From positions 1,206-65,205 of the forward strand of contig CAYTWE010000005.1 in assembly GCA_964440985.1 (NCBI GenBank): 64,000 nucleotides of DNA, given 5' to 3'. Under the pieces are notes generated by a model. That model made no database searches and had not been told where the DNA came from. It saw only the letters and a list, made by a program, of their open reading frames with translations. The stretch comes from an uncultured Lentisphaeraceae bacterium. Its GTDB lineage: Bacteria; Verrucomicrobiota; Kiritimatiellia; RFP12; UBA1067. Of this stretch, positions 1 to 64,000 are shown in pieces (position 1 is the first letter of the stretch; every line of letters starts with the position of its first letter). Both the position numbers and the translations under genes were made by a program.

Positions 1-327
1 TACGGCACTCCCGGCACCGACGAGGTGGCGAAGAACGTCGCCGAGGCTGCGAAGAAGTCCAACGTGGTATTCATGGAGAATCACGGCATAGTCTGCGGCG
101 GACGCGACATCGAGGAGGCGGAGTGGTTCGCCGAAAACGCCGACGCATTCTGCCAGTGCTGCCTGCTCGCCGGTCTTCACAAGAAGCATCTCCAGCAGGT
201 CGGCAAGAAGAGCGTACAGGACTTCCTCTCGATCCGCAAGGCGCTTGGTCTGTCCATTCCGGAAGGACAGCCGCTCTACAACACCCAGATGTACGCCGGA
301 TACAAGATGAAGCGGGTCGGAAAATGA
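1..327 (+). CDS. Class II aldolase/adducin-family protein (rhamnulose- or fuculose-1-phosphate aldolase), 5'-truncated by the window edge
   Basis: Open frame from base 1 (YGTPGTDEVAKNV...VFMENHGIVCGG) contains the class II aldolase PGT and NHG motifs; its stop overlaps the ATG of the rhamnulokinase (ATGA). Confidence 0.8.
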   Translation, partial: YGTPGTDEVAKNVAEAAKKSNVVFMENHGIVCGGRDIEEAEWFAENADAFCQCCLLAGLHKKHLQQVGKKSVQDFLSIRKALGLSIPEGQPLYNTQMYAGYKMKRVGK

Positions 328-1775
328 AGAAGCATCTTGCAATAGACATCGGAGCGTCGTCGGGACGCCACATCCTCGGATGGGTGGAGGACGGAAAGAT
401 CCAGCTGAAGGAGGTCTACCGCTTCGACAATTCGCAGGTCGTGAAGGACGGACACGACTGCTGGGACATCCAGGCGCTTGCGAGGCACGTGCTTGCGGGG
501 TGCAAGGCGGCGGCGGATGCCGGGGAGATTCCGGAGACGATTGGCATCGATACCTGGGGCGTCGATTTTGTTCTTGTTGACGGTCGAGGCCTTCCAGTCG
601 GCGACGCCGTCGCCTACCGCGACCACCGCACGGACGGTATGCCGGAATACGTGGACTCCGTGATTCCGTTCAACGAACTGTATGCGCACTGCGGAATCCA
701 GAAGGCGGTGTACAACACGATATACCAGCTTGCGGCGCTGAAAAAGGAGCATCCCGAACAGCTTGAGAAAGCCGAGCGCCTGCTGCTCATCCCGGACTAT
801 CTCAATTTCGTGCTGACCGGCAAGATGGCGAACGAGTACACAGATGCGTCCACGTCATCGCTCGTGAACGCTGAGATGTGCGATTGGGATCGCGAATTGA
901 TCGCCCGCCTTGGACTGCCGGATCGCATTTTCAAGCCGCTCACCATGCCGGGGACGGTGCTTGGCGGATTCACCGATGCGGTGAAGAGCGTCATTGGCTA
1001 CGATGCGAAGGTCGTGCTTCCGGCCTGCCACGACACCGGGTCTGCGTACCTTGCCGTGCCTGCCCGCGATGACAAGGCGATCTACCTCTCAAGCGGAACA
1101 TGGAGCATCATCGGGGTTGAGAACGATGTGCCTATCGCCACGCCGGCATCCTGCGCCGCGAACTTCTCCAACGAGGGTGGCGCATGGAAGCGATATCGCT
1201 TCCTCAAGAACATCATGGGATTGTGGATGGTGCAGTCCATCCGCAGGGAGCTGAACGGCGTTGCGTACGTCGAGGGCAAGGGCGGCGATGCCACGGCCGC
1301 TGCGCTCGCGGGGATATCGGATTGGGAAAAGGGACGCAAGTATTCCTTTGCCGATCTTGAGAAGGCCGCCCGTGCGGTCGGCGACTTCCCGTCGGTCGTG
1401 GATGCGGCGGACAGGAGGTTCTTCTCTCCGGACACCATGGTAGGCGCGGTCTGCGGCGCCTGCGCGGAAAGCGGGCAGAAGGTCCCTGCGACGGTTGGTG
1501 AGCTTGTGCAGTGTGTCTATGCTTCGCTTGCCCACTGCTACGCAAAGGAGGCCACGCTTCTTGCATCGCTCACCGGCAAGAAGTACACGACACTCAACAT
1601 CGTCGGCGGCGGATCGAAGGACGTGTATCTCAACGAGCTGACCGCGAAGGCGACAGGACTTGAGGTGGTTGCCGGGCCTACCGAGGGAACCGCCATCGGA
1701 AACCTCATTGTCCAGATGATCGCTTCCGGCGAGTTCAAGGATCTATCCGAAGCCCGCAAGGCGATCGTCCGCTGA
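324..1775 (+). CDS. rhaB: Rhamnulokinase (FGGY family)
   Basis: MKKHLAIDIGASSGR, IGIDTWGVDF, HDTGSA, SSGTWS, FLKNIMGLW, IVGGGS, GPTEGTAIGN motifs; ATG at 324 overlaps the upstream stop. Confidence 0.9.
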   Translation: MKKHLAIDIGASSGRHILGWVEDGKIQLKEVYRFDNSQVVKDGHDCWDIQALARHVLAGCKAAADAGEIPETIGIDTWGVDFVLVDGRGLPVGDAVAYRDHRTDGMPEYVDSVIPFNELYAHCGIQKAVYNTIYQLAALKKEHPEQLEKAERLLLIPDYLNFVLTGKMANEYTDASTSSLVNAEMCDWDRELIARLGLPDRIFKPLTMPGTVLGGFTDAVKSVIGYDAKVVLPACHDTGSAYLAVPARDDKAIYLSSGTWSIIGVENDVPIATPASCAANFSNEGGAWKRYRFLKNIMGLWMVQSIRRELNGVAYVEGKGGDATAAALAGISDWEKGRKYSFADLEKAARAVGDFPSVVDAADRRFFSPDTMVGAVCGACAESGQKVPATVGELVQCVYASLAHCYAKEATLLASLTGKKYTTLNIVGGGSKDVYLNELTAKATGLEVVAGPTEGTAIGNLIVQMIASGEFKDLSEARKAIVR

Positions 1776-1791
1776 TGGTGCAGCCACCAAT

Positions 1792-3723
1792 ATGAAAAAC
1801 ATTCCTGTTCTGTCGGTCTGTCTGTCGATCGTGTCTGTGGCAATGTCCGGATATGGCATGGCCTCCGGAGTGGCGGGTGCGGAGGTTCGTCCCTTCCGTC
1901 CGCCGGCCGTGCCGCTTGTGAGCGTAGATCCGCATTTCAGTCTGTGGAGCCGGGCAGACCGGCTGACGGACTGCGACACTACGCACTGGGCAGGGGCAAG
2001 GCAGCCGCTCTCCATGATTCTCACGGCGGACGGTGTGAAGTATCGCCTTTGCGGACGCAACCCGATGAATGTCTCTCCGCTGCCGCAGAAGTCGGTTGAA
2101 GTCCGGGCGAACGAGACGCTCTACACGTTTGGCAAGGGAACGCTGTCCGTTGAGTTGAGCTTCATCACGCCTCGGCTTGCGGATGAGCTTGAGACGTTCT
2201 CGCGTCCGGTCACATACGTATCCGTCAAGGTTGCCGGCGCGAAGACGTACAGCGTGGAGATGAACCTCCCGCCTGAGCTGGCGAGAGATCGCGATGACGC
2301 CAAGATGGTCGAGCGCAAGACGGAGATAGTTGGCGTCCCTGCCTGCAGCGTCGGACGCAGGGAGCAGGTTCAGTTTGGCGTGAAGGGTGACAGCAGAAGG
2401 GCTGACTGGGGCTACGCATGGCAGGTAGGCCCGTACGTATGCGGCGATGAGACGCTTTTCATGCTGGCGTTCGAGCACGGCAAGACCGTCCGGTATTTCG
2501 GACATGACCTTGTTGACTGGTGGCAGCGCGACGGCAAGACGTTTGAGAAGATGCTTGAGGAGGCGCTCGGCGACTATTCGAGGGTTCGGGCGAAGGTGCG
2601 CGAGAGCGATGCCGCCCTTGCCGCCAGGGCCGAGAAGATCGGCGGAGCGCAGTACGCCAGAATCGCGGAGCTTGCCTGGCGGCAGAGCTTTGCGGCCTGC
2701 TCGTTTGTCGCCGCTCCCGGCGGCGAGCCGTACATGTTCTCCGCCGAGAACCATTCCGGCGGCATGATCGGCACCACGGACGTGTTCTACCCGCAGCTTC
2801 CGCACCTGCTTTTCGCCGGGCCGACCTTCGTCAAGGCGACGCTTGCGCCGGTGTGCGAGTACGCATCAAGCACGAACTGGCCGTACCCGTACGCACCTCA
2901 TGACATGGGGCTGTATCCAGTTGCCGAGGGTCAGTACTACGGAATGAAGAAGGGGCAGTCCGTCGGAGGTGGCGATGACGACACCTTCCGTATGCCGGTG
3001 GAGGAATGCGGCAACATGCTCATCTGTCTCGCCGCACTTGCGCATTCCGAGGGCAATGCGGCCTTCGCTTCGCGCTGGTGGCCGGAAGTGACCAAATGGG
3101 CGCAGTATCTCCGCAACGTCGGGTTCGATCCCGAAAACCAGCTCTGCACCGACGATTTCGCGGGGCATCTCGCGCACAACGCGAACCTTTCCGCGAAGAC
3201 GATCGTCGCTCTCGCCTGCTACGCCATGATGGCGGACATGAGGGGCGAGAAGTCCGTCGCGGAGCAGTACGGCAATGCGGCAAAGGAGATGGTGCCGCGC
3301 TGGATCGAGGCTGTGAAGGGTGGTCGCTACGGTGCGGGACGTCTTGCGTTCGACCGTCCGGACACATGGAGCATGAAGTACAACATCGTGTGGGACAGGG
3401 TAATGGGGCTGGGACTTTTCCCGGCCGACGTGGCTGAACGCGAGCTGGCGGCCTACATGAAGCTGCAGGAGCCGTACGGGCTGCCTCTCGATTCGCGCAA
3501 GGCGTACACCAAGGCCGACTGGCTTGTGTGGGTGGCGTGCCTGCGCGGGCGCAGCGGCGATCTTGAGACGCTTGTTGCGCCGCTCTACCGCTTTCTCGAT
3601 ACGTCGTGCGACCGACAGCCGTTCGGCGACTGGTATGAGGCGGATTGCGGTCTTGCGCGGCAGTTCAAGGCGCGTAGCGTAGTCGGCGGCGTGTTCCTGC
3701 CGTTCCTGACCGAGATGAAGTAG
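1792..3723 (+). CDS. Secreted DUF4964/DUF5127/DUF4965/DUF1793 'glutaminase GtaA-like' six-hairpin protein
   Basis: Signal peptide, then RPPAVPLVSVDPHFSLWS, TTDVFYP, HDMGLYP, MPVEECGNM, QLCTDDFAG, NLSAK, WSMKYN, YTKADW. Confidence 0.8.
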   Translation: MKNIPVLSVCLSIVSVAMSGYGMASGVAGAEVRPFRPPAVPLVSVDPHFSLWSRADRLTDCDTTHWAGARQPLSMILTADGVKYRLCGRNPMNVSPLPQKSVEVRANETLYTFGKGTLSVELSFITPRLADELETFSRPVTYVSVKVAGAKTYSVEMNLPPELARDRDDAKMVERKTEIVGVPACSVGRREQVQFGVKGDSRRADWGYAWQVGPYVCGDETLFMLAFEHGKTVRYFGHDLVDWWQRDGKTFEKMLEEALGDYSRVRAKVRESDAALAARAEKIGGAQYARIAELAWRQSFAACSFVAAPGGEPYMFSAENHSGGMIGTTDVFYPQLPHLLFAGPTFVKATLAPVCEYASSTNWPYPYAPHDMGLYPVAEGQYYGMKKGQSVGGGDDDTFRMPVEECGNMLICLAALAHSEGNAAFASRWWPEVTKWAQYLRNVGFDPENQLCTDDFAGHLAHNANLSAKTIVALACYAMMADMRGEKSVAEQYGNAAKEMVPRWIEAVKGGRYGAGRLAFDRPDTWSMKYNIVWDRVMGLGLFPADVAERELAAYMKLQEPYGLPLDSRKAYTKADWLVWVACLRGRSGDLETLVAPLYRFLDTSCDRQPFGDWYEADCGLARQFKARSVVGGVFLPFLTEMK

Positions 3724-3737
3724 AAGGAGGCTTTCTC

Positions 3738-4412
3738 GTGGCAAAGGTGATAGCGATAGACGGCCCAAGCGGTGCCGGTAAAAGTTCCGTTTCGCGCATG
3801 GTCGGTGAACGTCTTGGATTCCTGCATGTGGACTCCGGCGCACTGTACAGGATAATCACATGGCAGTGCGTCGAGAACGGCATCGACACGTCCAATCCGG
3901 AGGCTGTGGCTGCATTTGCGGATTCCGTCGGAATAGAGTGCGTGCCGGAAGGCGGAAGGGTCAAGTATCTTGTGAAGGGCGAAGAGCCTGGCGACAGGAT
4001 CCGTACGCCGGTGGTGAATGCTCACGCATCTCCTGTTGCGACGGTGAAGGCTGTGCGCGACCGCGTGACGGCCATACTCCGTTCGCTCACCGGTTTCGGA
4101 GATCTTGTCGTAGAGGGGCGCGACATCACTACGGCGGTGTTCCCTGACACTCCGGCGCGTTTCTATCTCACTGCCTCTGCGGACGTGCGTGCCGCGCGCC
4201 GTCAGCGCGAAGAGGTTGAGAAGGGTATCGCAAAGCAGTCCGCCGAAGCGGTAAAGGCGTCTTTGCTGGCGCGAGACAGGATCGACTCGTCGCGCACCTG
4301 TGCGCCGTTGAGAAAGGCGGATGGCGCGGTCGAGATCGATTCGTCCGAACTGACGCTTGAGCAGGTGGTCGAGGCGGTGCTTTCCTCGCTGCCGCAGGGA
4401 TGGCGGAACTGA
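3738..4412 (+). CDS. cmk: Cytidylate kinase
   Basis: IAIDGPSGAGKSS P-loop, DSGALYR, VVEGRDITT, RDRIDSSR..PL; GTG start after SD AAGGAGG. Confidence 0.95.
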   Translation: MAKVIAIDGPSGAGKSSVSRMVGERLGFLHVDSGALYRIITWQCVENGIDTSNPEAVAAFADSVGIECVPEGGRVKYLVKGEEPGDRIRTPVVNAHASPVATVKAVRDRVTAILRSLTGFGDLVVEGRDITTAVFPDTPARFYLTASADVRAARRQREEVEKGIAKQSAEAVKASLLARDRIDSSRTCAPLRKADGAVEIDSSELTLEQVVEAVLSSLPQGWRN

Positions 4413-4431
4413 ACCCCGAAGTGGAATATTC

Positions 4432-4803
4432 ATGATAGACGTTCCGGACATACAATATGAGCGTGAGGACTATTCGGACATCCTGAAGAAGGACGACCGG
4501 TTTGATCCACGCGCCTATGATTTCGTTTTGGAGACGGTGCGCATCGCGAGCGAAAGCGCGAAGGGACACGTCTCAGGGCAGGAGCTTCTGTGCTTCTTCC
4601 GCGATCTTGCGCTTGACGCATACGGGCCACTTGCCTACACAACGCTGAACGACTGGGGTGTGCATTGCAGTGAAGACGTTGGTGCGATCGTCTTCAACCT
4701 GTACAACGCAAAGAGGATAGGAAAGACCGATTCCGATTCGCCGGATGATTTTGTCGGCGGATTCAACTTCAAGCGTGAATTTCTCGGACCGTACGAAGCG
4801 TAG
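4432..4803 (+). CDS. Minf_1886-family conserved hypothetical protein (Planctomycetes/Verrucomicrobia type)
   Basis: DDRFDPRAYDFV, HVSGQELL, YGPLAYTTLNDWGVHCSEDVGAIVFNL, DSPDDF pattern recognised from memory. Confidence 0.75.
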   Translation: MIDVPDIQYEREDYSDILKKDDRFDPRAYDFVLETVRIASESAKGHVSGQELLCFFRDLALDAYGPLAYTTLNDWGVHCSEDVGAIVFNLYNAKRIGKTDSDSPDDFVGGFNFKREFLGPYEA

Positions 4804-4817
4804 ACACGGGCATTGCG

Positions 4818-5654
4818 ATGGCGGGCGAACGGCTCAAGGCGTGGGGTTATCATGGAAGCGAGTGCGAGGGCGTTGCGCGTGTCGTAAGTGCGCACGGCGA
4901 CTACTTCCACATTGTCTGCAACGAGCAGCCTGAGGGGGAGGCTCTCGCACGAACGAAGTCATCTGCGTTCCGCGATGCGCCGCCGCCCGTCACCGGCGAC
5001 TTTGTGAGATTCGTCCACAACCCGCACGGCGAGAGCCGCATCATCGAGGTGCTTCCCCGCTTCTCTGCGCTTGAACGGCTTGATCCGTCGTCGTCCGGAT
5101 ATCGTGCCCAGACGCTTGCCGTGAACTTCGACACGCTGTTTTTCGCGATGGCGGTAAACGGAAACGCATCACGGGCCAGGTTCGACCGTATGGTCGCGCT
5201 CGCCGAAAAGTCCGGATGTCTTGATCGCGTTGTCCTGCTCCTCACCAAATGCGACATCTCCGGCGCGGATGCCGTTCACCGTGACTTGGCGGAGTGTGGT
5301 GTGCCGGTGATAGAGGTGTCATCTGTCTCCGGATTGGGTTTGGATCTGGTGTCGGAATATGTGCAGCCAAGAAAGACTGTTGCGTTCATCGGGTCTTCCG
5401 GCGTTGGAAAATCGTCTCTCGTGAACGCCCTCGCCGGGGATGACTGGATGGCGACCGGCGAGATACAGGAGTGGAGCGGGAAGGGGCGGCATACGACGAC
5501 CTCACGCGAACTTGTGATGCTGCCTTGCGGGGCGATGGCGCTTGATACGCCGGGTGTGCGCGAGTTCGGGCTGCTTGGCAGCGACGGATTCGATCTGAAG
5601 GGACGCCTTGGCGGGACGCACCGCTACCGTCAGCGAAATGCGCCTCGCGCATGA
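4818..5654 (+). CDS. rsgA: Ribosome small-subunit-dependent GTPase A, lacking the C-terminal Zn-finger
   Basis: OB-fold N-terminus (PVTGDFV), circularly permuted GTPase motifs TKCD, GSSGVGKSSLVN, GRHTTT, DTPGVRE. Confidence 0.85.
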   Translation: MAGERLKAWGYHGSECEGVARVVSAHGDYFHIVCNEQPEGEALARTKSSAFRDAPPPVTGDFVRFVHNPHGESRIIEVLPRFSALERLDPSSSGYRAQTLAVNFDTLFFAMAVNGNASRARFDRMVALAEKSGCLDRVVLLLTKCDISGADAVHRDLAECGVPVIEVSSVSGLGLDLVSEYVQPRKTVAFIGSSGVGKSSLVNALAGDDWMATGEIQEWSGKGRHTTTSRELVMLPCGAMALDTPGVREFGLLGSDGFDLKGRLGGTHRYRQRNAPRA

Positions 5655-5671
5655 CATAGGCAGGTTTTGCG

Positions 5672-6481
5672 TCAGTGGATAGGCGGCGGTCCTCCCGGTC
5701 CGCCCGGTCTCGGCCCACGGCCGCCTGGCCCCATGTGCGTCTGAGTGGCTTCGTATATGGCTGATATCGTCTCCACGAATTCGCTCGCCTCGCTTTCCTT
5801 GATGCCCATGTCGCGCACGGTCTGCGTGAGCAGCGTGTTGCGCTCCGATTCCGCAAGCCTTTGCGTAAGCCGGTCAAGTTCCCTCAGTTCACGGAAGACC
5901 TCTCTGCGCTGCTCCTCCGAGACGTCTTCATTCTGCGGGTTTATCAACTCGCGCAGTTCTTCGCGCCTTGCGACAGCCTCCTGGTACTGGTCGTGTATGT
6001 CCTGCTCCGCTTTAGTCAGCCTTGAACGGTCTACGCTTCCGAGTATGTCGAGTTGGTTCTGCACCCTGTTCAGGTTCCGTTGGCGCATCCGCGCAAAGCG
6101 GTTGGTCATCTGCGCATATCGTTGAGGGTCGTTCTTGCGCATCTCCTCCATCCTCGCCCGCATTTCGGCGGCCGTTGGCGGGCCGCGCCGTTCCGCCCTT
6201 GTCGTGGCGTTCGTCGTGGTGACGGCAGACGGCTCGCGCTCCGTTTCCGGCGCAATCCACTGCGTCTGCGGTTCGCGTTTGGCGAGCTGGCGTTCGAGTT
6301 CGCGGATGCGTCTCTTTAGAAGCGGGATGTCGGCGTCATTCGCCTTAGTGGATCTTTTCGGTTTTGAAGCCACGTCAGTCTCAACGTTCGGGCTTTCGCC
6401 TGACGGACGAAGGTGGTAGCCGATGGCACCGCCGCAGATGAGCGCAGCTACCGATATTGCGAAAACTGATTTGCTGTTCAT
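5672..6481 (-). CDS. Hypothetical membrane-anchored coiled-coil protein with Gly/Pro-rich tail
   Basis: N-terminal hydrophobic helix (VFAISVAALICGGAIGY), Glu/Arg/Gln-rich helices, C-terminal GPGGRGPRPGGPGGPPP; start placed 7 nt below a TGGTATAAT box. Confidence 0.7.
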   Translation of the reverse strand: MNSKSVFAISVAALICGGAIGYHLRPSGESPNVETDVASKPKRSTKANDADIPLLKRRIRELERQLAKREPQTQWIAPETEREPSAVTTTNATTRAERRGPPTAAEMRARMEEMRKNDPQRYAQMTNRFARMRQRNLNRVQNQLDILGSVDRSRLTKAEQDIHDQYQEAVARREELRELINPQNEDVSEEQRREVFRELRELDRLTQRLAESERNTLLTQTVRDMGIKESEASEFVETISAIYEATQTHMGPGGRGPRPGGPGGPPPIH

Positions 6482-6488
6482 GTGCGGC

Positions 6489-6497
6489 ATTATACCA
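6489..6497 (-). promoter_or_regulatory. Extended -10 promoter TGGTATAAT, 7 nt upstream of ATG 6481 (leaderless-type)
   Basis: Plus strand ATTATACCA at 6489-6497. Confidence 0.7.
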
Positions 6498-6611
6498 TGT
6501 GCGGTTGCGGTCGGCACGTTCCTTTGCTGAATTCTGCACCTCAAGATAGGGTTGCCTGTCCGGGGCGGTTTGCATGATCTTGCATTTCAAAAAAATGTGG
6601 CGATAGGGGGA

Positions 6612-6641
6612 TTGACGTGGAAAAAAAAAAACAAATATCAT
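6612..6641 (+). promoter_or_regulatory. sigma70-type promoter TTGACG-18 nt-TATCAT with an A11 tract in the spacer
   Basis: TTGACG 6612-6617, A11 6621-6631, TATCAT 6636-6641. Confidence 0.55.
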
Positions 6642-6693
6642 CGTATGCCGTCTTTTTGAGCGTGGTGGCGGTGCTTAAAGCCGTCACCATTAC

Positions 6694-6915
6694 ATGGAAC
6701 AGACCTTTGAAAGGCGGTTGTCAATGGCGGCGAAAATGTTGTGTGGAGTGTCTGCAACGGGCGTAAGTTCCGTACGCAGGGCGTTGGCGTTCTGTCTCGC
6801 GGCGGCGGACGTGCGCTGGAATCACGGAAACGGAGACATCGCCGATGTCTCTCTCTGGAACGGCGAGCCGCTATCTGTGCCCCTATGGAATGATAGGGGC
6901 GTTATGCTAAAATAA
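6694..6915 (+). other. Possible small ORF or 5' gene remnant (73 aa) in a palindrome-rich intergenic region
   Basis: The only ORF downstream of the 6612 promoter; ALAFCLAAADVRWNHGNGD looks like a signal peptide plus the start of a mature secreted protein. Confidence 0.25.
6905..6913 (+). promoter_or_regulatory. Extended -10 TGCTAAAAT for the 6943/GH92 operon, preceded by inverted repeat GCCCCTAT-N6-ATAGGGGC (6879-6900)
   Basis: Read directly from the sequence. Confidence 0.55.
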
Positions 6916-6942
6916 CCGCACTCAATGAACAAAAGGTAATCA

Positions 6943-7887
6943 ATGAGCAGACTTGCCACTTCGTTTCTCGTAATGTCTTTTATCGCGGCGTGGATTGCGC
7001 CCTCGCCGCTCGCCGCCACGGAGGGACGGCTGCGCGGCTTCGGGAATTGCGAAGCCGTGCGCGACGGCATCCGGACAGATTTCCGTTGCGATTCGATCAG
7101 CGGCGCAGAATGTGTGCTCGGCAAGTTCCTGTGGGATCTGTCGTACAACGACGGGGTGAAATGGTGCGGGAAGGTGCTTGAGACGGCCGGCGGGGCGTTC
7201 GCGTTCGCCCGCAGGGGCGTGATCGCCACCGTGCTGTCTGCTCCGACGCGAGCGGAGGTGGATGCCGCGCTTGCCGCCGACCAGATGGAGCAGCCCGCGT
7301 CGTGGATGGTCAGCGGCTGGATTCGCTACGGACACGCCTATATGCCGCACGTGAGCTGGTTTCAGCCGGACGGATGGCGCTATCTTGCGAGGCAGACGTA
7401 CGACGTGATGAAGACGCTGAAGACAGACGCCCTGCCGCTCGCGGCGGGTGAAACGGCGGAACTCGCCATTAAGGTGCGCGGCGACACGCATCCGCGTGTG
7501 CGCGGGTTCGGCGGGCCTGTCTATCTGCATTTCCGTCCGCATCCCAAGGCATCGTTCGATCTGGCCGGTGAATGGAAGGCGTACCGGACGGCCTACGACG
7601 CCGCGCCGACTCCAGTCGCTGTGCCGATGGCTAAACGGATGAAGGACACGTTCATGCTTGGACGCAAGTTCACGTTGCCTGAGGCGTTTCGCACGGGCGG
7701 GCGCATCGCCATTGACTTCCAGTCGGTGAGCGACGCGCTTGGCGGCGTGATCGTCAACGGACGGTATCTCCGCCGTCACCATCACGTCTTCGGCGACAGG
7801 ACGACGCTCGACATCACGCCGTTCGTGAACCGGACGGGCGAGAACGAGATTTTCCTCGTCCACCTCACCGGCTCACGCGATTGCTAA
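6943..7887 (+). CDS. Secreted protein with a C-terminal GH2-type galactose-binding-like domain and no evident catalytic domain
   Basis: Signal peptide; FDLAGEW...FTLPEAF..GGRIAIDFQSV....VIVNG..L......F...TLDITPFV...GENEI resembles the GH2 sugar-binding jelly-roll. Confidence 0.6.
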   Translation: MSRLATSFLVMSFIAAWIAPSPLAATEGRLRGFGNCEAVRDGIRTDFRCDSISGAECVLGKFLWDLSYNDGVKWCGKVLETAGGAFAFARRGVIATVLSAPTRAEVDAALAADQMEQPASWMVSGWIRYGHAYMPHVSWFQPDGWRYLARQTYDVMKTLKTDALPLAAGETAELAIKVRGDTHPRVRGFGGPVYLHFRPHPKASFDLAGEWKAYRTAYDAAPTPVAVPMAKRMKDTFMLGRKFTLPEAFRTGGRIAIDFQSVSDALGGVIVNGRYLRRHHHVFGDRTTLDITPFVNRTGENEIFLVHLTGSRDC

Positions 7888-7931
7888 CTCCTCCGCGCTG
7901 CGGCCATACTGAAATGAAAATGGGAAAGACA

Positions 7932-10199
7932 ATGAAAAGACCAGTCAGAACATTCCTGCTTGCCGGAGCGGCGCTTTGCTGTGCGCTGCAGTGCGCGGCT
8001 ATGGGCGCGATTGCCCAGGTGGACTACGCTATGTGGGTTGATCCCTTTGTCGGCACGGTTGGCGAGGGCAACACGTTTCCGGGGAGTTGCCGCCCGTTCG
8101 GGCTGGTGCAGGCCAGCCCGGACACCGGCACGAAGGTGCATTGTCCCGGATACAAGTACGACGACACGGTGATACGCGGATTCTCCCAGACGCACCTGAA
8201 CGGCACTGGGCGTCCGGCGATGGGCGATGTGCTGATACTGCCGTTCTCTGACGAGTGGAACGACGCGGCGGCGTTCTCGCCGTTCTCACACGAGACGGAA
8301 GTCGCATCCCCCGACTACTACGCGGTCACGCTCGAACGCGGCGGCATCCGCTGCGAGGCGACTACGACGAAGCGCGTGGCCTGGTGGCGCTTCACGTATC
8401 CGAAGGGCGCGGCGAAGAAGCTTTACGTGGACGGCAACGCGATGCTGATGCAGCCGTACAATCTCAAGTTCGGTCCGCGTCTGCTGGGGGCAACGTCCAC
8501 GCTCCTGTCGGACACCGCCGAGATTCGCGGCTTCAAGCACGGTCGCGGCTGGTCGCCGTACAAACTTTACTACTCGCTGACCTTCAGTCGCACATGGTCG
8601 GCGGCGAAGACCTTGCCGGCGGACGCCTTCGACGGCGCGGGTGAGCGGTACGTCCTTGAGTTCGGCGGTGAGGAGCCGGTCGAGGTGCGCATCGCGCTCT
8701 CCGTGGTGTCCGAAGACGGCGCCGTCCGAAACCGCGATGCCGAGACGAAGGGCGAGACATTCGAGACCGTGCGGGCGGCGAACCGCCGGGAGTGGAACGG
8801 ACTGCTGGGACGCCTGACGCTCGAAAAGGGGACGGATGAGCAGAAGCGCAGCTGGTACACCGCGCTCTACCACCTCCTCATCCAGCCCAACGAGCAGACG
8901 GACGCCGATGGACGCTACCGCACGGCTGACGACCGCATCGCCACGGCAAAGCGGGGGCATTACTCCACCTTCTCGCTGTGGGACACCTTCCGGGCGGCGC
9001 ATCCGCTCTACACGCTGCTGTGTCCGGAGCGCATCTACGGATTCGTGGACTCCATGCTTGCTGTCGGACGCGATCACGGGCATCTGCCCATGTGGACGAT
9101 GTGGGAAAATGACGACCACGGCATGATCGGCATCCACTCCATTCCGGTCATCGTGGACGCCTGGGCGAAGGGCTTCCGCGACTTTGATGCAACAGAGGCG
9201 TTGCGCCTGATGGTGAAGTCCATGATCGGCAACGACGGCGAAAATCCGGTGAACTGCTGGAACGCCTACTGGGAGAACGGCTATTTTCCGTACAAGCCCG
9301 GCGTCTTCGACAAGCACCTGTCGCCCGGCGGCAGCGTATCGCGGACGCTTGAGTTCGCCTACGACTGGTGGTGCATTGGGCATTTCGCCGAGCTGCTGGG
9401 GGACGTGCGGACGCAGCGCGAGGCGCAGAAGTGGGCGGACTGCTGGCGGAACGTCTTTGACGCGAATACCGGGTTTGCGCGTCCGCGCGCTCCGAAGATA
9501 CCCGACGGCGGCGCATGGCGCGAACCGTTCGATCCGCGTCTGCCGCGTGTGCCGGGCGCGTTCTGGGGCGATTACACCGAGGCGAACAGCTGGATCTACA
9601 CCTGGCACGTGTTCCAGGCGCCGGACGCGCTTGCGGCGGCGATGGGCGGGCGCGAGAAGACGGTCGCGAAGCTGGACGAGTTCTTCACTACGCCGCCTGT
9701 GCGCGGCAGCTACAACCGTGACGAGGGCGGCGCATCCGAAGACGGACGCATCAAGGACGGGCAGGTTGGGCAGTACTGGCACGGAAACGAGCCGTCACAC
9801 CACATCGCCTACTTCTATTCGCTCCTCGGCGCACGTGAGAAGACGGCGCGGCTTGTTCGGGCAATCTGCCGTGATGCCTACCAGGCGCGGCCCGATGGGC
9901 TGTGCGGCAACGACGACTGCGGACAGATGAGCGCCTGGTACCTGTTTTCGATGATGGGCTTCTATCCGTTCAACCCCTGCGACGACGGTTATGTCGTCGG
10001 CGCACCGCAGGCGGAGGAGATGCGTCTCTCGCTGCCGGGCGGCAAGTCGCTCAAGATCGTGGCGAAGGGCCTTTCCGAAAAGGCGTTCTGCGTGACGCGC
10101 CTGACGCTCGACGGCGAGGAGATCAAGGGGCATAGGATTCCGCACGGCCTTCTGATGCGCGGCGGCGAACTCGTCTTCGAGATGGGCGAAGCGAAATGA
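7932..10199 (+). CDS. GH92 alpha-1,2-mannosidase, secreted (alternative starts 7914/7920)
   Basis: VDPFVGT..GNTFPG..PFGLVQASPDT, GFSQTHLNGTG, FSLWDTFRAAHPL, SRTLEFAYDWW, YTEANSWIY, WHGNEPSHH, CGNDDCGQMSAWYLF. Confidence 0.92.
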   Translation: MKRPVRTFLLAGAALCCALQCAAMGAIAQVDYAMWVDPFVGTVGEGNTFPGSCRPFGLVQASPDTGTKVHCPGYKYDDTVIRGFSQTHLNGTGRPAMGDVLILPFSDEWNDAAAFSPFSHETEVASPDYYAVTLERGGIRCEATTTKRVAWWRFTYPKGAAKKLYVDGNAMLMQPYNLKFGPRLLGATSTLLSDTAEIRGFKHGRGWSPYKLYYSLTFSRTWSAAKTLPADAFDGAGERYVLEFGGEEPVEVRIALSVVSEDGAVRNRDAETKGETFETVRAANRREWNGLLGRLTLEKGTDEQKRSWYTALYHLLIQPNEQTDADGRYRTADDRIATAKRGHYSTFSLWDTFRAAHPLYTLLCPERIYGFVDSMLAVGRDHGHLPMWTMWENDDHGMIGIHSIPVIVDAWAKGFRDFDATEALRLMVKSMIGNDGENPVNCWNAYWENGYFPYKPGVFDKHLSPGGSVSRTLEFAYDWWCIGHFAELLGDVRTQREAQKWADCWRNVFDANTGFARPRAPKIPDGGAWREPFDPRLPRVPGAFWGDYTEANSWIYTWHVFQAPDALAAAMGGREKTVAKLDEFFTTPPVRGSYNRDEGGASEDGRIKDGQVGQYWHGNEPSHHIAYFYSLLGAREKTARLVRAICRDAYQARPDGLCGNDDCGQMSAWYLFSMMGFYPFNPCDDGYVVGAPQAEEMRLSLPGGKSLKIVAKGLSEKAFCVTRLTLDGEEIKGHRIPHGLLMRGGELVFEMGEAK

Positions 10200-10300
10200 A
10201 TGCAGCCTGATGCGCTGGTTCATTGTGAATGTCGATTGGCGGCTGACAGCCTGAAAATATTTGGACTGCCCTAATTTTGAGAAAAATGTAGCAAGGGGGG

Positions 10301-10329
10301 GTAGAAAAAAAAAATGGTTTTGGTACTAT
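10301..10329 (+). promoter_or_regulatory. Putative promoter (GTAGAA-17 nt-TACTAT, extended TG) with an A10 spacer tract and an upstream G7 tract
   Basis: G7 10295-10301, A10 10305-10314, TGGTACTAT 10321-10329. Confidence 0.5.
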
Positions 10330-10407
10330 TCTCTCTGTTGCGCGTTTAGTCCTCACGCGAGGCTTACGCCAAAGTGCTCTGGCGCTTCGCCAAGAAAGGA
10401 AACGGAG

Positions 10408-11754
10408 ATGAAGAAGGGTTCTGACATTCTGGTCAAGGGAGCGGTGTCGCTCTCGTGTTTTGCCGTTGCTGGCTTGCTGTGTGCGGGCGATGTCCCGATT
10501 GTCACGGATGTTGCGATGGAGCAGAATTCGCGGAAAGTGACAGTCACATACAGCCTGACGGGTGCGCCTGGCATCGTCACCCTGGATTTCGAGACAAACT
10601 TCGTCGATGCCGCCGGCGTGACCGGATGGGCGTCGATCGGCGGAAAGAACATCGGATATGTTACCGGCGATGCCTACCGCATTGTACAGCCAGGCGAAGG
10701 AAGAAAGGCATACTGGGCGGCGGAGAAGTCGTGGCCGGGACGGCGCATCGTCGCGCCGGACAGGATTCGCGCCGTCGTCCGCGCCGTCGCGACCAACACA
10801 CCGCCGGACTACATGGTCTGCAACCTGATAGACGGGACGCGTTTCTACTACGATACCGTCGAGCAGCTGCCGGGCGGGATAGACTCGGACGACTACCGCA
10901 AGCATCTGTTCTTGATGAGGAAGATTCCCGCCAAGGGACGGACGTTCCGGATGGGCATCGCCGCCTCGCAACCGGGGTATGATTCGTATTTTGACACCCC
11001 TCATCTTGTCGGCTTCACGCATGACTACTACATGGGGGTGTTCGAGGTCACGCAGTGGCAGTGGCAGCGAGTCATGAATGTGAATCCGAGCGCAATAAAA
11101 GGCGATCTGCTCCCGGCGGAAACGTTCAACCCCGTAGAAAATCTTTTTGGCAACTACAACCCTGAGCCGATAAGTGAAACTGAAGACAACTATGAGGTGG
11201 GCAGCAGCGGGTTTATCGCGAAGATGCGTACGCTAACCGGTCTTGGAACGTATCTCCATGCGCCAACCGCCGCGCAGTGGGAGTTTGCCTGCCGGGCAGG
11301 GACTGTTACGCAGTTCAACGACGGGACGGATTACACGAGCGATGCGTCCGTGATGAATTCGACGCTGACGAACATCGCCCGCTATGCCGCAAACTCTATC
11401 GTTGTTGGCGCGGACGGCACGGCGACATCGAACGGTGCGGTGCGCGTTGGAACCCTTTTGCCCAATGCGTTCGGACTCTACGACATGCATGGCAACGTGG
11501 CCGAATGGTGCCGGGATCATCGCGCCTGGGAATCGATGAAAAGCTACAGCGATCCAACCCGCGTCTACATCGACCCTGCCGGGCCGACAAACAGCGCGCC
11601 GGATTTCATCTCGACGCATTACGAGAAGCGCGGCGGCGGCTGGTCTGACACCGCAGAGGCCTGCCAAAGCGGTTGGCGTCATGGATCGAACAACTGCTGG
11701 GTGATGAATCGGACAGCCATCGGTGCGCGTCTTTGCTACACGATTGTCGAATGA
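10408..11754 (+). CDS. Secreted SUMF1/FGE-sulfatase-domain (C-type-lectin fold) protein, paralog 1
   Basis: SD AAAGGA; signal peptide; YYMGVFEVTQWQW, PTAAQWEFACRAG, NAFGLYDMHGNVAEWC, RGGGW, IGARL. Confidence 0.85.
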   Translation: MKKGSDILVKGAVSLSCFAVAGLLCAGDVPIVTDVAMEQNSRKVTVTYSLTGAPGIVTLDFETNFVDAAGVTGWASIGGKNIGYVTGDAYRIVQPGEGRKAYWAAEKSWPGRRIVAPDRIRAVVRAVATNTPPDYMVCNLIDGTRFYYDTVEQLPGGIDSDDYRKHLFLMRKIPAKGRTFRMGIAASQPGYDSYFDTPHLVGFTHDYYMGVFEVTQWQWQRVMNVNPSAIKGDLLPAETFNPVENLFGNYNPEPISETEDNYEVGSSGFIAKMRTLTGLGTYLHAPTAAQWEFACRAGTVTQFNDGTDYTSDASVMNSTLTNIARYAANSIVVGADGTATSNGAVRVGTLLPNAFGLYDMHGNVAEWCRDHRAWESMKSYSDPTRVYIDPAGPTNSAPDFISTHYEKRGGGWSDTAEACQSGWRHGSNNCWVMNRTAIGARLCYTIVE

Positions 11755-11769
11755 CGGGAGACTGACGCC

Positions 11770-13284
11770 ATGAAACGCAGATTGTCCTTATGCCTGCTCA
11801 TGCCGGCGATAGCCGCTTCGGCGGTTGGTCCGACGGTGAGTGACGTGTCCATAAAACAGGAAGCCGCCGCGAAGCGTATTGAGGTCGGCTACACGCTTTC
11901 TGGCGCGCCCGCCGTCGTGACGGTCGCGTTCAGCACAAACACCGCCTCCGATGCGTCGGGCGAATGGATTCCGTTGTGCGCATCCACCATGTCCAAGGTT
12001 GTGGGCGATGCGTTTCGCGTGGTGGAAACGGGGAACCGCAAGATATACTGGCTGCCCGACGGAGATTTTGCGTACATTGACGCGGGAGCCGTCAAGGCGG
12101 AAATAAAGGCCTGGCCAACGAACAATCCACCGGACTACCTTGTGTGTGACATTGTCTCGGGTGCCAATTGGTATTATGAGAACGTCGAGCAGCTGCCGGG
12201 CGGCATTGGCTCGGATGACTACCGCAAGCACCTGTTTGTGATGCGCAAGATTCCGGCCAGGAACAAGACGTGGTGGATGTGCGCACAGCCGACATCCGCC
12301 GGATATGACTCGACACGCGAATGCCGGCACCAAGTGATGCTCACAAACGACTACTACATGGGGGTGTTCGAGGTCACGCAATGGCAGTGGAAGAACGTCA
12401 TGGGCGCAGACGACTATTCCTTCACATTCCCGGTCGATGGAGACATGCGGCCGTTTGAAGGCTGCATTCCGGCCAACACCGTGTGGAGCGGCGGTCAGGC
12501 CTGGCCCACGAATTCAGCGGGCGAGACCGTCTTTGCCGTTGGCAACAACTACTTCATCGGGCAACTGCGCACGCGCACGGGTCTCGGCGAACGGCTCTTC
12601 CTGCCGACGGAAGCTCAGTGGGAATTTGCCTGCCGGGCCGGACAGGATCATGACTTCAACGATGGCGGCGATGTCCTGTCACAAGAGGAACTCACGAACC
12701 CGCACCTTGATCTGCTGGGACGCTATGCAGGAAACGGCGGCGTCATTGGCGGCGGCGCGGAGTTCCTGTCCGGGCCGAGCAACGGAACGGCCCGTGTGGG
12801 AAGCTATCTCCCGAACGCCTTTGGTCTGTATGACATGCATGGCAACGTCTCCGAATGGTGCATCGACCTTTACAACATATGGGGAAGCAGGATTCCGCTT
12901 GGCTGGGACAGCGGCGAGATTCAGGTGGATCCACTTGGCGATTCAGTTGACGATATCGGATACGGCACATGGCGGTGCGCCAGGGGCGGGAACTGGTCAT
13001 CGCCCCCATCCGCCTGCCGCGCATCCGACCGAAGCGTGGCCTTCCAGTTCTGGCTAAGCGATTGCGTGAAGTACTGCGGATTCAGAATGTGCCTAACGCT
13101 GTCCGGCGGCGAGGAACAGTCATCTGTCGCATCTGCCACTGCCACAGGAATCGCCACTGCGTACGGCTCATTTCGGTCTGATGACGGAATGGGGGATTTC
13201 GACACGCGCTTCGAGAGCGTCGGCACTGGCGAAGCGACATCGTTCCGTTCGGAGAAGTTCGGTTCTGTTTTCACGATAAGGTAA
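11770..13284 (+). CDS. Secreted SUMF1/FGE-sulfatase-domain protein, paralog 2, with a C-terminal linker and GSVFTIR tail
   Basis: YYMGVFEVTQWQW, LPTEAQWEFACRAG, NAFGLYDMHGNVSEWC, RGGNW, CGFRMC. Confidence 0.85.
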   Translation: MKRRLSLCLLMPAIAASAVGPTVSDVSIKQEAAAKRIEVGYTLSGAPAVVTVAFSTNTASDASGEWIPLCASTMSKVVGDAFRVVETGNRKIYWLPDGDFAYIDAGAVKAEIKAWPTNNPPDYLVCDIVSGANWYYENVEQLPGGIGSDDYRKHLFVMRKIPARNKTWWMCAQPTSAGYDSTRECRHQVMLTNDYYMGVFEVTQWQWKNVMGADDYSFTFPVDGDMRPFEGCIPANTVWSGGQAWPTNSAGETVFAVGNNYFIGQLRTRTGLGERLFLPTEAQWEFACRAGQDHDFNDGGDVLSQEELTNPHLDLLGRYAGNGGVIGGGAEFLSGPSNGTARVGSYLPNAFGLYDMHGNVSEWCIDLYNIWGSRIPLGWDSGEIQVDPLGDSVDDIGYGTWRCARGGNWSSPPSACRASDRSVAFQFWLSDCVKYCGFRMCLTLSGGEEQSSVASATATGIATAYGSFRSDDGMGDFDTRFESVGTGEATSFRSEKFGSVFTIR

Positions 13285-13292
13285 GGTGACGA

Positions 13293-16200
13293 ATGGGTGT
13301 CTCAATGATGTTCTCACGCATTGATCCGGTAAAGGCGATATGCGCAGCATTCCTTTTTGCGTTCTCGGCGGCTGTCGCAGATGAAAGGATCGTGAACGGT
13401 TCGTTTGCCGCCGGATCAAGTGGATGGTCGATCTATCGTGGCCATGTGGATGCTGCCGTTTCCCGCGACAGGCCGGGCGGCAGTCTTCGCCTTGAGTTCG
13501 CGGACGGAATGAAGGGTCAGGCGATTGCGCACCAGAAGGTTGCGTTGAACCAGGAAGAGGCGGCCCCGTTTGCGTATTCCGTCTGGACAAAGTGCGAGGG
13601 TCTGCCGCAAGAGGCAGTGCCGTCGCATGACAACTTCGGAATCGAGCTGTGCGTCAACTACCGGGACGGCAGAAGCCAGTGGATATCGACAAAGCGGGCG
13701 CCGGGCGTCGGTACACACGGATGGGAGCGACTGGCCGGACACTTTGTGCCGCCGAGAGCCGTGAAGGAGGTCATCTTCTATGCACGGCTCAGGCTTGCCG
13801 GAAAGGCGTGGTTCGATGAATTTTCGCTCGATTCGTTCCTGCCGCCCCGAAACGATCTTCCGGGATGCACCATCAGGGAGGAGACAGGGACGTTCGTCCT
13901 TGAGAATGGCTACATGCGCCTTGTCTTCGAGCCTGCAAAGGGCGGCACCTGCCGGGAATTCACAGTGAAGGCCACGGGCATAAACTACGCCGGCGATCTG
14001 CATCCAAACGCTCGCCTCTTCACTGACAGGTTGCGTGTTGGCGGCAAGTCGTACGACCGCGTCTACCATGCGGAGGTTCTGCGGAACACTCCGGAAGAAG
14101 CCGCGCTGCGCCTGTCGCTGACCGCCCCAGACGGATACCCCTTCCTTGAACTGTCGAAGACGTTCCGGATCACGTCCCGCTCGGCGGCGCTTGAATGCAC
14201 ATATTCATACCGGAACCTGCCGGAATCGATGTCCGCGCAGGTCTTTGAACCGTACTTCCGCAACGGTATGGCCGCGTTCAAGCGTCCGGGGCAACGCTAT
14301 CTCGTCCCGACGGCGAATGGCGTTCGCCGAATCGGTCCGACGGGCGGCAACATGCCGTTAACAAACGCAGTTGCCGGATGGGTGGCGGCGGCGGACGGCG
14401 CGGGCGGTACGCTCGTCTGCGAGTTTGACTACTCAAGGCTCGCCTCCGAATACTTCTGGCTCGGTGGAGTTGACGATACGACGGCGGAATGGACGTTCCA
14501 GCCCGTAGAGGTTGCCGCCGGCGGAAGGTTCGAGACAACGCTCACCCTCTACCCGGCAACGGGGATGAAATGCCCCGACGGAGCGGAGAACGGCATCTGC
14601 GCGTCGTTTCCGGTCGGCGACGACGGAAGCGTATCTGTCGAGCTGATGGCGGCGAAACGTTATCTTGTGGAGGCGGAGATTGAGCTTGTCAAGACTGACG
14701 GATCGACGCAGAGGGTCTCGCGCACGGTGCAGCTTGTGCCCGATGCGGCTGTTCGGTTGCCGCTTGACGCAAAGGCAAAGGACTTGAAGGTTGCGCGTGC
14801 AGTCGCAAAGGAATCAGGCCGCGCCGTGTTTGAGACGGAACATCCGTTCGCGTCCGACGTCATCGTCAAGCCGCGAAAGGCGAAGGCGAAGCCGGCCGAA
14901 CTTAAGCCGTTCGAGCTCAAGCTCTCCGAAGAGCTGGTCACGCCGCATACGGCGTGGATGAAGCCGTACGCCGGCGGCAGACTGAAGGTGTTTTTCCTTG
15001 TCGATCTGCGCCACGCACGTGAAGTCGTGGAACTTGCCCAGCGCCTTGAGCTTGACCACCGCGTAATCCGCATTGCCGACCACCGCGACATCATGGCGTG
15101 GGGAATGTGCGACCGCTACGGACGCTTCACGTATGAGGATGCGAACCTTTCGCTGAAGCAGGAGCTGTCGCGTCCGCTCGACGCAATCGTAATCGCCGGC
15201 AATCTATGGCGGCACGTCGATGCGGCAAACCGCGCCACAATCGCACGGCTGGCCGCGTCAGGCGTGGGAATCGTGGAAATCGGGATGAAGCAGCCGATTG
15301 TGCCTGACGCCGCACCCGACACCGCCGGGACAAGATACATAAAGTCCGCCATTGACGATGTGCTTCTGCCGTACGGCGCGAACCGTATTGCGGCGTTTTC
15401 CGGCGGGAGGATGCGGGCGGCGCGAATCGACCGCCCGGCAGACGGCGGACTGACGCCGGTCATCCCGTACGACAAACCGGAGCCGCCTTTCAGGTATCAG
15501 GACTACTCGCTCGGCATACTGGCCCGTGCCGTCGCATGGGCGGCAAACCGTGTTGTGCCAGTGCCATCGGACGCCAGAAAATGCGTTGAGACGGTCGACG
15601 TCCCGGGGGGCGGGATGAAGATTGTCCATACGTTCTTCCGTGACGGCGAGGGACGCGTCTGCGACTGGTCGGCCAAGGCTGAAGGGCAGCCGGCGACGGG
15701 TGCGGCGTCGGCACGGAAGGTGGCGCGTCTTTTCCCGGAGGACGGAACGTACAGGATGCCGTTTGCTGTTGGCGAAAGCTTCTACCGCAGTGCGCCAAGG
15801 CGGTATCTGAATCCGCTCCGCTTCAGTCAATACAAGGCGATCGGCGTAAACGAGCTGCGGTACTGGCACTCGGAGGACAGAAGCCCGTTCTTCGACGAGG
15901 CGCGTCAGATGGGATTCCGCATGAACTTTCCTCTCACCGGTACGCATCTCTGGAAGTTCACCGAAGAGTTCTCCGAGCCGTACGCGAAGACGAAAGACAA
16001 GCGCTATCTCTGCCGAAAGCCCTGCTTCAACGATCCGGACTACATTGCCGCCGACCGCGCACGGATTGAGAAGGGCATCGAGGGACGGAAGCGCTACGCC
16101 CCGACGAGCTTCGACTGCGGCGACGAAAACTCCCTCACGCTCTGGGGAACTTCATTTGATTTCTGCTTCTCGAAGCTAACGCTGGCGGCGGAACGCAAGT

Positions 16201-17525
16201 GGCTCCGCGAGACGTACGGCTCACTTGAGAAACTGAACGCCTCGTGGAAGACGGCGTTCGCCTCCTGGGATGAAGTGACGCCGCTCACCACTGATGAAGC
16301 GCTTGCCGCGCATTCCAAGGATCGTCAATGGGCGGCATGGGCGGATCACCGGCGGTTCATGGAGCTTACGTACTGCGGCTATTTCCGTTCGGTGAAGGCG
16401 GCTATCGACGCCAAATGTCCCGGTGTGCCGCTTGATATGTCCGGAACGCAGCCGCCAAACGGGTACACTGGAATGGACATGTGGCTGCTCTCCGACGCTA
16501 TCGGAGTGTGCGCGGCATACGATCAGGAAAACCTCGCAGAGATTGTCCGCTCATTCAGACGGCCTCTCATCAAGCCGTGGTACGGCTACGGCGCCTCCGG
16601 GCCGGACGTCGAACGCAGGGTGTGGTTTGATGCATTGCGTTTCAGGAACTTTGGAGTATCCTACTTCGACGGGATGAACGTTCTGAATCCTGACTTCACC
16701 GTTCCGGATCAGGTGAAAGAGCTGTCCTCGGCTCTTAGATTCTTCATCGACGGCGGTGCGGCGCTGCTCAAAACGCTCGATGAGCGTCCGCAGGCGCTGA
16801 TTCACTATTCCCAGGCATCCATCCACGCCGCGCAGATTGAAAAACGGTACGACTCCTTCCTTGCGTCACGTGCGGTGTGGTGCAAACTGCTTGACGACAT
16901 GAACATTTCCTACCGCTTTGTCGCATACGGCGAGATCGAGTCCGGGGAACTCCGGAAAACGACGGCGCGTGTCCTCATCCTGCCGGAGTCCTCCGCCCTC
17001 TCGGAGAAGGAAGCCGCCGAAATGCGGGCGTTCGCCGCAAACGGCGGATGCGTGGTTGGGGACAGGTTTTCAGCGACGCATGACATCCACTGCAACCTTC
17101 TTGCATCAGGCGCACTTGACGATCTGTTCGTGGCGAGAAAGGGCGCGGTGCGCATCGACCGTGTGCTGCCGCAGTACAATACGCTACGCATGACGGAACG
17201 CACCGTCGCCGAAGCGGTGGCCTATCGGGATTCGATCGCCGCAAAGTTCTCGCGCTTCCTGCCTGATGTCGGAGTGCGGTATCGGTCGAAGGGCATCACG
17301 GGCGTAAGGACTTTCACGCTGTTCCCGGTCGATGGAGGGGGGAAGACTTACCTTGGCTTTGTGCGCGAAGGAGAATCCAACGGCTCGGACGGCATCACGG
17401 AGGTTGCATGGCCTGGGCGGCGAAACGTGCGGGATCTTCGCACAGGACGGGATCTTGGCCTGCGCAGCGGGATGACGGTCACGCTCGAACCGTATCAGGC
17501 GGCATTCTACGAACTTTCGAGGTAG
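13293..17525 (+). CDS. Large secreted multidomain glycoside hydrolase, GH42/beta-galactosidase-like (CBM-like N-terminus, TIM barrel, trimerisation domain)
   Basis: Signal peptide; jelly-roll motif GTHGWERL; CFNDPDY, DCGDENSL, WLRETYGSLEKLNASWKTAFASWDEV, WADHRRFME; VLILPESSALS...FAANGGCVVGD. Confidence 0.65.
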   Translation: MGVSMMFSRIDPVKAICAAFLFAFSAAVADERIVNGSFAAGSSGWSIYRGHVDAAVSRDRPGGSLRLEFADGMKGQAIAHQKVALNQEEAAPFAYSVWTKCEGLPQEAVPSHDNFGIELCVNYRDGRSQWISTKRAPGVGTHGWERLAGHFVPPRAVKEVIFYARLRLAGKAWFDEFSLDSFLPPRNDLPGCTIREETGTFVLENGYMRLVFEPAKGGTCREFTVKATGINYAGDLHPNARLFTDRLRVGGKSYDRVYHAEVLRNTPEEAALRLSLTAPDGYPFLELSKTFRITSRSAALECTYSYRNLPESMSAQVFEPYFRNGMAAFKRPGQRYLVPTANGVRRIGPTGGNMPLTNAVAGWVAAADGAGGTLVCEFDYSRLASEYFWLGGVDDTTAEWTFQPVEVAAGGRFETTLTLYPATGMKCPDGAENGICASFPVGDDGSVSVELMAAKRYLVEAEIELVKTDGSTQRVSRTVQLVPDAAVRLPLDAKAKDLKVARAVAKESGRAVFETEHPFASDVIVKPRKAKAKPAELKPFELKLSEELVTPHTAWMKPYAGGRLKVFFLVDLRHAREVVELAQRLELDHRVIRIADHRDIMAWGMCDRYGRFTYEDANLSLKQELSRPLDAIVIAGNLWRHVDAANRATIARLAASGVGIVEIGMKQPIVPDAAPDTAGTRYIKSAIDDVLLPYGANRIAAFSGGRMRAARIDRPADGGLTPVIPYDKPEPPFRYQDYSLGILARAVAWAANRVVPVPSDARKCVETVDVPGGGMKIVHTFFRDGEGRVCDWSAKAEGQPATGAASARKVARLFPEDGTYRMPFAVGESFYRSAPRRYLNPLRFSQYKAIGVNELRYWHSEDRSPFFDEARQMGFRMNFPLTGTHLWKFTEEFSEPYAKTKDKRYLCRKPCFNDPDYIAADRARIEKGIEGRKRYAPTSFDCGDENSLTLWGTSFDFCFSKLTLAAERKWLRETYGSLEKLNASWKTAFASWDEVTPLTTDEALAAHSKDRQWAAWADHRRFMELTYCGYFRSVKAAIDAKCPGVPLDMSGTQPPNGYTGMDMWLLSDAIGVCAAYDQENLAEIVRSFRRPLIKPWYGYGASGPDVERRVWFDALRFRNFGVSYFDGMNVLNPDFTVPDQVKELSSALRFFIDGGAALLKTLDERPQALIHYSQASIHAAQIEKRYDSFLASRAVWCKLLDDMNISYRFVAYGEIESGELRKTTARVLILPESSALSEKEAAEMRAFAANGGCVVGDRFSATHDIHCNLLASGALDDLFVARKGAVRIDRVLPQYNTLRMTERTVAEAVAYRDSIAAKFSRFLPDVGVRYRSKGITGVRTFTLFPVDGGGKTYLGFVREGESNGSDGITEVAWPGRRNVRDLRTGRDLGLRSGMTVTLEPYQAAFYELSR

Positions 17526-17538
17526 TGCGGCATTCCGT

Positions 17539-17573
17539 GGCGGCGTATTGTGCGTTGATGCAATTTCGCCGCC
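17539..17573. terminator. Imperfect hairpin between convergent genes
   Basis: GGCGGCG (17539-17545) pairs with CGCCGCC (17567-17573), with internal ATTG.GC/GCAAT pairing; no clear U-tract. Confidence 0.3.
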
Positions 17574-17592
17574 GGACACGCCGCCGGGCGGC

Positions 17593-18231
17593 TCACTGGT
17601 TCCTGACAATCGCGTGTGACAGCACGGCGAGCGACTGTGCGAGATCCACGTTCTGCACGAGAACTCCGTCAGGCACCGACAGCTGCACGGCGGTGAAGTT
17701 CAGGATGCCCTTGATTCCGGCATCGACAAGCGCATCGGCGCAATCCTGTGCGGCAAGGCTCGGCACCGCGAGAATCGCGAGTTTCAGCTTCAGACGCTTC
17801 ACGAGGTTCTTGAGGTCTTCCATCGGATGAACCTTGACGCCGTGTATGGAAACGCCCTGAAGCTGCTTGTCGGAGTCGAACGCGGCCGCGACGGAAAGGT
17901 TCTGCTCCTCAAATCCGGAGTAGCCGAGAAGTGCGCTGCCGAGCGAGCCAACGCCGATCAGCGCGGCATCCGTCGCATTGTCCCAGCCCAGCGTACGGTT
18001 TATGGCCTCGCAAAGCTCTTTTGCGGGATATCCTCTGCGGGGTCTTCCCGGCACTCCGGCCATTGCGAGATCCTTGCGCGTAAGCACCGTATCGAGACCG
18101 AGGCGTTCGGCAAGCACATAGCTTGAAATGTACAGCTCACCTTCTGCCATCAGCTTGTTGATGGTGCGAAGGTACAGCGGGTAGCGTCGTATTGTCGGCA
18201 ACGGCAGCGAGTTTTCACGTGCAACATCCAT
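17593..18231 (-). CDS. rex: Redox-sensing transcriptional repressor Rex
   Basis: PLPTIRRYPLYL winged helix, TRKDLAMAGVPGRPRRGY, Rossmann GVGSLGSAL, GIKGILNFT. Confidence 0.93.
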   Translation of the reverse strand: MDVARENSLPLPTIRRYPLYLRTINKLMAEGELYISSYVLAERLGLDTVLTRKDLAMAGVPGRPRRGYPAKELCEAINRTLGWDNATDAALIGVGSLGSALLGYSGFEEQNLSVAAAFDSDKQLQGVSIHGVKVHPMEDLKNLVKRLKLKLAILAVPSLAAQDCADALVDAGIKGILNFTAVQLSVPDGVLVQNVDLAQSLAVLSHAIVRNQ

Positions 18232-18238
18232 GCGCCAT

Positions 18239-18247
18239 ATTATACCA
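18239..18247 (-). promoter_or_regulatory. Extended -10 TGGTATAAT, 7 nt upstream of the rex ATG
   Basis: Plus strand ATTATACCA. Confidence 0.7.
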
Positions 18248-18251
18248 CAGA

Positions 18252-18280
18252 TGCATTGCCGTTTGGATATATGCTACAAT
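18252..18280 (+). promoter_or_regulatory. Promoter of the glycosylation cluster; 26/29 identical to 37457-37485
   Basis: TGCATTGCCGTTTGGATATATGCTACAAT. Confidence 0.7.
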
Positions 18281-18290
18281 ACGCGATGTT

Positions 18291-20003
18291 ATGACGAATT
18301 TCAAGTTGACTGATGACGAAGCTGAGAAGTCCCAATCAGATGCGCCGAAACGGTTTTGGTGCGTCTTGTCTGCGTTGCGGCCGACGGGGCGGCGGTTTCA
18401 GCGCATCGCCTGGTTCTCGTCCTTCACCGCCGCATTTGCTGTGTTGGCGGCGTTCGTCTTCTGGGGGACATGGTCGTGTGATGTTGCCCCGGTCATGCCG
18501 GACTGCGTCACTGTTCATCCGACTGCATGGATGGATGTCTTTCGAGATGTCTTGCGGAAATTCATGTCTACCGGCAAGTTCGTTCCGAGCGACATTCTTT
18601 GGGATGGTCTTCTCATCTCGCCGTATTTCTGCCAGGAACTGAAGTATGCCGTTGCGCTCTATTGCGCGGGGCTGGGCCTTGCGTACTTCCTGCGTGGACG
18701 CGGCCTGTCGCGTATAGCATCCTATGGCGCGGGCCTGTTGCTGGCGTTCTGCGGCTACTGGGCGTCGCTCTTCTCCGCCGGTCATGGCGGCTGGTTCATC
18801 TGGATGACGTATGGCGTCTTTGCATTTGGCCTTGCCGACAGGGCGGTGCGCAAGGGGAAGTTGAAGAACTGGCTGCTTCTCGGCGCGTGTGCCGCGTGGG
18901 GCAGTTTCTATCAGCCGGATCTTTGGCTGCTCTTCACGGTTTTGACGGGACTGTATTTCGCATGGTGCTGTGTGCGAGAGCGGAGGCTTCCGTGGAAGGG
19001 TGCGCTTATTGCATCGGTTGTGTTCTTTGCCGTCGGTGCGCCGAGTTTCCGTTCAGCGCTTGTGAGCGACCTCAAGGGACGCGATGCGCAGATTGCCGCT
19101 GGCGAGACGGTCTCCTCCTCGTCGGCCGGTGACGATGCGGAAAAGCGCTGGATATTCGTCACGAACTGGTCGCTGCCGCCGGCTGAGATCGCGGAGTTCT
19201 TCATTCCTCGCCTGAACGGCGACACGAGCTGTCCGCTTACGCTTTCGATCGGTGCACAGTCTGGATCCGGGGTGCGGCCTTACACTGGCGCTCTCGGACG
19301 TCCGAAGGATGCGGCGCAGGGCAACTATCGTCAGCACTCGCTCTACGTTGGTTTCGTGACGTGTCTCCTTGCGCTTGCGGGCGTTGTCTTCGGCTGGCGC
19401 AAGCCGGATGCCCGATTCTTTGCGCTTGCGGCGGTAGTCTTCTGCCTCTTTTCTTTAGGGCGGTATTGCGAGCCGGTGTATCGTCTTGTCTATGCGCTGC
19501 CGTTCGGCGACTATCTGCGTGCGCCTGTCAAGTGGCATCATCTGACGGAGTTCTGCCTGTGCGTTCTGGCGGCGTATGGCATCGAGGGTTTGCTTGGCCT
19601 ATCTATCATGAAAGGAAGGTGCGGGCTTGTGCTTGCAGGGGCGATTGTGCTGATAGGAGCGTTCGACCTTGCGCGAGTCGATCGGCTCTACTGCGCACCC
19701 GTAGATCTGCGGCGCGTCCGCGAGACGGACAGCGAGATGCAGATGAACGTACTCCGTCGCGAGGATTTCTCCAATCCGCAGGTTGCTGAAATGGTGCGGC
19801 GAGGTTCGGTCGTCTCGCTTGCGCACTATCTCGGAAATCCAAACCTGTATCTTGTGGAGATTCTGACGCCGCGCAAGCCGTCGAAGGAACCGTTGCCGCC
19901 GTTCGGCACGGCGGCGGCTTTTGGAGTTCTGTCGATGGCTGGAACGCTTGCCGTGGCGGGCGGATGTGCGCTCGCTTGCCGCCGGGTGGGGGGTGACGCA
20001 TGA
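18291..20003 (+). CDS. Polytopic membrane protein, YfhO-like / GT-C-fold glycosyltransferase
   Basis: More than 10 TM segments; WSLPPAEIAEFFIP, YRQHSLYVG, YLRAPVKWHHL patterns; adjacent to GT2 and GT87. Confidence 0.6.
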   Translation: MTNFKLTDDEAEKSQSDAPKRFWCVLSALRPTGRRFQRIAWFSSFTAAFAVLAAFVFWGTWSCDVAPVMPDCVTVHPTAWMDVFRDVLRKFMSTGKFVPSDILWDGLLISPYFCQELKYAVALYCAGLGLAYFLRGRGLSRIASYGAGLLLAFCGYWASLFSAGHGGWFIWMTYGVFAFGLADRAVRKGKLKNWLLLGACAAWGSFYQPDLWLLFTVLTGLYFAWCCVRERRLPWKGALIASVVFFAVGAPSFRSALVSDLKGRDAQIAAGETVSSSSAGDDAEKRWIFVTNWSLPPAEIAEFFIPRLNGDTSCPLTLSIGAQSGSGVRPYTGALGRPKDAAQGNYRQHSLYVGFVTCLLALAGVVFGWRKPDARFFALAAVVFCLFSLGRYCEPVYRLVYALPFGDYLRAPVKWHHLTEFCLCVLAAYGIEGLLGLSIMKGRCGLVLAGAIVLIGAFDLARVDRLYCAPVDLRRVRETDSEMQMNVLRREDFSNPQVAEMVRRGSVVSLAHYLGNPNLYLVEILTPRKPSKEPLPPFGTAAAFGVLSMAGTLAVAGGCALACRRVGGDA

Positions 20004-20728
20004 AGAAAACCCTTTCCGTCGTGATTCCCTGCTACAACGAGGCGGCCACGTTGCGGGAGATTGTCGCGGCCGTGCAGGCGCTTGCGTCCGACAGTCTCGT
20101 GATAGAGATCCTGATTGTCGATGACTGTTCGACGGACGGAAGCTTGGCCGTTGCAGAGACGCTGGCGGCTGCGTTCCCGTCCGTGCGTGTTCTGCGCCAC
20201 TCCTCCAACCAAGGCAAGGGAGCGGCGCTCAAGACCGGCTTTCTGTCGGCGACCGGCGATTTCGTGTGCGTTCAGGATGCGGATCTTGAGTACGATCCGC
20301 AGGACTTCCTGAAGATGCTGAGGCCGCTTCTCGCTGGCGAGGCGGACGTCGTCTTCGGTTCGCGCTATCTGCAGCGGCACGAGCGTCGTGTCCTTCGCTG
20401 GTGGCATTCGACGATGAACAAGTTTCTGACGCTCTGCTCCAATGTCGCCTCCGACTTGGCGCTGACGGACATGGAGACGTGCTACAAGATGTTCACGAGC
20501 GAAGTGGTGCGCGAGATTGCGCCGCATCTGCAGGAGAGGCGTTTTGGCTTCGAGCCGGAGTGCGTGGCTGCCGTGGCGCGTGGTATGCGGCAGAAGGGAT
20601 GGCGCGTGTGCGAATGTGCGGTGCGGTATCGTCCGAGGACGTTCCTCGACGGAAAGAAGATTGGCTGGCGCGATGGCGTTCGTGCGCTGTGGTGCATTTT
20701 CCGCTACAATCTGCTGGTGCGCAGATGA
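20000..20728 (+). CDS. GT2 polyprenol-phosphate glycosyltransferase (DPM-synthase-like)
   Basis: LSVVIPCYNE, VDDCSTDGS, NQGKGAA, QDADLEYDP, VFGSRY, DMETCYK, GKKIGWRDG. Confidence 0.9.
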   Translation: MKKTLSVVIPCYNEAATLREIVAAVQALASDSLVIEILIVDDCSTDGSLAVAETLAAAFPSVRVLRHSSNQGKGAALKTGFLSATGDFVCVQDADLEYDPQDFLKMLRPLLAGEADVVFGSRYLQRHERRVLRWWHSTMNKFLTLCSNVASDLALTDMETCYKMFTSEVVREIAPHLQERRFGFEPECVAAVARGMRQKGWRVCECAVRYRPRTFLDGKKIGWRDGVRALWCIFRYNLLVRR

Positions 20729-21930
20729 AAAAAGTCTGCATAGTCTGTGCGGCCATCCTCGTGGCGGGGCTTGTCGGCGTTCTTGCGCTGACGTGCTTTT
20801 CCCCGCCGGCAGGACACTACGATTTCAGCCTCCGCATGAACGAGCTGGCGTGTGTGCGTCAACGGATCAACCCCTATGACGTCTGGAGCGAAAAGGTTTC
20901 CCTTCCGCCGTATTATCCGAACACGCACGAAGGTGCGCCGCCGAGCGGCTGTTCGCGGCAGGTGAACGCCTATGCGCCGTGGGAATACGTCGTCATGCTG
21001 CCGTTCTCGTTTGTGCCTGAGGGTGTGGCGTGGACGGTCTATTGCGTGTTGATGGGGCTTTCGCTCCTGCTGTTGCTTGCACTTCCGTGGAAGGGGAAGG
21101 CGGAGAAATGTGAATTCTTGCCGTCCGCCGTCGCATTGCTCGCTGTCGCCTATCCGATCTGGTCGAATGTGTCCGTCGGAAATTTCGCATTGCCCGTTCT
21201 GGCGGCTTCCGCGCTGCTGGCGTGGTCGCTCAATCGCGAGAAGGATACGTTGGCCGGATTCTGCTGGGCGGTTGCCATGCTCAAGCCGCAGATAGCCTTG
21301 ATCTTCGCCATCCCGCTGCTCATGCGCCGCCGGTGGCGCACGGTCTTTGTCGCGGGTGCGGCGTGTCTGCTGCTGTCGGTCGTGGCCGCAGTCACGTGCC
21401 GAGCCTCGGTCGTGGACATGCTTCTCCAGGGTCCGTCCGCGAACACCGGCTTTTTCTTCGGCTGCGGAACGTGGCCGTATTTTCTCTGCTCGCCGGAGAC
21501 GGTTGACGGCGACATCCGGGCCGGGCTTCTCGTCGGCGCGGCGGTCTGCGCGGCGCTGACGGCGCTCGTTCGGCGCGAGAAGGACTGGTTCGTCTTCCTG
21601 ATGCCGGCGGCGATTGCGTCATGCTGCTGGACGTACACGCAGGCCTACAGCCATGCGATGGGCTGGTTTGTGGCGTTCGCGCTGGTGCGCACGCTCCTGC
21701 GCCATCCGCAGTCTCGGTTTTTGTGGGCGCTCGCCGCGCTGGCCGTCTGTTCTCTTTCGCGTGGATTCCTTGCGTGGCATGGTGCTGTCGCGTTTATGGG
21801 AGGGGCGTTCCCGCTGTCGGACTACGCGTTCCGTTGCTTGGACTCGCTCAATTCGACGCTGTCGCTTTGTCTTGCCGCCGCGCTGTGCGTCCATCTGCGG
21901 CGGACGAGGTCGGTTGAAATCATTGCGTGA
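20725..21930 (+). CDS. GT87/DUF2029-family membrane glycosyltransferase
   Basis: YDFSLR..E..., NAYAPW...MLPF, VSVGNF, AMLKPQ motifs; many TM segments; ATGA overlap with the GT2 gene. Confidence 0.75.
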   Translation: MKKVCIVCAAILVAGLVGVLALTCFSPPAGHYDFSLRMNELACVRQRINPYDVWSEKVSLPPYYPNTHEGAPPSGCSRQVNAYAPWEYVVMLPFSFVPEGVAWTVYCVLMGLSLLLLLALPWKGKAEKCEFLPSAVALLAVAYPIWSNVSVGNFALPVLAASALLAWSLNREKDTLAGFCWAVAMLKPQIALIFAIPLLMRRRWRTVFVAGAACLLLSVVAAVTCRASVVDMLLQGPSANTGFFFGCGTWPYFLCSPETVDGDIRAGLLVGAAVCAALTALVRREKDWFVFLMPAAIASCCWTYTQAYSHAMGWFVAFALVRTLLRHPQSRFLWALAALAVCSLSRGFLAWHGAVAFMGGAFPLSDYAFRCLDSLNSTLSLCLAAALCVHLRRTRSVEIIA

Positions 21931-22036
21931 ACTGTCATCGTGCGTGATTCCCGGATGTTGCCGATTCCCATGCAGAATGCGTTGAGGATTAGAGGCTTGC
22001 AGGTGTTTTTTCGATGCGTCCAACAGGGTAGAGTTG

Positions 22037-22045
22037 TGGTATAAT
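22037..22045 (+). promoter_or_regulatory. Extended -10 TGGTATAAT for the V-ATPase D-I-K-MATE unit
   Basis: Read directly; leader with AAGGAG follows. Confidence 0.65.
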
Positions 22046-22074
22046 CATGCGCTCAAGGAGATGACCTTGTAGCC

Positions 22075-22698
22075 ATGGCGAAGATAAAGCTCACAAAGAC
22101 GGAGCTGAAGGCTCAGACGGACGCCCTCAAGCGGTTCCAGCGGTTTCTGCCGATGCTGCAGCTCAAGAAGCAGCAGCTTCAGGCGGAAATAGCCGGAATA
22201 GTGCAGAAGGCGGATCGTGTCTCCGAGCGTGAGACGGAAGAGCGCAAGGCTCTCGATTCGTGGATAGGTCTTCTCGCCGATGGGGGTGAGGATCTGCTTT
22301 CCGGTCTTGTGAAGGTGAAATCCGTGAATACGGGCACCACCAACATTGCCGGGGTTTCGATTCCCGTGTTCGAGTCCATTGACACCGATGTCGGCGAGAT
22401 CGACACCTGGGCGACGCCTGCATGGACTGAGGATGCCGTAAAGGCTCAGACCTCAATCCTTTCGCTTCGGTGCGAGAGGCTTGTGCTTGAGAAGCAGCGC
22501 ACTCTTGTGACGGCCGAGCTTGCGACGACTTCGCAGCGGGTGAACCTTTTCGAGAAGGTGAAGATTCCGGACTGCAAGGAGAACATTCGGGTAATCAAGA
22601 TTGCCATTGGCGATGAGCAGACAGCCGCCGTCACACGCGGCAAGATCGCCAAGAGCCGCACTCCTGAATCCGGCGCAGACGGGGAGGTGTCCGCATGA
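22075..22698 (+). CDS. ntpD: V/A-type ATP synthase subunit D
   Basis: MAKIKLTKTELK..L..FQRFLPMLQLKKQQL, NIAGVSIP, TTSQRVNLFEKVKIP. Confidence 0.93.
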   Translation: MAKIKLTKTELKAQTDALKRFQRFLPMLQLKKQQLQAEIAGIVQKADRVSERETEERKALDSWIGLLADGGEDLLSGLVKVKSVNTGTTNIAGVSIPVFESIDTDVGEIDTWATPAWTEDAVKAQTSILSLRCERLVLEKQRTLVTAELATTSQRVNLFEKVKIPDCKENIRVIKIAIGDEQTAAVTRGKIAKSRTPESGADGEVSA

Positions 22699-24440
22699 TA
22701 GTTCCGATGAAGCGCCTTATGCTGCTTTGCGTTGCGGATGATGCCGGACGCACTCTTGGCAGGCTGCGCGATCTTGGCGTTGTGCACCTTGAGCTGTCTC
22801 AGCGCACCGGATCAGAGGGAACTGTCGCCAAGGGAGAGCTGGAGGATGCCGAGCGGGCGGTGCGGATCGTCATGAAAGCCGCCAAGGAACGTCATCCGCA
22901 GAGCGAAGTGAAAAAGGATGCCCTATGCACTGTCGACGAAATTCTGTCGCTGAACGGTCAGCGCGAAGAGGCGAAAGGCAAGGTTGAGACGCTCCGTGCC
23001 GAAATAAGGCGGTATGAACCATTCGGCGATTTTGACGTTGAACTTGCCAGACGGCTTGAATCGTCCGGCATAAGGCTTCAGCTGTGGGATGACGGGACGT
23101 TTGATTTCATCTACGGTGAAGACCAGCCCATTGGACGGGCCGGTGTGCGTCCGGTTTCGCTTCCTTCCGAACGGCTTGCTGTCCTTCGTGCGCGGCTGAC
23201 GGACGCTGAAGGGGAGGAGAAGAGGCTTGCGGAGAGACTCGCGTCGGCCGATGTTGACGGCATTGCCAGGAGTTTCCCGGAACTGCGCGATGCCGTCGCC
23301 TTTGCGGTGGCAAAGGACGAGATGGAGGCGAACCGCTTTTCCGACGACTCCGTCGTCGGTGCGCCGCAGATATCGCTCGTACGCGGATGGGTGCCGGTCG
23401 ATGGCGTGGAGACGCTGCGCAGCGCTGCGAAGGAATGCGGCTGGGGCATTGCGTTGCGCGATCCAGATGCGGAGGAGAACCCGCCGACGCTGATTCGCCC
23501 GCCAAAGCTGTTCCGTCCGGTCACCGCTCTGTTTGACGGTCTCGGGATCGCTCCCGGCTATACGGAGACGGATGTGTCCGTACCGTTCATGTGCTATTTC
23601 TCGCTCTTTTTCGCGATGCTTGTCGGCGATGGCGGATATGGTGCAATCATCCTTGCGGCAGCTCTATACGGATGGTTCAAGACCAGGCCGAAGAGCGGCG
23701 GTGCGAGACCCGTGGCGGTGTCGAGCTGGCTCACGCTCCTGACGGTGTTCGCCTCCGCCACGATTGCATGGGGATTCCTGTCGAACACTTGGTTCGGGGA
23801 GGGGTTGCCGTTTGCGCAGGACTGGCCTACGGTCAAATGGCTTGCCGATCCGTCCTACAACAACATGATGCTTCTGTGCTTCACAATCGGCGTCTCGCAT
23901 CTGATGTTGGCACGGATCTGGACGGGGCTTTGCACCTTGAACGACAGGACATGCCTGAGCCAGTTTGGATGGGCGGGGGTGCTGCTGTTCATGTACCTCG
24001 TCACGAACTCAATCGTCGGAATCTTTGACGGCATCCCAGTGTGGGGCTACTGGATGTTCGGAGTGTCGCTTGTCTGCATATTCGGCTTTACGCTGAAGGG
24101 CAACGAACTGAAGACCCGCGGCATAGAGCTTGGCATGCTGCCGCTGAACATAATGAGCGCCCTCGGTGACATCATCTCCTACGTGCGTCTGTTCGCCGTG
24201 GGGCTGGCGTCTGTGAAGGTGGCGCAGAACTTCAACATGATGGCCACCGGAATGGATCTGCCGCTATGGCTTAAGATCGTCCCGATGGTGCTTATTCTTC
24301 TTGTTGGGCACGGTTTGAATCTCGCGATGGCGGGGCTATCCATCCTCGTGCACGCGGTGCGTCTGAACACGCTGGAGTTCTCCAGCCACAAGGGCATTTC
24401 GTGGTCGGGGTATGCGTTTGCCCCGTTCCGCAGACATTGA
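22695..24440 (+). CDS. ntpI: V/A-type ATP synthase subunit I
   Basis: GWVP, PPTL, FFAMLVGDGGYG, DIISYVRLFAVGLAS, HAVRLNTLEF. Confidence 0.93.
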   Translation: MIVPMKRLMLLCVADDAGRTLGRLRDLGVVHLELSQRTGSEGTVAKGELEDAERAVRIVMKAAKERHPQSEVKKDALCTVDEILSLNGQREEAKGKVETLRAEIRRYEPFGDFDVELARRLESSGIRLQLWDDGTFDFIYGEDQPIGRAGVRPVSLPSERLAVLRARLTDAEGEEKRLAERLASADVDGIARSFPELRDAVAFAVAKDEMEANRFSDDSVVGAPQISLVRGWVPVDGVETLRSAAKECGWGIALRDPDAEENPPTLIRPPKLFRPVTALFDGLGIAPGYTETDVSVPFMCYFSLFFAMLVGDGGYGAIILAAALYGWFKTRPKSGGARPVAVSSWLTLLTVFASATIAWGFLSNTWFGEGLPFAQDWPTVKWLADPSYNNMMLLCFTIGVSHLMLARIWTGLCTLNDRTCLSQFGWAGVLLFMYLVTNSIVGIFDGIPVWGYWMFGVSLVCIFGFTLKGNELKTRGIELGMLPLNIMSALGDIISYVRLFAVGLASVKVAQNFNMMATGMDLPLWLKIVPMVLILLVGHGLNLAMAGLSILVHAVRLNTLEFSSHKGISWSGYAFAPFRRH

Positions 24441-24471
24441 ATGGATTTCGCAACTAAAAAGGAGTGATAAA

Positions 24472-24918
24472 ATGGAGGTAATGGTTGTTTCTGGCGCGAT
24501 TGCGTGCCTTGGGTTGAGTGCAGCCGGATCGGCGTTCGGGACAGGTCTTGCGGCGGCAGCCGCCGTGGGTGCATGGAAAAAGTGCTATGCGGCCAACAAG
24601 CCCGCCCCGTTCATCCTGCTTGGTCTTGTCGGCGCTCCCATCACGCAGACGCTTTACGGCATGATTCTCATGTTCGTCATGTTCGGCAAGACGGCCATCG
24701 CGGGGGCGGGAGTTCCGCTTCTTGTGCTGGGCATCTTTGCCGGTTTTGCGGTAGGGCTTTCCGCATTCCTGCAGGGACGCGTTGCGGCTGCGGCCTGCGA
24801 TTCGCAGGCGGAGACCGGACAGGGGCTTACGCTGTATTTCGCAGCGCTCGGCATCATCGAGACCGTAGCCATCTTCACGATGGTGTTCACGATCATTGCG
24901 CTCAGCAAGATAGCGTAA
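24472..24918 (+). CDS. ntpK: V/A-type ATP synthase subunit K (c ring), Na+-binding signature
   Basis: Four TM helices; PITQTLY, LQG, IIETVAIF; SD AAAAGGAG. Confidence 0.92.
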   Translation: MEVMVVSGAIACLGLSAAGSAFGTGLAAAAAVGAWKKCYAANKPAPFILLGLVGAPITQTLYGMILMFVMFGKTAIAGAGVPLLVLGIFAGFAVGLSAFLQGRVAAAACDSQAETGQGLTLYFAALGIIETVAIFTMVFTIIALSKIA

Positions 24919-26370
24919 GTGTCTAAGCGGACATCAAGGACGAATGAACTGGCAACGGCCCCGCTGGGGTCGTTGCTTTTCAGATATTCCTGGCCGGCGC
25001 TTGTGGCGATGAGCCTCAACGCGCTCTATGCCGTGGTCGACCGGTTCTACATCGGTCGCGGATGCGGGGAGGCGGCGATGGCCGGCCTTACGCTCACGTT
25101 TCCCGTGATGATGCTGTTTGGGGCGTTTGGCGTGTTCGTCGGTGCAGGACATTCTGCGGTTCTCTCGCTGCGTCTCGGTGAGGGGAATCGCGTTGCCTGC
25201 GAAAAGCTTCTTGGACAGCTTGTGGCGTTCAAGCTGCTGTTCTTTCTTGTTCTCTCGCCTCTCGTGTTCTTCAATGCCGACACGGTGCTGAACTGGTGCG
25301 GCGGCGGAAAGGTGTCCTCAGCCGCATTCGCCGCCGCGAAGGGATACCTGCGGCTTGTCGTGTTTCCGATGTTATTCAGCCACCTTGCGTTCGGTCTTTC
25401 CGCGATGATGCGGGCGGAGGGGAATGCGGTGAACTCGATGGTCTGCATGGTGGTCGGTTTCTGCGCAAACCTGCTGCTCGATCCGCTGTTCATCTTCGGC
25501 GTGGATCTGCCGGCTCTCGGCGTAAGGATTGAACCGCACGGAATTGAGGGTGCGGCGTGGGCCACGAACATTGCGATGTTCCTCAGTTTTCTCTGCGCCG
25601 TCAGCTACTACCTGCGCGGACGCAGCACGGTGAAGTTCCGGCTGAAGCGCATTGGCTTCCACAAGGGACTGTTCATCAAGCCCATGGGAATCGGCATGGC
25701 GCCGTTTCTGCAGCAGCTGATGGGCGCACTGATAAACCTTTCCCTTGCGGCGGCGTTTGCGCACTGGGCGCAGGATGAGGCTTCGGCGACGATGCAGGTG
25801 GCGTCCCTCGGCGTATTCCAGAGCGTCATGATCATCACTCTGATGCCGATGTTCGGCACACAGCAGGGCATACAGCCGATTCTTGGATACAACTGGGGAG
25901 CGAGGAACTTCATGCGGGTGAGGCAGGCGCTCCTGCTCGGATTTTGGATTACGACCGCCATCTGTGCGGTCGCCTGCGCCGCCCAGGTGATTCCTCCGTT
26001 TCCACGGCTTCTTGCGCGGATATTCATTGAAGGCGGCAACGCTGCGCTGCTTGAGACCGCCGCGCACGATCTCGCGATAGCCAACTGCATGGTATGGACG
26101 ATCTCGATAAACGTGGTTGCAACTACGTATTTTCAGTCCATAGGCCATCCGCGCACGGCGATATTCCTGTCGATGCTGCGCCAAGGCGGATGTCTGCTTC
26201 CGTGCATATGGCTGCTGCCGCTGATGGCGTCCAAGACCGGACTCTTCGCGCCGACGCTCGGCGTATGGCTCGCCTTGCCGGCCTCGGACATTCTTTGTCA
26301 GCTCGCGACGATACCGCCGGTGCTTTCGCACCTCCGCTTTCTCGGCAAGTGCGGCCAGCGCGTGAGATGA
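24919..26370 (+). CDS. MATE-family efflux transporter
   Basis: LLFRYSWPALVAM, VVDRFYIG, MRAEGN, NLLLDPLFIF, GIEGAAWAT, QGIQPILGYNWGA. Confidence 0.9.
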   Translation: MSKRTSRTNELATAPLGSLLFRYSWPALVAMSLNALYAVVDRFYIGRGCGEAAMAGLTLTFPVMMLFGAFGVFVGAGHSAVLSLRLGEGNRVACEKLLGQLVAFKLLFFLVLSPLVFFNADTVLNWCGGGKVSSAAFAAAKGYLRLVVFPMLFSHLAFGLSAMMRAEGNAVNSMVCMVVGFCANLLLDPLFIFGVDLPALGVRIEPHGIEGAAWATNIAMFLSFLCAVSYYLRGRSTVKFRLKRIGFHKGLFIKPMGIGMAPFLQQLMGALINLSLAAAFAHWAQDEASATMQVASLGVFQSVMIITLMPMFGTQQGIQPILGYNWGARNFMRVRQALLLGFWITTAICAVACAAQVIPPFPRLLARIFIEGGNAALLETAAHDLAIANCMVWTISINVVATTYFQSIGHPRTAIFLSMLRQGGCLLPCIWLLPLMASKTGLFAPTLGVWLALPASDILCQLATIPPVLSHLRFLGKCGQRVR

Positions 26371-26397
26371 CGGGATTCCACTCCGTCCGGCGGCGCA

Positions 26398-27579
26398 TCA
26401 CCTTTCGGAAGATTTGAGAGGACGGCAGTGTGACGGAGGATGACCGCACTTGAGCTTGTACAGGCGCGTGAGATGCGTTGCGGACGAAAAACCGCACTGT
26501 TCTGCGATGCTGACGATCGATGCGTCCGTCTCACGAAGCAGCTTGGACACCCGTTCGAGCCTGGCGTTGATGATGCTGGCGTAGACGCTGGTCTTTTCGT
26601 GTTGCCGGAAACGCAGGTTGAGCAGCGACTGCGATACGCCGAGATGCCGTGCGACATCCGCCACGGTTATAGGCGACTGCGCATTTGCTGAGATGTAGTT
26701 CAGCGCACGCTCAACAAGCGATGCGCCGAGGTTCAGTTGGCAGGTCGAGTCGCGCACCACTATGCGCCGAGGCGGAATCCACAGGACTTGCGGGCGGAGG
26801 GCTGGCGTTTGAAGACGCATCAGCCGCTCTAAGGCGCATGCACCCTCGTAGCCCTCGCGACGGTAGTCGGGCGCGACGCTGGACAGGCTTGGAACGGATG
26901 TCGCGCAGAAGATGGGGTTGTTGTCAACTCCGAGGACGGAGATGTCACCTGGAATGCGCAATCCGGCTGCCCTGCAGGCTTCAAATGCGCTGGTGCTGTG
27001 GTAGTCGCCAGCGAGAAGGAGTGCGGACGGCTTCGGCAGCGCCAGCAGATAGCGTTGAAGTGCCTCATTGTATGTGGAGGAGCAAAAGGTCGCTCCGGTA
27101 GAGAAGACGCGAACGGTGCGTCCGTGCATCTGGAGTTCGCATCTGTAGCCGCGCAGACGGAGGCGTGACCAGCGTGAGGCGGGTATGTCTGGCAGAAAGG
27201 CGAATGAGCGAAAGCGTCCCAACGAAAGGAAATATTGCGCGGCCATCCGTCCTATCAGGCGGTTGTCAGCTCCGAGAAAAACTACGGACTGCCGCCGTCT
27301 GCAAAGCCGGTCGTCCGTGTTGCCGAGAGCGACAAGCGGCATCTGCACGTCGCGCAAGCAGACGCCAAGCTCATTGGAGAGCGGATGGTTGACAAGGATG
27401 CCGTCAATGCCATCGGCCCGGGCGGATTCGACAAGTGTGCGCGTGAGCGTCAAAGGTGGCGTAATCAGCCGGACGTTCCATGGATGCTGCCTTTCCCGGA
27501 TGTAGTCAAGGACGCCGGAGAGAACGTCTATGCTGGCCGGATTGACGGTTTGGAAGGAGAGTATGACGCTTTTACCCAT
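26398..27579 (-). CDS. XylR-type regulator (periplasmic-binding-protein-like sensor plus AraC HTH)
   Basis: IPGDISVLGVDN, SLSSV, C-terminal ITVADVARHLGVS...RLERVSKLLRETD.SIVSIAEQCGFSS. Confidence 0.88.
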   Translation of the reverse strand: MGKSVILSFQTVNPASIDVLSGVLDYIRERQHPWNVRLITPPLTLTRTLVESARADGIDGILVNHPLSNELGVCLRDVQMPLVALGNTDDRLCRRRQSVVFLGADNRLIGRMAAQYFLSLGRFRSFAFLPDIPASRWSRLRLRGYRCELQMHGRTVRVFSTGATFCSSTYNEALQRYLLALPKPSALLLAGDYHSTSAFEACRAAGLRIPGDISVLGVDNNPIFCATSVPSLSSVAPDYRREGYEGACALERLMRLQTPALRPQVLWIPPRRIVVRDSTCQLNLGASLVERALNYISANAQSPITVADVARHLGVSQSLLNLRFRQHEKTSVYASIINARLERVSKLLRETDASIVSIAEQCGFSSATHLTRLYKLKCGHPPSHCRPLKSSER

Positions 27580-27586
27580 GCGTTGC

Positions 27587-27595
27587 ATTGTAGCA
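27587..27595 (-). promoter_or_regulatory. Extended -10 TGCTACAAT, 7 nt upstream of the regulator ATG
   Basis: Plus strand ATTGTAGCA. Confidence 0.65.
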
Positions 27596-27622
27596 TAAAG
27601 ATTTTGAGCTTGGATAGGCTTG

Positions 27623-27657
27623 TCGGAATTGTCAATGAAATTTTATCGGAATCGTCA
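27623..27657. promoter_or_regulatory. Direct-repeat operator candidate TCGGAAT(T/C)GTCA x2, 23-nt period
   Basis: 27623-27634 and 27646-27657 match 11/12 and lie between the divergent regulator and the SGNH operon. Confidence 0.6.
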
Positions 27658-27677
27658 TTTATTTCCGTACAACCATG

Positions 27678-27686
27678 TGCTATATT
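27678..27686 (+). promoter_or_regulatory. Extended -10 TGCTATATT, 7 nt upstream of ATG 27694
   Basis: Read directly. Confidence 0.55.
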
Positions 27687-27693
27687 TTTCGAC

Positions 27694-29061
27694 ATGGGAA
27701 CACTTTTGAAAAATTCGTTGCGGATTGTCGGAAAGTTTTACGTCGCCCTGCTTTCGTTTGTTTGGTCTATTTTGTGCATCGCCGGAGAGGTCAAGCCACC
27801 ATTGCCGTTCCGTTCAGGCGAACGCATCGTGTTTCTCGGCGATTCAATCACCAAGAACGGCAAGTACCTCTACTTCCTCCAGCTGTTCGAGGAACTGCGC
27901 CATCCAGGGCGCGGCGTCACCTTTCTCAACGCCGGCATCAGCGGGGACCGTGTGGACAGCGGTCGTGAACGTCTTGACTGGGACGTGCTGCCGTTGAAGC
28001 CGGACCGTGTAATCGTAATGTTCGGCATGAACGATGTGAAGCTGGCGCTGTGGGAAAGCGCAACGCCGGACGCGGCAGCGCAGGATGCGCGAGACAAGGC
28101 CGTTTCCGGCTTCAGGCGCGAGTTGGAGCGGCTGATAGACGGATTGGCGACCGCAGGTGTGCGCTGCGATCTGGCGACGCCGCCGCCCTACGACCAGTAC
28201 GATGTCGCATCGAAGGCGGTGTGCCGCACGAACGGAAACGAGCCGGGGCTGGCGCGTCTCGCCGAAGTTGTGCGCCAAGTCGCGGCTGAACGCGGTCTCG
28301 GTCTCGTGGATGTCCACCGTCCGCTTACTGCCGTTCTGAAGTCTCATCCCGAACTTGGGCTGCTGCGCGGCGATCGGATACACCCGTGGTGGGAAGGACA
28401 CCTACTGCTGGCCGTCCAGTATCTTGAGGTCATGGGCGAAGATGGCGAGGTTGGGCGTATCGAGCTGACGGCGTCAGCGGCGAAGAGAGGTTTTCGCTAT
28501 GCCCCGAAGCGTCTGCCGTTCCCCCGTCTGGATGTCTTCTGGCGCAACATGGAGCGTACGGTCGAGACGGCGTATCCGTTTGAGGAGAGGTTCAACCGTG
28601 AGATCCTTGTGGTGAAGGGGCTGCAGGCCGGACGTTACGCCGTCCTGGCGGACGGGCGCGAGTTCGCGTCGTTTGACGCAGCAGAGCTGGCGCACGGCGT
28701 AAACATCGCGATGTGCGACACTCCTTCCTGTCGGCAGGCGCAGACGGCGGCAAAGACGATGATCGAGCTGATGACTCTTGAGACGACCTTTCGCGACGTG
28801 CCGTATATGGCGCGTACGGAGCGGAGCGTAAAGGATCTTGATCAGTGGCTGAAATCTCTTGAGAAGAATCCTCACCATGCGTACTATGCCTCCTGCGTGA
28901 AGTCGTATCGCGAACAGAAGGAGCGCGCACCGGAGACACAGGCGCAGGCGAGGGCGTTGCGGGCGCGGCTATCCAGGGAGGCGCAGGCGAAACCATGGGT
29001 GATTTCCGTTCGTCGCCTGACTGGCGTCGAACAGGGCAAACACGAAGTGAGAGGGAAATGA
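27694..29061 (+). CDS. SGNH/GDSL hydrolase (probable carbohydrate esterase), secreted
   Basis: FLGDSIT, NAGISGD, MFGMND, DRIHP blocks; N-terminal hydrophobic signal. Confidence 0.88.
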   Translation: MGTLLKNSLRIVGKFYVALLSFVWSILCIAGEVKPPLPFRSGERIVFLGDSITKNGKYLYFLQLFEELRHPGRGVTFLNAGISGDRVDSGRERLDWDVLPLKPDRVIVMFGMNDVKLALWESATPDAAAQDARDKAVSGFRRELERLIDGLATAGVRCDLATPPPYDQYDVASKAVCRTNGNEPGLARLAEVVRQVAAERGLGLVDVHRPLTAVLKSHPELGLLRGDRIHPWWEGHLLLAVQYLEVMGEDGEVGRIELTASAAKRGFRYAPKRLPFPRLDVFWRNMERTVETAYPFEERFNREILVVKGLQAGRYAVLADGREFASFDAAELAHGVNIAMCDTPSCRQAQTAAKTMIELMTLETTFRDVPYMARTERSVKDLDQWLKSLEKNPHHAYYASCVKSYREQKERAPETQAQARALRARLSREAQAKPWVISVRRLTGVEQGKHEVRGK

Positions 29062-30596
29062 TGATGAACAAATTACGGATGGTCTGCTTCGCGGCGCTTG
29101 CGTTTGTGTGCACGTCTTTGCGGGCGGTTGAGTATGTAGTGCCGGATTACGAGCGTTGGCCAGCGTACACGGACATTCACACGCAGGTGTCGAATGCACT
29201 GGCTTGTTGCCAGAACGGCGATGTCGTGACGATTTCAGCGGGAATCCATGAGCTGCCGGACGATGCAGTGACGGCGTTCAATACGGAGAAGGTAGGCGCT
29301 TGGATGGCGCCCAACTTCTATTCTGGCGGTGTCACGTTGCGCGGTGACCCGGCAGCCGGACGAGACGGAGTCGTCATTCGCGGCGGTGCGACGTATGCGG
29401 TCGTCTATGCCAGAAACCGGGCCTTGAGGATTGAGGGATTGACCTTCGAGGATTGCGCAAACGGGCAATCACGTGCCGTTGTGGGGTATCAGGATTTTTC
29501 GTGCACCTGGAGTGGATTAGTTGTCTCCAACTGCGTCTTTCGCGGCACGGAGCCAAAACTCGGCGCGGGTGTATGCTATGCGACTGTCGTGGACTGCGTC
29601 TTCTCGAACTGTTTTGCGAGTTCCGGAGGTGCCGCCAGCAGTTGCCGCGTCTTCGATTCCGTCTTTCGCGCAAACGAAGCGACAGTGTACGGCGGTGCCC
29701 TGCAATCGTGCCCGGTCGTCAGCAATTGTGTGTTTGCGGCGAATGCGGTTAGCCAATACGACGGCGGCGCACTTGCCGGATGCGGCATCGTTGCCGACTG
29801 CTGGTTCGAGGGAAATTTCGCGACGCGATGGGGCGGTGCGCTGTTCGGCTGCACGGATGTCCGTGACTGTGAGTTTGGTTCGGGAAATGCAGTCGGCGGT
29901 GTTGTCACGCAGAGTGCTGGTCCAGTCTCCGCCAACAGTTCCTTCACTCGCTGCACGTTTACGGGCAATCAGGGAAACGAAGCCGGATCCTATACGGCCT
30001 GCATCTTCACGAACATGACGGTGGCTCCGATAACCTGTCGGACGAACGGATCCCTTTCGCTCACCAACTGCCTGTTCGCGTCGAGCGACGTTCCTGGAAT
30101 GTTCGTCAAAGGCGGATTGCTCGCAAATAATTCGTGTACGATCGTCAACTGCACGTTTGTCGACAACCGGTCCGGCGACGTTCTTTTGGACATGAAGTAC
30201 GGCGAAGCGAAGAACAACCTCTTTTTCGCAAACTGGCGGATTTCCGGTGGGGTGTCCGCACGGAATGACGTTACTGTCCGCGTTGCGACTGGTGGTGGAT
30301 TCATGATGATGAACAATGCCTATGGCGTGGTGTCCGGTGGTCTCGGCGCGGCAGGCGAGGGAAATTTCCAGATTGAGAATCCGCGTTTCTCGAAGGGCGC
30401 AATCGCCGGCGCTCCATACTGGTCGCTTCAGGCGACGCCACGCAACCGGCAGGTTCGGTACGGCGGACTGGTAGAGGACTGGATGGCGTCGGCGACAGAC
30501 TTGGCAGGCGCACCGCGTCTGTGCGACGGTAAGGTCGGTGTTGGATGCTATGCATGTGACCTGAACGAAGTGGGCTTTCGTCTGCTTGTGCGGTAG
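29058..30596 (+). CDS. Secreted right-handed beta-helix protein with Pmp-like FxxN/GGA repeats and GFRLLVR tail
   Basis: FRAN..YGGAL, FAAN..DGGAL, FEGN..WGGAL; C-terminal DLAGAPR...VGVGCY. Confidence 0.7.
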   Translation: MMMNKLRMVCFAALAFVCTSLRAVEYVVPDYERWPAYTDIHTQVSNALACCQNGDVVTISAGIHELPDDAVTAFNTEKVGAWMAPNFYSGGVTLRGDPAAGRDGVVIRGGATYAVVYARNRALRIEGLTFEDCANGQSRAVVGYQDFSCTWSGLVVSNCVFRGTEPKLGAGVCYATVVDCVFSNCFASSGGAASSCRVFDSVFRANEATVYGGALQSCPVVSNCVFAANAVSQYDGGALAGCGIVADCWFEGNFATRWGGALFGCTDVRDCEFGSGNAVGGVVTQSAGPVSANSSFTRCTFTGNQGNEAGSYTACIFTNMTVAPITCRTNGSLSLTNCLFASSDVPGMFVKGGLLANNSCTIVNCTFVDNRSGDVLLDMKYGEAKNNLFFANWRISGGVSARNDVTVRVATGGGFMMMNNAYGVVSGGLGAAGEGNFQIENPRFSKGAIAGAPYWSLQATPRNRQVRYGGLVEDWMASATDLAGAPRLCDGKVGVGCYACDLNEVGFRLLVR

Positions 30597-30635
30597 ACTG
30601 CTGTTGCCGGTTGTGAAAATGCAGGGAGGGGAACG

Positions 30636-32798
30636 ATGAATCCGATGGTGGCGAAGGGTTGGCTTTTGCTTGGTGCGGTGACAGTTGCCTGGTTGAGTGG
30701 CGCAGCGGCAGCCGTCTACGATGTCGGTCCGACGCGTCCGCTCAAGACTTTGGCGGAAGCGCGTGACCGGATTCGTGCCGATCGCGCTGCACATACGCTG
30801 ACGGATGATGAAATGGCGACAGTGTTCGTCGATCCCGGCATCTATCCGTTGCCGAACGGCTTTGCGCTCGACCGACGGGACAGCAGGACGGCGTGGATTT
30901 CGCGTGTGCCGCACGGTGCGCGTCTCGTGGGCGGCACGGTTCTGCGGGCGGCGGATTTCAAGCCCGTCACGGAACCTGCGGTTCGCACACGTCTGAATGC
31001 GACGCAGCGTACACACGTTGTCGTCTGCGATCTCGCCAGAAAGGGCGTCGGCGAGTTGGCGCCGTTTGCCGACCAGTTCCGGGGACAGCCGGGGCCTTTC
31101 CTCTATATTGATGGTGAGGAGATGACGCTTGCCCGGTGGCCGAACGCGAACGCGGCCGACAAATCCCGGGAATGGACTTCCTTCACGAACGTGACTGACC
31201 ATGGCTGGGCGGAGACAGAGAGCGCAGATCCCAACCGGCGCGTCGATCATCCGGGTGCGTTCGTCTATGACGCGAGCGACCGCATCCGACGCTGGAACCT
31301 GAAGGAGGGCGTTTGGCTGAATGGCTACTGGTGTCACGACTGGTACGACTGCGCCGTCCGGATTGCGTCGTTTGACCCGAAGACGCGGGAAGTTCGCTTG
31401 GCGGCGAAAGTCCCTTACAACATCGCCGGCGGCACTCTCGGACACGCTGAGCGCCGTTTCTATGCCTTCAACCTCCTTGAGGAGCTGGATGCGCCCGGCG
31501 AGTACTTTCTTGATCGACGGAAACGCAAGCTCTACATTTGGCCGAAGGACGGTCTGTCGAAATCCGAGATCGTCCTTGCAACGCTTGAGGATCCCGTCGT
31601 GCAGATGCGTCGGCTTAAGCATGTTGTCTTTCGCGGGTTCGACGTGAAGGGTTCGCAGAAGTCGGGCGTGGACGTGACGGACAGCGAGGCCGTTACGATA
31701 GATGGATGCCGCGTGACGTGCGTCGGCGGTTCGGGCATTGTGGCTTACGGCACAAGGCTCAAGGTTCTCTCCTGTGAAGTCGCCAATGTCGGTGAAGCGG
31801 GTGTCTGGATGGGCGGCGGCGATACGCGAAACCTCATTTCTGGCGAGAATATGGTTGAGGAATGTCATATCCACCATTTCGCGCAACATGTTCGGACATA
31901 CAGGGCGGGGGTGATGATTCCAGGAAGTGCGGGAGCCGTTGTGCGTCACAACGAAATTCATGACGCGCCGCATGTGGCAATCCTCTACGGTGGTGTCGAC
32001 AATGTCTTTGAGTACAATGAGATATACCGGTGCGTGTACGAGACGGCTGATTCGGGCGTGTTCTACACGGGGCGCAGTTGGATCTCGCAGGGCAACATCG
32101 TACGCTACAACTACATCCACGATTGCGGGCCGAAGAACGATCCTGGCCACACGACAGGCGTCTACTTCGACGATGTCGACTGTGGCGACGAGGTTTTCGG
32201 AAACGTCTTTCGGAACATGGGGCGCGGCGTTTTCATTGGCGGCGGCCGTGACCATCCGGTCCGCAACAACATCTTCTGGAACTGCGCAGAGGCCGTGTTC
32301 ATGGACAATAGAGGTATGACTTGGAAGCAGTGGAACACGCCGGAGGGGAACTGGGATTTCGAGAACCAGGCCGAGCGGATGGACTACCGCAATCCGCCGT
32401 GGAGCTGCCGTTTCCCGAATCTGGCGAAGACGATGCAGGATTCGCCGCGTGAACCCCTCTATAATCCGATCCAGCGGAACGTCATCGTGAACTCGATTCT
32501 CAACGACATCGCCATCCTGCCGCGCATGACGAACATGGCAGATCGCCTCGCGCCTGTTGCCGATAACCTGATTGTGCACGAGCCAGTACGTGGCCGTCCT
32601 TGGCCGTGGAAGGCACGGGTCAACCCGTGGCGGATAGAGCACGGCACACCGCTTGCGGCGGGAGACGTGAAGTCGGCCGACCTCGGATTCGTCGATCCCG
32701 ACAATGGCGACTTCACGCTCCGGAAGGATGCGGCCGTTCTGAAGTTGGTGCCTGGGTTTGTGGCGATTCCGTTCGAGAAGATCGGGAGAGGTCGATGA
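30636..32798 (+). CDS. Secreted right-handed parallel beta-helix protein (GH141-like or polysaccharide-lyase-like carbohydrate-active candidate)
   Basis: MTLARWPN, GYWCHDWYD, NLLEELDAPGEYF, ETADSGVFYTGR, GVYFDD, IGGGRDH, GFVAIPFEKIG. Confidence 0.75.
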   Translation: MNPMVAKGWLLLGAVTVAWLSGAAAAVYDVGPTRPLKTLAEARDRIRADRAAHTLTDDEMATVFVDPGIYPLPNGFALDRRDSRTAWISRVPHGARLVGGTVLRAADFKPVTEPAVRTRLNATQRTHVVVCDLARKGVGELAPFADQFRGQPGPFLYIDGEEMTLARWPNANAADKSREWTSFTNVTDHGWAETESADPNRRVDHPGAFVYDASDRIRRWNLKEGVWLNGYWCHDWYDCAVRIASFDPKTREVRLAAKVPYNIAGGTLGHAERRFYAFNLLEELDAPGEYFLDRRKRKLYIWPKDGLSKSEIVLATLEDPVVQMRRLKHVVFRGFDVKGSQKSGVDVTDSEAVTIDGCRVTCVGGSGIVAYGTRLKVLSCEVANVGEAGVWMGGGDTRNLISGENMVEECHIHHFAQHVRTYRAGVMIPGSAGAVVRHNEIHDAPHVAILYGGVDNVFEYNEIYRCVYETADSGVFYTGRSWISQGNIVRYNYIHDCGPKNDPGHTTGVYFDDVDCGDEVFGNVFRNMGRGVFIGGGRDHPVRNNIFWNCAEAVFMDNRGMTWKQWNTPEGNWDFENQAERMDYRNPPWSCRFPNLAKTMQDSPREPLYNPIQRNVIVNSILNDIAILPRMTNMADRLAPVADNLIVHEPVRGRPWPWKARVNPWRIEHGTPLAAGDVKSADLGFVDPDNGDFTLRKDAAVLKLVPGFVAIPFEKIGRGR

Positions 32799-33958
32799 TT
32801 TCACGGCGCGAATGGATAGGTGCGTGTGCAGCCGGTACACTTCTGCCGATGCGCACGTACTCGCAGAAGGCGGGCGAAACCGTCGCGCTCCCCGCGTGGG
32901 CGCAGCGGGCAATTGACGAAGTGCAGATGCGCATCGAGGAGTGGCGCGGCGGGCAGACTGTTCCGCTCGTCGTCACGATTACGGATGTCCATTCGCGTGT
33001 GCCGGATGTGACCGATCCCATCGACTGGTCAGACCCGAAGAGCCACATCATCATAGCGCAGGAGGCTGTACGTCGGTTGGGCGCGGATGCGTTGGTCGAT
33101 CTCGGCGATGCCGACTTTCAGTATGTCTGGGATCATCCGCGCATGACGCCGCCGGCCGACGAGGCGGATGCGCTCATCCGTCGCCGCATTGCAGCGCAGT
33201 TTCAACTTTACCGCGATTTCGAGAGGCCTGTCTGGTTCTGCCGGGGCAACCACGATCGTGGGCGGACGCACAGGGAGTTTTCGGCGGCGGCGTTCGGCCG
33301 GTTCAATGCCTTATCCGCAGCGCACGGCCATGTCGCCGTCCTTGGTGGACAGGGGACTTACGGCTACTTCGACATCCCGGGCAAAGGCATCCGTTTGTTC
33401 TTCCTTGATTCGAGCGAGACGGGCAACTACGGCTTCACATCCGAGCAGCTTGCTTTCGTCTCCAAAGGGCTGACGACGCTGCCAGACGACAGAAAGGCTG
33501 TTGTCATGCAGCACTGCTGCATTGCCGATGCGGTGGGGCGATGGTTGCGGCCCGGCGAGCCGCTTGCCCGCGCCGGACGCTTTCGAGGCTTGGGCGGTGA
33601 GACTCTGCATGCCATTCTGTCCGCGTTCGTCCATGCGGAATCAGGTTCGGCGGAGAACGTGAGTTGGGACTTCACGGGGCGTCCACAGCGGCGGCTTGTG
33701 GCCAGCCTTTGTGGAGATTCGCATTTTGACAGCGAGGGCGCGATAGACGATGTGAACTATGTCGTGCGGCAGGGCTATGGCCCATGCCATCCGCTTCTGC
33801 TGACGCCAGGCGCGACGTTCGTGTGGAAGTCCGACCGTTCGCGTGAGCCGATGATAGACGTTCTCGGCGTTAAGGAACTTTCTGACGGAATCTGTGCTGG
33901 CCGCGTCTTCCGCATTGGAGCCGGAGGTGCCGCTCATGACCGCGAATGGTGCTTTTAG
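32795..33958 (+). CDS. Tat-exported calcineurin-like metallophosphoesterase
   Basis: SRREW twin-arginine signal; TDVH, LGDAD, RGNHD, GDSH metal motifs. Confidence 0.75.
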   Translation: MISRREWIGACAAGTLLPMRTYSQKAGETVALPAWAQRAIDEVQMRIEEWRGGQTVPLVVTITDVHSRVPDVTDPIDWSDPKSHIIIAQEAVRRLGADALVDLGDADFQYVWDHPRMTPPADEADALIRRRIAAQFQLYRDFERPVWFCRGNHDRGRTHREFSAAAFGRFNALSAAHGHVAVLGGQGTYGYFDIPGKGIRLFFLDSSETGNYGFTSEQLAFVSKGLTTLPDDRKAVVMQHCCIADAVGRWLRPGEPLARAGRFRGLGGETLHAILSAFVHAESGSAENVSWDFTGRPQRRLVASLCGDSHFDSEGAIDDVNYVVRQGYGPCHPLLLTPGATFVWKSDRSREPMIDVLGVKELSDGICAGRVFRIGAGGAAHDREWCF

Positions 33959-34008
33959 GTGTTGCGAGATGTTGAACTTCCGTTTGAAGGTATTACGCGA
34001 AAGCGGTC

Positions 34009-34037
34009 TTGACGCATGAGACGGAAAGCGGTATTAT
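34009..34037 (+). promoter_or_regulatory. sigma70 promoter TTGACG-17-TATTAT
   Basis: Near-consensus with 17-nt spacing; GAAAGCGGT direct repeat at 33999 and 34024. Confidence 0.7.
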
Positions 34038-34073
34038 ACGTCACAAATTTTTTAACCAAGGAGACCCACGAAA

Positions 34074-34838
34074 ATGAATGTGTACAAAACAATGATTGCT
34101 GCCGTTGCGCTCGTTGCGGCTGTTTCGACTTCCTATGCGGCGAAATCCGATTCCCAGTCCGCTGACGAGAGCGAAAAGTCGGTTGCTGAATTGTACGAGG
34201 GGCACTACAAGGCTCCGAAGTCCTATGGATGGACTGTCATCGCCCTTGGCGTCGCAACGCCTGTGCAGCTTCCGTGGGGCATTGAGAAGTGGGATGTGTT
34301 CGGTCTTGACCTGAATCTTGGGTATTCCGATTCGATGAAGATGTACGGCTGGGAATTTGCCCTTGGCGCGAACACCGCCCGCAAGTGCTTCATCGGCGCA
34401 CAGACGGCTCTCGGCTTCAACTACTCCAATGAGGATGCCTACGGCTTGGCTCTCTCTCTCTTCAACATGAACAACTACGAGTTCTACGGTCTCTCTGTGG
34501 ACGCAGTCGGCTACAACCGCAACGTCTATGGTCTTGAACTCAACCTTGTCGGCGCCATGACCGACAGGACGGTCGGCGGTTTGCAGATGTCTGGTCTTGC
34601 GAATGTCGTCGGTGAGGATATGTACGGTGCTGATGTCGCGCTTGGCGCGAACTTTGCGCGTCGTGTCCATGGTGCGCAGATCGCCCTCATCTACAACCAG
34701 ACGGATCTGCTTTGGGGATGCCAGATCGGTCTTGTGAACATGGCGTTTGCGTGTGACCATGGTTTCCAGATCGGTCTCATCAACGTGATCATGGATAACC
34801 AGCTTCCGTTCCTCCCAATCGTGAACGGCTACTTCTGA
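34074..34838 (+). CDS. LA_2272-like surface repeat protein
   Basis: Signal peptide; repeated GLQ/GAQ/GCQIGLVN motifs; ends FLPIVNGYF; SD AAGGAG. Confidence 0.65.
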   Translation: MNVYKTMIAAVALVAAVSTSYAAKSDSQSADESEKSVAELYEGHYKAPKSYGWTVIALGVATPVQLPWGIEKWDVFGLDLNLGYSDSMKMYGWEFALGANTARKCFIGAQTALGFNYSNEDAYGLALSLFNMNNYEFYGLSVDAVGYNRNVYGLELNLVGAMTDRTVGGLQMSGLANVVGEDMYGADVALGANFARRVHGAQIALIYNQTDLLWGCQIGLVNMAFACDHGFQIGLINVIMDNQLPFLPIVNGYF

Positions 34839-34862
34839 TATCCGTTCAGATGTTTTGGATGC

Positions 34863-34905
34863 ACGAAACCAAAGGGGATGCGTTCCGCTTTGGTTTCGTT
34901 TCGTT
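34863..34905 (+). terminator. Rho-independent terminator
   Basis: Perfect 12-bp inverted repeat ACGAAACCAAAG / CTTTGGTTTCGT followed by T-rich sequence. Confidence 0.7.
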
Positions 34906-35048
34906 TAGGTGCGGATGATTGCGGTGCGCCACGCTTTCTGCCAGGTGAGAAAGTGCTTGTGCAGTTGCCGATTGCAAAGAGAAAACGTGTGGCGCTGTTG
35001 AAGTTCAGTGATGCAACAGCCGGTTGACAGTTGACTTCGCTCCATATC

Positions 35049-37418
35049 ATGAAATGCAGATCTAATGCAGGGTTGTGCGTTGCGGTCATGGCGGCATCGG
35101 CCGCATTCTCCGTCATGGGCGGAGTTGCGCAGGTGAGGTGGCCGGCAAGGCTGTCGTTTTTACGTTCGGGGCTTGAGTTGCGTCCAAGTGTGTTTCTGCC
35201 CGGCTGGCGGCAGATCTCGGCGCACGGTGTCGATGCCGGCAGTGGCGGAGCCGCCGGGTTTGGATTCAATCTTGACGGAGTGCGGGCGACAGGCTGCGGA
35301 TCGTTCGTGCCCATGTCGGGCGGCAAGGTGTCGGCGCGATGGATTCTCACGGTCGAAAGGAAGGTTGCCGTTGAGCAGGTCTATCTGACCACCGTCATTC
35401 CAGGTATCGTAAGGGACGGCGGATCGTATGTGACAGACGGAGTGTCGAAGCGGTTTCCTTCAAGGGGCGCAGAGTTCCAGTTCGGTTTCAGCGGCTGCGC
35501 AAGGCGGCTTTCGCTGTCAGATGCCGAAGGGCGAATCCGCGCAACACTTTCGTTCGATTCGCCCGTGCGCATGATGTTTCAGGATGACGCTAAATTCGGC
35601 GGCGAGACGTCGCTGCGTGTCATGCTTCCGGAGAAGGAGCTGCTTCCCGGTCGTCTCTACGGATGGGGAGTGTCCGTTTCGGAGGATGAGCCTGTTTCGG
35701 TAGACGAGTTGAGACCGCTTGCGATAGAGGCGAACGAAAATTGGATTCCGCTCGTTTCGCCGACGGGAGGCATCGTTGCTGGAAGCGCCCTTGACTTCTC
35801 CGCTGTGAGCGGCATTGACGCACCGGCCGGAAAGCATGGGCGCGTCGTCGTCCGAAACGGACATTTCGAGTTCTCCGGACTTCCCGGCGTGCCTCAGCGC
35901 TTCTATGGCGTAAACCTGTGCTTCGGCGCAAACTATTTCCAGACGTTCGAGTCCGCCGACAGGTTTGCGTCCGGACTTGCGAGGCGCGGCTACAATGCCG
36001 TGCGTCTGCACCATCATGATGGAATGCTTGTGAAGGGGCAGAAGGATTCCGTGACGCTCAATCCGGACAGGATGCGTGAACTTGACGCGCTTGTCGCCGC
36101 ACTTGCGAAGAACGGGCTGTACATCACGACAGACGTCTACGTCTCACGTTCAGTGCCATGGCGGGAGCTGGGTATCGACAGGCCGGGTGATGTCGGGATG
36201 AATGAGTTCAAGACGCTTCTGCGCGAAAACGAGGCGGCGTTCTCGAATCTTTGCGCGTTCGCCGGGAACTGGCTTTCCCATGTGAACGTCCACACGGGGC
36301 GGCGTTGGGCGGATGAACCGTCAGTCGCATGGATATCGTTTGTGAACGAGAACTGTCCGGACAATTTCATCAACGGGCTTGATGCCAAGGGGGTGGCTCG
36401 GCAGGTTGGGCTTGAAAACCGATTCTATGCGCGTCTTGCAGATTTTCTGCGCAATGATGTCGGCGCGAAGCAGCTGTTCACCGACCTGAACGGATGGAGC
36501 GTCAATCCGCAATGGAGACCGTGCCGGGAGCGATTTGACTATGTGGATATGCATTTCTACGTGGATCATCCCAGATTTCTCGAAAAGGATTGGAGGCTGC
36601 CGAGCGAATGCGCGAACGAAGTCCCGTTCGCCGGCGGCGAGCCGAAGGGGGCGAATTGGGCCGGACGCTGCAAAGTGCCTGAAAAACCGTTTACGGTCAC
36701 CGAATGGAATTTCGCGGCGCCGGGCAATTACCGGAGCATTGGCGGCATCGCAACGGGTGCATGGGCTGCGCGTGAGGACTGGGATGGTCTGTGGCGCTTT
36801 GCGTGGAGCCATTCGGTGGACGGTGTGAAGAACCCTTGCGGACAGGCGATGAACTACTTTGATATGTCCGGCGACCCTCTGTCGCTTGCCGGGGAGCGGG
36901 CATCGATGTGTCTGTTCCTGCGCAGGGATTTGGCTTCAGGCAATGCCGCCGCATTTGAGATTGACGGCGACAAAGGGCCACTGCGCCTTTCCACCGGAAG
37001 GACGGCCGGCGGATTTGCAATGCGGGGGCATATCTCCGCAGGTGTGTTCAAGGCAGATGTCGGAGAGACGCCGACTACGATCTGGGCGAGTTCGCTCGAT
37101 TCTGCGCCGCTCGCGCAGTCCTGCCGCATTCTTCTCACGCATCTCACCGATGTGCAGAATACCGGCGCCAGGTTTGCCGATCAGTCGATGAAGGTGCTGA
37201 CGGACTGGGGACGGCTGCCGCACCTCATGAGGCGTGGGAAGGCAAAGGTGTCCTTGTCGGTCTCTAACGGACGTTTTTCGGTGTTTTCCTTGAACGGCGA
37301 CGGAACTCGCCGCGCTGAAGTGCCGCATTCGTACACCGATGGCGCTCTGTCGTTCACGGCAGATGTGGGCCGAGAGAGCGGTAGCGCATCGTATCTGTAT
37401 GAGATTGTCCGCCGCTGA
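35049..37418 (+). CDS. Secreted clan GH-A glycoside hydrolase, GH5-like (start uncertain, 35049 or 35088)
   Basis: RFYGVNL, GYNAVRLHHHD, NVHTGRRWADEP, FVNEN acid/base, FTVTEWN nucleophile. Confidence 0.75.
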   Translation: MKCRSNAGLCVAVMAASAAFSVMGGVAQVRWPARLSFLRSGLELRPSVFLPGWRQISAHGVDAGSGGAAGFGFNLDGVRATGCGSFVPMSGGKVSARWILTVERKVAVEQVYLTTVIPGIVRDGGSYVTDGVSKRFPSRGAEFQFGFSGCARRLSLSDAEGRIRATLSFDSPVRMMFQDDAKFGGETSLRVMLPEKELLPGRLYGWGVSVSEDEPVSVDELRPLAIEANENWIPLVSPTGGIVAGSALDFSAVSGIDAPAGKHGRVVVRNGHFEFSGLPGVPQRFYGVNLCFGANYFQTFESADRFASGLARRGYNAVRLHHHDGMLVKGQKDSVTLNPDRMRELDALVAALAKNGLYITTDVYVSRSVPWRELGIDRPGDVGMNEFKTLLRENEAAFSNLCAFAGNWLSHVNVHTGRRWADEPSVAWISFVNENCPDNFINGLDAKGVARQVGLENRFYARLADFLRNDVGAKQLFTDLNGWSVNPQWRPCRERFDYVDMHFYVDHPRFLEKDWRLPSECANEVPFAGGEPKGANWAGRCKVPEKPFTVTEWNFAAPGNYRSIGGIATGAWAAREDWDGLWRFAWSHSVDGVKNPCGQAMNYFDMSGDPLSLAGERASMCLFLRRDLASGNAAAFEIDGDKGPLRLSTGRTAGGFAMRGHISAGVFKADVGETPTTIWASSLDSAPLAQSCRILLTHLTDVQNTGARFADQSMKVLTDWGRLPHLMRRGKAKVSLSVSNGRFSVFSLNGDGTRRAEVPHSYTDGALSFTADVGRESGSASYLYEIVRR

Positions 37419-37456
37419 CGGTCAGTGGAATTGCACATTTCATTGCATGAATAATC

Positions 37457-37485
37457 TGCATTGCCGTTGCGATATATGCTATAAT
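37457..37485 (+). promoter_or_regulatory. Promoter of the tadC-FHA-PEGA operon; 26/29 identical to 18252-18280
   Basis: TGCATTGCCGTTGCGATATATGCTATAAT. Confidence 0.72.
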
Positions 37486-37502
37486 TGCACCTCATTTTTC
37501 AG

Positions 37503-38417
37503 ATGATGACGCACCAACTGCCAATAATGCTTGTATGGGCCGCCGCTGCGGCCCTGCTCGTGTCGTATGCCGTTGCCATCGCCTCTGAGATAACGTATGT
37601 GACGCTGGCCGACGGACGCAAGACGGAGCGCAAGATCCCTCTCATTTTCCGTCTTCTGCTGCCGTTTGTCCCTAACCTGTCCCGTGTGGTGATGCGTCCG
37701 GCGTTTGCCAAGGCGCGTGAGACGGCGGACTGGATGATTGTCGCGTGCGGACTTGAAGGTCTGCTTACAGGAGCTGAGTTTCTGGCTCTCAAGGTGCTTG
37801 TTCCGCTTGTGTGCGGAACGGTCTGCGCGGCTGTCGTCGTCGCCTTGGGTGCGCTTGCGCCTGATTCGTTCCTTTCCGCAAACGGCCTGCTGTTCATCCT
37901 TATGGCTTTCGCCTATTTCTACGCATATCCGCTTCTTTGGCTGCGCAAGACGCTTAAGAGCCGCCATGCATCGATCATGCTTGCTCTGCCGTTCGTTCTC
38001 GACCTGCTTACGCTGTCCGTGGAGGCTGGCATGGATTTCATGAGTGCGCTTCAGCGCAATTGCGAACGGCGCAGACTCGACCCGCTGAACGAGGAGCTGA
38101 TACGCATGACACGCGAGATTCAGATGGGGGTTGCGCGCCGCGTTGCGCTCCGCAACATGGCCGACCGTGTACGGCAGCCGGATCTCAAGGCGGTATCTTA
38201 CGCACTCATACAGGCAGATGAGCTTGGTGTGCCGATCGGACCAATTCTGCGGATACAGTCCGAGCAGCTGCGCACTCGCAGGTTTGACCGTGCGGAGCGC
38301 CTGGCGAACGAGGCACCGGTCAAGATGCTCGGTCCGCTTCTGCTCTGCATCTTTCCGGCGGTCATGATCGTGCTGTTGGCCCCGATACTCATGGAAGCCG
38401 TAAAGAATATCATGTGA
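37503..38417 (+). CDS. tadC: Tad/Flp pilus inner-membrane platform protein (T2SSF family)
   Basis: LPFVLDLLTLSVEAGMDF, ALIQADELGVPIGPILRIQSEQLR..R...AE..A..APVKMLGPLLLCIFPA. Confidence 0.88.
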   Translation: MMTHQLPIMLVWAAAAALLVSYAVAIASEITYVTLADGRKTERKIPLIFRLLLPFVPNLSRVVMRPAFAKARETADWMIVACGLEGLLTGAEFLALKVLVPLVCGTVCAAVVVALGALAPDSFLSANGLLFILMAFAYFYAYPLLWLRKTLKSRHASIMLALPFVLDLLTLSVEAGMDFMSALQRNCERRRLDPLNEELIRMTREIQMGVARRVALRNMADRVRQPDLKAVSYALIQADELGVPIGPILRIQSEQLRTRRFDRAERLANEAPVKMLGPLLLCIFPAVMIVLLAPILMEAVKNIM

Positions 38418-38431
38418 AGGAGAGGTTTTGC

Positions 38432-39766
38432 ATGGAGACAAGAACACCAGATCTGCTGATGACCGCCGGTCCGCTGAAAGGGAGGCGGTTTACGGTCACC
38501 GATTCGGGGATGCGCCTTGGGCGGTCTTCATCGTGTGAGATATCCATCTCCGACATATCGCTTTCGCGCAACCAGTGCCTTTTCGAGCTGCGTGACGGCA
38601 AGGTCTGGATCACCGACCTTGCGAGCGCGAACGGAACAACCGTCAACGGCGAGGAGCTGGGATCGTCAAGTCGCGAGCTTGTGCCCGGAGACCGCGTCCA
38701 GGCCGGCGACAGCGAACTTGTGCTTGTGGACGAATCCGCACCGGATGGAACAGACGTTGAAGATGGGCAGATGCCTGGGGATGTCGATCTCGGGCTCTCA
38801 CCAAAAGGTGACGAGGCGGCGGATGAAGGCGCGGCTCCATCTGCGGGATCTCCGATGCGCCTGGTGCTTTGGCTTGCGCTCGTGCTTGTGCTGGCCGGAT
38901 CTGCCGTCGCCGTGCTGCTCGTTCCGCGTACTCCCGCAGACGATGCGGCGACAGTGGCGAAGCCGCTTGCCCACGCCAAGCTGTGGTCGGTGACGTACGA
39001 AAAGGTCGAGGCGAGCCCGAAGGGGATTTGCCGCTATGCCATCGAAGTCGATGCGCACGGAACGATGTCTGTCGCACTGGACGACGTTCCGGACAGCAAC
39101 AGGCACGTGAAGAAGTCGGCGGCGCTCTCCGACAAGGCGAAGGCGGAACTTGACAGAATGTTCTCGTCCTCTGCGCTGTACAGGTTGGAGAGCGAATATG
39201 CCGGTCCGGCGCGTCCTGGTGAGCTTGTGCGCTACGAACTGCGCATATCGCGCGGCGGCAAGGTGTTCTCCTGCCTTGTTGAGAATGCACCTGAACCGCC
39301 CGCGTTTCGCGAGACGCGCCTTGCGCTTGAGACATTCTCGCAGAACGAGCTTGGCGTGTGGGCCATCCAGTACTCCGGTGAGAAGCTTACGGAGATGAGC
39401 CTTGAGGCTCGCCGCTCCGCCGACGCCAAGTGGGAGGAGCGGGACGTCAACTACGGGAACCTTGCCGCCGCCCTGAAGCTGTATGACGAAGCCGTGCAGG
39501 ATCTGGAGACCGTGAACCCGAAACCTGTGGACTACGGCGAACTGATCGCAAAGCGCGACATAGTAAAGGCGGAGTTGGATCGCCGCTACAAGGATCAGCG
39601 GTTCGAGGCCGATCGGGCGGTAAACATGGGTGATTGGGAAAGGGCGCGTCGTGAACTGAGGATTCTGTGCGAACTCGTGCCGGACCAGAGTGATCCGCGC
39701 CATGCCGAGGCCGCCGCAAAGCTTATGGATGTCGACAACCGCCTCAAGAAGGGAGGCCTGAAATGA
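38432..39766 (+). CDS. FHA-domain bitopic membrane protein with a periplasmic helical/TPR-like C-terminus
   Basis: FHA motifs LGRS, SRNQC, DLASANGT.VNG, PGDRVQAG; acidic linker; one TM (LVLWLALVLVLAGSAVAVLL). Confidence 0.85.
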   Translation: METRTPDLLMTAGPLKGRRFTVTDSGMRLGRSSSCEISISDISLSRNQCLFELRDGKVWITDLASANGTTVNGEELGSSSRELVPGDRVQAGDSELVLVDESAPDGTDVEDGQMPGDVDLGLSPKGDEAADEGAAPSAGSPMRLVLWLALVLVLAGSAVAVLLVPRTPADDAATVAKPLAHAKLWSVTYEKVEASPKGICRYAIEVDAHGTMSVALDDVPDSNRHVKKSAALSDKAKAELDRMFSSSALYRLESEYAGPARPGELVRYELRISRGGKVFSCLVENAPEPPAFRETRLALETFSQNELGVWAIQYSGEKLTEMSLEARRSADAKWEERDVNYGNLAAALKLYDEAVQDLETVNPKPVDYGELIAKRDIVKAELDRRYKDQRFEADRAVNMGDWERARRELRILCELVPDQSDPRHAEAAAKLMDVDNRLKKGGLK

Positions 39767-41100
39767 GTATGCTTCGTTCAGCGTTTAAAGGGCTCTTCAG
39801 CCTTGTGGCCGTCGCAGCCGCCGCAGTCGCGCTTGCGGCCACGCCCACGCGCATTGACGTTACAGCCCGTCCTGAGGGGGCGAAGGTTCTGGTGGATGGC
39901 GTATCCAAGGGCGTGACGCCGGTGTCGGTGTTCGATGTAGAGGCGGGGAGCCATCTGCTTCGCATCGAGGCGGACGGTCATCGCTTCATTGAGGAGGTGG
40001 TTTCGGTTAAGGACGGGGATTTCCTGCGCAAGGACTACGAACTTGAGCAGGAGACCGGACTTCTTCTCGTCAAGACCGAACCCGAAGGCGCAAACGTCAA
40101 GTACGGCGGCGTCTCGCTCGGTGTCACGCCGCTGCTTGTGACCACGCTTTTGACGGACAGGTCGTATCCGCTTGAGCTTGAGAGTCTTGGCTATCAGTCT
40201 AAGCGCATAAACGTTACGCTCGCCGGGCGTACACCTGTCGCCGTGACGGAGAAGCTTGTGCTTGATTCCGGTGTGGTGGACTGCAGGACGGAGCCGGCTG
40301 GGGCGTCGGTGCTTGTGAACGGCATCGTGCGCGGGACGACGCCGTGCGTCGTCGAGCGCATCCCCAAGGGATATGCCACATTCGTCTTCAAGCTCAAAGG
40401 GTATGTGGATGAAAAGCGCGAACTGCGAATCGCTCCCGGAGACAGGCAGCAGCTTTCACTCTCAATGCAGGGACGCCCGGCAAGTATGTCCGTGATATCG
40501 TCGCCGGAGGGAGCACGCGTCACGATTGACGACAACTACGCCGGCAAGACGCCGATAACCGTTTCGCCGGTGCGTCCTGGCGTGCATACCATCAAGGCGG
40601 AGCTTGCGGGCTATGCGCCTGTGTTCAAGACCGTGGTGGTGGAAAACGGCGGTGAAGTGACGGAGATGTTCAGGTTTGAGTCCGTGCTCGGATGGATAGA
40701 GATCTCCACTACGCCGCCGGGCGCGAGAATCCTGCTTGACGGCAAGGCCGTAGGAATCACAGCCGCGCATCGCGGAAAGAAGGCCGATCTTTCCGGCGTT
40801 AAATCGGACGTCATGTATCTCCGCGACATAGAGGCCGGCGAACACGAGATCGTTGCGCATATGCGCGGGTATGCGGACTTCAAGCGCAAGATAAACGTCG
40901 TGGCGAAGAAATGCACCCCGATAACCGTGCGCATGAAACGGATATTCATTGCCGATACTGAGATCGAGACCGTGAACGGCACATATCGCGGTGTACTGAT
41001 GGACAGCGACAACCCCGACACCTACAGGCTTGAGGTCAAAGAGGGCATCACGCAGGATTTCCGGAAGACCGACGTGCGGACAATCAAGACAATCGATTGA
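39763..41100 (+). CDS. Secreted protein with five PEGA domains
   Basis: Repeats TARPEGAKVLVDG, KTEPEGANVKYGG, RTEPAGASVLVNG, ISSPEGARVTIDD, STTPPGARILLDG. Confidence 0.88.
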   Translation: MSMLRSAFKGLFSLVAVAAAAVALAATPTRIDVTARPEGAKVLVDGVSKGVTPVSVFDVEAGSHLLRIEADGHRFIEEVVSVKDGDFLRKDYELEQETGLLLVKTEPEGANVKYGGVSLGVTPLLVTTLLTDRSYPLELESLGYQSKRINVTLAGRTPVAVTEKLVLDSGVVDCRTEPAGASVLVNGIVRGTTPCVVERIPKGYATFVFKLKGYVDEKRELRIAPGDRQQLSLSMQGRPASMSVISSPEGARVTIDDNYAGKTPITVSPVRPGVHTIKAELAGYAPVFKTVVVENGGEVTEMFRFESVLGWIEISTTPPGARILLDGKAVGITAAHRGKKADLSGVKSDVMYLRDIEAGEHEIVAHMRGYADFKRKINVVAKKCTPITVRMKRIFIADTEIETVNGTYRGVLMDSDNPDTYRLEVKEGITQDFRKTDVRTIKTID

Positions 41101-41858
41101 TGAAGCAGCGTCTTGACCATGCACTTGCCGAACGAGGCCTTGCCGCTTCGCGCACCGCAGCCCAGGCGCTTGTCCTCGAAGGCAAGGTGCGTGTGAACGG
41201 GCAGGTGGCGGTGAAGTCTGCGCAGACCGTTCTTGAAAGCGACAGCATTGAGGTGGAGGCGCCGCCGAGGTTCGTCTCCCGTGGCGGAGAAAAGCTTGAA
41301 GGGGCGTTCGCCGCATTCTCTGGCCTTGACGTTGCCGGCCGCGTGTGTCTCGATGTCGGATCGTCCACAGGCGGATTCACAGACTGCCTTCTTCAGCATG
41401 GGGCGCTCCGCGTGATGGCCGTTGATGTCGGCACAAACCAGCTTGCGTGGAAACTGCGTTCCGATCCGAGGGTGTGGGTGCGGGAGAATTTCAACGCACG
41501 CTACCTTACGGCGCAAGACCTTCCGGAAAGGCCGTCCCGCGCCGTCACGGACGTAAGCTTCATATCGCTCAAGCTTATACTTCCGCCGATGGCGGAGGTG
41601 CTTGAGCCTGGAGGCGAGATTGTGTCCCTCATCAAGCCTCAGTTTGAGGCGGGACGCGGACTTGCACCCGGCGGAGTGGTGTCCGATCCGGCGGTGCGCC
41701 GTCATGTGGTGGAGGACATCACGGCGTTTGGGCAGGACGCCCTCGGGCTTTCGCTGCTTGGGGTCGCGGAGTCCCCGATACGCGGCCGCGACAAGGGAAA
41801 TGTGGAGTATCTTGCGTGGTGGCGCAAGCCGGTCAATCCGCCTGGAGGCGTTGAATGA
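41100..41858 (+). CDS. tlyA: TlyA-family rRNA 2'-O-methyltransferase
   Basis: S4 domain KQRLD, FVSRGGEKL, LDVGSSTGGFTD, DVSFISL, LIKPQFE, GNVEYL. Confidence 0.92.
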   Translation: MKQRLDHALAERGLAASRTAAQALVLEGKVRVNGQVAVKSAQTVLESDSIEVEAPPRFVSRGGEKLEGAFAAFSGLDVAGRVCLDVGSSTGGFTDCLLQHGALRVMAVDVGTNQLAWKLRSDPRVWVRENFNARYLTAQDLPERPSRAVTDVSFISLKLILPPMAEVLEPGGEIVSLIKPQFEAGRGLAPGGVVSDPAVRRHVVEDITAFGQDALGLSLLGVAESPIRGRDKGNVEYLAWWRKPVNPPGGVE

Positions 41859-42256
41859 TGAGAGACGTTTCAATTTTCGTTCTTGCTGCGGCGATGGCAT
41901 TCGCCGGCGGATGTGCGCATGAAACGTACATCGCCGACGCAAAGCATCCAGAAGTGGAGTACACGGAAGCCGGCGATCTGAAATGGCGCGGAAGGTTCAT
42001 AGAGCCGGAGGAGTTGCCGCACCTGCTCAGGAAGTCGGAAGTCGACGTAAAGTCGCAGATCGACATCCGTGTGCCGCAGAACATCCGCAGCCTGAAGGGG
42101 CCGAGACAGCTTCTGTTCATGCTTCGCAGGGCGGGATACACACGTGGAGTGCTCGTGACCGAGAAGAAGGCGTACTCCAGGGCTTCGTCTCCGCCCAAGA
42201 TGGATGCGGTGCGGCCGGACGCCTATCCGCAGAAACGCAAAATACGCTACAAATGA
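41855..42256 (+). CDS. Small lipoprotein with an ExbD/TolR-like periplasmic domain
   Basis: Lipobox FAGG-C; IDIRVP.......RQLLFMLRRAGYTRGVLVT resembles the ExbD C-terminal fold. Confidence 0.45.
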   Translation: MMRDVSIFVLAAAMAFAGGCAHETYIADAKHPEVEYTEAGDLKWRGRFIEPEELPHLLRKSEVDVKSQIDIRVPQNIRSLKGPRQLLFMLRRAGYTRGVLVTEKKAYSRASSPPKMDAVRPDAYPQKRKIRYK

Positions 42257-42287
42257 CGATTGCGCAGCGCTGCAATCCCCCTTTGAT

Positions 42288-44390
42288 ATGACGGATAAGG
42301 AAAACATCAGGAAACGCATAGACTTCTTGCGGGCGGAGATCGAGAGGCACGACCGCCTCTACTATGTGGAGGCTCGTCCCGTCATAGGCGACAGGGACTA
42401 CGATCTGCTGTACGACGAGCTGCTTAGGCTTGAGAGCGAAAACCCTGAGTTCCGTTCGGAGACATCCCCCACTCAGAGGGTATCCGGCGATACGGTGGAG
42501 GGCTTTGCCGAGGTGCGCCATTCCCCGCCGATGCAGTCGCTCGACAAGGTGCATTCGAAAGGTGAGCTTGCCGACTTTGATGCGATGGTGCGCCGTGAGA
42601 CTTCTGATTTCACGTACAGCGTAGAGCCGAAGATAGATGGCGTATCGATTTCGCTCAGATATGAAGGGCGGCAGCTCGTGTGTGCGGCGACGCGCGGCAA
42701 CGGCAAGGTCGGCGACGACGTCACCCTGAACGTGAAGACAATCCGCTCCGTCCCGCTTCGTCTGCCGCCGGATGCGCCGGAAGTTGTGGAGGTTCGCGGA
42801 GAGGTCTACATGACCCGCGACGGATTCGTGGAGCTGAACCGGCGTGAGGAGGAGGTTGGACACGAGCCGTTCGCGAATCCGCGCAACGCGGCGGCCGGAT
42901 CCCTCAAGCAGCGCAGCGCCAAGGATGCGGCGACACGGCCGCTCGATGTTGTGATCTACAACGCAGGCGGCGTCGGATGCGACGGATTCGCCACCCATGA
43001 GGAGATGATATCCGCATTCAGGCGCTGGGGTTTCCCGGTGTCGCCATGGTCGAGGGTCTGTGCCACGATGAACGAGGTGTTTGCGGCGATCGACGAGCTT
43101 GAGAGGCTGCGGCATACGTTCAGGTTTGAGATCGACGGCGCCGTCGTGAAGCTGAACGAACGCGCACTGTACGCTTCGCTCGGCGCAACGGCGCATGGCC
43201 CAAGATGGGCGCGGGCGTACAAGTATGCGCCAGAGCGGGTGGAGACGGTCGTCGAGGGGATCACTGTGCAGGTTGGGCGCACAGGTGTGCTTACGCCTGT
43301 CGCGGAGCTTAAGCCGGTGGAGCTTGCCGGATCTACGATCTCCCGTGCCACGCTGCACAACGCCGACCAGATTGCGCGTCAGGACATCCGCATCGGCGAT
43401 CATGTATGGCTCGTCAAGGCGGGCGATGTCATACCGGCCATAGAGTCATCGATTCCGCAGAAGCGCACCGGCGCAGAAACGGTGTTCGCCATGCCGTCCG
43501 CCTGTCCGGTCTGCGGCGGAACGGTGGAGCGTATTGAGGGCGAGGTCGCTCTGCGTTGCATGAACCCCGGCTGCCGTGCGCAGCTTGCCCGCCGCACAGT
43601 GCATTTCGCCTCCCGCAATGCACTTGATCTCAAGGCGCTTGGAGAAACGGCAATCGATGCGCTTGTGGAGCAGCGGTGGATTTCCGATCCTCTCGACCTG
43701 TTCAACCTCGAGGAGTCTCGGCTTGCATCGTTGAGAATAACGGGGCGTCTGTTCGGACGGAAAGCCGAATCGGTCGCGAAAGCGCTCGCCGCGGCACGTT
43801 CCCTGCCTCTGAACAGATGGCTGTTTGCGATCGGAATACCGGGCGTAGGCGAAACGGTCGCGGCGGATATAGCCGATCAGCATGAGAGGTTCTCCGACCT
43901 TGACGGCTCAGAGGTGCTTAAGGACGTAATCGAGAACGATGCACTTAAGGGTAAGGCCCGCAGAATACTTGCCATCAAGGCGGATGCCGCCAAGGCTGTT
44001 CTTGATTTCTTCAGAAGCGAATACGGCAGAAGGTGTCTTGCCAGGATGCAGGAGCTTGGCATTGACCCAAAGCGCGCCGCAAAGGGCGCGGTGGCGTCCG
44101 AAGGCCCGCTTGTCGGCAAGGGATGTGTGCTGACCGGTACGCTGTCGCGTCCGAGAGGCGAATACGCGGAGTTGATACGCATGGCCGGCGGCATTGTGCA
44201 GAGTGCGGTCACGTCGAACACAAGATACCTTATCGCCGGCGAAAACACCGGTGCGACAAAGACGGCGAAGGCGCGTCAGCTTGGTGTGCAGATCATAGGC
44301 GAGACGGAACTGAAGACGCTTCTCGGAAGTCCGGAATCAGGATCGGATGCGGGTGCTGCGGACACGCTGAAGCAGGGATCTCTGTTCTGA
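42288..44390 (+). CDS. ligA: NAD-dependent DNA ligase
   Basis: VEPKIDG, TRGNGKVGDDVT, NPRNAAAGSL, EIDGAVVK, VGRTGVLTP, CPVC/CMNPGC Zn-finger, BRCT domain. Confidence 0.97.
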   Translation: MTDKENIRKRIDFLRAEIERHDRLYYVEARPVIGDRDYDLLYDELLRLESENPEFRSETSPTQRVSGDTVEGFAEVRHSPPMQSLDKVHSKGELADFDAMVRRETSDFTYSVEPKIDGVSISLRYEGRQLVCAATRGNGKVGDDVTLNVKTIRSVPLRLPPDAPEVVEVRGEVYMTRDGFVELNRREEEVGHEPFANPRNAAAGSLKQRSAKDAATRPLDVVIYNAGGVGCDGFATHEEMISAFRRWGFPVSPWSRVCATMNEVFAAIDELERLRHTFRFEIDGAVVKLNERALYASLGATAHGPRWARAYKYAPERVETVVEGITVQVGRTGVLTPVAELKPVELAGSTISRATLHNADQIARQDIRIGDHVWLVKAGDVIPAIESSIPQKRTGAETVFAMPSACPVCGGTVERIEGEVALRCMNPGCRAQLARRTVHFASRNALDLKALGETAIDALVEQRWISDPLDLFNLEESRLASLRITGRLFGRKAESVAKALAAARSLPLNRWLFAIGIPGVGETVAADIADQHERFSDLDGSEVLKDVIENDALKGKARRILAIKADAAKAVLDFFRSEYGRRCLARMQELGIDPKRAAKGAVASEGPLVGKGCVLTGTLSRPRGEYAELIRMAGGIVQSAVTSNTRYLIAGENTGATKTAKARQLGVQIIGETELKTLLGSPESGSDAGAADTLKQGSLF

Positions 44391-44442
44391 CCCGCATTTC
44401 CGCGCGGACGGAATGCCGCTGCGGTTTTGAATCTCCGGCGTG

Positions 44443-44451
44443 TGGTATAAT
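44443..44451 (+). promoter_or_regulatory. Extended -10 TGGTATAAT, 7 nt upstream of ATG 44459
   Basis: Read directly. Confidence 0.7.
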
Positions 44452-44458
44452 TCGCCAC

Positions 44459-47400
44459 ATGAAAAGGTTTGCGCAGAGAGCGGCGTATGCGGTATGTGCC
44501 GTTTTTGCGGCGGTTTCGTGTTCTGCGGCCGTGTCGAGCATGGATTATCCGGATGCCGACGCCGTTGTCGTGGACGACATCACGCGCATTGAATACTTCC
44601 CCGACGGAACGTACGTCTCCGAAAACGACGAGCGCATTTTGGCGTTGACCGATAAGGGGCGCCGCTCGCTCCTCACGGCGTCGCTGTACGTGTCGCGCCG
44701 GTACGGTGATGCGGAGATCGTCAAGGTTGAGATAATCGGCACGAACGGCGTTGCCCGTGCCGTGGATTTCCGCAGTACGCTCAAGGAGGCGACAGACAAT
44801 TCATCGACTTCCTCCAACATATACGACCCGCTTGACCGGAAGATGTCTTGCGCCGTTACCGGCATGCAGATCGGTGAGATTCGGCGTGTCGTCACGCGTG
44901 AGCGGATGTCAAAGCCAAGGATGCGAGGGGCGTTCGCCACAGGTGCGCTGTTTGAGTCGACGATGCCGATTTTGCGTGCTTCATTAGAGATTGTGTCGCC
45001 GGCGGCGCTTCCGATCGTCAGCGAAAAGCTGCGGCATCCGCTTGAGGACACGGTGACGCGCATTCCGGACGAACGCCTTCCGGATGGGCGCGTCAGGATG
45101 AAATGGATCGCGGAGAACGTGCCGCAGGCGTTCGCCGAGCCGGACATGCCGTCCTTCGGATCGGTGTCGCAGAAGCTGCTCGTCTCCACGTCAAGGGGCT
45201 GGGAGGATGTGTCGCGCTGGTACTGGAACCTTTCTGTTCCGCATCTTGAGGCGACAAATCCCGCCATCTCGAACATGGTCGGCAAACTTGTCGGCGGGTT
45301 GTCGTCCGATATGGAGAAGATTCGCGCAATGTTCAGGTTCGTCTCCCAGGAGATACGCTACATGGGGCTTACGTTCGAGGATGAGTCGCCGGGGTACGCA
45401 CCGCACGACGTTTCCGTGACGTTCGACAGCAGATACGGTGTGTGCCGCGACAAGGCGGCTTTGCTTGCGGCCATGCTCCGCGTGGCGGGATTCGAGGCGT
45501 ATCCCGCACTCATATGCGCCGGTCCGAAGATGGACGATGACGTGCCGCTTCCATTCTTCAACCATGCGATAGTCGCCGTGGCGCATGGGCGGACGGCGTC
45601 CAAGCCCTCAGACTTCATCCTGATGGATCCGACCAACGAGAGCACAAGGGATCTGCTGCCAGCCTACCTCATGGACTGTTCGTATCTCGTGGCGCATCCA
45701 AAAGGGTTGCCACTCGCCGTCACGCCAGTCAAACCGGCCTCGGAGAACGCATTTCGTGCTGAGACCAGGGGGACGCTGTCCAATGACGGCTCTGCCATTG
45801 TCGAGACGTGCGCAACTTTCGGAGGAGTCAATGACCTGTTTCGCGGTGCGCTTCTCAAAAGGACGCAGAAGGAGCGCCGCAGGTTCTTCGAGAACATGGT
45901 GCGCTCGGAGTACCCAGGTGCGGAGCTGCTTTCATTCGAGTTGACTCCGACGGATCTGCGCGACACTGACAGCGCTCTTCGCGTTTCGATGACGGTGCGG
46001 CTTGCCGATCTTGTGGTGCGGGGTGCTACACGGGACGAGCTGACGCCACCGTTTTTGTTTTCCGGCTTTTCCGTGGCTGACCGGCTTCTGTCAAGCGGAA
46101 CGGAACTGGAAAGGCGCCGTTATCCGCTGAAGTTCTATTCAACTGCACTTGCTGAGGAACGCCTTTCGCTCAAGCTCGGCGATGCTGTCGGCATTCCGGT
46201 GAGCGTGCCGCCTGATGTCATCGCGGGCGAGAACGGTTGCCGTTACGAGAGGAGCATTGCGGTGTCGGACGGCATACTTACGGCGACACGGCTTCGCGCA
46301 GTTGACGCAACGGAACTTTCGCCGGAGGAGTATCTGAAGCTCAAGGAGGACCTTGAGACAATAGAGTTGGGAATCAGGCGGGAACCGCAGTTTGCCGCCC
46401 GCGACGGCGGAGCGGAGGCGAACGTCCGCATCGTATGTGACAGACGGGACGTTCACATATCGTCGCCGAACAGCTGGACGGTGACGAATGAGTGGGAGCG
46501 CGAGATCCTTACGTATGCGGGGAAGAAAAGCTCTGCCGAACTGAGCTACGGCTACAATCCGTGCGTCGGTACAATTGAAATTGTGTCCGCGACAGTGTCG
46601 AACCGCGATGGACGTGTGCATTCCGTCATGCCGCAGGAGATGAACAGGCTTGATGCCGGGTGGGTGGCAGGTGCGCCGCGCTATCCGGCAGGCAAGAGGC
46701 TTGTGGTGAATCTTCCCGCAGTCGAGATCGGCAGCGTGATACGTGTCAAGACGGTCGCCACGGTTACAAATTCGCCAATCGGTTTCTGCAGTTTGTATGC
46801 GTTTGACTCCGTTGATCCCATAACGGTCAAGGAACTCAGAGTGGACAGCTCTGAATGCGGCGATTCGTCCATGAAGGTCGCGTGGGGTAGGGAGTTGGGG
46901 CGCGTGGTCACGACGAATTGCATATCGTTTGCCGTCACGAATCCGGCGGCTCTTCCGCGTGAGGGCGCACAGCCGCCCGCCATGCTGTGGAGAAATTGCG
47001 TGTTGCTGTCGCTTGCCGATCTTGAACGGCATCGGGAGGCTCTGTGCGCCGAACTTGCGGCGGCGCGTTCCAGAGGTTCGGATGCAGCAAGGGCCAAGGC
47101 TGTTGAACTTGCCGCAGGACATGATTCAGCGGAAGGGCGGATAAAGGCTGTGAGGGATTGGCTGTGGAGGAATGTGCGGCTTGCCGGGCCTGATATGCTT
47201 GAGTTGCCGTTCGAGACGGCATTCTTCCCGCCGGACCGTTCGATTGCAGACGGATATGCGTCGGAGGCTGATTGGATGAACGTCTACTTCACTATGCTGG
47301 AGGCGATAGGCTGCGATGTGGAGTTTGTGCTGTCGGATGGGGATGCGGCCGGGTATCCGGCGCTGTCGCGCATACGCCGCGCCGTGCCTCAGCCGGACGA

Positions 47401-48196
47401 CTTCAGTGAACTGTTCATTCGTGCGACAGTGCGCGAAGGGGCGTTTCTTGGATTGTTCGGCGGTGAGGAAAGAACGTTCATCCTCGCCTATGAGAACGAC
47501 TGCACACCGCTCGGAGTGAGGGACGTTGACGGCCGCAGCGGCAAGACGGAGAGCCACATGTCGTTTGACGTGAACGAAACAGGGGCCGCCCGAATCACGG
47601 TGTCGAACTCCACATGGGGCGTTTCCGTCGCCGCCTTGCGCAAGCTGTATTCGGAGATGCTTCCGGAGAAGAGGTCTCGGCATCACGCCGAGCTTGTCGG
47701 CGCAATCGCTGAATCGGCAGAGGCGATATCGGAGCTTCATACGGATGTTGACGGATATCCGTTCTTCATCCGGTATTCCGTCTATGCGCCGAACTATGCC
47801 GCAAAGAACGGTGACACGCTCACGCTTGAGGTGCCTGGGCTTGGAGGTGCATTTCTGCCGAACTCCGATGGCGGACGGAAAAGTCCGTTTGGCGTCGGCG
47901 GACGGCTTCAGCCGATGGTGACGGTGCGCGAAATCGTTCTGCCGGAAGGGTACACGGCTGTAGAGCATCTGCCGGAGGCATGGGAAATTACGTTGCCTAT
48001 GGATGATGGCGCACGTTGCCGGAGTGAGGTGTTGAGCAGTGTGGTGGACGGACGACTGCGAGTGCTTGTGCGAGAGGAGCTGCTGCCTGTCAATGCGAGA
48101 ATGTTCGGATCGGAGTGGCTTGGATTCTTCCGTGACTGGAACAGACGCACGGACTCTCGGATCTCCCGCACCATCGTCGTCAGGAAAGAGAGATGA
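44459..48196 (+). CDS. Secreted fusion of two DUF3857/transglutaminase-like modules
   Basis: Module 1 has GVCRDKAALL, FNHAIV, MDPT (Cys-His-Asp); module 2 (PAVEIGSVI, IKAVRDWLWRNVR) lacks the Cys. Confidence 0.8.
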   Translation: MKRFAQRAAYAVCAVFAAVSCSAAVSSMDYPDADAVVVDDITRIEYFPDGTYVSENDERILALTDKGRRSLLTASLYVSRRYGDAEIVKVEIIGTNGVARAVDFRSTLKEATDNSSTSSNIYDPLDRKMSCAVTGMQIGEIRRVVTRERMSKPRMRGAFATGALFESTMPILRASLEIVSPAALPIVSEKLRHPLEDTVTRIPDERLPDGRVRMKWIAENVPQAFAEPDMPSFGSVSQKLLVSTSRGWEDVSRWYWNLSVPHLEATNPAISNMVGKLVGGLSSDMEKIRAMFRFVSQEIRYMGLTFEDESPGYAPHDVSVTFDSRYGVCRDKAALLAAMLRVAGFEAYPALICAGPKMDDDVPLPFFNHAIVAVAHGRTASKPSDFILMDPTNESTRDLLPAYLMDCSYLVAHPKGLPLAVTPVKPASENAFRAETRGTLSNDGSAIVETCATFGGVNDLFRGALLKRTQKERRRFFENMVRSEYPGAELLSFELTPTDLRDTDSALRVSMTVRLADLVVRGATRDELTPPFLFSGFSVADRLLSSGTELERRRYPLKFYSTALAEERLSLKLGDAVGIPVSVPPDVIAGENGCRYERSIAVSDGILTATRLRAVDATELSPEEYLKLKEDLETIELGIRREPQFAARDGGAEANVRIVCDRRDVHISSPNSWTVTNEWEREILTYAGKKSSAELSYGYNPCVGTIEIVSATVSNRDGRVHSVMPQEMNRLDAGWVAGAPRYPAGKRLVVNLPAVEIGSVIRVKTVATVTNSPIGFCSLYAFDSVDPITVKELRVDSSECGDSSMKVAWGRELGRVVTTNCISFAVTNPAALPREGAQPPAMLWRNCVLLSLADLERHREALCAELAAARSRGSDAARAKAVELAAGHDSAEGRIKAVRDWLWRNVRLAGPDMLELPFETAFFPPDRSIADGYASEADWMNVYFTMLEAIGCDVEFVLSDGDAAGYPALSRIRRAVPQPDDFSELFIRATVREGAFLGLFGGEERTFILAYENDCTPLGVRDVDGRSGKTESHMSFDVNETGAARITVSNSTWGVSVAALRKLYSEMLPEKRSRHHAELVGAIAESAEAISELHTDVDGYPFFIRYSVYAPNYAAKNGDTLTLEVPGLGGAFLPNSDGGRKSPFGVGGRLQPMVTVREIVLPEGYTAVEHLPEAWEITLPMDDGARCRSEVLSSVVDGRLRVLVREELLPVNARMFGSEWLGFFRDWNRRTDSRISRTIVVRKER

Positions 48197-48285
48197 CTTC
48201 CGCCATCGGCGCCTCTTCCTTCTGCGCATCTCTTCTGCTTGCGTTTCTGAAGATTGTTGTGGCGGTTCACCGGCATGAGGCGATT

Positions 48286-48294
48286 TGCTACAAT
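48286..48294 (+). promoter_or_regulatory. Extended -10 TGCTACAAT for the flavoprotein-trmL unit
   Basis: Read directly; about 70-nt leader follows. Confidence 0.55.
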
Positions 48295-48370
48295 AGGAGG
48301 CAAAAGGCAGAGCTGGGATCGGATCGCAGATGCCGAAAGACATTTTTGGAGTTTTGTTGAGGGCAACACA

Positions 48371-48916
48371 ATGAAAAAGATACTGATAATCTCGGCATCG
48401 CCGAGAAAATGCGGAAACAGCGACATCCTGTGCGACGAGTTTGCTCGTGGTGCGAAGGATGCAGGGAACGAGGTCGAGAAGATCCGCCTTGCGGAAATGA
48501 AGGTCGCATACTGCATGGGCTGCTATGCCTGCAGAAAACTTCACAAGTGTGTACTGAATGATGATGCGAACGAACTTGTCGCCAAAATGCTGGCTGCTGA
48601 CGTAATCGTCCTTGCCACGCCCGTCTATTTCTACTCAATGGACGCGCAGCTCAAGGCGCTCATCGACCGTTCCGTCTCGCGATGGGATGATTTTGGATTG
48701 TTCAAGGGAACCGAGTTCTGGTTCATTGTGACGGCGGCAGACACGAGCCGCGACATGATGAACGCCACGTTGGAGGGGCTGCGCGGATTCACGCGGGATT
48801 GCATGGAAGGCGCCGTCGAGCGCGGCGTGATCTACGGCACCGGTGCATACGAAAAGGGTGAAGTCCGCTCCCTGCCAGTGATGAAAGAGGCATACGAAGC
48901 AGGTTTAAGGGCGTGA
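48371..48916 (+). CDS. Iron-sulfur flavoprotein / flavodoxin-fold NADPH-dependent FMN reductase family
   Basis: ISASPRKCGNS, CMGCYAC...KC Cys motif, LATPVYFY. Confidence 0.85.
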   Translation: MKKILIISASPRKCGNSDILCDEFARGAKDAGNEVEKIRLAEMKVAYCMGCYACRKLHKCVLNDDANELVAKMLAADVIVLATPVYFYSMDAQLKALIDRSVSRWDDFGLFKGTEFWFIVTAADTSRDMMNATLEGLRGFTRDCMEGAVERGVIYGTGAYEKGEVRSLPVMKEAYEAGLRA

Positions 48917-49386
48917 AAGGGGGACGCTTTTCGATAGTCCTTCTCCGTCCGGAGATACCGCACAACACCGGTGCGATTGGCCGGCTCTGCGTTGGACTGG
49001 GAGTACCGCTCCATCTCGTCAAGCCGCTCGGCTTTGCGCTTGACGACCGCTCAATCGCCCGTGCGGGACTTGACTATTGGCCGCATCTTGATGTCGAGCT
49101 TCACGACACATGGGACGATTACCTTGCCGCCGTGTCGCCACGTCGTCTGCACTTTCTCTCTACGCATGGCAGACGGTCGCTTTATGACTGCCGTTTTGAG
49201 CAGGGAGATGCGCTTGTGTTCGGCAACGAATCGTCCGGACTGCCCGCCGGATTCTACAATCGCTATGAGGAGTCCCTATTCAGGATTCCCATGCCAGGCG
49301 AACACGCCCGGAGCATCAACTTGGCCAACGCCGTGTCAATCGCCGCATATGAATGCTACCGGCAGCTGACATATGGCGGACAGTGA
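48913..49386 (+). CDS. trmL: tRNA (cytidine/uridine-34 2'-O)-methyltransferase
   Basis: PEIPHNTGAIGR, RAGLDYW, VFGNESSGLP, RSINLANAV. Confidence 0.92.
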   Translation: MKGGRFSIVLLRPEIPHNTGAIGRLCVGLGVPLHLVKPLGFALDDRSIARAGLDYWPHLDVELHDTWDDYLAAVSPRRLHFLSTHGRRSLYDCRFEQGDALVFGNESSGLPAGFYNRYEESLFRIPMPGEHARSINLANAVSIAAYECYRQLTYGGQ

Positions 49387-49437
49387 ATGAATTGCCACTT
49401 CCCTTGCTGCGGCAAAGATGCAAATGTGCCGCCATGC

Positions 49438-49466
49438 TTGAAAAGGGAGGGGCGAAACTGTATAAT
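49438..49466 (+). promoter_or_regulatory. sigma70 promoter TTGAAA-17-TATAAT for fba
   Basis: Near-consensus with exact spacing. Confidence 0.75.
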
Positions 49467-49510
49467 ACAACACCGTTTGTTTTGAACCCAACAGGGAAAA
49501 GGAAATCAAG

Positions 49511-50509
49511 ATGGTCAGCTACAAGGAACTTGGCCTCGTCAACACGAAAGAGATGTTTGCGAAGGCTGTAAAGGGCGGATATGCAATTCCGGCCTTCAAC
49601 TTCAACACGATGGAGCAGATGCAGGCGATCGTCCAGGCCGCCGTTGAAACCAAGTCGCCCGTCATCATGCAGGTGTCCAAGGGTGCGCGCAAGTACGCCA
49701 ACCCCACGATTCTCCGCTACATGGCGCAGGGCGCGGTCGAATACGCGAAGGAACTGGGCTGCGCGAATCCGCAGATCGTCCTCCACCTCGACCATGGCGA
49801 CAGCTTCGAGACGTGCAAGAGCTGTATCGATTCGGGTTTTTCGAGCGTCATGATCGACGGCTCTTCCCTGCCGTTCGAGAAGAACATCGAAGTCACGAAG
49901 CAGGTCGTCGATTACGCGCACGCGCATGATGTCACGGTCGAGGCCGAACTCGGCGTGCTCGCGGGCGTCGAGGATGAAGTCGCCGCCGAGGAGAGCCACT
50001 ACACGAAGCCCGAGGAAGTGATTGAATTCGCCACGAAGACGGGTTGCGATTCGCTCGCCATTTCGATCGGCACGTCCCACGGCGCCTACAAGTTCAAGCC
50101 GGAACAGTGCACGCGCGACCCCAAGACGGGCAAGCTCGTTCCGCCGCCGCTCGCGTTCGACGTTCTCGCCGAAATCGAAAAGAAGCTCCCCGGCTTCCCG
50201 ATCGTTCTCCACGGTTCCTCCTCCGTCCCGCAGGACGAGGTCGACACGATCAACAAGTTCGGCGGCAAGCTGCCGGACGCGGTCGGCATTCCGGAGGAGC
50301 AGCTCCGCAAGGCCGCGAAGAGCGCCGTGTGCAAGATCAACATCGATTCCGATTCCCGTCTCGCGATGACGGCGGCCATCCGCCAGCACTTCGCGGAACA
50401 TCCGGATCACTTCGATCCGCGCCAGTACCTCACCCCGGCGCGTGAGAACATGAAGAAGATGTACATCCACAAGATCGTCAATGTGCTTGGCTCGAACGAC
50501 AAGCTCTGA
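49511..50509 (+). CDS. fba: Fructose-1,6-bisphosphate aldolase class II
   Basis: AIPAFNFN, LHLDHG, GFSSVMIDGS, VEAELGVL, GTSHGAYKF, IVLHGSS, KINIDSD. Confidence 0.96.
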   Translation: MVSYKELGLVNTKEMFAKAVKGGYAIPAFNFNTMEQMQAIVQAAVETKSPVIMQVSKGARKYANPTILRYMAQGAVEYAKELGCANPQIVLHLDHGDSFETCKSCIDSGFSSVMIDGSSLPFEKNIEVTKQVVDYAHAHDVTVEAELGVLAGVEDEVAAEESHYTKPEEVIEFATKTGCDSLAISIGTSHGAYKFKPEQCTRDPKTGKLVPPPLAFDVLAEIEKKLPGFPIVLHGSSSVPQDEVDTINKFGGKLPDAVGIPEEQLRKAAKSAVCKINIDSDSRLAMTAAIRQHFAEHPDHFDPRQYLTPARENMKKMYIHKIVNVLGSNDKL

Positions 50510-50556
50510 TAGGTCTCTGTGCGAACGCTGCGCACGATGATGCGCGGCAGGTTGAG

Positions 50557-50590
50557 AAGGGGGATGCGCTGAAGCGCATCCCCCTTTCTC
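50557..50590 (+). terminator. Rho-independent terminator after fba
   Basis: Perfect 13-bp stem AAGGGGGATGCGC-TGAA-GCGCATCCCCCTT followed by TCTC/TGTTT. Confidence 0.8.
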
Positions 50591-50775
50591 TGTTTATAGA
50601 CTGCTCGATTTGCGGTTGGGTTTTGGTTGCTCATCGCAGAGGCGTCCTTGTCACATCAAAGACGAACTTCTCGCAGTTGTGGCTTGGTCTTTCATCGTAG
50701 CGGGCCGCAGACGGCAATCCAAATGGGGATGGTGGCGAGGTGTAAAGGGTGGCGTTGGATTGTTGGACGATATTA

Positions 50776-50784
50776 TGCTAAAAT
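50776..50784 (+). promoter_or_regulatory. Extended -10 TGCTAAAAT, 7 nt upstream of ATG 50792
   Basis: Read directly. Confidence 0.65.
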
Positions 50785-50791
50785 AGCGCAC

Positions 50792-52228
50792 ATGAACAAC
50801 AACAAGGCTACGTCGTTTCGGTGGATCATCTGCGCGATGCTCTTTGCCGCCACAACCGTCAATTACCTGGATCGTCAGGTTCTTTCCCTTACGTGGAAGG
50901 ACTTTATCGCACCAGAGTTTCACTGGAACGATTCGCACTACGGCGTAATCACCGGCTATTTCTCCCTCATTTACGCCGTGTGCATGCTTTTCGCCGGACG
51001 CATAGTCGACTGGCTCGGCACGATGAAAGGCTATTTGTGGGCCATATTCATATGGTCTGCCGCCGCCTGTGCCCATGCGGCCTGCGGTTGGGCGACGATG
51101 CACATCGAGGGCGTGGAATCCATCGCGGCGATGAAGGCGATTGAGTCCGGCTCGGCTCTCGCGGTCGCCGTCGGCTCCACATCGATGTGGCTGTTCCTCG
51201 CCTGCCGCTGCTTCCTCGGTTTGGGCGAGGCCGGAAACTTCCCGGCCGCAATCCGTGTGACCTCGGAGTATTTTCCGAAGAAGGATCGTGCGTTCGCGAC
51301 GTCAATCTTCAATTCAGGCTCGTCGGTCGGCGCCTTGGCCGCACCTGCGCTCATCCCGCCTATGGCGAAGTGCTGGGGGTGGGAATCGGCGTTCGTGGTC
51401 ATCGGTGCGCTCGGCTTCATCTGGATGGGATTCTGGATGCTCTTCTACCGCAAGCCGGAGGCCAGTCCGCACGTCAACGCTGCGGAGCTTGCCTACATCA
51501 ATTCCGACAATGCGGCAGGTGCGGACGCCACAGCCAAGGATGACGGGAAGGGCGTATCCATATGGAAATGCTTCACACTCAAGCACACGTGGGCGCTTCT
51601 GCTCGGACGCTTCACGACCGACGGCGTTTGGTGGTTCTTCCTCTTCTGGACGCCAAGCTATCTTTCAGACCAGTTTGGCTACACCAGTTCGTCTGGCATG
51701 GGCATGACGCTCATCATCGTCCTCTACGCCATCGTGACGTTCCTCTCCATCTACCTCTGCAAGATTCCGACATGGTTCGTTGACAGGAAGGGCATGAATC
51801 CGTACGAAGGGCGCATGGTTGCGATGTTCATCTTCGCGTGTCTTCCGCTCCTTGCGCTCGGCGCCCAGCCGCTCGGCTCGATGAGCGCGTGGTGGCCCGC
51901 CATCCTGATCGGCATCGCCTGCGCAGGACATCAGGCCTGGAGCGCAAACGTGTACTCCGTAGTCGGCGACATGTTCCCCAAGTCCACGATAGGCACTCTC
52001 ACCGGCATCGCCGGCCTTGCGTCCGGATGCGGCAGCTTCCTCGTCAACATCGGAGCCGGCAAGCTCTTTACGTGGTCGGCGGCGCAGGGCGATGCATTCG
52101 CGTTCCTCGGCTACACCGGCAAGCCCGCCGGCTACATGGTGATGTTCTGCTACTGTGCGTTTGCGTACCTTATCGGCTGGACGTGCATGAAGGTGCTCGT
52201 TCCGAAATACAGGCCGGTTGAACTCTGA
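50792..52228 (+). CDS. MFS transporter, ExuT-like hexuronate permease
   Basis: RWIICAMLFAATTVNYLDRQ, GLGEAGNFPAAI, EYFPKKDRAFAT, FWTPSYL, HQAWSAN. Confidence 0.85.
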   Translation: MNNNKATSFRWIICAMLFAATTVNYLDRQVLSLTWKDFIAPEFHWNDSHYGVITGYFSLIYAVCMLFAGRIVDWLGTMKGYLWAIFIWSAAACAHAACGWATMHIEGVESIAAMKAIESGSALAVAVGSTSMWLFLACRCFLGLGEAGNFPAAIRVTSEYFPKKDRAFATSIFNSGSSVGALAAPALIPPMAKCWGWESAFVVIGALGFIWMGFWMLFYRKPEASPHVNAAELAYINSDNAAGADATAKDDGKGVSIWKCFTLKHTWALLLGRFTTDGVWWFFLFWTPSYLSDQFGYTSSSGMGMTLIIVLYAIVTFLSIYLCKIPTWFVDRKGMNPYEGRMVAMFIFACLPLLALGAQPLGSMSAWWPAILIGIACAGHQAWSANVYSVVGDMFPKSTIGTLTGIAGLASGCGSFLVNIGAGKLFTWSAAQGDAFAFLGYTGKPAGYMVMFCYCAFAYLIGWTCMKVLVPKYRPVEL

Positions 52229-52249
52229 CCGCTGCTGGCGTGATTTGCC

Positions 52250-53632
52250 ATGAAGGACGTGTTCGCGTACGTAATCGGTCTCGGCGCATCTGTGATGATG
52301 CCCGTGATATTCACTGTTCTTGGAGTGTGCATCGGCGTAAAGTTCTCCAAGGCGCTGAAATCCGGACTGCTTGTCGGAGTCGGCTTCGTCGGGCTTGGTG
52401 TCGTCACCGGGCTTCTGACGAATGGCGCGAACAACCTCGGCGCCGCGCTCGGACAGATGACGGAAATATACCGCCTGAACCTTTCGTTCTTCGACCTCGG
52501 TTGGCCGGCCGCCGCTGCCGTAGCGTATTCGACTGCGGTTGGCGCTTTCATCATTCCGGTATGTCTTGGCGTGAACGTGCTGATGCTCGTCACAGGGACT
52601 ACGCGTACGGTGAACATAGATCTCTGGAACTACTGGCACTTCGCGTTCCTCGGCGGCATTGTGTTCTACGCCACGGATTCGCTCGCCTGGGCGTTCTACG
52701 CGGCGGTTGTGCTGTATGTCATCACGCTCTGCATGGCGGATTTCACCGCCAAGGGATTTCAGGGCTACTACAAGGACATGGACGGCATTTCCATTCCGCA
52801 GCCGTTCTGCCAGAGCTTCACGCCGTTCGCCGTCGGCATCGGCTGGCTGCTTGACAGGATTCCCGGCTTTGACCGCCTCGACATAGATGCCGCGGGGATG
52901 AAGCGGAAGTTCGGCCTCTTCGGCGATCCGCTTTTCCTTGGCGTCGTAATCGGATGCGTCATCGGCGCACTTGCCTGCCCGACGTGGAATGCAGTCGTCG
53001 ACCGCATCCCCAAGATACTCGCCCTCGGCGTCACGCTTGGCGCCGTCATGGAGTTGATTCCGCGCATCACGTCGCTTTTCATTGAAGGGCTGAAGCCGAT
53101 TCAGGAGGCGACACGCTCGTTTGTGGAGCGCAGGTTCTCCGGTCTGAAAGGGCTTTCCATCGGAATGTCGCCGGCTGTGGTCATCGGACATCCCACTACG
53201 CTGGTCGTCTCAATCCTGCTCATACCTGTCATACTTGTGCTGGCGGCGTTCCTTCCCGGCAACAGGTTCCTGCCGCTTGCGTCGCTCGCAGGAATGTTCT
53301 ACCTGTTTCCGTGCGTACTTCCGATCACGAAGGGCAACGTACCGAAGACGTTTGTCGTAGGTCTTGTCGCGCTTGTTGCCGGGCTGTATTTCATAACGAA
53401 CCTGACACCGGCGTTCACGAAGGCTGTCGTGGCGGTGAACGATGCCGCATACAGCGTTCCGCAGGGGATGGATGGCGTCGCCGCCCTCGATTTCGCTTCC
53501 GCATTCTGGTGCTGGCTTCTGTATCATCTCACGGTCTCGCTAAAGACTGTCGGCGCAATTGCCGCCGGTGCGTTGGCGGCGGCAATGATCGCCGTGAATT
53601 TCGTGAGAATCAGAAGGCTGTCATCAAGGTGA
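52250..53632 (+). CDS. GatC-like (galactitol PTS IIC family) membrane protein, orphan
   Basis: IGLGASVMMPVI, DLGWPAAAA, TRTVNIDLWNYWH, LIPRITSLFIEGLKPI, IGMSPAVVIGHP. Confidence 0.85.
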   Translation: MKDVFAYVIGLGASVMMPVIFTVLGVCIGVKFSKALKSGLLVGVGFVGLGVVTGLLTNGANNLGAALGQMTEIYRLNLSFFDLGWPAAAAVAYSTAVGAFIIPVCLGVNVLMLVTGTTRTVNIDLWNYWHFAFLGGIVFYATDSLAWAFYAAVVLYVITLCMADFTAKGFQGYYKDMDGISIPQPFCQSFTPFAVGIGWLLDRIPGFDRLDIDAAGMKRKFGLFGDPLFLGVVIGCVIGALACPTWNAVVDRIPKILALGVTLGAVMELIPRITSLFIEGLKPIQEATRSFVERRFSGLKGLSIGMSPAVVIGHPTTLVVSILLIPVILVLAAFLPGNRFLPLASLAGMFYLFPCVLPITKGNVPKTFVVGLVALVAGLYFITNLTPAFTKAVVAVNDAAYSVPQGMDGVAALDFASAFWCWLLYHLTVSLKTVGAIAAGALAAAMIAVNFVRIRRLSSR

Positions 53633-53675
53633 CGGTCGCTGTACGGTCGATCAGAACAACAAGGAGACAAGAGAG

Positions 53676-55067
53676 ATGAGAAAAGCGTTGATTGCATTAG
53701 CCGCCGTTGCGGCATCTGCGTTGGCGATGGGGGACTATGAGGCGAAATGGGAATCGCTCGACAAGAGGCCGGTGCCGCAGTGGTGGACGGATGCGAAGTT
53801 CGGCATCTTCATCCACTGGGGGCCCTACGCCGTGCCTGCGTACGCGCCCACGCCCGACGGCAAGAAGTTCAATTCCGACCTCTATGCGGAATGGTATCAC
53901 GGCAAGCTTATCGGCAATAACAAGAAGTTTGCCGAACACCATGAAAAGATGTACGGCAAGGCACCGTACGGCAATTTCGCCGCCGAATTCAAGGTCGAGA
54001 ACTTCGACGCGAAGAAGTGGGCCGATCTCTTCAAGCGGGCCGGCGCAAGGTACGTGGTGCTGACGTCGAAGCACCACGACGGCTATGCGCTGTGGCCCAG
54101 TCCGGAGACTCCGTACTACAACTCGGTGATGCTTGGCTCCGGACGTGACATCGCCCGCGAGTTCTGCGACGCCATGCGCGAGGCGGGGCTGAAGCGCGGC
54201 TTCTACTACTCGATGCTCGAATATGCAAACCCGTACTATCCGAGCAGGCGGCACGAGAAGGCCAAGACCGCGCTTTCGATCGAGGAATGGAACGAGCGCA
54301 TGAACCTGCCGCAGCTCAAGGAACTCGCCGACGTCTACGAGGCGGACATAATCTGGCCTGACGGCGAGTGGGATTTCCCGTCCAGCAGGCACTGCTCCGA
54401 AAAGTATCTCGCATGGCTCTTCAACGAATCGAAGGTCAAGGACACGGTGGTCGTGAACGACCGCTGGGGCAACGACAGCCGTGGACGTCATGGCGGACAC
54501 TACACTACGGAGTATCTGCTTGAGGGCTTCAACAACGACGGCGTGAGCGACACGCATCCGTGGGAGGAGTGCCGCGGCATCGGAAACTCCTTCGGCTACA
54601 ACCGCTATGAGACGCCGGACGAGTACATGACACGTGAGCGCTGCATAGAGACGCTTGCATCCTGCGTATCGCGCGGCGGCAACCTGCTTCTCAACATCGG
54701 GCCGACGGCTGACGGTCGCATCCCCGCCATAATGCAGGATCGTCTTCTCGCCATGGGACGCTGGCTTGACGTCAACGGCGAGGCGATATACGCAACCCAG
54801 CGGGGCGGCGTGAACGACCCAGGCGCGAAGGACAGCAAGGTCTACTATACGCGCAAGGGCAACGACCTCTACGCAATCTGCTTCAAGTGGCCGAAGGGTG
54901 AACTCAAGCTCTCCGGGGTGGGGACGGTCAAGGGCGTGTCGCTTCTCGGCTCTCAGGTCGCAATCGGATTCAAGGCCGATGCCGACTCCGTTGCGATCGA
55001 CGCTTCGTCAGTTTCGCCTGCGGATATGCCGTGCGAACTTGCCTGGGTGTTCAAACTCAGCCGATAA
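53676..55067 (+). CDS. GH29 alpha-L-fucosidase, secreted
   Basis: WWTDAKFGIFIHWG, TSKHHDGYALW, IWPDG, VNDRWG, WEECRGIGNSFGYN, GGNLLLNIGP. Confidence 0.92.
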   Translation: MRKALIALAAVAASALAMGDYEAKWESLDKRPVPQWWTDAKFGIFIHWGPYAVPAYAPTPDGKKFNSDLYAEWYHGKLIGNNKKFAEHHEKMYGKAPYGNFAAEFKVENFDAKKWADLFKRAGARYVVLTSKHHDGYALWPSPETPYYNSVMLGSGRDIAREFCDAMREAGLKRGFYYSMLEYANPYYPSRRHEKAKTALSIEEWNERMNLPQLKELADVYEADIIWPDGEWDFPSSRHCSEKYLAWLFNESKVKDTVVVNDRWGNDSRGRHGGHYTTEYLLEGFNNDGVSDTHPWEECRGIGNSFGYNRYETPDEYMTRERCIETLASCVSRGGNLLLNIGPTADGRIPAIMQDRLLAMGRWLDVNGEAIYATQRGGVNDPGAKDSKVYYTRKGNDLYAICFKWPKGELKLSGVGTVKGVSLLGSQVAIGFKADADSVAIDASSVSPADMPCELAWVFKLSR

Positions 55068-55082
55068 GAACTGGAGAAAACC

Positions 55083-56024
55083 ATGAAACACAGCATAGCA
55101 GCGATTGTTTCCGCCGCCGTCATGTGCGCCGGTGCAACAGAAACGAAGTATTCCGTGCAGGTGGCCTGCCATCCCGACGACTTCAGGACGTACGACACCG
55201 AGACGATCCGCGACCGCTTCGCGATGGAGAAGGTGATGGTTTCAGACGAAATCCGCGTCACGTACACGATGTACGACAGGATGGTTTACGGCGGTGCGAT
55301 GCCGGTGAAGTCCGAGCTCTCGCTTGAGCCTTTCCCGGAGCTCAAGGCCGCGCATTTCCTTGACAGGCGCGAACTTGGCGTAATCAACGTCGGCGGAACG
55401 GGCGTTGTGACCGTTGACGGCGAGGAGTACGCCCTTGAGTTCAAGGAGGCGCTTTACGTCGGGTGCGGGAAGAAGGACGTAAAGTTCAAATCGCTTGACG
55501 CAGACCGTCCGGCGAAGTTCTACATCAACTCCGCCCCTGCATACAGGGAATTCGTGACGCAGCGCATTACGTCCGACCAGAACTGCAGGAAGCCGGGCTA
55601 CACGATCGGCAACTACATCAAGGCCGGAAGTCTGGAGGAATCGAACGACCGCGTGATCAACCAGCTCATAGTTGCGCCTGTCCTCCGGAAGAAATCCGGC
55701 GGCGGATGCAACCAGCTTCAGATGGGGCTTACGGAACTCAAGCCCGGAAGCGTGTGGAACACAATGCCGCAGCACACGCACAACCGCCGCATGGAGGTCT
55801 ACTTCTACTTCAACGTTCCCAAGGGACAGGCTATCTGCCATCAGATTGGCAAGCCGCAGGAGCAGCGCATCGTGTGGCTCCACAACGAACAGGCTATCGC
55901 CAACCCGGAGTGGAGCGTCCACTCCGCCGCCGGAACGTCGAACTACATGTTCATCTGGGGAATGGCCGGGGAGAACCTCGACTACGGTGACATGGACAAG
56001 ATACCCTGCCTTGAAATGCGCTGA
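55083..56024 (+). CDS. kduI: 5-keto-4-deoxyuronate isomerase with an N-terminal signal-peptide-like extension
   Basis: [78 protein letters not shown]. Confidence 0.92.
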
Positions 56025-56071
56025 TGAAGCGCCCATCGGTTGGCCGACATAGCACAGATTGAAGTGAAACC

Positions 56072-57652
56072 ATGATTAAGACCGTACTTCTCGTTCTGTA
56101 TTTTGCGACGATGCTTGCCATCGGGTTCGCCTGCCGGAAACGGGCGAAGAACGTTTCAGGTTTTGTGCTTGGAGGCCGCACCGTCGGGCCGTGGCTGACT
56201 GCGTTTGCGTACGGTACGTCCTACTTTTCCGCTGTCGTGTTCGTTGGATATGCCGGCCAGTTCGGGTGGCGGTACGGCATATCCGCGACATGGGCGGGAA
56301 TCGGAAATGCGCTGATAGGTTCTCTTCTCGCCTGGGCGGTGCTTGGACGCCGCACCCGCATCATGACGCAGCATCTTGATTCGGCGACAATGCCGGACTT
56401 CTTCGAGAAGAGATTCGGTAGCCCTGCGTTGAAGATTGCCGCCGCGACGATCATATTCATCTTTCTGATACCGTACACCGCATCGCTGTACAATGGCCTC
56501 TCGCGTCTGTTCGGCATGGCGTTCTCGATAGACTATGCGTGGTGCATCGTCCTGATGTCCGTGCTTACCGCGATATACGTGATCGCCGGCGGATACATGG
56601 CGACGGCCATCAACGATTTCATACAGGGTATCGTGATGCTCGTGGGCATATCGGCGGTCATATGGGCTACGCTCGAGACGAAGGGCGGGCTTCTCGCCTC
56701 GCTTGACGGCTTGGCCCGCGTTCCCGGCCCGGCGATCGTCCCCGGCGGTGAAGCGACGCCCGGCATATTTACGTCCTTCCTCGGCCCGGAACCGCTTAAC
56801 CTCCTGTTTGTGGTGCTGCTCACATCGCTCGGCACATGGGGGCTTCCGCAGATGGTGCAGAAGTTCTACGCCATCACGAACGAAGGCGCCATAAAGAAGG
56901 GTACTGTCATCTCAACGCTCTTCGCATTCGTCGTTGCCGGCGGATGCTATTTTCTTGGCGGGTTCGGACGTCTCTTCACCGATGTTCTCGATGTTGGGGC
57001 GAACGGGCTGCCGGCGGGCGGGTTCGACGCAATCGTCCCGAAGATGCTTGAAGGCCTCTCGCCGCTCCTCCTTGCGCTTGTCGTGGTGCTTGTGCTGTCG
57101 GCATCGATGAGTACGCTCTCTTCGCTCGTGATGACATCCTCATCCACATTCACCATGGACTTCATCAACGGTCTCAAGAAGCGCAAGATGAGCGACTCCG
57201 GACAGGTGCTCTGCATCCGTCTTCTTGTTGTCGTATTCATCGCCATCTCCGGCGGCCTTGCCCTTGTTCAGTACAAGAGCAGCAGTCCGATAGCGTTCAT
57301 CGCGCAGATGATGGGCGTGTCGTGGGGTGCGATGGCCGGTGCGTTTCTTGCGCCGTTTCTGTATGCGCTCTACTCGAAGCGCGTGACGGCGGCATCCTGC
57401 TGGACGTGCTTCATTGCGGCCCCGGTGTTCACGCTCGTGTGCGTGTTCTGCAACGACTCCATGCCTCAGGTTCTCAAGTCTCCGATCAACACAGGCGCAA
57501 TCGCGATGCTCGCCGGACTTGTGATCGTTCCGGTCGTCAACCTGTTCACCCGGAGGCCTCCCAGCGACATTGTGGATGGCTCATTCGCCTGCTATGACAG
57601 GACGACGGTCGTTCCGCAGTCCACTGCCCTCGGTGCAACGACCGAGAAATGA
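56072..57652 (+). CDS. Sodium:solute symporter (SSS family)
   Basis: FVLGGRTVGPW..AF..GTSYFSAV.FVG, GGYMATAINDFIQG, WGLPQMV.KFY, SASMSTLSS. Confidence 0.9.
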   Translation: MIKTVLLVLYFATMLAIGFACRKRAKNVSGFVLGGRTVGPWLTAFAYGTSYFSAVVFVGYAGQFGWRYGISATWAGIGNALIGSLLAWAVLGRRTRIMTQHLDSATMPDFFEKRFGSPALKIAAATIIFIFLIPYTASLYNGLSRLFGMAFSIDYAWCIVLMSVLTAIYVIAGGYMATAINDFIQGIVMLVGISAVIWATLETKGGLLASLDGLARVPGPAIVPGGEATPGIFTSFLGPEPLNLLFVVLLTSLGTWGLPQMVQKFYAITNEGAIKKGTVISTLFAFVVAGGCYFLGGFGRLFTDVLDVGANGLPAGGFDAIVPKMLEGLSPLLLALVVVLVLSASMSTLSSLVMTSSSTFTMDFINGLKKRKMSDSGQVLCIRLLVVVFIAISGGLALVQYKSSSPIAFIAQMMGVSWGAMAGAFLAPFLYALYSKRVTAASCWTCFIAAPVFTLVCVFCNDSMPQVLKSPINTGAIAMLAGLVIVPVVNLFTRRPPSDIVDGSFACYDRTTVVPQSTALGATTEK

Positions 57653-57675
57653 ATTTAAGCCAAAGGAGCCACCAC

Positions 57676-60288
57676 ATGAAATTGAAGACAGCGCTGACGC
57701 TTGCCTGTACCGCTTTTGCCGTCAGGACGCTCTGCGCGGCGGCATCGGTCGCTGAAACGACCATCGAACTGCCCACATATCCATTTTCGGATCCCGACCC
57801 TGTGCCGGCGACAGGAAAAAGCAACTATCCGTACTTTTTCTTTGACGGCACGAGCGACACGAACGTAATGAAGAGATGGAAGGCCGTCATTCTCGAGAAC
57901 GAGAAGATAAAGGTGACGATACTGCCTGAGATAGGCGGCAAGATATGGGGTGCGATCGATAAGGCCACCGGAAACGAGTTCATATACTTCAACCATTCCG
58001 TGAAGTTCCGCAACATCGCGAGACGTGGCCCCTGGTGCTCCGGCGGCATCGAGTTCAACTTCGGCATCATCGGGCACGCCCCCTCGACTTCAACTCCGGT
58101 TTCCTACTTCTGCCGCACAAATTCGGACGGAAGCGTGAGCTACTTCTGCTCCGACACGGAGCTTATCTGCCGCACCACATGGCAGGTTGAGGTGAATCTT
58201 CCGCCGGACGCCGACCACTTTGTCACCCGCACGGTGTGGTTCAACGGCTCGAACTTCTCGGCGCCGTACTATCAGTGGATGAACGCTGCGTATTCCGTTC
58301 GTGGAGATCCGCAGTTCTTCTTCCCTGGAAAGTCCTACATAGGACACGGCGGCGATTCACACCGGTGGCCGGTGGATGCGGACGGCAACGACCTCTCGCG
58401 CTTTTCCGGAAACGCCTTTGGCGGTCCGAAATCTGAACACGTCCTCGACGGCGACAATTCGCTTTACGGCATATGGTGGCCGGAAAAGAAGTTCGGCTCG
58501 ATCCACACAAACCACATCACGCAGAAGTACGGACGCAAGGTGTGGCTGTGGGCGCAGTCCCGCGACGGAGAGATATGGGAGGATCTTCTGACCGACGGCG
58601 ACGGACAGTATACGGAACTTCAGTCCGGACGGTGCTTCAACCAGCCGGCCGATACGCACAAGACGCCGTTCAAGCATACGGCTTTTGCCCCTGGCGCAAC
58701 GGATACGTTCGAGGAGACGTGGGGCGTTGTGCGCGAACGCACTGTGTTTGATAACCTTTGCCGCGAGACGAATTTCGTTATGCGTCCGCAGACGATGCCC
58801 GCCGATTTCAACTGGGACACCGCATACGGACACTTCATCAAGGGTGAACAGCTGATCCGTCGCCGCCTTGACGCGGATGGCGAGAGGGAACTGAAGGAAT
58901 CGCTCAGGATCGAGCCGTATTATGTTCCGGCGCTTGGGGCTCTTGCATCACTTGCCGTCCGTCGCGGCCTGTACGGCGAGGCGCACAGGTACGCGAATGT
59001 CGCCCTTTCGGTGGACACCTACGATTCCGCCGCAAACTATGCCGACGGTCAGGCATATTTCGCTGAGGGTGAACTTCGCAAGGCCAAGGAGAGGCTTGGT
59101 CTTGCAGCCTACTCCCCGCTGTTCCGCACTGCGGCGTTCGCGCTTGTCGCAAAAATTGAGCTGCGCGAAGGGAACTGGAACGCAGCAAGGTCGATGGCCG
59201 ACAACGCGCTGCTTGCGAACGGACTCAACCTCGATGCGCATCTCGTGAAGATTGTTGCAGCCCGCAAGGCAGGAATTGTTGCGGAGTCAGCCGCAGAGGC
59301 ACGTCGCATACTTGAGCGCGTTCCGCTGTTCCATGCCGCACGGCATGAACTGAATCTTTCCGATTCTTCGTCCGAGCCGTTTGAAAAATATGTGCGCGGC
59401 GAGTTCCCGTACCAGGACTATCTTGAAATCGGCACATGGTATGAGGAGGCAGGTCTTGACGTTGAGGCCGAGAGGTTCTTCCGCTTGGCGGCGACAAACC
59501 AGGTCGGCGGAATCCGTCTTGCGTTTCTGCTGAACCGCACCGGCCGGACGTCGGAGGCGGCAAAGGTTCTCGATGGCGTTGTCGGCAGAAGGGTTGATTT
59601 CGGCCTTCCGTTCAGGCGCGAATCCCTCCCCTCGCTTTTGTGGGCGGCGGGCGTCCGCAGTGAATGGAAGTTCAGGTACTATGCTGCTGTCGGGCTTGCC
59701 GCAAATGCGCAGGGCGAACGTGCAAACGAACTGCTTGCATCGTGCGGGAACGATCCCGACGAGGAGACGTTCTATCTGTACAGGGCGTCGCGCATGAATG
59801 GTGAAAGCCGTCTTGCGGATTTGCGCAAAGCGGCGTCCCTGCAGAACTCCTGGCGCACCGGATATGCCATATACCGCCATTTTGCGGATGACGGCAAATG
59901 GGAACAGGCGCTGACCGAAATCGAGCCGTATGCAAAACGGCTTCCGGACGTAAATCTCATCAAACTGTCGTATGGAACTGCGCTCGCGAAGAGCGGACGG
60001 TACCGCAAGGCGATAGCCTACCTTGAGAGTGTGACAATCCTGCCGTCCGAACATGGCGACAACGCGCTTTCGGCGTGGGTCTACGCCTGTCGCGGCGTTG
60101 CGCTCGAAGCGCTTTCGGGCGGCGACCGTCCGGCGGCGAGGGTTGCCGTCGCGAAGGCGCTTTCCTATCCGGAGAACCTTGGATGCGGCAAGCCGTACGA
60201 TCTGCCGCCACGCGGAACGCCGGAGCGTCCCGGACTGCTTGACGACTGGCCGGAGGCGCTTCGCGACCTCATCGAATGGAAGCGATGA
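57676..60288 (+). CDS. Secreted DUF5107-domain TPR protein
   Basis: LPTYPFSDPDP, YPYFFFDG, LENEKIKVTILPEIGGK, WCSGGIEFNF, YYQWMNAA, ELQSGR; TPR-rich C-terminal half; SD AAAGGAG. Confidence 0.8.
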   Translation: MKLKTALTLACTAFAVRTLCAAASVAETTIELPTYPFSDPDPVPATGKSNYPYFFFDGTSDTNVMKRWKAVILENEKIKVTILPEIGGKIWGAIDKATGNEFIYFNHSVKFRNIARRGPWCSGGIEFNFGIIGHAPSTSTPVSYFCRTNSDGSVSYFCSDTELICRTTWQVEVNLPPDADHFVTRTVWFNGSNFSAPYYQWMNAAYSVRGDPQFFFPGKSYIGHGGDSHRWPVDADGNDLSRFSGNAFGGPKSEHVLDGDNSLYGIWWPEKKFGSIHTNHITQKYGRKVWLWAQSRDGEIWEDLLTDGDGQYTELQSGRCFNQPADTHKTPFKHTAFAPGATDTFEETWGVVRERTVFDNLCRETNFVMRPQTMPADFNWDTAYGHFIKGEQLIRRRLDADGERELKESLRIEPYYVPALGALASLAVRRGLYGEAHRYANVALSVDTYDSAANYADGQAYFAEGELRKAKERLGLAAYSPLFRTAAFALVAKIELREGNWNAARSMADNALLANGLNLDAHLVKIVAARKAGIVAESAAEARRILERVPLFHAARHELNLSDSSSEPFEKYVRGEFPYQDYLEIGTWYEEAGLDVEAERFFRLAATNQVGGIRLAFLLNRTGRTSEAAKVLDGVVGRRVDFGLPFRRESLPSLLWAAGVRSEWKFRYYAAVGLAANAQGERANELLASCGNDPDEETFYLYRASRMNGESRLADLRKAASLQNSWRTGYAIYRHFADDGKWEQALTEIEPYAKRLPDVNLIKLSYGTALAKSGRYRKAIAYLESVTILPSEHGDNALSAWVYACRGVALEALSGGDRPAARVAVAKALSYPENLGCGKPYDLPPRGTPERPGLLDDWPEALRDLIEWKR

Positions 60289-61790
60289 TTCCACGGTTGG
60301 CCATGCTGGCGGCTGCCGCCCTTGCTTCGGCGTTCGCCTGCGGAGAATCGGGTGCGGAACGGTCAGTGTATCGCCGTCCGTTCGGGCGGGTGGCGAGCAT
60401 GGATCCGATTCGTGCCGCCGATGTGCTGAGCGCAGAGGCTGTCGCCCTCGTATACGAGCCGCTTCTTGAGGTTGACTATGTGGCGCGACCGTACAGGCTC
60501 AAGCCGTGCGTGTGCGAGATGCCGGACGTCAGCGACGACGGAACCGTATACACATTCAAAATCATCGATGGACTTAAGTTCCGCAATGGGCAACCGGTCA
60601 CGTCAAAGGACGTGAAACGCGGCCTCGACCGTCTCATGGACAAGTCCAACGCCAGTCCGGGGATGTGGATAATGGACGGCGTAAAGTCCGTTGAGACAGT
60701 CGGAGACGACGCAGTTCGGATTACGCTCAAAAAGCCGCTTCATGTGTTCAAATGGCTCATGGCGATGCCATACACCGGGGTTGTGGCGGAGGACGGCTCC
60801 GGCTCCGGGGCATATTGGCTGAAGAGTTGGCGCAAAAACCACGAGATGGTGTTTTGGCGGAATGAATCGTACCGTGATGAGGTTGCGATAGACGAGATAC
60901 GTCTGCCGGTCGTGGATGACGTATCCACGCAATGGCTGATGTTCCTTGGCGGCGAGCTTGACTATCTTGGTAGCGTGTCTCGAGACAATTGGGATGCGGT
61001 TGTCGGAAAGGACGGCGAACTTCTTCCGCAACTCAAGGAGAAGGGGATGACGCTCATGGGCGCATCGTCTCTTACGGTGTTCTACGTTGGATTCAACATG
61101 AACGATCCGGTGGTCGGCAAAAACAGGAAACTCCGTCAGGCGCTGAACTGCGCGTTCGATTTCCCTGCATGGAAGCGCTTTCTGAACAATCGCGTGATGC
61201 CGAGTGACGGGCCGTTGCCGCCTGGGATAGAAGGGCGGCTCGAAACGCCGTTCGAATATTCGTACGACGAGGCGAAGGCCAAAAAACTGCTTGCCGAGGC
61301 CGGCTATCCCGGCGGAGCAGACCCGAAGACCGGGCGCCGTCTTCACCTTGAGATATCGATAGGCCGCGCAACCCAGGATGCGCGGGAGATGGCGGAGCTG
61401 ATGGCGGCGTTCTATGACCGGATCGGAATTGAGCTTGAAGCGAGATACATGACGTGGGATGCGTTCCTCACAGCCGTGAATGAAGGCCGTACGCAGATGT
61501 TCAACCTCGGATGGATCGGCGACTATCCCGATCCGGAGAACTTTCTGCAGATGTTCCATTCCAAAAACGTATCGCCGGGGGCGAACCACGGAATGTACGT
61601 GAATCCGGAGTTCGACAGGGCATTCGACGCATTGGACTGGAAGACGGCTCAGGAGATCGTCCGAGAGGACTGTCCGTGGATATTCCTTCATTCACCCAAG
61701 GTGTATTCGCTTGTCTGGAATCGGGTGAAGAACTATGTTCCGACCGACTTCACGTACGGAATCGAGAAGCATCTGCGCATTTCAAGATAG
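60285..61790 (+). CDS. ABC transporter substrate-binding protein, family 5 (peptide/oligosaccharide), probable lipoprotein
   Basis: LASAFA-C lipobox-like motif; SMDP, YEPLL, GFNM, LRQALN, WIGDYPDPENFL; no permease genes adjacent. Confidence 0.85.
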   Translation: MIPRLAMLAAAALASAFACGESGAERSVYRRPFGRVASMDPIRAADVLSAEAVALVYEPLLEVDYVARPYRLKPCVCEMPDVSDDGTVYTFKIIDGLKFRNGQPVTSKDVKRGLDRLMDKSNASPGMWIMDGVKSVETVGDDAVRITLKKPLHVFKWLMAMPYTGVVAEDGSGSGAYWLKSWRKNHEMVFWRNESYRDEVAIDEIRLPVVDDVSTQWLMFLGGELDYLGSVSRDNWDAVVGKDGELLPQLKEKGMTLMGASSLTVFYVGFNMNDPVVGKNRKLRQALNCAFDFPAWKRFLNNRVMPSDGPLPPGIEGRLETPFEYSYDEAKAKKLLAEAGYPGGADPKTGRRLHLEISIGRATQDAREMAELMAAFYDRIGIELEARYMTWDAFLTAVNEGRTQMFNLGWIGDYPDPENFLQMFHSKNVSPGANHGMYVNPEFDRAFDALDWKTAQEIVREDCPWIFLHSPKVYSLVWNRVKNYVPTDFTYGIEKHLRISR

Positions 61791-61797
61791 TTGGCTG

Positions 61798-61806
61798 TGC
61801 TATAAT
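61798..61806 (+). promoter_or_regulatory. Extended -10 TGCTATAAT, 7 nt upstream of ATG 61814
   Basis: Read directly. Confidence 0.7.
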
Positions 61807-61813
61807 GTGCGGC

Positions 61814-62329
61814 ATGAAGATTGCATTTATCAGTGATGTACACGGCGTACCGTCTACGCTTGAGGCGGCGCTTTCCGCCGCAGACGCGCTTGGCCATGAC
61901 CGGCTCGTGCTGCTTGGGGATCTGCTCTACCACGGTCCGCGCAACGGTGTGCCGAACTTCTACGACCCCGTGAAGGTGGCGAAGCTGCTCAATGCCCGCA
62001 AGGACAGGATAATCGCCGTGCGCGGCAACTGCGACGCAGAGGTCGATCAGATGATGCTTGAATTTCCCCTGATGGGCGACTATGCGGTCGTTGACGCAGG
62101 AACGGAAACGTTCTTTCTGACGCACGGACATATCTGGAACGAATGCAATCTGCCGCCCGCCGGCCTTGGCACCGTGCTTGCGCACGGACACACCCATGTC
62201 CCTGTGCTGAAGCGTCTTGAATGTGGGCTTGTTCTGTTCAACCCCGGCTCAATCTCCCTCCCGAAGGGCGGCAGCGCCCGCAGTTTCGGATACTTCGACG
62301 GCAAGTCGCTTCGCCACGTCCAGATCTGA
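61814..62329 (+). CDS. yfcE: YfcE/MJ0936-family phosphodiesterase
   Basis: SDVHG, LGDLLYHGPRN, RGNCD, THGH, HGHTH, NPGSISLPKGG. Confidence 0.88.
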   Translation: MKIAFISDVHGVPSTLEAALSAADALGHDRLVLLGDLLYHGPRNGVPNFYDPVKVAKLLNARKDRIIAVRGNCDAEVDQMMLEFPLMGDYAVVDAGTETFFLTHGHIWNECNLPPAGLGTVLAHGHTHVPVLKRLECGLVLFNPGSISLPKGGSARSFGYFDGKSLRHVQI

Positions 62330-62380
62330 GCAGGTGCGCCGCTGCAGATCACGTCTGTTGAAAGACGAAAAGGGCGGAGT

Positions 62381-64000
62381 TCAGTTTGCGAGACGCATAA
62401 GATCCTCAAAGGACATCTTGGAGACGATGGCTTCGTCCGTTGCGCTTACCGTGGCGTCGATCACCATGCTCTTCTTCTCCTGAAGCTTCAGCACACGCTC
62501 CTCCACAGAGCCCTCTGAGATCAGCTTCACAACGCACACCTTCTTCTTCTGTCCAATGCGGTGCGCTCGGTCTGTCGCCTGGTTCTCTACGGCGGGATTC
62601 CACCACGGATCGAAATGTATCACCGTGTCTGCACCGGTCAGGTTCAATCCCGTGCCGCCGGCGTGGAGCGAAATCAGAAACACCGGCATGTTGCCCTGGT
62701 TGAACCGGCGGCATTCGCCGAGACGATCCTTCGTGGATCCGTCAAGATAGCAGTACGCAATCCGGCGGCGTTCGAGTTCCTTGCGCAGTATCGAGAGCAT
62801 CGCGACAAACTGCGAGAACACCAGCACGCGGTGTCCGCCGTCGATCGCCTCGTCAAGCACGTCGAAGAATGCCTCCAGCTTTCCGGACTCCGCCGCAGAG
62901 CCTTTCACGGCGAGGGCGGGATGGTTGGCTATCTGGCGCATCCTCATCAGCACCGCAAGCATCTCGAACTTCGTCTTCGCGGCCTTCGCCTTCATGCGCA
63001 CCTCATTCGTGAGACGCTGCTGCTCTTCGCTCATCGGGCAGTACGCAATGCGCACGATCTTGTCCGGCAGATCCTTTGCGACATCGCGCTTCAGTCTCCG
63101 CAGTATGAACGGATGTATCTTGCGCCGGAGCTTCTCAAGCGCGGAGGCGCCTTCCTTGCCGCCGTTCTGCGCCGGAACCTCAATGTCGTCCTTGAACGTC
63201 TGGTAGTCGCCGAGATAATCCGGCAGCAGGAAGTCGAAGATGCTCCACACATCCGATACGGAGTTCTCCACCGGCGTTCCCGTAAGCACAAGCCGTTGGA
63301 CGCTTCTGAGTAGCTTTGCGGCCTTTGCGTTGCGCGTGGAGCGGTTTTTTATGTGCTGTGCCTCGTCAAGCACAACGACGGAGAACCGCTTGTCGAGGTA
63401 GGCATCCTCCACGTCGCGCTGCAGCAGGGCATACGAGGTTATCACCAGATCCGCCTTGGGAATGAGCGGAAATGCCTTTGCCCGCTCTGCGCCGGAGATG
63501 ACAAGACGCTTCATCCACGGCGTGAACTTCGCGGCTTCCGCCTCCCAGTTGCGGACAAGCGACGTGGGGCACACGATAAGAGCCGGCTTTCCGTCGGCGT
63601 CCGGATCGGTTCTTCGCAGTGAGAGCCACGTGAGCGTCTGAAGGGTTTTGCCGAGACCCATCTCATCGGCGAGCAGACCTGAAAGCCCGCTTTTCTCAAG
63701 GAAACGCATCCAGTACACGCCCTGCTTTTGGTATGGACGCAGGGTGTTCTCCAGCTGTCCGAGATCGACAGGCTCAAAGCGCACATTGCCGTCTCTGTTC
63801 CGCTTCGATGCCGTCTCGCGCCAGGATGGCGCATCGTCGTCATCGAGACAGATTGCATCGAAGGACTCCACCGCGCTCTTCACGTACGGTGCGTATATGC
63901 CGCCAACACGGAAGAATCCGCGAGGAGCGTCGCCCTGGACGCTTACGCAGTCCGAGAACACGGAATGCATGTCCTTTACCGCTTCGGCGTCAAACAGCAT
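62381..64000 (-). CDS. SNF2-family helicase, 5'-truncated by the window edge
   Basis: LRPYQKQG, LADEMGLGKT, DEAQHIKN, LTGTPVEN, LRRLK, VFSQF, GGTGLNLTGAD, QATDRAHRIGQ. Confidence 0.92.
   Translation of the reverse strand: MLFDAEAVKDMHSVFSDCVSVQGDAPRGFFRVGGIYAPYVKSAVESFDAICLDDDDAPSWRETASKRNRDGNVRFEPVDLGQLENTLRPYQKQGVYWMRFLEKSGLSGLLADEMGLGKTLQTLTWLSLRRTDPDADGKPALIVCPTSLVRNWEAEAAKFTPWMKRLVISGAERAKAFPLIPKADLVITSYALLQRDVEDAYLDKRFSVVVLDEAQHIKNRSTRNAKAAKLLRSVQRLVLTGTPVENSVSDVWSIFDFLLPDYLGDYQTFKDDIEVPAQNGGKEGASALEKLRRKIHPFILRRLKRDVAKDLPDKIVRIAYCPMSEEQQRLTNEVRMKAKAAKTKFEMLAVLMRMRQIANHPALAVKGSAAESGKLEAFFDVLDEAIDGGHRVLVFSQFVAMLSILRKELERRRIAYCYLDGSTKDRLGECRRFNQGNMPVFLISLHAGGTGLNLTGADTVIHFDPWWNPAVENQATDRAHRIGQKKKVCVVKLISEGSVEERVLKLQEKKSMVIDATVSATDEAIVSKMSFEDLMRLAN

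Follow-up and report, generated by a model that had tools for sequence, protein, structure and literature searches.

Extended -10 promoters adjoining start codons suggest leaderless genes in a gut Kiritimatiellia lineage

How do seven genes begin translation when their ATG follows a promoter-like box at a fixed short distance? The genes lie in a 64-kb window, by which is meant the whole stretch of DNA analysed, from a Kiritimatiellia gut MAG of 2.1 Mb. A sequence-only reading had proposed seven such sites, with 7-nt spacers ending in C and no Shine-Dalgarno sequence. Searching the window with TGSTAHAWT-N7-ATG recovered exactly these seven sites, against a mean of 0.03 and a maximum of 1 in 100 dinucleotide-preserving shuffles. 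The spacer was found to be 7 nt long and to end in C in all seven, and a GGAG, GAGG or AGGA core occurs in none of the seven spacers. Across the 2.1-Mb genome the N7 pattern has 50 matches, and its reversed-pattern controls have 0. The motif is short, which is all that speaks for an artefact of chance or base composition; against these counts the probability of such an artefact is negligible. A match to a looser motif, TGATAAAAT-N7-ATG at 24465, was rejected as a false positive; this gene is Shine-Dalgarno-led, with AAGGAG ahead of its ATG at 24472.

Gene inspection and Pfam/family models place a real gene behind each of the seven ATGs. On the minus strand, a gene encoding a membrane-anchored coiled-coil protein of 269 aa (CDS 5672-6481; site 6479-6497) has the box TGGTATAAT at 6489-6497, the spacer GCCGCAC and its ATG at 6479-6481. 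Its product has a hydrophobic anchor at the N-terminus and gave no match in a Pfam search, and an in-frame ATG 3 codons upstream falls within the -10 box. The rex gene (minus strand, CDS 17593-18231; site 18229-18247) combines TGGTATAAT at 18239-18247 with the spacer ATGGCGC and an ATG at 18229-18231. A stop lies 14 codons upstream of this ATG with no other in-frame start between them, and in the family model the DNA-binding domain of Rex begins at residue 9. Back to back with the rex promoter is a plus-strand promoter candidate (18272-18293), with TGCTACAAT at 18272-18280, a 10-nt spacer and an ATG at 18291 that opens a 570-aa ORF (18291-20003), for which a Pfam search gave no match. This may be an eighth case, with a short leader. 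Its start codon is uncertain because the coding-potential caller set the start at 18564 instead of 18291.

Two of the genes are divergent. The gene for a regulator with a periplasmic-binding domain, of AraC type (minus strand, CDS 26398-27579; site 27577-27595), has TGCTACAAT at 27587-27595, the spacer GCAACGC and its ATG at 27577-27579. Facing away from it, a GDSL/SGNH hydrolase gene (plus strand, CDS 27694-29061; site 27678-27696) has TGCTATATT at 27678-27686, the spacer TTTCGAC and its ATG at 27694-27696, and encodes an N-terminus resembling a signal or anchor peptide. The remaining three genes are also on the plus strand. A transglutaminase/DUF3857 protein of 1245 aa (CDS 44459-48196; site 44443-44461), with TGGTATAAT at 44443-44451, the spacer TCGCCAC and its ATG at 44459-44461, has the N-terminus MKRFAQRAAYAVCAVFAAVSCSAA, a typical signal peptide. 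The MFS transporter gene (CDS 50792-52228; site 50776-50794) has TGCTAAAAT at 50776-50784, the spacer AGCGCAC and its ATG at 50792-50794, and an intrinsic terminator hairpin (50560-50595) stands between it and the upstream aldolase gene. Finally, a YfcE-type metallophosphoesterase gene (CDS 61814-62329; site 61798-61816) has TGCTATAAT at 61798-61806, the spacer GTGCGGC and its ATG at 61814-61816; the Pfam domain alignment begins at residue 1.

Are these ATGs the true start codons? They look like it. Family models align from residue 1-5 in YfcE, purD, queA, the acyl carrier protein, proA, proC and gltX (GluRS), and orthologues share the N-terminus with the proposed proteins. Gene calls were made with a home-made codon-usage/coding-potential caller, and the median offset between candidate ATG and coding-potential start is 0 codons. 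An over-extended neighbouring ORF made the caller miss the regulator gene, and 6 of 117 candidate sites sit in genes missed in the same way. The alternative that translation begins at another codon, behind a short ordinary leader, draws on the longer open frames upstream of six of the seven window genes and on the few starts that the caller set elsewhere. It is nonetheless very unlikely. Any start further upstream would fall within the promoter box or ahead of it, and rex offers no other start at all. Orthologues align from residue 1 onwards, and in some of them this ATG follows a Shine-Dalgarno sequence. Taking the longest ORF adds 3-153 codons to six of the seven genes; that of the transglutaminase gene would begin at 44123 and overlap the preceding gene, which ends at 44390. 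The earlier statement that ORF-track starts are too long thus applies to six genes and fails for rex, whose longest ORF already begins at the proposed ATG. As a rough check on a small and possibly biased set, 130 genes with unambiguous starts showed a purine-rich Shine-Dalgarno zone and a nearby TAnnnT in only about 7%. The 3' end of the 16S rRNA, which bears the anti-Shine-Dalgarno tail, was looked for and is absent from the MAG; the anti-Shine-Dalgarno was taken to be of the canonical type, alongside a Shine-Dalgarno usage of 63% given for the class Kiritimatiellae (PMC10783764).

A distribution of motif-to-ATG distances with no peak at 7 nt had been named as a refutation, but genome-wide the distance does peak at 7 nt. 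TGSTAHAWT occurs in 294 copies, with an ATG at spacer 7 in 41 of them, at spacers 6, 8, 9 and 10 in 12, 15, 21 and 13, and at each of spacers 11-20 in 4-11. When TGnTAnnnT was followed to ATGs of coding ORFs, spacers 6-11 gave 14, 50, 23, 27, 20 and 14 sites and spacers 12-21 gave 3-10. The spacing of exactly 7 nt is therefore the mode, and the shoulder at 6-11 is real. Among 3011 in-frame ATGs in gene-start regions, an extended -10 was found at spacers 6-11 in 13, 43, 21, 22, 19 and 9 cases, versus 1, 4, 1, 4, 1 and 4 for 12879 internal ATGs. GTG and TTG codons opening coding ORFs show no spacer peak after TGnTAnnnT anywhere in the genome. TTG is enriched 8-12 nt past the box, but these triplets open no coding ORFs and were ruled out as alternative starts; the enrichment reflects the T-rich first transcribed bases.

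What is the box itself? Genome-wide, TGNTANAAT occurs in 387 copies compared with 38 for its reversed control, and is therefore a selected signal. A coding-ORF ATG lies 6-12 nt downstream of 117 of the 387 sites, with a mode of exactly 7 nt (42 sites), and at 38 of these 42 the ATG is preceded by C. Composition was profiled over 374 extended -10 sites, which show TRTG, TAtAAT and a -35 signal limited to a weak TTG 17 bp upstream. In the 259 of them without a nearby coding ATG, a discriminator of 6 nt rich in G+C is followed by C at +7 (51%), A at +8 (36%) and then T-rich sequence; these sites share the TRTG motif, with its T at -10, and the weak TTG 17 bp upstream. CA stands at the +7/+8 offset in 63 of these sites, versus 11-31 at other offsets. 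Since this C(-1)/A(+1) step recurs at the same distance where there is no ATG, the likely transcription start is the A of the ATG. The boxes are thus predicted to function as sigma-70-type extended -10 promoters, with the consensus T-R-TG-n-TA-t-AAT and a weak or absent -35.

An A/U-rich 9-mer just ahead of start codons without a Shine-Dalgarno sequence could instead work at the RNA level, enhancing the translation of leadered mRNAs (for example, by binding protein S1). However, 270 of the 387 copies do not adjoin an ATG, and in leadered genes of the window this box stands 20-40 nt upstream, together with an ordinary Shine-Dalgarno sequence. Moreover, the C/A step, the TRTG -16 motif and the weak -35 at 17 bp in the 259 ATG-free copies are features of DNA recognition by sigma-70, which counts against a role in RNA. 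An enhancer in place of a promoter is accordingly highly improbable.

The arrangement has been kept in relatives. A -10 box lies 6-13 nt before the ATG in 77 of 80 orthologous rex loci of related species, with a mode of 7; across these ~80 species the arrangement of box and ATG is constant and the spacer sequence drifts. Of 18 homologues of the regulator, mostly paralogues with 32-44% identity, 12 show a -10 box upstream of the aligned ATG, at a distance of 6-13 nt. For the GDSL/SGNH hydrolase the arrangement is present in the single close orthologue (89% identical). The MFS gene and nine orthologues make up 10 loci in which the same ATGAACAAC follows an extended -10 box at 7-8 nt, and more distant orthologues have Shine-Dalgarno leaders instead. 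All 18 YfcE loci compared align from residue 1; the box stands exactly 7 nt upstream in seven of them (the window gene and six same-genus orthologues), and several of the others have Shine-Dalgarno-like sequences. More generally, orthologues without the box often bear Shine-Dalgarno-like sequences before the same ATG, and some orthologues use that ATG behind a Shine-Dalgarno sequence.

Taken together, the seven ATGs and their genome-wide counterparts very probably mark leaderless or near-leaderless genes, transcribed from extended -10 promoters adjacent to the start codon. RNA polymerase would begin on the A of the ATG or 1-4 nt before it, and the mRNA would then have no room for a Shine-Dalgarno site. 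Translation would follow the leaderless mode: a ribosome already loaded with initiator tRNA would bind the AUG at the 5' end, and the leaderless transcript would be the translated one.

A competing account accepts the boxes as real and makes them minor promoters. Most transcripts would begin upstream or read through from the preceding gene, and the ATG would be reached by Shine-Dalgarno-independent internal initiation or coupling. This account can draw on genomic context, as 20 of about 100 candidate genes follow a gene on the same strand at a distance below 40 nt, so that co-transcription of these is likely. It can also draw on RNA. Assembled contigs from two gut metatranscriptomes, which belong to relatives 89-97% identical and lack 5'-end counts, were compared at eight stretches; the rex region of the MAG itself had no match in the RNA runs searched. 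Six candidate sites have coverage. At four of them (the MFS, regulator, transglutaminase and acyl carrier protein genes) the contigs extend across the -10 box to 45-143 nt before the ATG; these loci therefore have leadered or read-through transcripts, or else carried-over DNA. At the other two, rex and gltX, coverage breaks off 20-27 nt into the ORF and nothing lies ahead of it, which fits a leaderless start. However, a promoter at 6905 that was called leadered is also crossed, and the contigs therefore discriminate neither way between leaderless and leadered genes; they may show DNA carry-over or pervasive read-through, and they come from other species and hold no counts of molecule ends. Minor promoters would also leave unexplained the tightly selected spacing, the C that precedes the ATG at 38 of 42 sites and the conservation over ~80 species. 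This account is thus unlikely, and leaderless or near-leaderless transcription is preferred.

How common would such genes be? The arrangement covers about 117-127 genes and takes in one in three of the recognisable consensus promoters. The strict 9-mer precedes 81 of 766 first-in-unit genes and the looser TGnTAnnnT about 127 genes, or ~11-16% of units. By this estimate ~8% of genes (about one in twelve), in roughly one transcription unit in seven, would be leaderless or have a leader of at most 4 nt. The sequence-only reading had described leaderless initiation as wide in this lineage and as including regulators. In silico tests bear out the first part at this limited scale. Regulators are indeed in the set, but it has no bias towards them and takes in housekeeping genes too; purD, proA, proC, queA, gltX and the acyl carrier protein gene all belong to it.

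The signature is unevenly distributed among relatives. Genomes of the same genus have 33-104 N7 matches versus 4-16 N16 matches. In sister genera placed within this family the motif is not enriched, and the same genes have Shine-Dalgarno leaders. A variant box, TGNTANACT (TAnACT), was considered as the promoter of the sister genera; in most genomes it is not enriched over its control, and it therefore has no power to explain their missing signal. In other Verrucomicrobiota classes the N7 signature has at most about 22 matches per genome, a ceiling that leaves out two genomes with high control counts, compared with 50 in the 2.1 Mb here, where it is several times denser. One tentative and somewhat doubtful extension is that a large, uncultured gut/rumen clade of Kiritimatiellia (at least 80 species-level genomes) shifted wholesale to extended -10 promoters close to consensus, with about one in three of them firing directly onto a start codon. 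If so, a recent and datable switch of the transcription and translation initiation regime would have occurred within one family, with genes flipping between Shine-Dalgarno-led and leaderless while the start codon stays unchanged. Such a switch could point to a changed housekeeping sigma factor or to changed ribosome handling of 5'-terminal AUGs.

The main importance of these genes lies in correct gene-start calling, and specialists would be interested rather than surprised. Gene callers that expect a ribosome-binding site misplace the starts of leaderless genes, and every affected genome is a MAG of an uncultured organism with automatic annotation. Corrected starts alter promoter maps and the prediction of signal peptides and N-terminal domains. 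Neighbouring genera that have or lack the signature also provide a natural comparison for the gain and loss of leaderless initiation, and the same start codons behind a Shine-Dalgarno sequence or a promoter box provide a further one.

The phenomenon is well known, and what is new here is the lineage; no report of leaderless initiation in this Kiritimatiellia lineage was found in the literature. The promoters resemble the extended -10 class of E. coli and Gram-positive bacteria (TGn; the TRTG '-16' motif) in having TG one base before the hexamer, T at -10 relative to the end of the hexamer and a weak or dispensable -35. In those organisms the class is not known to be particularly linked to leaderless mRNAs. 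In the leaderless genes of Actinobacteria and Deinococcus-Thermus (GeneMarkS-2 group C, with Mycobacterium tuberculosis and Deinococcus deserti among its named members), a Pribnow box lies 6-8 nt before the start, and 25-50% of first-in-operon genes are predicted to be affected (PMC6028130). The Kiritimatiellia genes are similar in that a localised -10 box precedes first-in-operon genes without a Shine-Dalgarno sequence and coexists with Shine-Dalgarno-led genes (PMC6028130). They differ in their lower share (~11-16% of units by motif counts versus 25-50% predicted), in a near-consensus extended -10 (TRTGnTAtAAT) where group C has a bare TAnnnT, and in belonging to the PVC superphylum. They also use ATG only, with no GTG peak, whereas leaderless genes of mycobacteria use GTG too. 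A closer parallel is Akkermansia muciniphila from the mouse gut, in which Cappable-seq showed 10% of transcription start sites to be leaderless, at annotated starts (Ettwiller et al., 2016, PMC4782308). Transcription starts were mapped experimentally there and are sequence-based here, and that study took in no Kiritimatiellia (PMC4782308). The two lineages share a phylum (Verrucomicrobiota in the broad sense), a habitat and a similar leaderless share, and the present one would be the second in Verrucomicrobiota/PVC, after Akkermansia, with frequent leaderless genes.

The pattern TG(G/C)TA(T/C/A)A(A/T)T-N7-ATG has exactly seven matches in the window, and in each the ATG begins a sizeable ORF whose product can be recognised. 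These ORFs encode a membrane-anchored coiled-coil protein of 269 aa (ATG at 6481, -), Rex (18231, -), a regulator combining periplasmic-binding and AraC domains (27579, -), a GDSL hydrolase (27694, +), a transglutaminase/DUF3857 protein of 1245 aa with a signal peptide (44459, +), an MFS transporter (50792, +) and a YfcE-type metallophosphoesterase (61814, +). By chance, 100 dinucleotide-preserving shuffles of the window gave a mean of 0.03 matches and a maximum of 1. The sequence-only reading had located these seven sites correctly, and its description of the spacers was confirmed: each is 7 nt long, has C as its last base and contains no Shine-Dalgarno core. Other extended -10 promoters of the window are clearly leadered (e.g., 6905, 22037, 37477 and 48286), and the box at 18272, with a spacer of 10, is a possible single short-leader case. 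Looser versions of the motif do produce false positives. At 24465-24483, TGATAAAAT-N7-ATG is a look-alike in which AAGGAG, inside the 9-mer, precedes the ATG at 24472, so that gene is Shine-Dalgarno-led. Two divergent pairs carry back-to-back extended -10 boxes with no clear -35, 24 bp apart between rex and the ORF at 18291 (18239-18280) and 82 bp apart between the regulator and the GDSL hydrolase (27587-27686). Nearly all window genes lie on the + strand, and GC skew is positive throughout (1-64000; 0.07-0.13 to about 48 kb and 0.02-0.03 at 48-64 kb).

Several observations bear on whether these ATGs are the true starts. In rex, no other in-frame start codon lies between the ATG and the preceding in-frame stop, and the DNA-binding domain begins at residue 9; the YfcE domain alignment begins at residue 1. 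Outside the window, ten further genes with a spacer of 7 match curated NCBIfam models, with alignments that begin in the first few residues. These are purD and queA (start match 1 to 1 in both), acyl carrier protein (1 to 2), proA (4 to 4), proC (5 to 1), a PcrA-type helicase (6 to 3), a GluRS-type gene (5 to 2), NAD synthase, a RarA-like ATPase and a dCMP-deaminase-like protein. The median offset between candidate ATGs and starts set by coding potential was 0 codons. The longest ORFs of the seven window genes, in coordinate order, exceed the proposed starts by 21, 0, 3, 153, 112, 55 and 101 codons. The claim that the ORF-track starts are too long thus holds for six genes (3-153 codons) but not for rex (0 codons).

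A genome-wide peak at 7 nt in the distance from motif to ATG is present. The motif occurs in 294 copies, and an ATG follows at spacer 7 in 41, compared with 12, 15, 21 and 13 at spacers 6, 8, 9 and 10 and a background of 4-11. The relaxed pattern TGnTAnnnT was scored only with ATGs whose ORF had a positive coding score and ran to 60 codons or more. Genome-wide counts were 14, 50, 23, 27, 20 and 14 at spacers 6-11 and 3-10 at spacers 12-21; the same test gave no coding peak for GTG or TTG. Genes were called with a self-trained codon-usage caller built for this genome (1571 genes, 92% coding). Extended -10 boxes precede in-frame ATGs of gene start regions (n=3011) at spacers 6-11 in 13, 43, 21, 22, 19 and 9 cases, versus 1, 4, 1, 4, 1 and 4 for internal ATGs (n=12879). 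From the spacing counts, the start-region and internal ATGs and the GTG/TTG comparison, the 7-nt peak is therefore real. The spacing is not exactly 7 nt, however; this value is the mode of a distribution spanning 6-11 nt.

The 9-mer TGNTANAAT, a putative sigma-70-type promoter box, has 387 copies in the genome versus 38 for the reversed pattern. A coding ATG lies 6-12 nt past 117 of the 387 (13, 42, 21, 21, 12, 6 and 2 at spacers 6 to 12), and C directly precedes the ATG at 38 of the 42 spacer-7 sites. The composition of 259 sites without an adjoining coding ATG was profiled. At these sites the TRTG "-16" motif appears as T at -10 followed by a purine at -9, a weak TTG lies 17 bp before the hexamer, and the 6-nt discriminator is rich in G+C and poor in T. 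Position +7 is C in 51% (G in only 10%), +8 is A in 36%, and +9 to +12 are T-rich (44-50% T) and C-poor. CA occurs at offset 7 in 63 of these sites versus 11-31 at neighbouring offsets. This C/A step is a pyrimidine(-1)/purine(+1) transcription-start signature, placing the predicted start at the eighth base past the hexamer. With a 7-nt spacer, transcription is thus predicted to start on the A of the ATG. Because CA at positions 7-8 is common among spacers of 9-10 nt, leaders of 1-4 nt are predicted there. An excess of non-coding TTG 8-12 nt past the box arises because the first transcribed bases are T-rich.

Candidates were genes whose ATG sits shortly past an extended -10 box. Genes counted as first in their unit when they were divergent or had 40 nt or more between them and the upstream gene. 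The strict 9-mer makes candidates of 81 of 766 such first genes and of 20 others that follow a same-strand neighbour by less than 40 nt; TGnTAnnnT gives 127 candidates in total. Genes predicted to be leaderless or nearly so would thus make up about 8% of genes, and they would account for about 11-16% of units and for about 30% of the consensus promoters that can be recognised. Most remaining genes appear to be Shine-Dalgarno-led. Among 130 genes with unambiguous starts, a purine-rich zone was found at -17 to -5, and about half have a Shine-Dalgarno 4-mer.

The source genome (C5:1206-65205 being the window) comprises 2.10 Mb in 80 contigs at 59% G+C, and the window sequence is present in DNA runs from gut and faecal metagenomes. 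Besides the window's own locus, 79 Rex-encoding loci were compared, many of them in Kiritimatiellae or Verrucomicrobia MAGs from guts of human, goat, sheep, yak and horse; the source was treated as an uncultured gut Kiritimatiellia. In 77 of the 80 Rex loci, which span 62-100% protein identity, TAnnnT lies 6-13 nt before the N-terminal ATG, nearly always together with the TG extension. Spacers of 7, 8, 10 and 9 nt occur in 28, 15, 14 and 9 of the 80 loci, and the spacer sequence itself varies freely. All 18 YfcE loci compared align from residue 1. In seven of them, namely the window's locus and six orthologues from the same genus, the box is exactly 7 nt upstream, and several others carry Shine-Dalgarno-like sequences such as aaggagaacaaaATG. 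For the MFS transporter, the window's locus and nine orthologues, ten loci in all, keep the box at 7-8 nt; others have gaaggagggctgccATG and similar sequences. Both comparisons indicate that an unchanged start codon can follow a promoter box in some loci and a ribosome-binding site in others. This strongly supports the predicted start codon as well as evolutionary switching between the two modes. The AraC-type regulator has a box 6-13 nt upstream in 12 of 18 homologues, mostly paralogues. Of its family (window 26398-27579, -), just 2 copies are present in this 2.1-Mb genome, compared with 10-32 in several same-genus or same-family genomes of 3-5 Mb, which looks like regulator loss during genome reduction.

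RNA data were assembled contigs from two gut metatranscriptomes, representing relatives at 89-97% identity; they lack molecule-end counts and may include DNA or read-through. No RNA runs containing the window's rex region were found. In the relatives' contigs, coverage starts 27 nt inside the ORF at rex and about 20 nt inside at gltX, with nothing upstream; these edges, seen in assembled contigs of relatives only, fit leaderless mRNA. At the MFS, regulator, transglutaminase and acyl carrier protein genes, contigs run through the -10 box and reach 45-143 nt upstream. The box of the 6905 promoter, classed as leadered, is likewise crossed, so the contigs do not separate the two kinds of promoter. 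At some candidate loci, longer transcripts (or DNA) are thus present in addition. One contig of an approximately 91% identical relative, with Illumina adapter at both ends, covers 27230-27694 on the regulator side. Its right end at 27693/27694 coincides exactly with the +1 predicted for the divergent GDSL gene, which may be chance or an opposite-strand 5' end without a recognisable promoter. The highest RNA contig depth in its region was at the class-II fructose-bisphosphate aldolase gene (49511-50509), followed by an intrinsic-terminator-like hairpin, GGGGATGCGC-TGAA-GCGCATCCCC, and a T-rich run (50560-50595).

Among 13 same-genus genomes (the window's own and 12 others), TGNTANAAT-N7-ATG has 33-104 matches per genome versus 4-16 for the N16 control spacing, and two further genera of the family behave likewise. 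Only 0-9 matches are seen in four other genera placed in this family and in most of the order's remaining families. TGNTANAAT itself is enriched about 10-fold over its reversed control in the window's genus and two sister genera, with no enrichment at all in those four genera or in most of the remaining families. In the non-enriched genera, rex has a Shine-Dalgarno-like sequence upstream and no box nearby. Promoter consensus thus seems to differ sharply between close genera; a TAnACT variant box, not enriched over its control in most genomes, does not explain the lack of signal in the non-enriched genera. Across 151 genomes of the phylum, the signature is concentrated in part of the window's family and in a second family belonging to the same order. 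Counts in the other genomes are low and do not exceed about 22, save in two whose control counts are also high. Within Kiritimatiellia, the trait is therefore specific to certain clades.

As far as sequence analysis reaches, the spacing peak, the C/A step, the N-termini and conservation support leaderless or near-leaderless initiation. Full-text searches on leaderless genes in Kiritimatiell*, Lentisphaer* or Verrucomicrobia returned no description for the window's lineage. A Shine-Dalgarno survey assigned class Kiritimatiellae the canonical anti-Shine-Dalgarno type with 63% Shine-Dalgarno genes, and did not discuss leaderless genes there (PMC10783764). In mouse gut, Cappable-seq found 10% leaderless transcription start sites in Akkermansia muciniphila versus 0.4% in E. 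coli (PMC4782308). GeneMarkS-2 recognises bacterial "group C" genomes by a Pribnow box lying 6-8 nt from the start codon; most of these genomes belong to Actinobacteria and Deinococcus-Thermus, and 25-50% of their operons are predicted to be leaderless (PMC6028130). The leaderless mechanism is thus already known; the lineage and the clade-specific distribution are new.

Follow-up and report, generated by a model that had tools for sequence, protein, structure and literature searches.

An extreme carboxy-terminal tail on unrelated Sec-exported proteins of a gut Kiritimatiellia bacterium as a probable short sorting or surface-retention signal

Two secreted proteins of different fold, encoded in one stretch of DNA from an uncultured gut Kiritimatiellia bacterium, end in a similar heptapeptide. 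The question is whether this shared ending is a signal or a coincidence. The window (the whole stretch of DNA analysed, 64,000 nucleotides) belongs to a genome of 2.1 Mb, here called G000. Both tails are present as the preliminary description had claimed: an FGE-sulfatase-domain protein (FGE paralog 2) ends in FGSVFTIR and a Pmp-like beta-helix protein in VGFRLLVR, the translated C-termini reading ...FRSEKFGSVFTIR and ...DLNEVGFRLLVR, each followed by the stop. The Sec signals ascribed to both proteins were likewise read from the sequence and were positive by a crude signal-peptide rule. No lipobox was found in the signal peptide of FGE paralog 2. The features are listed below.

10261..11754, + strand: neighbouring FGE paralog 1, a tail-free internal contrast; ends in IGARLCYTIVE and the stop, at the FGE domain end.
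11770..13284, + strand: FGE-sulfatase-domain protein gene (FGE paralog 2, 504 aa); translation, PF03781, E 4e-24.
11770..11826, + strand: Sec-type signal peptide of FGE paralog 2, MKRRLSLCLLMPAIAASAV, end approximate; sequence reading and signal-peptide rule.
13156..13260, + strand: Ser/Ala/Thr/Gly-rich flexible linker of FGE paralog 2, residues 463-497, as predicted by AF2.
13261..13281, + strand: tail of FGE paralog 2, G-S-V-F-T-I-R; translation, stop at 13282-13284.
29061..30596, + strand: Pmp-like right-handed beta-helix protein gene, 511 aa from the likely MMMNKLRM start; translation, with the ORF open from 28995.
29061..29132, + strand: signal peptide of the beta-helix protein, MMMNKLRMVCFAALAFVCTSLRAV, end approximate; sequence reading and signal-peptide rule.
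30573..30593, + strand: tail of the beta-helix protein, G-F-R-L-L-V-R; translation, stop at 30594-30596.

The database copy of the beta-helix protein is also 511 aa long and carries PF13229 (Beta_helix). A parallel beta-helix repeat (TIGR03804) was matched with an E value of 0.0017, and Chlam_PMP repeats are present in its homologues. In AF2, the beta-helix body has a pLDDT of about 95, and the last 8 residues are left as coil. For FGE paralog 2, the model contains an Ig-like N-domain and the FGE domain, and residues 463-504 (the last 42) are coil with pLDDT below 50. In these models, the tail is left unpacked.

The frequency of the tail was then measured across G000, with gene calls (1480 predicted proteins) and signal-peptide calls from our own crude scripts. 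The pattern G..[LIVFMYW].[LIVFMYW]R at the extreme C-terminus was found in 46 of the 1480 proteins, and about one (0.99) was expected from its internal frequency (425 occurrences in 634,362 positions). Among open reading frames rejected as non-coding, 12 of 10,604 carried it. The crude rule assigns a signal peptide to 42 of the 46 tail proteins and to 413 of the 1434 others (Fisher odds ratio 26, p 3.4e-18), and in two of the four rule-negative proteins a signal peptide missed by the rule is visible by eye. The preliminary description had named the lack of such enrichment among secreted proteins as its refutation; the enrichment is found genome-wide. A lipobox check of the 46 proteins identified no lipoproteins. 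The carriers make up about 3% of the genes and 7.1% of the proteome residues. The tail occurs on about 10% of the signal-peptide proteins, and on 26 of the 68 that are at least 1000 aa long. One match, in the cytoplasmic Fe-S protein C73, is a chance match.

In its fullest form the tail reads (P)-x(1-2)-G-[T/S/M/F/L]-x-Φ-x-Φ-[R], and it stands precisely at the carboxy terminus. Position -7 is G in all 46 tails, as fixed by the search pattern, and V, I, L or F occupies positions -4 and -2; Pro at -9 is found in just 10 of the 46. The strand had been described as alternating, and this does not hold strictly, since many homologues have five hydrophobic residues before the last one (e.g. GLIIVVR, GTLLLFR). 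The codons at the conserved positions are diverse, with four different codons for Gly, six for Arg and each of the three stops in use. Therefore, the tail is conserved as protein and not as a DNA repeat.

The likeness between tails might come from chance, from a repeated DNA element, or as a by-product of the GFRL motif that ends the FGE domain. R is the last residue of 18% of all G000 proteins, and the end in which FGE domains terminate, G-F-R-L-C-Y-T-I, is slightly tail-like. However, the excess of 46 over about one and the diverse codons refute this explanation, the tail of FGE paralog 2 stands 60 residues past the GFRM motif of its FGE domain, and most carriers have no FGE domain; the likeness is practically certain to have another source. 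The tail is a real, position-specific tag tied to signal peptides on unrelated cargo, and the tests of its membership in known systems, given below, failed.

That the cargo is unrelated, as first proposed for the two window proteins, holds across the genome: with the tail excluded, BLAST separates the 46 carriers into 20 unrelated sequence groups. Their domains include PATR (in 5 of 20 carriers scanned), Pmp/beta-helix, LamG, BspA-LRR, FGE, Gly-rich and F5/8-C. In the family of carrier C3, the tail is kept down to 24% identity, and its Gly is one of only six invariant columns in the last 220. In the beta-helix family, 34 of 41 homologues end in G..Φ.Φ.$ and 4 more in a Gly-less hydrophobic tail with R or Q last; the tail follows directly after a D-Φ-G-C-Y-E-C end motif and starts about 10 residues past the helix end. 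Close FGE homologues (41-83% identity) retain it, e.g. as GLVFTIR, GSTFIFR, GMMIIFK and GLMMIVR, whereas distant ones have a tail-free end like that of FGE paralog 1. The tail is therefore kept while the bodies diverge in three unrelated families (C3, beta-helix and FGE, in the last among close homologues only).

No Pfam or NCBIfam model covers the tail, either on the C-terminal 110 residues of the carriers or on whole proteins, in line with the earlier claim that the two window proteins lack a known anchor. A literature search on sorting and secretion in Kiritimatiellota, PATR, the beta-signal, RFP12 and orphan exosortases found no description of it. As far as this search shows, the tail is a previously undescribed C-terminal tag.

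The core of the tail resembles the beta-signal of outer-membrane barrels, whose consensus reportedly has the shape G-x-x-Φ-x-Φ; the two cores are the same, in a register one residue off relative to the C-terminus. The tail as the BAM beta-signal of a barrel was rejected, with no barrel upstream and all 46 proteins ending in R. In AF2 models, a soluble beta-helix or a disordered linker precedes the tail, and no barrel Pfam domain was found in the scanned carriers. This includes the two window proteins, which had been described as lacking a barrel. The true outer-membrane barrels of G000 (TBDR, FadL, OMP_b-brl, DUF481, DUF3034, DUF2490 and BamA) do not carry the tail; they have aromatic beta-signals and end in F, Y or W, never in R.

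The same observations bear on mimicry, in which the tail would imitate the beta-signal (zeta-x-G-x-x-Φ-x-Φ plus one residue) and dock on BamA, so that barrel-less, passenger-type beta-helix proteins would reach or stay at the surface. The shared shape agrees with it, and many carriers are PATR or Pmp "passengers". In Foldseek, the modelled C-terminus is most like autotransporter passenger helices (IcsA, Ssp, pertactin and Ag43), but the matches are weak, with a best E of 0.007. The autotransporter translocator domain PF03797 gave no match in G000 or the other 10 tail-positive genomes, and was matched in the controls E. coli, Caulobacter vibrioides and Bacteroides thetaiotaomicron; G000 and nearly all relatives have one Omp85 gene, BamA. 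These absences suit mimicry as well. Against it stand the aromatic ends of the real barrels, a strand of 6 residues that is too short for a membrane span, the presence of the tail on FGE, LamG and LRR proteins behind flexible linkers, and the universality of BamA beside the patchiness of the tail. Mimicry of the beta-signal is considered distinctly unlikely.

Other secretion systems were compared in the same way. Type Va autotransporter identity was rejected on the absence of the 12-strand translocator domain from the tail-positive genomes, and the single Omp85 gene rules out a dedicated Omp85/TpsB transporter (two-partner secretion, type Vb). The T9SS C-terminal domain folds into a beta-sandwich of 70-100 residues. 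Neither TIGR04183 nor Por_Secre_tail was matched on the carriers, as C-terminal 110 residues or as whole proteins, and with a tail of only 7-10 residues this identity was rejected too. PF14349 (SprA_N) had 0 matches in 12 genomes, and likewise 0 in the control genomes. Three secretins are present, one of them short and located between gatB and gatA; the secretin loci inspected have no visible link to tail genes. Around the 46 tail genes, no family is enriched except paralogues.

A PEP-CTERM signal consists of a PEP motif or a variant of it, then about 20 residues of hydrophobic membrane helix and a cluster rich in Arg, and its consensus (TIGR02595) starts with PEP-s-t-hydrophobic. G000 has one exosortase-EpsI fusion (C15:39081-40676), which falls outside the named Xrt types (best XrtD, 184 bits against a cut-off of 400). 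A whole-proteome scan for a C-terminal helix with a basic cluster or for PEP-like motifs identified no PEP-CTERM-like protein in G000. The same fusion occurs in the tail-bearing relatives G218, G015 and G023. Two further genomes, G026 and G028, share it and show the tail weakly or not at all. These observations would suit a minimal exosortase signal, a PEP-CTERM reduced to P-x-x-G-T-ΦΦΦΦ-R and processed by the orphan fusion, and the start of the PEP-CTERM consensus does resemble P-x-G-T-Φ-Φ. However, the exosortase family PF09721 has no match in the tail-rich genomes G242 and G313, as in the rest of their family, which largely refutes this reading. An exosortase is found in 91 of 101 genomes of the class; the majority of these, among them every f11 genome, have no tail, and the presence of the enzyme does not follow that of the tail. 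The reading is very improbable. The missing membrane helix, and the two tail-rich genomes without exosortase, show that the tail is not a PEP-CTERM signal; no NCBIfam model matched it as one. PEP-CTERM-like proteins are present in Kiritimatiella glycovorans, where the tail was unseen. They have no homology to the tail proteins of G000 and so give no sign of a direct swap of anchors.

The distribution outside G000 was surveyed in samples of 80-450 kb with a DNA pattern that detects only T/S at -6 and a terminal R. Within these samples, the tail is patchy across several gut lineages of the class Kiritimatiellia, and with the same pattern it was unseen in K. glycovorans and in 88 genomes of other classes. 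This bears out the proposal that the tail is lineage-specific. Closely related lineages have dozens of copies or none at all. G242 and G313, of one genus, are tail-rich (27 versus 1 and 16 versus 0 for pattern versus control), and all 16 listed matches in G313 end at true stops. A tail HMM built from G000 matched almost only G000 and G002, which had suggested a genus-specific tag. This was rejected, as de novo C-terminal statistics on the sampled DNA indicate that the HMM is too specific for V/I-rich tails; a broader HMM holds too little information for six-frame genome searches. The last residue differs by lineage: tails of G000 and G023 end in R, those of the genus of G218 in M or Y, and those of the genus of G015 in R, K or Q. 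Such a lineage-specific residue would be the expected product of a co-evolving reader of the extreme C-terminus.

From its cargo and anatomy, the tail is probably a new, very short C-terminal sorting or surface-retention signal that is read as a free beta-strand. The cargo consists of large Sec-exported non-lipoproteins of adhesin, beta-helix, LamG, LRR and FGE types. After Sec export, the tail may remain free of the folded part of the protein, as a short hydrophobic strand whose last residue is basic (or lineage-specific) and whose carboxylate is free. A receptor in the envelope could read this strand by beta-strand augmentation and then either move the protein through the outer membrane or keep it on that membrane. 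A more specific version is quite unlikely: the tail would be the address label of an undescribed surface route, in a diderm bacterium, for barrel-less autotransporter-like passengers and other large exoproteins. Captured by BamA or another outer-membrane acceptor, it would take the place of the autotransporter barrel as well as of the PEP-CTERM/exosortase anchor found in sister lineages.

The tail might instead have no sorting role and act as an edge-strand cap or as an oligomerisation strand, or it might be a C-terminal recognition site through which a PDZ protease or chaperone of the periplasm governs how large beta-rich exoproteins fold or are turned over. Ligands of PDZ domains and tail-specific proteases are very short, lie at the extreme C-terminus and have a free carboxylate. 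The tail shares these hallmarks and is unpacked in the AF2 models, and the searches of gene neighbourhoods, Omp85 and exosortase gave no dedicated machinery. However, about 20 unrelated folds carry it, in some cases with over 40 disordered linker residues in front; it is not on the periplasmic or outer-membrane proteins of G000; and copy numbers of dozens or none in close relatives point to a dedicated system more than to a general aid in folding. PDZ ligands, moreover, usually end in a hydrophobic residue and not in Arg. A structural or quality-control role is thus unlikely.

C-terminal tags have led to envelope machines before: LPXTG to sortase, PEP-CTERM to exosortase, and the T9SS C-terminal domain to PorU/PorV. 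In an abundant, uncultured group of animal-gut bacteria, the tail is on the products of about 3% of genes, which amount to about 7% of the protein mass; these are the proteins likeliest to contact host glycans and other cells. To our knowledge, no C-terminal sorting tag is shorter, and since it has no membrane helix, it cannot act like sortase-type signals. Because close relatives either carry the tail or lack it altogether, the missing machinery can be traced directly by phylogenetic profiling. An end-of-protein rule would also better annotate many "hypothetical" giant proteins in gut metagenomes.

As a sorting or retention signal, the tail can be compared with several known systems. Like the PEP-CTERM, LPXTG, GlyGly-CTERM, PGF-CTERM and MYXO-CTERM signals, it is one C-terminal signal on many Sec-exported surface proteins, and as with PEP-CTERM-type signals its genes are genome-scattered and lineage-specific, and its order is a small-residue motif, hydrophobic residues and a basic end. 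It differs in having 5-6 hydrophobic residues instead of about 20 and a single basic residue instead of a cluster, and it has no PEP, LPXTG or GG motif. With T9SS cargo it shares dozens of unrelated large proteins per genome, with beta-helix, LamG, LRR and F5/8-C types common to both, and a last strand that is hydrophobic with a basic end; unlike the folded T9SS domain of 70-100 residues it has 7-10, and its lineage is PVC, not FCB. PATR repeats, Pmp repeats, right-handed beta-helices and a C-terminal model like a passenger helix connect the carriers to type Va autotransporters and chlamydial Pmp proteins, whereas the 12-strand translocator is missing and the tail is also found on cargo that is not beta-helical. 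Like the BAM/SAM beta-signal, it has the form G-x-x-Φ-x-Φ, makes an amphipathic or hydrophobic strand that must lie at the C-terminal end, and has species-specific final residues; unlike it, the tail ends in R, K, Q or M and not in an aromatic residue in most lineages, has no barrel upstream and is offset by one residue. Its short strand at the very end of the chain is unpacked in the monomer and suited to capture by beta-augmentation, as with PDZ ligands and donor-strand complementation tags; from PDZ ligands, which usually have a hydrophobic last residue, it differs by ending in Arg.

Two genes in the window encode proteins ending in the tag G-x-x-Φ-x-Φ-R (Φ, hydrophobic) directly before the stop codon. 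Both had been named in the preliminary description as secreted proteins sharing a C-terminal heptapeptide, and both are real. They and a tail-free paralog are located as follows.

Window 10261-11754: upstream FGE paralog without tail, stopping where its FGE domain ends (...IGARLCYTIVE, stop)
Window 11770-13284, + strand: FGE-sulfatase-domain protein, 504 aa (Pfam E 4e-24), ending ...FRSEKFGSVFTIR, stop
Window 28995-30596, + strand: ORF of a right-handed beta-helix protein, ending ...DLNEVGFRLLVR, stop

The 504-aa FGE protein consists, in order, of a Sec signal peptide, an Ig-like N-domain, the FGE-sulfatase domain, a Ser/Ala/Thr/Gly-rich stretch that matches the Ser/Ala/Thr-rich linker described before, and the tail. 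Database copies of the beta-helix protein begin at the methionine of MMMNKLRM (window 29061), for a length of 511 aa, signal peptide included; the Sec signals proposed for both proteins are present. The opening 22 codons of this ORF (window 28995-29060, MGDFRSSPDWRRTGQTRSEREM) are probably untranslated, judging from the later start of the database copies. The ORF, counted from 28995, overlaps the 3' end of a GDSL-lipase gene (27235-29061). Gly-less ends of the type Φ-x-Φ-[S/V]-R are frequent in window proteins (13293-17525, 53676-55067, 60276-61790 and others), for example ...FYELSR, ...FKLSR and ...LRISR, and are a background able to mislead a reading by eye.

The tag was then counted in the window's own genome, G000 (2.1 Mb, 80 contigs, 94% complete), of which the window is C5:1206-65205. 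Genes were called heuristically there with a simple codon-bias model (1480 proteins, 92% of the DNA). Terminal R is common (18% of the proteins; terminal K, 16.5%) and is therefore uninformative alone. The pattern G..Φ.ΦR stands at the extreme C-terminus of 46 proteins, while its internal frequency (425 in 634,362 positions) predicts 0.99 terminal matches. Among 10,604 ORFs rejected as non-coding, 12 have the terminal pattern. A crude heuristic rule for signal peptides was passed by 42 of the 46 carriers versus 413 of the 1434 other proteins (odds ratio 26, p 3e-18). The enrichment among secreted proteins on which the proposed signal depended is thus found genome-wide. Two of the four carriers failing the rule have obvious missed signal peptides, and one is a chance match on a cytoplasmic Fe-S protein. 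A lipobox was found in none of the 46. The carriers are large (mean 996 aa vs 435), hold 7.1% of all residues, and account for 26 of 68 signal-peptide proteins at least 1000 aa long. A few variant tails end in K or lack Gly (SPGLVVHVK, KFGFIVIR, RSMVISIR), and the true number of tail proteins is therefore near 50.

Four Gly codons, six Arg codons and all three stops are used at the conserved tail positions. This diversity puts the constraint on the protein; neither a repeated DNA element nor stop-codon recoding accounts for it. As a separate observation, the TAG stop is commoner on the G000 tail genes, among them the two with stops at window 13282-13284 and 30594-30596, than genome-wide (16/46 against 249/1480). 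In G023, a genome from a different family of the order, most of the tail matches listed end in ...CGN-TAG despite a G+C content of 67%.

Residues of the G000 tails, counted from the last residue.
-9: P or R
-8: R or Y
-7: G (required by the pattern searched)
-6: T, M, F, L, S
-5: V, R, T
-4: V, I, L, F
-3: S, I, V, T
-2: V, I, L
-1: R (likewise required)

The alternating beta-strand first read into the tail is partly right; many homologue tails instead carry a run of five hydrophobic residues (GLIIVVR, GTLLLFR, GFMMIFR). R or K stands at -8 of many tails, where trypsin would cut and free the tail as a peptide (for example GTVVVVR). A G-x-Φ-x-Φ-x-Φ strand lies ahead of the tag in PATR-type carriers. 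In the window's beta-helix family, the tag begins only about 10 residues past the helix end motif D-Φ-G-C-Y-E-C, which puts the minimal unit at about 8-10 residues.

The cargo was grouped by BLAST (E 1e-5) after removal of the last 35 residues. The 46 carriers fall into 20 groups without BLAST relation to each other, in keeping with the claim of a tail shared by unrelated secreted proteins. Their Pfam domains include PATR, Beta_helix, Chlam_PMP, BspA-type LRR_5, Laminin_G_3, DUF2341, Gly_rich_2, F5/8 type C and FGE-sulfatase. The tail itself lies outside every Pfam model, and NCBIfam, with its curated C-terminal sorting-domain models, gave nothing on the last 110 residues of the carriers. The tag sits on Sec-exported, non-lipoprotein, surface-type proteins.

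Conservation was traced for three unrelated families in a collection of 5.8 billion proteins. In the family of a 1259-aa protein (contig C3 of G000, 24239-28018), about 30 of 33 homologues, with identity down to 24%, end in ...P-[KR]-G-x-x-Φ-x-Φ-[R/K/H], and the tail Gly is among only six invariant columns in the last 220 residues. The pattern is present in 34 of 41 homologues of the window's beta-helix protein; in four others the hydrophobic tail lacks Gly and its last residue is R or Q. In the FGE family, linker and tail occur only in the closest homologues (at least 41% identity). The distant ones stop at the FGE domain, and the tag is therefore a portable addition. The tag is position-specific, portable and conserved at the protein level.

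The C-terminal 220 residues of the C3 protein, together with 25 homologues, were given to AlphaFold2, which predicts a beta-helix with high confidence (pLDDT about 95). The PDB entries most like it, all weak matches, are a gut-metagenome beta-helix and the passenger helices of autotransporters (IcsA, Ssp, IgA1 protease, pertactin, Hap, Ag43). The last eight residues modelled, PRGTVVVV-R, form an unpacked coil, and residues 463-504 of the window's FGE protein, including the tail, have pLDDT below 50. These models indicate a tail that is predicted to be free in the monomer, as expected of a linear signal that would pair with something else. A tail of this kind could also act as a folding or turnover tag, the main non-sorting explanation, which we consider unlikely. 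With moderate confidence, we favor a putative sorting or retention signal: an envelope receptor reading the extreme C-terminus would take it up as an additional beta-strand. Candidate readers of this putative signal are BamA, an acceptor in the outer membrane or on the surface, a periplasmic reader of the PDZ or secretin-associated type, or a protease that would process the protein near the invariant Gly.

The preliminary description had suggested an HMM. One was trained on the G000 tails and was too specific for other genomes, so their DNA was partially sampled (80-453 kb per genome) and the end-of-ORF statistics were repeated.

Tails in sampled genomes.
G015, family of G000: 11 in 400 kb, ending R, K or Q
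G218, same family, different genus: 6 in 400 kb, ending M or Y (RGTMILFM, AGTMITVM, GGSIIRFY)
G023, different family of the order: 5 in 453 kb, all ending R
G026, different family of the order: one likely in 80 kb
G028, same order, family f11: 0 in 80 kb
G051, taken as Kiritimatiella glycovorans L21-Fru-AB, other order of the class: 0 in 400 kb
G057 and G048, other orders of the class: 0 in 140 kb and 100 kb
G036 and G052, other classes: 0 in 200 kb each

The last residue of the tail is lineage-specific, being R in G000 and G023, R, K or Q in G015, and M or Y in G218. The DNA pattern G-[T/S]-Φ-Φ-x-Φ-R-stop, which sees one tail sub-type, was calibrated on the sampled genomes and run, with a reversed-pattern control, across the class (101 genomes) and the phylum (131).

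Pattern/control matches by family (f) and genus (g).
f1: G000 16/2; G013 22/2; G095 20/0; G101 35/0
f6: G023 49/2
f77: G299 42/2
f13, genus g49: G242 27/1; G313 16/0

No excess was seen in eight f11 genomes, G080 (f1, g19), f13 genera other than g49, K. glycovorans or any of 88 genomes of other classes; these absences are provisional, since M/Y-type tails are missed by the pattern. With excess and none among close relatives, the tag is therefore patchy and all-or-none, and the lineage specificity proposed earlier holds. The sharp contrasts lie between genera g1, g2, g4, g20 and g21 and genus g19 in f1, between g49 and g25, g47 and g166 in f13, and between f6 and f77 on one side and f11 and K. 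glycovorans on the other. Two side observations were made. A bin titled 'Limosilactobacillus gorillae' (CAVJWR010000104.1) has a gene 62% identical to a Kiritimatiellia tail-protein family and is probably mislabelled or contaminated. In G036 (C1:1-200000), four paralogs of about 1550 aa, each with a signal peptide, share the end ...(R/K)-[VL]-INLLD-x-T-x-x-E-x-x-Φ-x-[F/W]. This end is possibly a barrel signal or a further common C-terminal module.

An exosortase-EpsI fusion that fits no named Xrt type is encoded in G000, and no PEP-CTERM-like protein was found in the assembly. The end of the fusion gene runs into the start of a gene for a WecA/MraY-like glycosyl-1-phosphate transferase fusion; both lie in C15:39081-42568, outside the window. 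An exosortase signal was rejected: G242 and G313 are tail-rich without an exosortase match, and most exosortase-bearing genomes are tail-free. Two PEP-CTERM-like proteins and no tail were seen in the K. glycovorans sample. G000 has three secretins; a short one (553 aa, C10:23548-25209) lies between gatB and gatA, at a distance from pilus and T2SS operons. The neighbourhoods of the G000 tail genes show no enriched gene family. Full-text literature searches turned up no account of the tag, it fits no curated model, and the source databases name the carriers no further than 'hypothetical'.

The tag shares the G-x-x-Φ-x-Φ core with the BAM beta-signal. However, no barrel was found in the tail proteins, as had been noted for the first two, and the G000 barrels never end in R (TonB-dependent receptor ...YEF, FadL ...YAF, OMP_b-brl ...YQF, DUF481 ...YKW, DUF3034 ...FSF, DUF2490 ...YSW, BamA ...YDF). 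G000 also has barrels without a Pfam match, on C4, C72 and C7. Passenger-like bodies are shared with autotransporters; the autotransporter barrel PF03797 was found in none of 11 tail-positive genomes, with the control matched in E. coli. For two-partner secretion, G000 has a single Omp85 gene. No T9SS C-terminal domain model matched the carriers, and the tag is ten times shorter than that domain; the SprA model PF14349 matched none of 12 genomes, nor any of the control genomes. The tag probably belongs among the C-terminal sorting tags, and there is a real chance that the machinery behind it is new.

Follow-up and report, generated by a model that had tools for sequence, protein, structure and literature searches.

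Results

The stretch of DNA analysed here, hereafter the window, is 64 kb long and carries six tightly packed genes on the plus strand (37503-44390), each of them where the preliminary description had placed it. The first encodes a TadC-type platform protein of 304 amino acids (37503..38417; Pfam T2SSF, 2.4e-15) and is followed by a gene for a 444-residue protein with an FHA domain, a transmembrane helix and a periplasmic part (FHA-TM; 38432..39766; Pfam FHA, 7e-16), a gene for a secreted 445-residue protein with five PEGA repeats (39763..41100; Pfam PEGA, 5e-59), tlyA for an rRNA cytidine-2'-O-methyltransferase (41100..41858; TIGR00478, 224 bits), a gene for a 133-residue lipoprotein with the lipobox AGGC and no family match (41855..42256) and, finally, ligA for an NAD-dependent DNA ligase (42288..44390; NF005932, 3e-209). 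Judging from the nucleotide sequence, the gene junctions across this block look translationally coupled: the Shine-Dalgarno element AGGAGAGG lies between the stop codon of tadC and the ATG of FHA-TM, ATGA overlaps join FHA-TM to PEGA and tlyA to the lipoprotein gene, and PEGA and tlyA overlap by 1 nt. The lipoprotein gene is separated from ligA by a perfect 20-nt palindrome read from the sequence, GATTGCGCAGCGCTGCAATC (42258..42277), which a terminator scan called as a hairpin on the minus strand; the sole terminator-like hairpin of the block on the plus strand was called 3' of ligA, at 44497-44512.

Upstream of tadC lies an intergenic gap of 84 nt (37419..37502, plus strand) containing a perfect -10 hexamer, TATAAT, at 37480-37485. 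Despite this hexamer, a simple sigma-70 scan returned no full promoter match 5' of tadC, and the promoter of its own that tadC had been credited with thus stays unconfirmed. The gene preceding tadC varies among relatives (GH5-like, AraC or metG), and the conserved block therefore begins at tadC. The isolation of tadC from tadA, tadB and flp was borne out, with no other pilus gene in the 64 kb: neither these three genes nor cpaB, a secretin gene or a prepilin peptidase gene occurs among the large ORFs of the window. The Flp pilin and TadE/TadG-like pseudopilin genes present in operons of relatives were not found in the window, and neither a Ser/Thr kinase nor a phosphatase was found within it. 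The surrounding genes (GH92, fucosidase, FGE-sulfatase) are the content expected of a saccharolytic gut anaerobe.

The TadC-type protein has one T2SSF domain only (residues 172-298), as is typical of this platform component of Tad machineries. Where relatives have a complete tad operon, its orthologue there is the product of the second T2SSF gene. A purpose-built TadC HMM scored orthologues at about 380 bits, as against about 40 bits for TadB proteins.

In an AF2 model of FHA-TM (mean pLDDT 76.8; 83-95 in the periplasmic part), the FHA domain (residues 1-100) is followed by a disordered linker bearing a conserved VDLG(L)G motif, a transmembrane helix (141-162), a periplasmic alpha/beta domain and a helical domain that is weakly TPR-like. 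Foldseek matched the FHA domain to other FHA domains, including those of GarA and OdhI, and the alpha/beta domain to Mago-nashi-like folds with a TM score of about 0.7; weak DUF6438 matches occurred in 12 of 47 orthologues. Residues G30, R31, S45 and N67 are invariant across the 47 orthologues; both the fold and the Gly-Arg, Ser and Asn residues of phosphothreonine binding are present and such binding is predicted; in the SxxH motif the usual His is replaced by Gln. Pfam Yop-YscD_cpl also matches FHA-TM, at 9e-14. An identity as SctD was nevertheless rejected, given a TIGR02500 score of 16.5 bits (cut-off, 86) and a different periplasmic fold. The protein shares with SctD/YscD/PrgH of T3SS, with TagH/Fha of T6SS and with GltG a cytoplasmic FHA or FHA-like domain, one transmembrane helix and a periplasmic domain; unlike in SctD/YscD, however, its periplasmic part consists of the Mago-like, weakly DUF6438-like alpha/beta domain and the helical domain, without ring-building motifs.

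The PEGA protein has a signal peptide, five PxGA motifs spaced about 70 residues apart (residues 36, 106, 177, 247 and 317) and a short C-terminal extension. Most orthologues carry a leader of the signal-peptidase-I type; a lipobox pattern occurs in the first 90 residues of 9 of 44 orthologues, in some of them off the leader-peptide position.

Gene order was compared across 80 species-level loci anchored on TadC orthologues (47-80% identity). FHA-TM directly follows tadC in 53 of the 80 species, and wherever there was room on the contig PEGA came next (46/46 loci). Twelve loci have tadA/tadB 5' of tadC and FHA-TM/PEGA 3' of it, 36 resemble the window in having unrelated genes 5' and FHA-TM/PEGA 3', and in 5 more with FHA-TM the upstream sequence is too short to classify. 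Another 17 have tadA/tadB 5' of tadC with no FHA-TM adjacent. Three loci are orphans, with tadC alone amid housekeeping genes (L041, L057, L067; at L081 the upstream sequence is too short to judge). Because of these two groups, FHA-TM and PEGA may be dispensable or located elsewhere in the genomes concerned. The gene for tadB and an ATPase gene adjoin tadC in 32 relatives. The tadC-FHA-PEGA synteny, whose conservation the preliminary description had left to be checked, is thus found in at least 48 species, which, along with the constant succession of FHA-TM and PEGA and the low dN/dS given below, supports tadC-FHA-TM-PEGA as a real, conserved functional block.

An intact operon is found in the complete genome CP120722, where the successive Pfam assignments are Flp_Fap, TadE, Tad (TadG-like), TadE, a gene with no hit, RcpC/CpaB, FHA+T2SSE, T2SSF, T2SSF, FHA-TM and 5x PEGA. 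In a neighbor-joining tree of TadC rooted on TadB, intact operons are basal and the window falls in a derived clade of mainly split-type loci, in many species of which metG lies 5' of the trio; conservation of the TadC sequence is continuous from intact to split contexts. Neither a secretin nor a prepilin peptidase (peptidase_A24) was hit in the large ORFs of the window, the CP120722 operon or the precomputed Pfam annotation of the gut operons, and both may be encoded elsewhere; TadZ and TadD were absent from every operon examined.

The reciprocal halves of split operons were found as well. When metagenome loci were anchored on TadB, 36 of the 55 informative ones ended at tadB, with no T2SSF gene detected by HMM up to 10 kb downstream. 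Gut MAG contigs run flp...cpaB-ATPase-tadB and then into unrelated genes, and one carries cpaB-ATPase-tadB alone. In the split-clade MAG JAKSOX01 (locus L010), whose TadC is 70% identical to that of the window, a single contig reads tadC-FHA-TM-PEGA-tlyA-cpaB-FHA::ATPase-tadB. Eight metagenome runs that contain the window also contain a contig colinear with the cpaB-ATPase-tadB segment, at 0.95-1.25x the window depth, and the two depths correlate at r = 0.997 over an 8-fold range; the depth of a second tad contig does not follow that of the window (r = 0.54). Since the cpaB-ATPase-tadB contig follows the window in this manner, and in view of the relatives, the organism very likely carries the remaining tad genes elsewhere in its genome.

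Purifying selection on the trio is strong, like that on its housekeeping neighbours: dN/dS is 0.026-0.069, on par with ligA and tlyA, with 0.026 for tadC against a 98%-identical strain. Dozens of species retain these ORFs in intact form. Metatranscriptome contigs from a relative 90-95% identical cover the genes and cross the tadC/FHA-TM junction, but they are short and may reflect carry-over of DNA.

Discussion

We propose that the tadC-FHA-TM-PEGA trio is probably the distal module, now displaced, of a pilus machine of the Tad/Flp type (type IVc) that is characteristic of Kiritimatiellota. The ancestral arrangement would have been a single operon of flp, tadE, a tadG-like gene, tadE, an uncharacterised gene, cpaB, an FHA-fused TadA/CpaF ATPase gene, tadB, tadC, FHA-TM and PEGA. 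In the gut/rumen clade that includes the window, this operon would have broken into separate transcription units, namely pilins together with cpaB-tadA-tadB, sometimes cpaB-tadA-tadB by themselves, and tadC-FHA-TM-PEGA, the last of which would have landed by housekeeping genes, with metG on its 5' side in many species, tlyA on its 3' side and, in the window, the lipoprotein gene and ligA also downstream. The preliminary description had read tadC as fused into an operon with TlyA and an ExbD-like protein to form a self-contained apparatus; what we see instead is the split-off 3' end of a flp...tadA-tadB-tadC operon of ordinary appearance. Its broader suggestion of a non-canonical Tad machine holds in so far as the system is Tad-like and rich in FHA domains, with an FHA-fused ATPase in relatives, and fails in so far as a separate apparatus was meant.

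From what is known of the family, TadC would form the inner-membrane platform together with TadB encoded elsewhere, and the FHA-ATPase would assemble the Flp pilin there. FHA-TM could serve as an inner-membrane adaptor whose FHA domain docks on a phosphorylated protein, for example the ATPase or its linker, as its retention of the phosphothreonine-binding Arg, Ser and Asn would fit, and its periplasmic alpha/beta and helical domains might contact the secreted five-domain PEGA protein. FHA-TM and PEGA would then jointly span the periplasm as an accessory of a machine that has no secretin, TadZ or TadD gene in its operon. Going one step further, the two proteins could be structural subunits of a phosphorylation-controlled stalk from the inner membrane to the periplasm that replaces TadZ, TadD and secretin-associated parts, a reading that we put forward only tentatively. 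If it were true, the system would be a Kil-type (FHA-governed) Tad variant, the first one beyond the Myxococcota and Bdellovibrionota, and it would operate from scattered loci in gut anaerobes that are abundant. A complete pilus machine is putative here, as the operons examined encode no secretin, prepilin peptidase or TadZ.

In at least 36 species the trio lies apart from the remaining tad genes; it is packed with tlyA and, in the window, with ligA too, it is under strong purifying selection, and in a few species tadC stands wholly alone amid housekeeping genes. All this could also be understood if the trio had been co-opted to a pilus-independent envelope complex that is expressed alongside housekeeping genes and serves, for example, in sensing or in maintaining the cell envelope. 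We regard this as unlikely, since basal relatives have this same trio within the intact operon, split-clade genomes have kept cpaB, tadA and tadB, TadC is conserved continuously across both contexts and, to our knowledge, no TadC-type protein functions without an ATPase and TadB. An orphan gene with no other tad gene in 64 kb might likewise be taken for what is left of a lost Tad system, in the course of decay. Such decay, however, is contradicted by the selection analysis, in which dN/dS equals that of ligA and tlyA, and it sits badly with ORFs intact in dozens of species, with the RNA signal from a related strain and with a tadA/tadB contig co-abundant with the window, so that we give this idea next to no weight.

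A further alternative is that the locus belongs to a Kil-like apparatus, an FHA-rich Tad variant for contact-dependent killing of, or effector delivery into, neighbouring gut cells. Kil is the Tad-like system by which Myxococcus xanthus kills prey on contact (PMC8460266), and the resemblance is considerable: the ATPase of relatives has an N-terminal FHA domain, as does KilF (PMC8460266), an additional FHA protein adjoins the TadC-type gene in the window, as MXAN_4649 (FHA, PrgH-like) adjoins KilH, with MXAN_4648 being an FHA+TPR protein (supplement of PMC8460266), the order of pilins, CpaB, TadB, TadC and FHA protein is similar, a TadG-like gene is shared, and in both systems TadZ and TadD are missing and the genes are spread over several loci. 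These likenesses lie in domains and layout, and we nonetheless consider a killing apparatus very unlikely. The fusion of FHA to CpaF has been recognised as the 'class III' architecture and also occurs in organisms that are not predators (PMC12019362), Kil Tip genes are reported to be limited to Myxococcota (PMC12075869), Kil is not reported to include PEGA proteins, and the operons examined contained no KilC-type secretin (short, N0-less), no KilA peptidase and no Tip minor pilins. The cytoplasmic FHA-TPR protein of Kil, KilD, was not found here either. Finally, Kil is the system of a prey killer, whereas the genes around our locus point to a saccharolytic anaerobe of the gut.

The displaced Tad module proposed here has its closest frame of reference in the Tad/Flp systems of Aggregatibacter (tad) and Caulobacter (cpa), with which relatives share Flp, TadE, a TadG-like protein, CpaB/RcpC, the CpaF/TadA ATPase, TadB and TadC. 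It differs from them in that the operons examined are without secretin (RcpA/CpaC), TadZ/CpaE, TadD and prepilin peptidase (TadV/CpaA), the ATPase has an FHA domain, FHA-TM and 5x PEGA close the operon, and the genes of the gut clade lie at two or three separate loci. In its FHA-linker-T2SSE layout the Kiritimatiellota ATPase, whose gene lies outside the window, is like class III CpaF, for which mostly Betaproteobacteria are reported and no partner FHA-TM or PEGA genes are described (PMC12019362).

An orphan-looking secretion gene can here be explained through comparative synteny in an organism that annotators might otherwise call Tad-less or the bearer of a pseudo-system. The literature that we searched yielded no description of this conserved Kiritimatiellota version of Tad, with its FHA-fused motor, FHA-TM adaptor and PEGA-repeat periplasmic protein in an operon without secretin, TadZ and TadD. 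The hallmark of the Kil machine, its FHA proteins, is unexplained, and a second, simpler FHA-rich Tad lineage would offer an independent system in which to ask what FHA modules contribute to pilus machines. The finding is also of relevance to how Kiritimatiellia, which are widespread in gut and rumen, adhere to mucin, to polysaccharide particles or to other cells.

With respect to the three downstream genes, we take them for only neighbours, putatively co-transcribed as passengers, and not members of the pilus module, in line with the earlier view of tlyA and ligA as bystanders. The TlyA protein scores 224.1 bits against the TIGR00478 cut-off of 185.8 and has the S4 and FtsJ domains of Pfam, as a TlyA methyltransferase should; nothing in the analysis points to a haemolysin role for it. 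The lipoprotein had been labelled ExbD-like, and an ExbD/TolR identity found no support, the protein being a lipoprotein rather than TM-anchored and having no sequence match in Pfam, NCBIfam or PDB; Pfam was empty at E<=10 for three orthologues, as was a PDB profile search, and a single-sequence AF2 model (pLDDT 42) is unusable for judging the fold. The distribution of these genes is narrower than that of the trio: tlyA comes after PEGA at 24 loci, every one of them split-type, but at none of the 10 loci that have an intact operon and enough room, the lipoprotein gene is confined to genus-level relatives (six loci, the window included), and ligA adjoins the block in the closest relatives only.

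Results

Window positions 37503-44390 are filled by six genes on the + strand: a tadC-type gene (37503-38417; 304 aa, one T2SSF domain, Pfam 2.4e-15), a gene for a protein with a cytoplasmic FHA domain, a transmembrane (TM) helix and a periplasmic part (FHA-TM; 38432-39766; 444 aa, Pfam FHA 7e-16), a PEGA gene (39763-41100; 445 aa, Pfam PEGA 5e-59), tlyA (41100-41858; TIGR00478, 224 bits, above the cut-off of 185.8), a lipoprotein gene (41855-42256; 133 aa, lipobox AGGC, no family match) and ligA (42288-44390; NF005932 at 3e-209). These Pfam and NCBIfam calls and coordinates confirm the block given in the preliminary description. Judging by their sequence, the junctions look translationally coupled, with AGGAGAGG between the tadC stop and the FHA-TM ATG, ATGA overlaps at the FHA-TM/PEGA and tlyA/lipoprotein junctions, and a 1-nt overlap of the PEGA and tlyA genes. 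Between the lipoprotein gene and ligA, a gap of 31 nt contains a perfect 20-nt palindrome, GATTGCGCAGCGCTGCAATC (42258-42277), at the edge of which one metatranscriptome contig carries a 1-nt deletion (42277). The sole + strand terminator-like hairpin of the block lies 3' of ligA (44497-44512), such matches being no commoner than in shuffled sequence. A promoter of its own had been proposed for tadC; the 84-nt gap 5' of the gene does contain a perfect TATAAT (37480-37485), but a promoter scan found no full sigma-70 match there. Scanned with Pfam, the remaining large ORFs of the window matched glycoside hydrolases, FGE-sulfatase proteins, V-ATPase subunits, transporters and housekeeping genes; we found no further tad genes among them, in keeping with the isolated tadC noted earlier, and no other pilus, secretion or kinase genes.

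An AlphaFold2 model of FHA-TM made with 37 homologues (mean pLDDT 76.8) comprises the FHA domain (residues 1-100), a disordered acidic linker (102-139), the TM helix (141-162) and a periplasmic part of pLDDT 83-95, with an alpha/beta domain (184-284) and a helical domain (290-439). By Foldseek, the FHA domain matches GarA and OdhI, and the alpha/beta domain aligns with Mago-nashi-type folds (target TM-score ~0.7); Pfam gives only weak signals (DUF6438, Emfourin, TPR), in some orthologues. Across 47 FHA-TM orthologues (25-73% identity) the phosphothreonine-contacting residues G30, R31, S45 and N67 are invariant, and a VDLG(L)G motif at residues 118-122 is nearly so, the rest of the cytoplasmic linker around it being disordered and poorly conserved; it may be a docking motif. 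The PEGA protein carries a signal peptide and repeats a PxGA motif five times, at intervals of ~70 residues, and a lipobox pattern occurs in the first 90 residues of 9 of 44 PEGA orthologues, in some of them not at the leader-peptide position. A PDB sequence search with TadC returned no useful match. The 133-aa lipoprotein had been labelled ExbD-like, which is unsupported because neither Pfam nor PDB profile searches gave a match at E<=10 and its single-sequence AlphaFold2 model (pLDDT 42) is unusable.

All six genes are kept in close strains and in an 80%-identical species, with differing flanks. An alignment of diverse TadC relatives from a representative library served to search a single genome of each species, which yielded 80 loci in 80 genomes of the PVC group, most of them labelled Kiritimatiellia; their TadC shares 47-80% identity with that of the window. 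Homology-supported neighbouring ORFs were clustered, and each family was searched by tblastn. The synteny of tadC, FHA-TM and PEGA is not unique to this genome: 12 of the 80 loci are intact, with tadA/tadB upstream and FHA-TM and PEGA downstream, and 36 (plus five with short upstream sequence) are of the window's split type, with unrelated genes upstream of the same trio. A further 17 have tadA/tadB upstream and other genes downstream, tadC stands alone in three, and the other seven could not be classified, their flanking sequence being too short on at least one side. Wherever there was room (46/46 loci), PEGA follows FHA-TM. The lone tadC is a third mode of operon breakage; in L041, L057 and L067 it is followed by unrelated conserved genes (clusters C22 and C43). 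At L081, tadC is likewise followed by such genes and has no FHA-TM/PEGA nearby, the upstream sequence being too short to tell whether tadA/tadB precede it.

The complete arrangement is exemplified by CP120722 (Kiritimatiellota bacterium B12222; L075:2911-13684), where Pfam identifies, in order, Flp_Fap, TadE, Tad (TadG-like), TadE, a gene without match, RcpC/CpaB, an FHA+T2SSE ATPase, T2SSF (TadB), T2SSF (the TadC orthologue), FHA-TM and a 5x PEGA protein; this order recurs in at least eight other environmental species. Neither in nor beside the tad operons examined (CP120722 and the gut loci L166, L174 and L177) did we find a secretin, TadZ, TadD or prepilin peptidase, so that either these are encoded elsewhere or the outer membrane is crossed another way. 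In six environmental intact-operon loci (L056, L060, L065, L068, L069, L084) a convergent DUF192 (COG1430) gene lies just 3' of PEGA, as at L056:13647-14000 (- strand; Pfam 4e-16). In a neighbour-joining TadC tree rooted on TadB, a distance tree without support values, the intact operons are basal and the window falls within a derived clade of mainly split-type loci.

The other half of the operon was sought in a metagenome scan anchored on TadB. Among 55 informative loci, tadB is followed by tadC in 19, and the other 36 have tadB as the last gene of the operon, with no further T2SSF gene found by TadB and TadC HMMs over a downstream stretch of up to 10 kb. A protein search with gut-clade TadB gave 3,459 relatives, on whose contigs flp-tadE-tadG-x-x-cpaB-FHA::ATPase-tadB is followed by unrelated genes (ddl-ftsQAZ, ferredoxin genes or a thiamine pyrophosphokinase gene); one contig has a bare cpaB-ATPase-tadB trio, then yebC. 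Both halves lie on one contig in JAKSOX01, a split-clade MAG from horse faeces with a TadC 70% identical to the window's, in the order tadC-FHA-TM-PEGA-tlyA-cpaB-FHA::ATPase-tadB, and at L049, another split-clade MAG, tadE and tadG-like genes lie 3' of tlyA. Accession numbers, lacking for most of the MAG proteins, are ~38,000 apart for MBR4616470 (TadC) and MBR4654526 (TadB); the two therefore come from different MAGs. At L192:5346-16236, in a related gut species, a tadB-ending operon and a gene for an FGGY sugar kinase are ~9 kb apart; the kinase gene has 70% DNA identity to the window's first gene (123-1775). In the window's own species, all Logan contigs with the exact kinase protein end ~1.5 kb upstream of its gene, and the genes there differ (aldolase_II, acetyltransferase).

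Differential coverage was followed in eight gut/faeces metagenome runs, from three studies only, that contain the window at >=99% identity. All eight hold a contig of ~82% DNA identity to, and colinear with, cpaB, the ATPase gene and tadB of JAKSOX01 (7.5-11.3 kb long; in run 8 just a 656-bp fragment). Depths, as k-mer means, of window and contig were 25.8 and 28.5 in run 1, 12.8 and 14.2 in run 2, 12.0 and 13.9 in run 3, 23.8 and 26.5 in run 4, 22.8 and 24.9 in run 5, 22.9 and 25.2 in run 6, 48.1 and 60.1 in run 7, and ~6 and 5.7 in run 8, giving contig/window ratios of 0.95-1.25 and a Pearson r of 0.997, while another family of tad contigs in these runs did not track the window (r = 0.54). 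The remaining genes of the Tad machine that had been envisaged are missing from the large ORFs of the 64 kb, but the co-varying depth is good, if indirect, evidence that cpaB-tadA-tadB lie outside the window in the same population.

Discussion

We consider it likely that tadC, FHA-TM and PEGA form the 3' part, now detached, of a gene set for a Tad-type pilus in Kiritimatiellota. TadC-type proteins are not known to act without TadB and an ATPase, and the TadC of the window would be paired with partners encoded elsewhere. Because FHA-TM and PEGA are tightly linked to each other and placed at the operon end, we argue that both belong to this machine as accessory parts. FHA-TM joins a phosphopeptide reader in the cytoplasm to a membrane anchor and a periplasmic domain, and PEGA is a secreted protein of five beta-sandwich domains; this layout suggests an inner-membrane-to-periplasm adaptor, which, together with the FHA-fused ATPase, would possibly be under Ser/Thr-phosphorylation control.

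The dN/dS values, measured against a strain of 98% identity, led us to reject a decaying Tad remnant: they are 0.026 for tadC, 0.062 for FHA-TM, 0.069 for PEGA, 0.082 for tlyA and 0.051 for ligA. In one gut metatranscriptome, short contigs of a 90-95% identical relative, for which DNA carry-over is possible, cover tadC, the tadC/FHA-TM junction, PEGA, the lipoprotein gene, its junction with ligA, and ligA. This thin RNA record and the dN/dS values are consistent with the trio and its neighbours being in use. The preliminary description had instead proposed a Kil-like apparatus, after the Tad-like prey-killing system of Myxococcus. Kil is the closest described whole system: its ATPase KilF is fused to an FHA domain (PMC8460266), and it has the FHA proteins MXAN_4649 (PrgH-like), adjoining the platform gene kilH, and MXAN_4648 (FHA+TPR), CpaB and TadG-like genes, no TadZ or TadD, and two gene clusters (PMC8460266 and supplement). 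The likeness in layout, compared at the level of domains and gene order, is real and made Kil a good lead. However, the Kil-specific KilC (short secretin), KilA (peptidase) and Tip pilins, the last restricted to Myxococcota (PMC12075869), were not found in the tad operons examined, and PEGA is part of the Kiritimatiellota operon, not a Kil component. What stands of that proposal is a conserved, FHA-rich Tad-like trio, but one that reads as a detached operon end with passengers, and nothing in these gene data speaks to predation. CpaF ATPases with a fused FHA domain have been recognised as "class III" (PMC12019362), and our literature search found no paper tying PEGA domains or Kiritimatiellota to Tad pili; the FHA/PEGA-equipped system, with its genes dispersed in gut Kiritimatiellia, is best filed as a variant of the known Tad/Flp (type IVc) machinery.

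The suspicion that tlyA and ligA are bystanders was borne out: tlyA follows PEGA in 24 loci, every one split type, and the lipoprotein gene and ligA follow tlyA only among the window's nearest relatives. These three genes are passengers gained after the split. For a gene encoding an rRNA methyltransferase, such persistent linkage to PEGA is unusual (24 split-clade species), and at L010:8585-12757, in JAKSOX01, tlyA sits between PEGA and cpaB-tadA-tadB, embedded among tad genes; the persistence may be pure hitch-hiking.

The flanks of the block (1-34000 and 44000-62000) carry the repertoire of a polysaccharide degrader, encoding GH92, a GtaA-like glutaminase, two FGE-sulfatase proteins, a 1410-aa GH42-like protein, beta-helix/GH141-like proteins, a fucosidase and a 1245-aa transglutaminase/DUF3857 protein, and V-type ATPase subunit genes occupy 22075-24440. 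AT skew reaches -0.20 to -0.28 at 18000-22000 and 24000-26000, probably reflecting the T-rich codons of membrane proteins; these stretches encode a 603-aa protein without Pfam match, GT2 and GT87 glycosyltransferases and a MatE transporter.

Follow-up and report, generated by a model that had tools for sequence, protein, structure and literature searches.

The isomerase KduI encoded in the window (the whole stretch of 64,000 nucleotides analyzed here, from an uncultured gut bacterium of the class Kiritimatiellia labelled Lentisphaeraceae) carries about 20 extra residues at the N-terminus of an otherwise complete enzyme, and these are predicted to form a Sec/signal peptidase I (SPI) signal (Table 1). 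Textbook models place canonical KduI in the cytoplasm, where its substrate, 5-dehydro-4-deoxy-D-glucuronate (DKI/DHU), is made by Ogl or UGL (PMC12838403), and the window protein is predicted to depart from that location. A literature search found no published description of an exported KduI and no localization data for one. Taken as a whole, the evidence is best explained by a KduI that is exported to the periplasm and belongs to a transferred permease-KduI-MFS module, an explanation that we consider likely. New here are the finding of this KduI in a second phylum, its apparent takeover from the native gene, a junction that has lost its Gln, and a signal that has been truncated repeatedly.

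Table 1. Position of the KduI gene, its parts and its neighbours in the window
Feature	Coordinates	Strand	Basis or family
ExuT-like MFS transporter	50792..52228	+	PF07690
GatC/UlaA-type PTS IIC-like orphan permease	52250..53632	+	PF03611
GH29 alpha-L-fucosidase with its own signal peptide	53676..55067	+	PF01120, PF16757
Shine-Dalgarno-like GGAG	55073..55076	+	6-nt spacer to ATG 55083, read from the sequence
KduI ORF (313 aa)	55083..56024	+	
Predicted Sec/SPI signal peptide, codons 1-18	55083..55136	+	Translation, rule-based n/h/c scoring, layout in orthologues
Predicted mature KduI part	55137..56024	+	NF002091, PF04962, match to 9KD0, metal-site residues
Sodium:solute symporter (SSS), downstream of KduI	56072..57652	+	PF00474

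The N-terminal extension as a predicted export signal

Residues 1 to 18 of the window KduI consist of Lys2, about 15 uncharged hydrophobic residues and Ala16-Gly17-Ala18, followed by Thr19. Besides Lys2 there are 17 uncharged residues (best 8-residue Kyte-Doolittle mean, 2.51), the hydrophobic core is short and alanine-rich, and Ala16 and Ala18 provide the small residues at -3 and -1; cleavage is probably after Ala18. Signals were called with a simple rule that we wrote for the n, h and c regions (positive n-region, uncharged h-region of at least 7-15 residues, small residues at -3 and -1, no Pro at +1), together with comparison among relatives. The window KduI and nearly all members of its clade pass the rule, whereas none of 29 ordinary KduI proteins does. 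Of 1442 ORFs called crudely across the genome about 17% pass, a rough background because shadow ORFs are included. Signals like that of KduI are also present on the neighbouring GH29 and DUF5107 proteins, and the family-5 binding protein has a lipobox-type signal. A Tat signal was discarded: there is no twin-arginine motif and no Arg within residues 1-30.

Whether relatives share the extension had been asked when the window was first read, and they do. It is found at about 80 loci in two phyla (rumen and gut Kiritimatiellia and gut Bacteroidales), where the N-terminal Lys or Arg, the hydrophobic core and the small residues at -3 and -1 are kept and the actual residues drift. The same holds for the 120 best homologues of the window KduI (75-95% identical, mostly 312-316 residues), whose N-termini vary widely in sequence but are alike in their basic start, hydrophobic core and small -3/-1 residues. 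KduI of this type from rumen and gut Kiritimatiellia MAGs is 70-96% identical to the window protein (scan of species-representative genomes), and that of many gut Bacteroidales is 61-70% identical over the whole length. Cultured carriers among the latter include Bacteroides xylanisolvens XB1A, B. faecis, B. pyogenes and Paraprevotella xylaniphila, and strains of Phocaeicola, Barnesiella and Parabacteroides carry it as well.

The two phyla differ at the junction with the conserved core, which reads Ala/Gln in 52/52 Bacteroidales copies and in 0/27 Kiritimatiellia copies; in the window it is Ala/Thr-Glu. Gln at +1 is a phylum-specific mark of SPI substrates in Bacteroidota, known as the "Q-rule" (PMC5837995, PMC10653852), and the match of all 52 copies to this rule is therefore independent support for processing of the Bacteroidales proteins. 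The chain in the solved structure 9KD0 begins at the mature N-terminus and, over the aligned part, is identical to the B. xylanisolvens XB1A precursor without the signal. It represents the signal-less mature form, so the extension is not part of the fold.

Gene neighbourhood

The gene order in the window is MFS, GatC-like permease, GH29, KduI and SSS. In Bacteroides, genes for a CE8 pectinesterase and a GH88/105 enzyme, in divergent orientation, precede a GatC-like IIC permease, the exported KduI and an ExuT-like MFS transporter. The signal-bearing Bacteroides KduI (9KD0) resembles that of the window in its clade, its sequence, the length of its signal, the GatC-like gene upstream and the ExuT-like MFS gene nearby. 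In one Bacteroides genome the permease encoded immediately before the exported KduI shares 66% identity with that of the window, and the MFS transporter encoded right after the exported KduI in Bacteroides L100 shares 57% with the window MFS transporter. Nearly all Bacteroidales loci have a GatC-like gene immediately upstream of KduI, and most Kiritimatiellia loci have one within 2-4 kb; the ExuT-like MFS gene is common to about 20 of 53 Bacteroidales loci. Within the 301 sampled genomes of the class to which the window belongs, the GatC-like gene has close copies only in the window genome (G000) and in G181, the same two that have a signal-bearing KduI. In B. thetaiotaomicron, BT4107 is annotated as a PTS IIC protein (PMC10434189); by synteny, we infer that its neighbour BT4106 is an exported KduI.

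Since no PTS_IIB was found in the window genome, the IIC-like permease is probably a secondary carrier; an Enzyme I family gene is present. In contrast to the Bacteroides locus, that of the window has a GH29 gene between permease and KduI, an arrangement seen only in the window's genus (the window and G181/L038) and at that position in none of the other loci. This insertion ties fucose release to the uronate module. The earlier note had suggested that the isomerized product might be taken up by the adjacent SSS, ExuT or GatC carriers. The GatC-like and ExuT-like proteins hold up as candidates, their counterparts being the same neighbours in Bacteroides, but the SSS does not: its gene adjoins KduI only in L003 and L038, which makes it a neighbour only in the window's genus and not a conserved partner.

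Probable origin and transfer of the module

In the sample of 301 genomes of the window's class, 51 (G000 included) have a KduI, and it bears a signal in only two of the 301, G000 and the same-genus G181 (96% identical). The remaining KduI proteins of the class are ordinary, with about 276 residues and mostly 40-48% identity, and seven genomes of the same family are among their carriers. In a maximum-likelihood tree (quick search), the signal-bearing KduI of Kiritimatiellia form one clade (SH-aLRT 99), and in the best tree this clade lies inside the signal clade of Bacteroidales, with ordinary Bacteroides KduI as the next relative; a branch with a support of 99 separates native Kiritimatiellia KduI. 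Bacteroidales monophyly, that is, a sister relationship, was not rejected by the AU test (p 0.265, for a group named after seeing the tree), so that the direction of transfer from Bacteroidales to Kiritimatiellia rests mainly on distribution and not on the tree. Most likely, the permease-KduI-MFS module entered gut and rumen Kiritimatiellia by a single transfer from Bacteroidales, and in the window's genus the native cytoplasmic KduI was most likely replaced by the transferred gene.

Shortened signals in Kiritimatiellia

In a large subgroup of Kiritimatiellia (loci L039-L042, L045-L047, L049, L053, L056, L058-L061 and L072), the N-terminus of KduI is reduced to about 10 uncharged residues with no Lys or Arg. 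These short forms have good ribosome-binding sites before their starts and stop codons just upstream of them. At least four changes between long and short forms are required on the KduI tree, and one homologue, P0081, is devoid of any extension. Many Kiritimatiellia loci, including many of those with a short form, have kduD directly downstream of the signal-clade KduI. In Kiritimatiellia the signal may be dispensable or decaying, and export may not be strictly required there.

All these features would also fit a signal-like N-terminus that is the decaying relic of a transfer, with a Kiritimatiellia KduI that is poorly exported, or not at all, and works in the cytoplasm beside KduD. Such a relic seems unlikely, considering that the window copy and its same-genus relative have the complete n/h/c layout and that several other Kiritimatiellia lineages preserve it while their residues are quite unlike, a sign that the layout is under selection. 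Moreover, the GatC-like partner has been retained, and the DKI-producing GH88-like enzyme is itself predicted to be exported, as a lipoprotein.

The N-terminus could also remain uncleaved, or be lipid-modified in some relatives, which would leave the enzyme anchored on the periplasmic side of the inner membrane and not free in the periplasm. The hydrophobic stretch runs without a break and has a Cys at position 15, and in relatives of 312 aa a Cys follows small residues in a context that fits the loose PROSITE lipobox pattern. However, a stretch of about 15 residues is short for a stable membrane anchor, sites of the Ala-x-Ala type are conserved across the clade, and Ala/Gln is invariant in Bacteroidales. 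A lipoprotein (SPII) signal of the form [LVI][ASTVI][GAS]-Cys was rejected for the window protein, in which Ala-Val-Met precedes Cys15; the Met at -1 is unfit for a lipobox, and the Cys is not conserved. We regard a tethered enzyme as rather improbable, and prefer an exported and cleaved KduI.

Family assignment and uronate pathway

The window ORF is a real KduI. It scores 364.1 bits against the NCBIfam equivalog NF002091 (cut-off, 250), with residues 25-312 aligned to positions 3-276 of the 277 in the profile, and matches PF04962 with an E value of 1e-17. Of the solved structures, 9KD0 matches best (E 1e-127, from residue 21 onwards), followed by 9KCZ and then by E. coli 1X8M and 1XRU; the position given earlier for the start of the KduI core, about residue 20, agrees well with these alignments. 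His231, His233, Glu238 and His280 align with the HxHx4E...H residues in the C-terminal cupin of 1XRU/1X8M, 9KD0 and 9KCZ, which we take to be the zinc ligands in the E. coli KduI structure. The window protein shares its equivalog, its mature length and this site with canonical KduI (EC 5.3.1.17; E. coli 1XRU/1X8M, L. rhamnosus 7E4S and the Bacteroides-type 9KCZ), and presumably also its place before KduD in the pathway. Canonical KduI, however, starts 2-5 residues before the conserved core and has no signal, whereas the extension of the window protein has about 20 residues. Conversion of DKI to 3-deoxy-D-glycero-2,5-hexodiulosonate (DKII) is the activity predicted for the window protein from family and context.

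Another matter raised at first reading was whether a second, cytoplasmic kduI exists: none was found in the window genome, which is 93.8% complete. Bacteroides genomes differ in this respect, since they also keep an ordinary KduI. The exported-clade KduI is likewise the only one in Paraprevotella xylaniphila and in two other Kiritimatiellia MAGs, one of which has a shortened N-terminus. The window genome encodes its KduD (345 bits) on a different contig, with a Rossmann-type N-terminus and no signal; Eda is present and has no signal either. The sole GH88/105-like gene (contig C7:37069-38040 of G000, minus strand; open frame of 828 aa) codes for a far larger protein than is normal, which has about 400 additional residues and a lipoprotein-type signal, and this hydrolase is a probable lipoprotein. 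Three heparinase II/III-like genes were found in the genome, and PL8 and PL1 were not, which points to host glycosaminoglycan-type substrates rather than pectin. The presence of a single KduI in a genome with KduD, Eda and a GH88-like enzyme, and the adjacency of kduD in related loci, support a role in the conversion of DKI to DKII.

It could be argued that the exported clade has acquired a new substrate and is a periplasmic isomerase for another keto-sugar acid, outside the step from DKI to DKII. Its members share only about 51% identity with ordinary Bacteroides KduI, carry two small insertions that the ordinary type lacks, and in Bacteroides species exist besides an ordinary KduI. Against this, the score is well above the equivalog cut-off, the metal site is kept, and kduD lies directly downstream in many loci; in the genomes named above where the exported type is the sole KduI, the step would otherwise be missing. 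We find a change of substrate hard to credit, and take the exported KduI to be one that would act on DKI.

The start codon

The stop codon of the GH29 gene (TAA, 55065-55067) lies 15 nt before the KduI ATG at 55083, and the GGAG box reported in the earlier note directly upstream of this long start is indeed there, at the spacing given in Table 1. Purine-rich boxes of the GGAG/AAGGA type are also found 6-10 nt before the called starts of Kiritimatiellia orthologues. The same note held that no better internal start exists. In-frame alternatives are present at ATG codon 14 (55122) and GTG codons 25 (55155) and 27 (55161), but its claim stands insofar as none of them has a Shine-Dalgarno sequence or is conserved among orthologues. 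Met14 was rejected on these grounds, and so were GTG25 and GTG27, which would also cut residues conserved with both Bacteroides KduI types, 9KD0 and 9KCZ. That one of the three, none of which lies beyond the beginning of the conserved core, is the true start of an ordinary cytoplasmic KduI can practically be discounted, because ATG1 alone has GGAG at the right distance and the stretch upstream of the core is open and hydrophobic in the roughly 80 loci of the two phyla.

A putative periplasmic isomerization step

According to the mechanism that we propose, the KduI precursor would enter the Sec pathway and be cut by SPI after Ala18, leaving the mature enzyme in the periplasm. Exported lyases and the GH88-like lipoprotein would release the unsaturated uronate outside the cytoplasm, where it would turn spontaneously into DKI, and periplasmic KduI would isomerize DKI to DKII. 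The co-inherited GatC-like permease, the ExuT-like MFS transporter, or both, would then import DKII, to be reduced in the cytoplasm to KDG by the NADH-dependent KduD and then handled by Eda. As KduI requires no more than a metal ion, it would be the one step of the route that can move outside. Considering that DKI is probably made outside the cytoplasm, that KduI is predicted to be there too and that KduD needs NADH inside, periplasmic isomerization followed by import of DKII is the simplest reading. Isomerization before uptake had already been proposed in the earlier note, and the sequence comparisons made here lend it support.

We found no precedent for DKII import by a carrier of the GatC type. 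In Dickeya, KdgT is reported to take up KDG, DKI and DKII, and by analogy may serve as a precedent for DKII as an imported substrate; it belongs to a different transporter family, whereas the window candidates are an MFS transporter and a PTS-IIC-type protein that lacks IIA/IIB. The E. coli sialic acid mutarotase NanM/YjhT is a periplasmic, cofactor-free helper that acts before uptake and speeds the change of anomer. The KduI proposed here would be analogous in that a periplasmic isomerization without cofactor supplies the form accepted by an inner-membrane carrier, but the two are unrelated in fold and chemistry, KduI moving a carbonyl group.

More tentatively, we suggest that a mobile module of three genes (GatC-type IIC permease, exported KduI and ExuT-like MFS) shifts the step from DKI to DKII into the periplasm, and that it crossed from Bacteroidales to gut Kiritimatiellia and there displaced the native cytoplasmic enzyme; this broader proposal is possible, and somewhat short of an even chance. 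If it is true, DKII and not DKI is imported, and the orphan PTS-IIC-type protein carries DKII independently of phosphorylation; both the substrate and this mode of working would be new to its family. The Kiritimatiellia in which the signal has repeatedly been truncated would in that case amount to a natural experiment on the need for a periplasmic location.

In models of pectin and glycosaminoglycan degradation, those of the well-studied gut Bacteroides included, every step after the unsaturated uronate is cytoplasmic. A periplasmic KduI would change the compound that crosses the inner membrane (DKII instead of DKI) and the role of a widespread orphan PTS-IIC-like permease, and would bear on why only the cofactor-free step moved outside. 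The idea is directly testable in genetically tractable Bacteroides. The Kiritimatiellia case would add that the module can be transferred between phyla that share the gut, that it can replace a native enzyme, and that its signal can be remodelled or lost in the new host.

Other KduI proteins with unusual N-termini

A few other KduI lineages have signal-like N-termini, among them P0123, P0129, P0135, P0227 and P0146 (representatives at 50% identity). Four further representatives of the family (P0171, P0201, P0203 and P0260), with 338-362 aa, have long alanine-rich N-termini resembling signal or transit peptides, and may be of eukaryotic (algal) origin. In L057 and L111, an extra linker of 12-15 residues separates the predicted cleavage site from the conserved core of KduI. 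P0018 (529 aa) combines a predicted signal peptide and a DUF4861 domain with a KduI of the short-form type, and could be a true fusion or a read-through of gene calling. Finally, five contigs with a KduI of the Kiritimatiellia type (L053, L056, L061, L051 and L038) are labelled as Azospirillum sp. 51_20, Lachnospira hominis, Barnesiella intestinihominis or Lentisphaeraceae, and are probably mis-binned or mislabelled MAGs.
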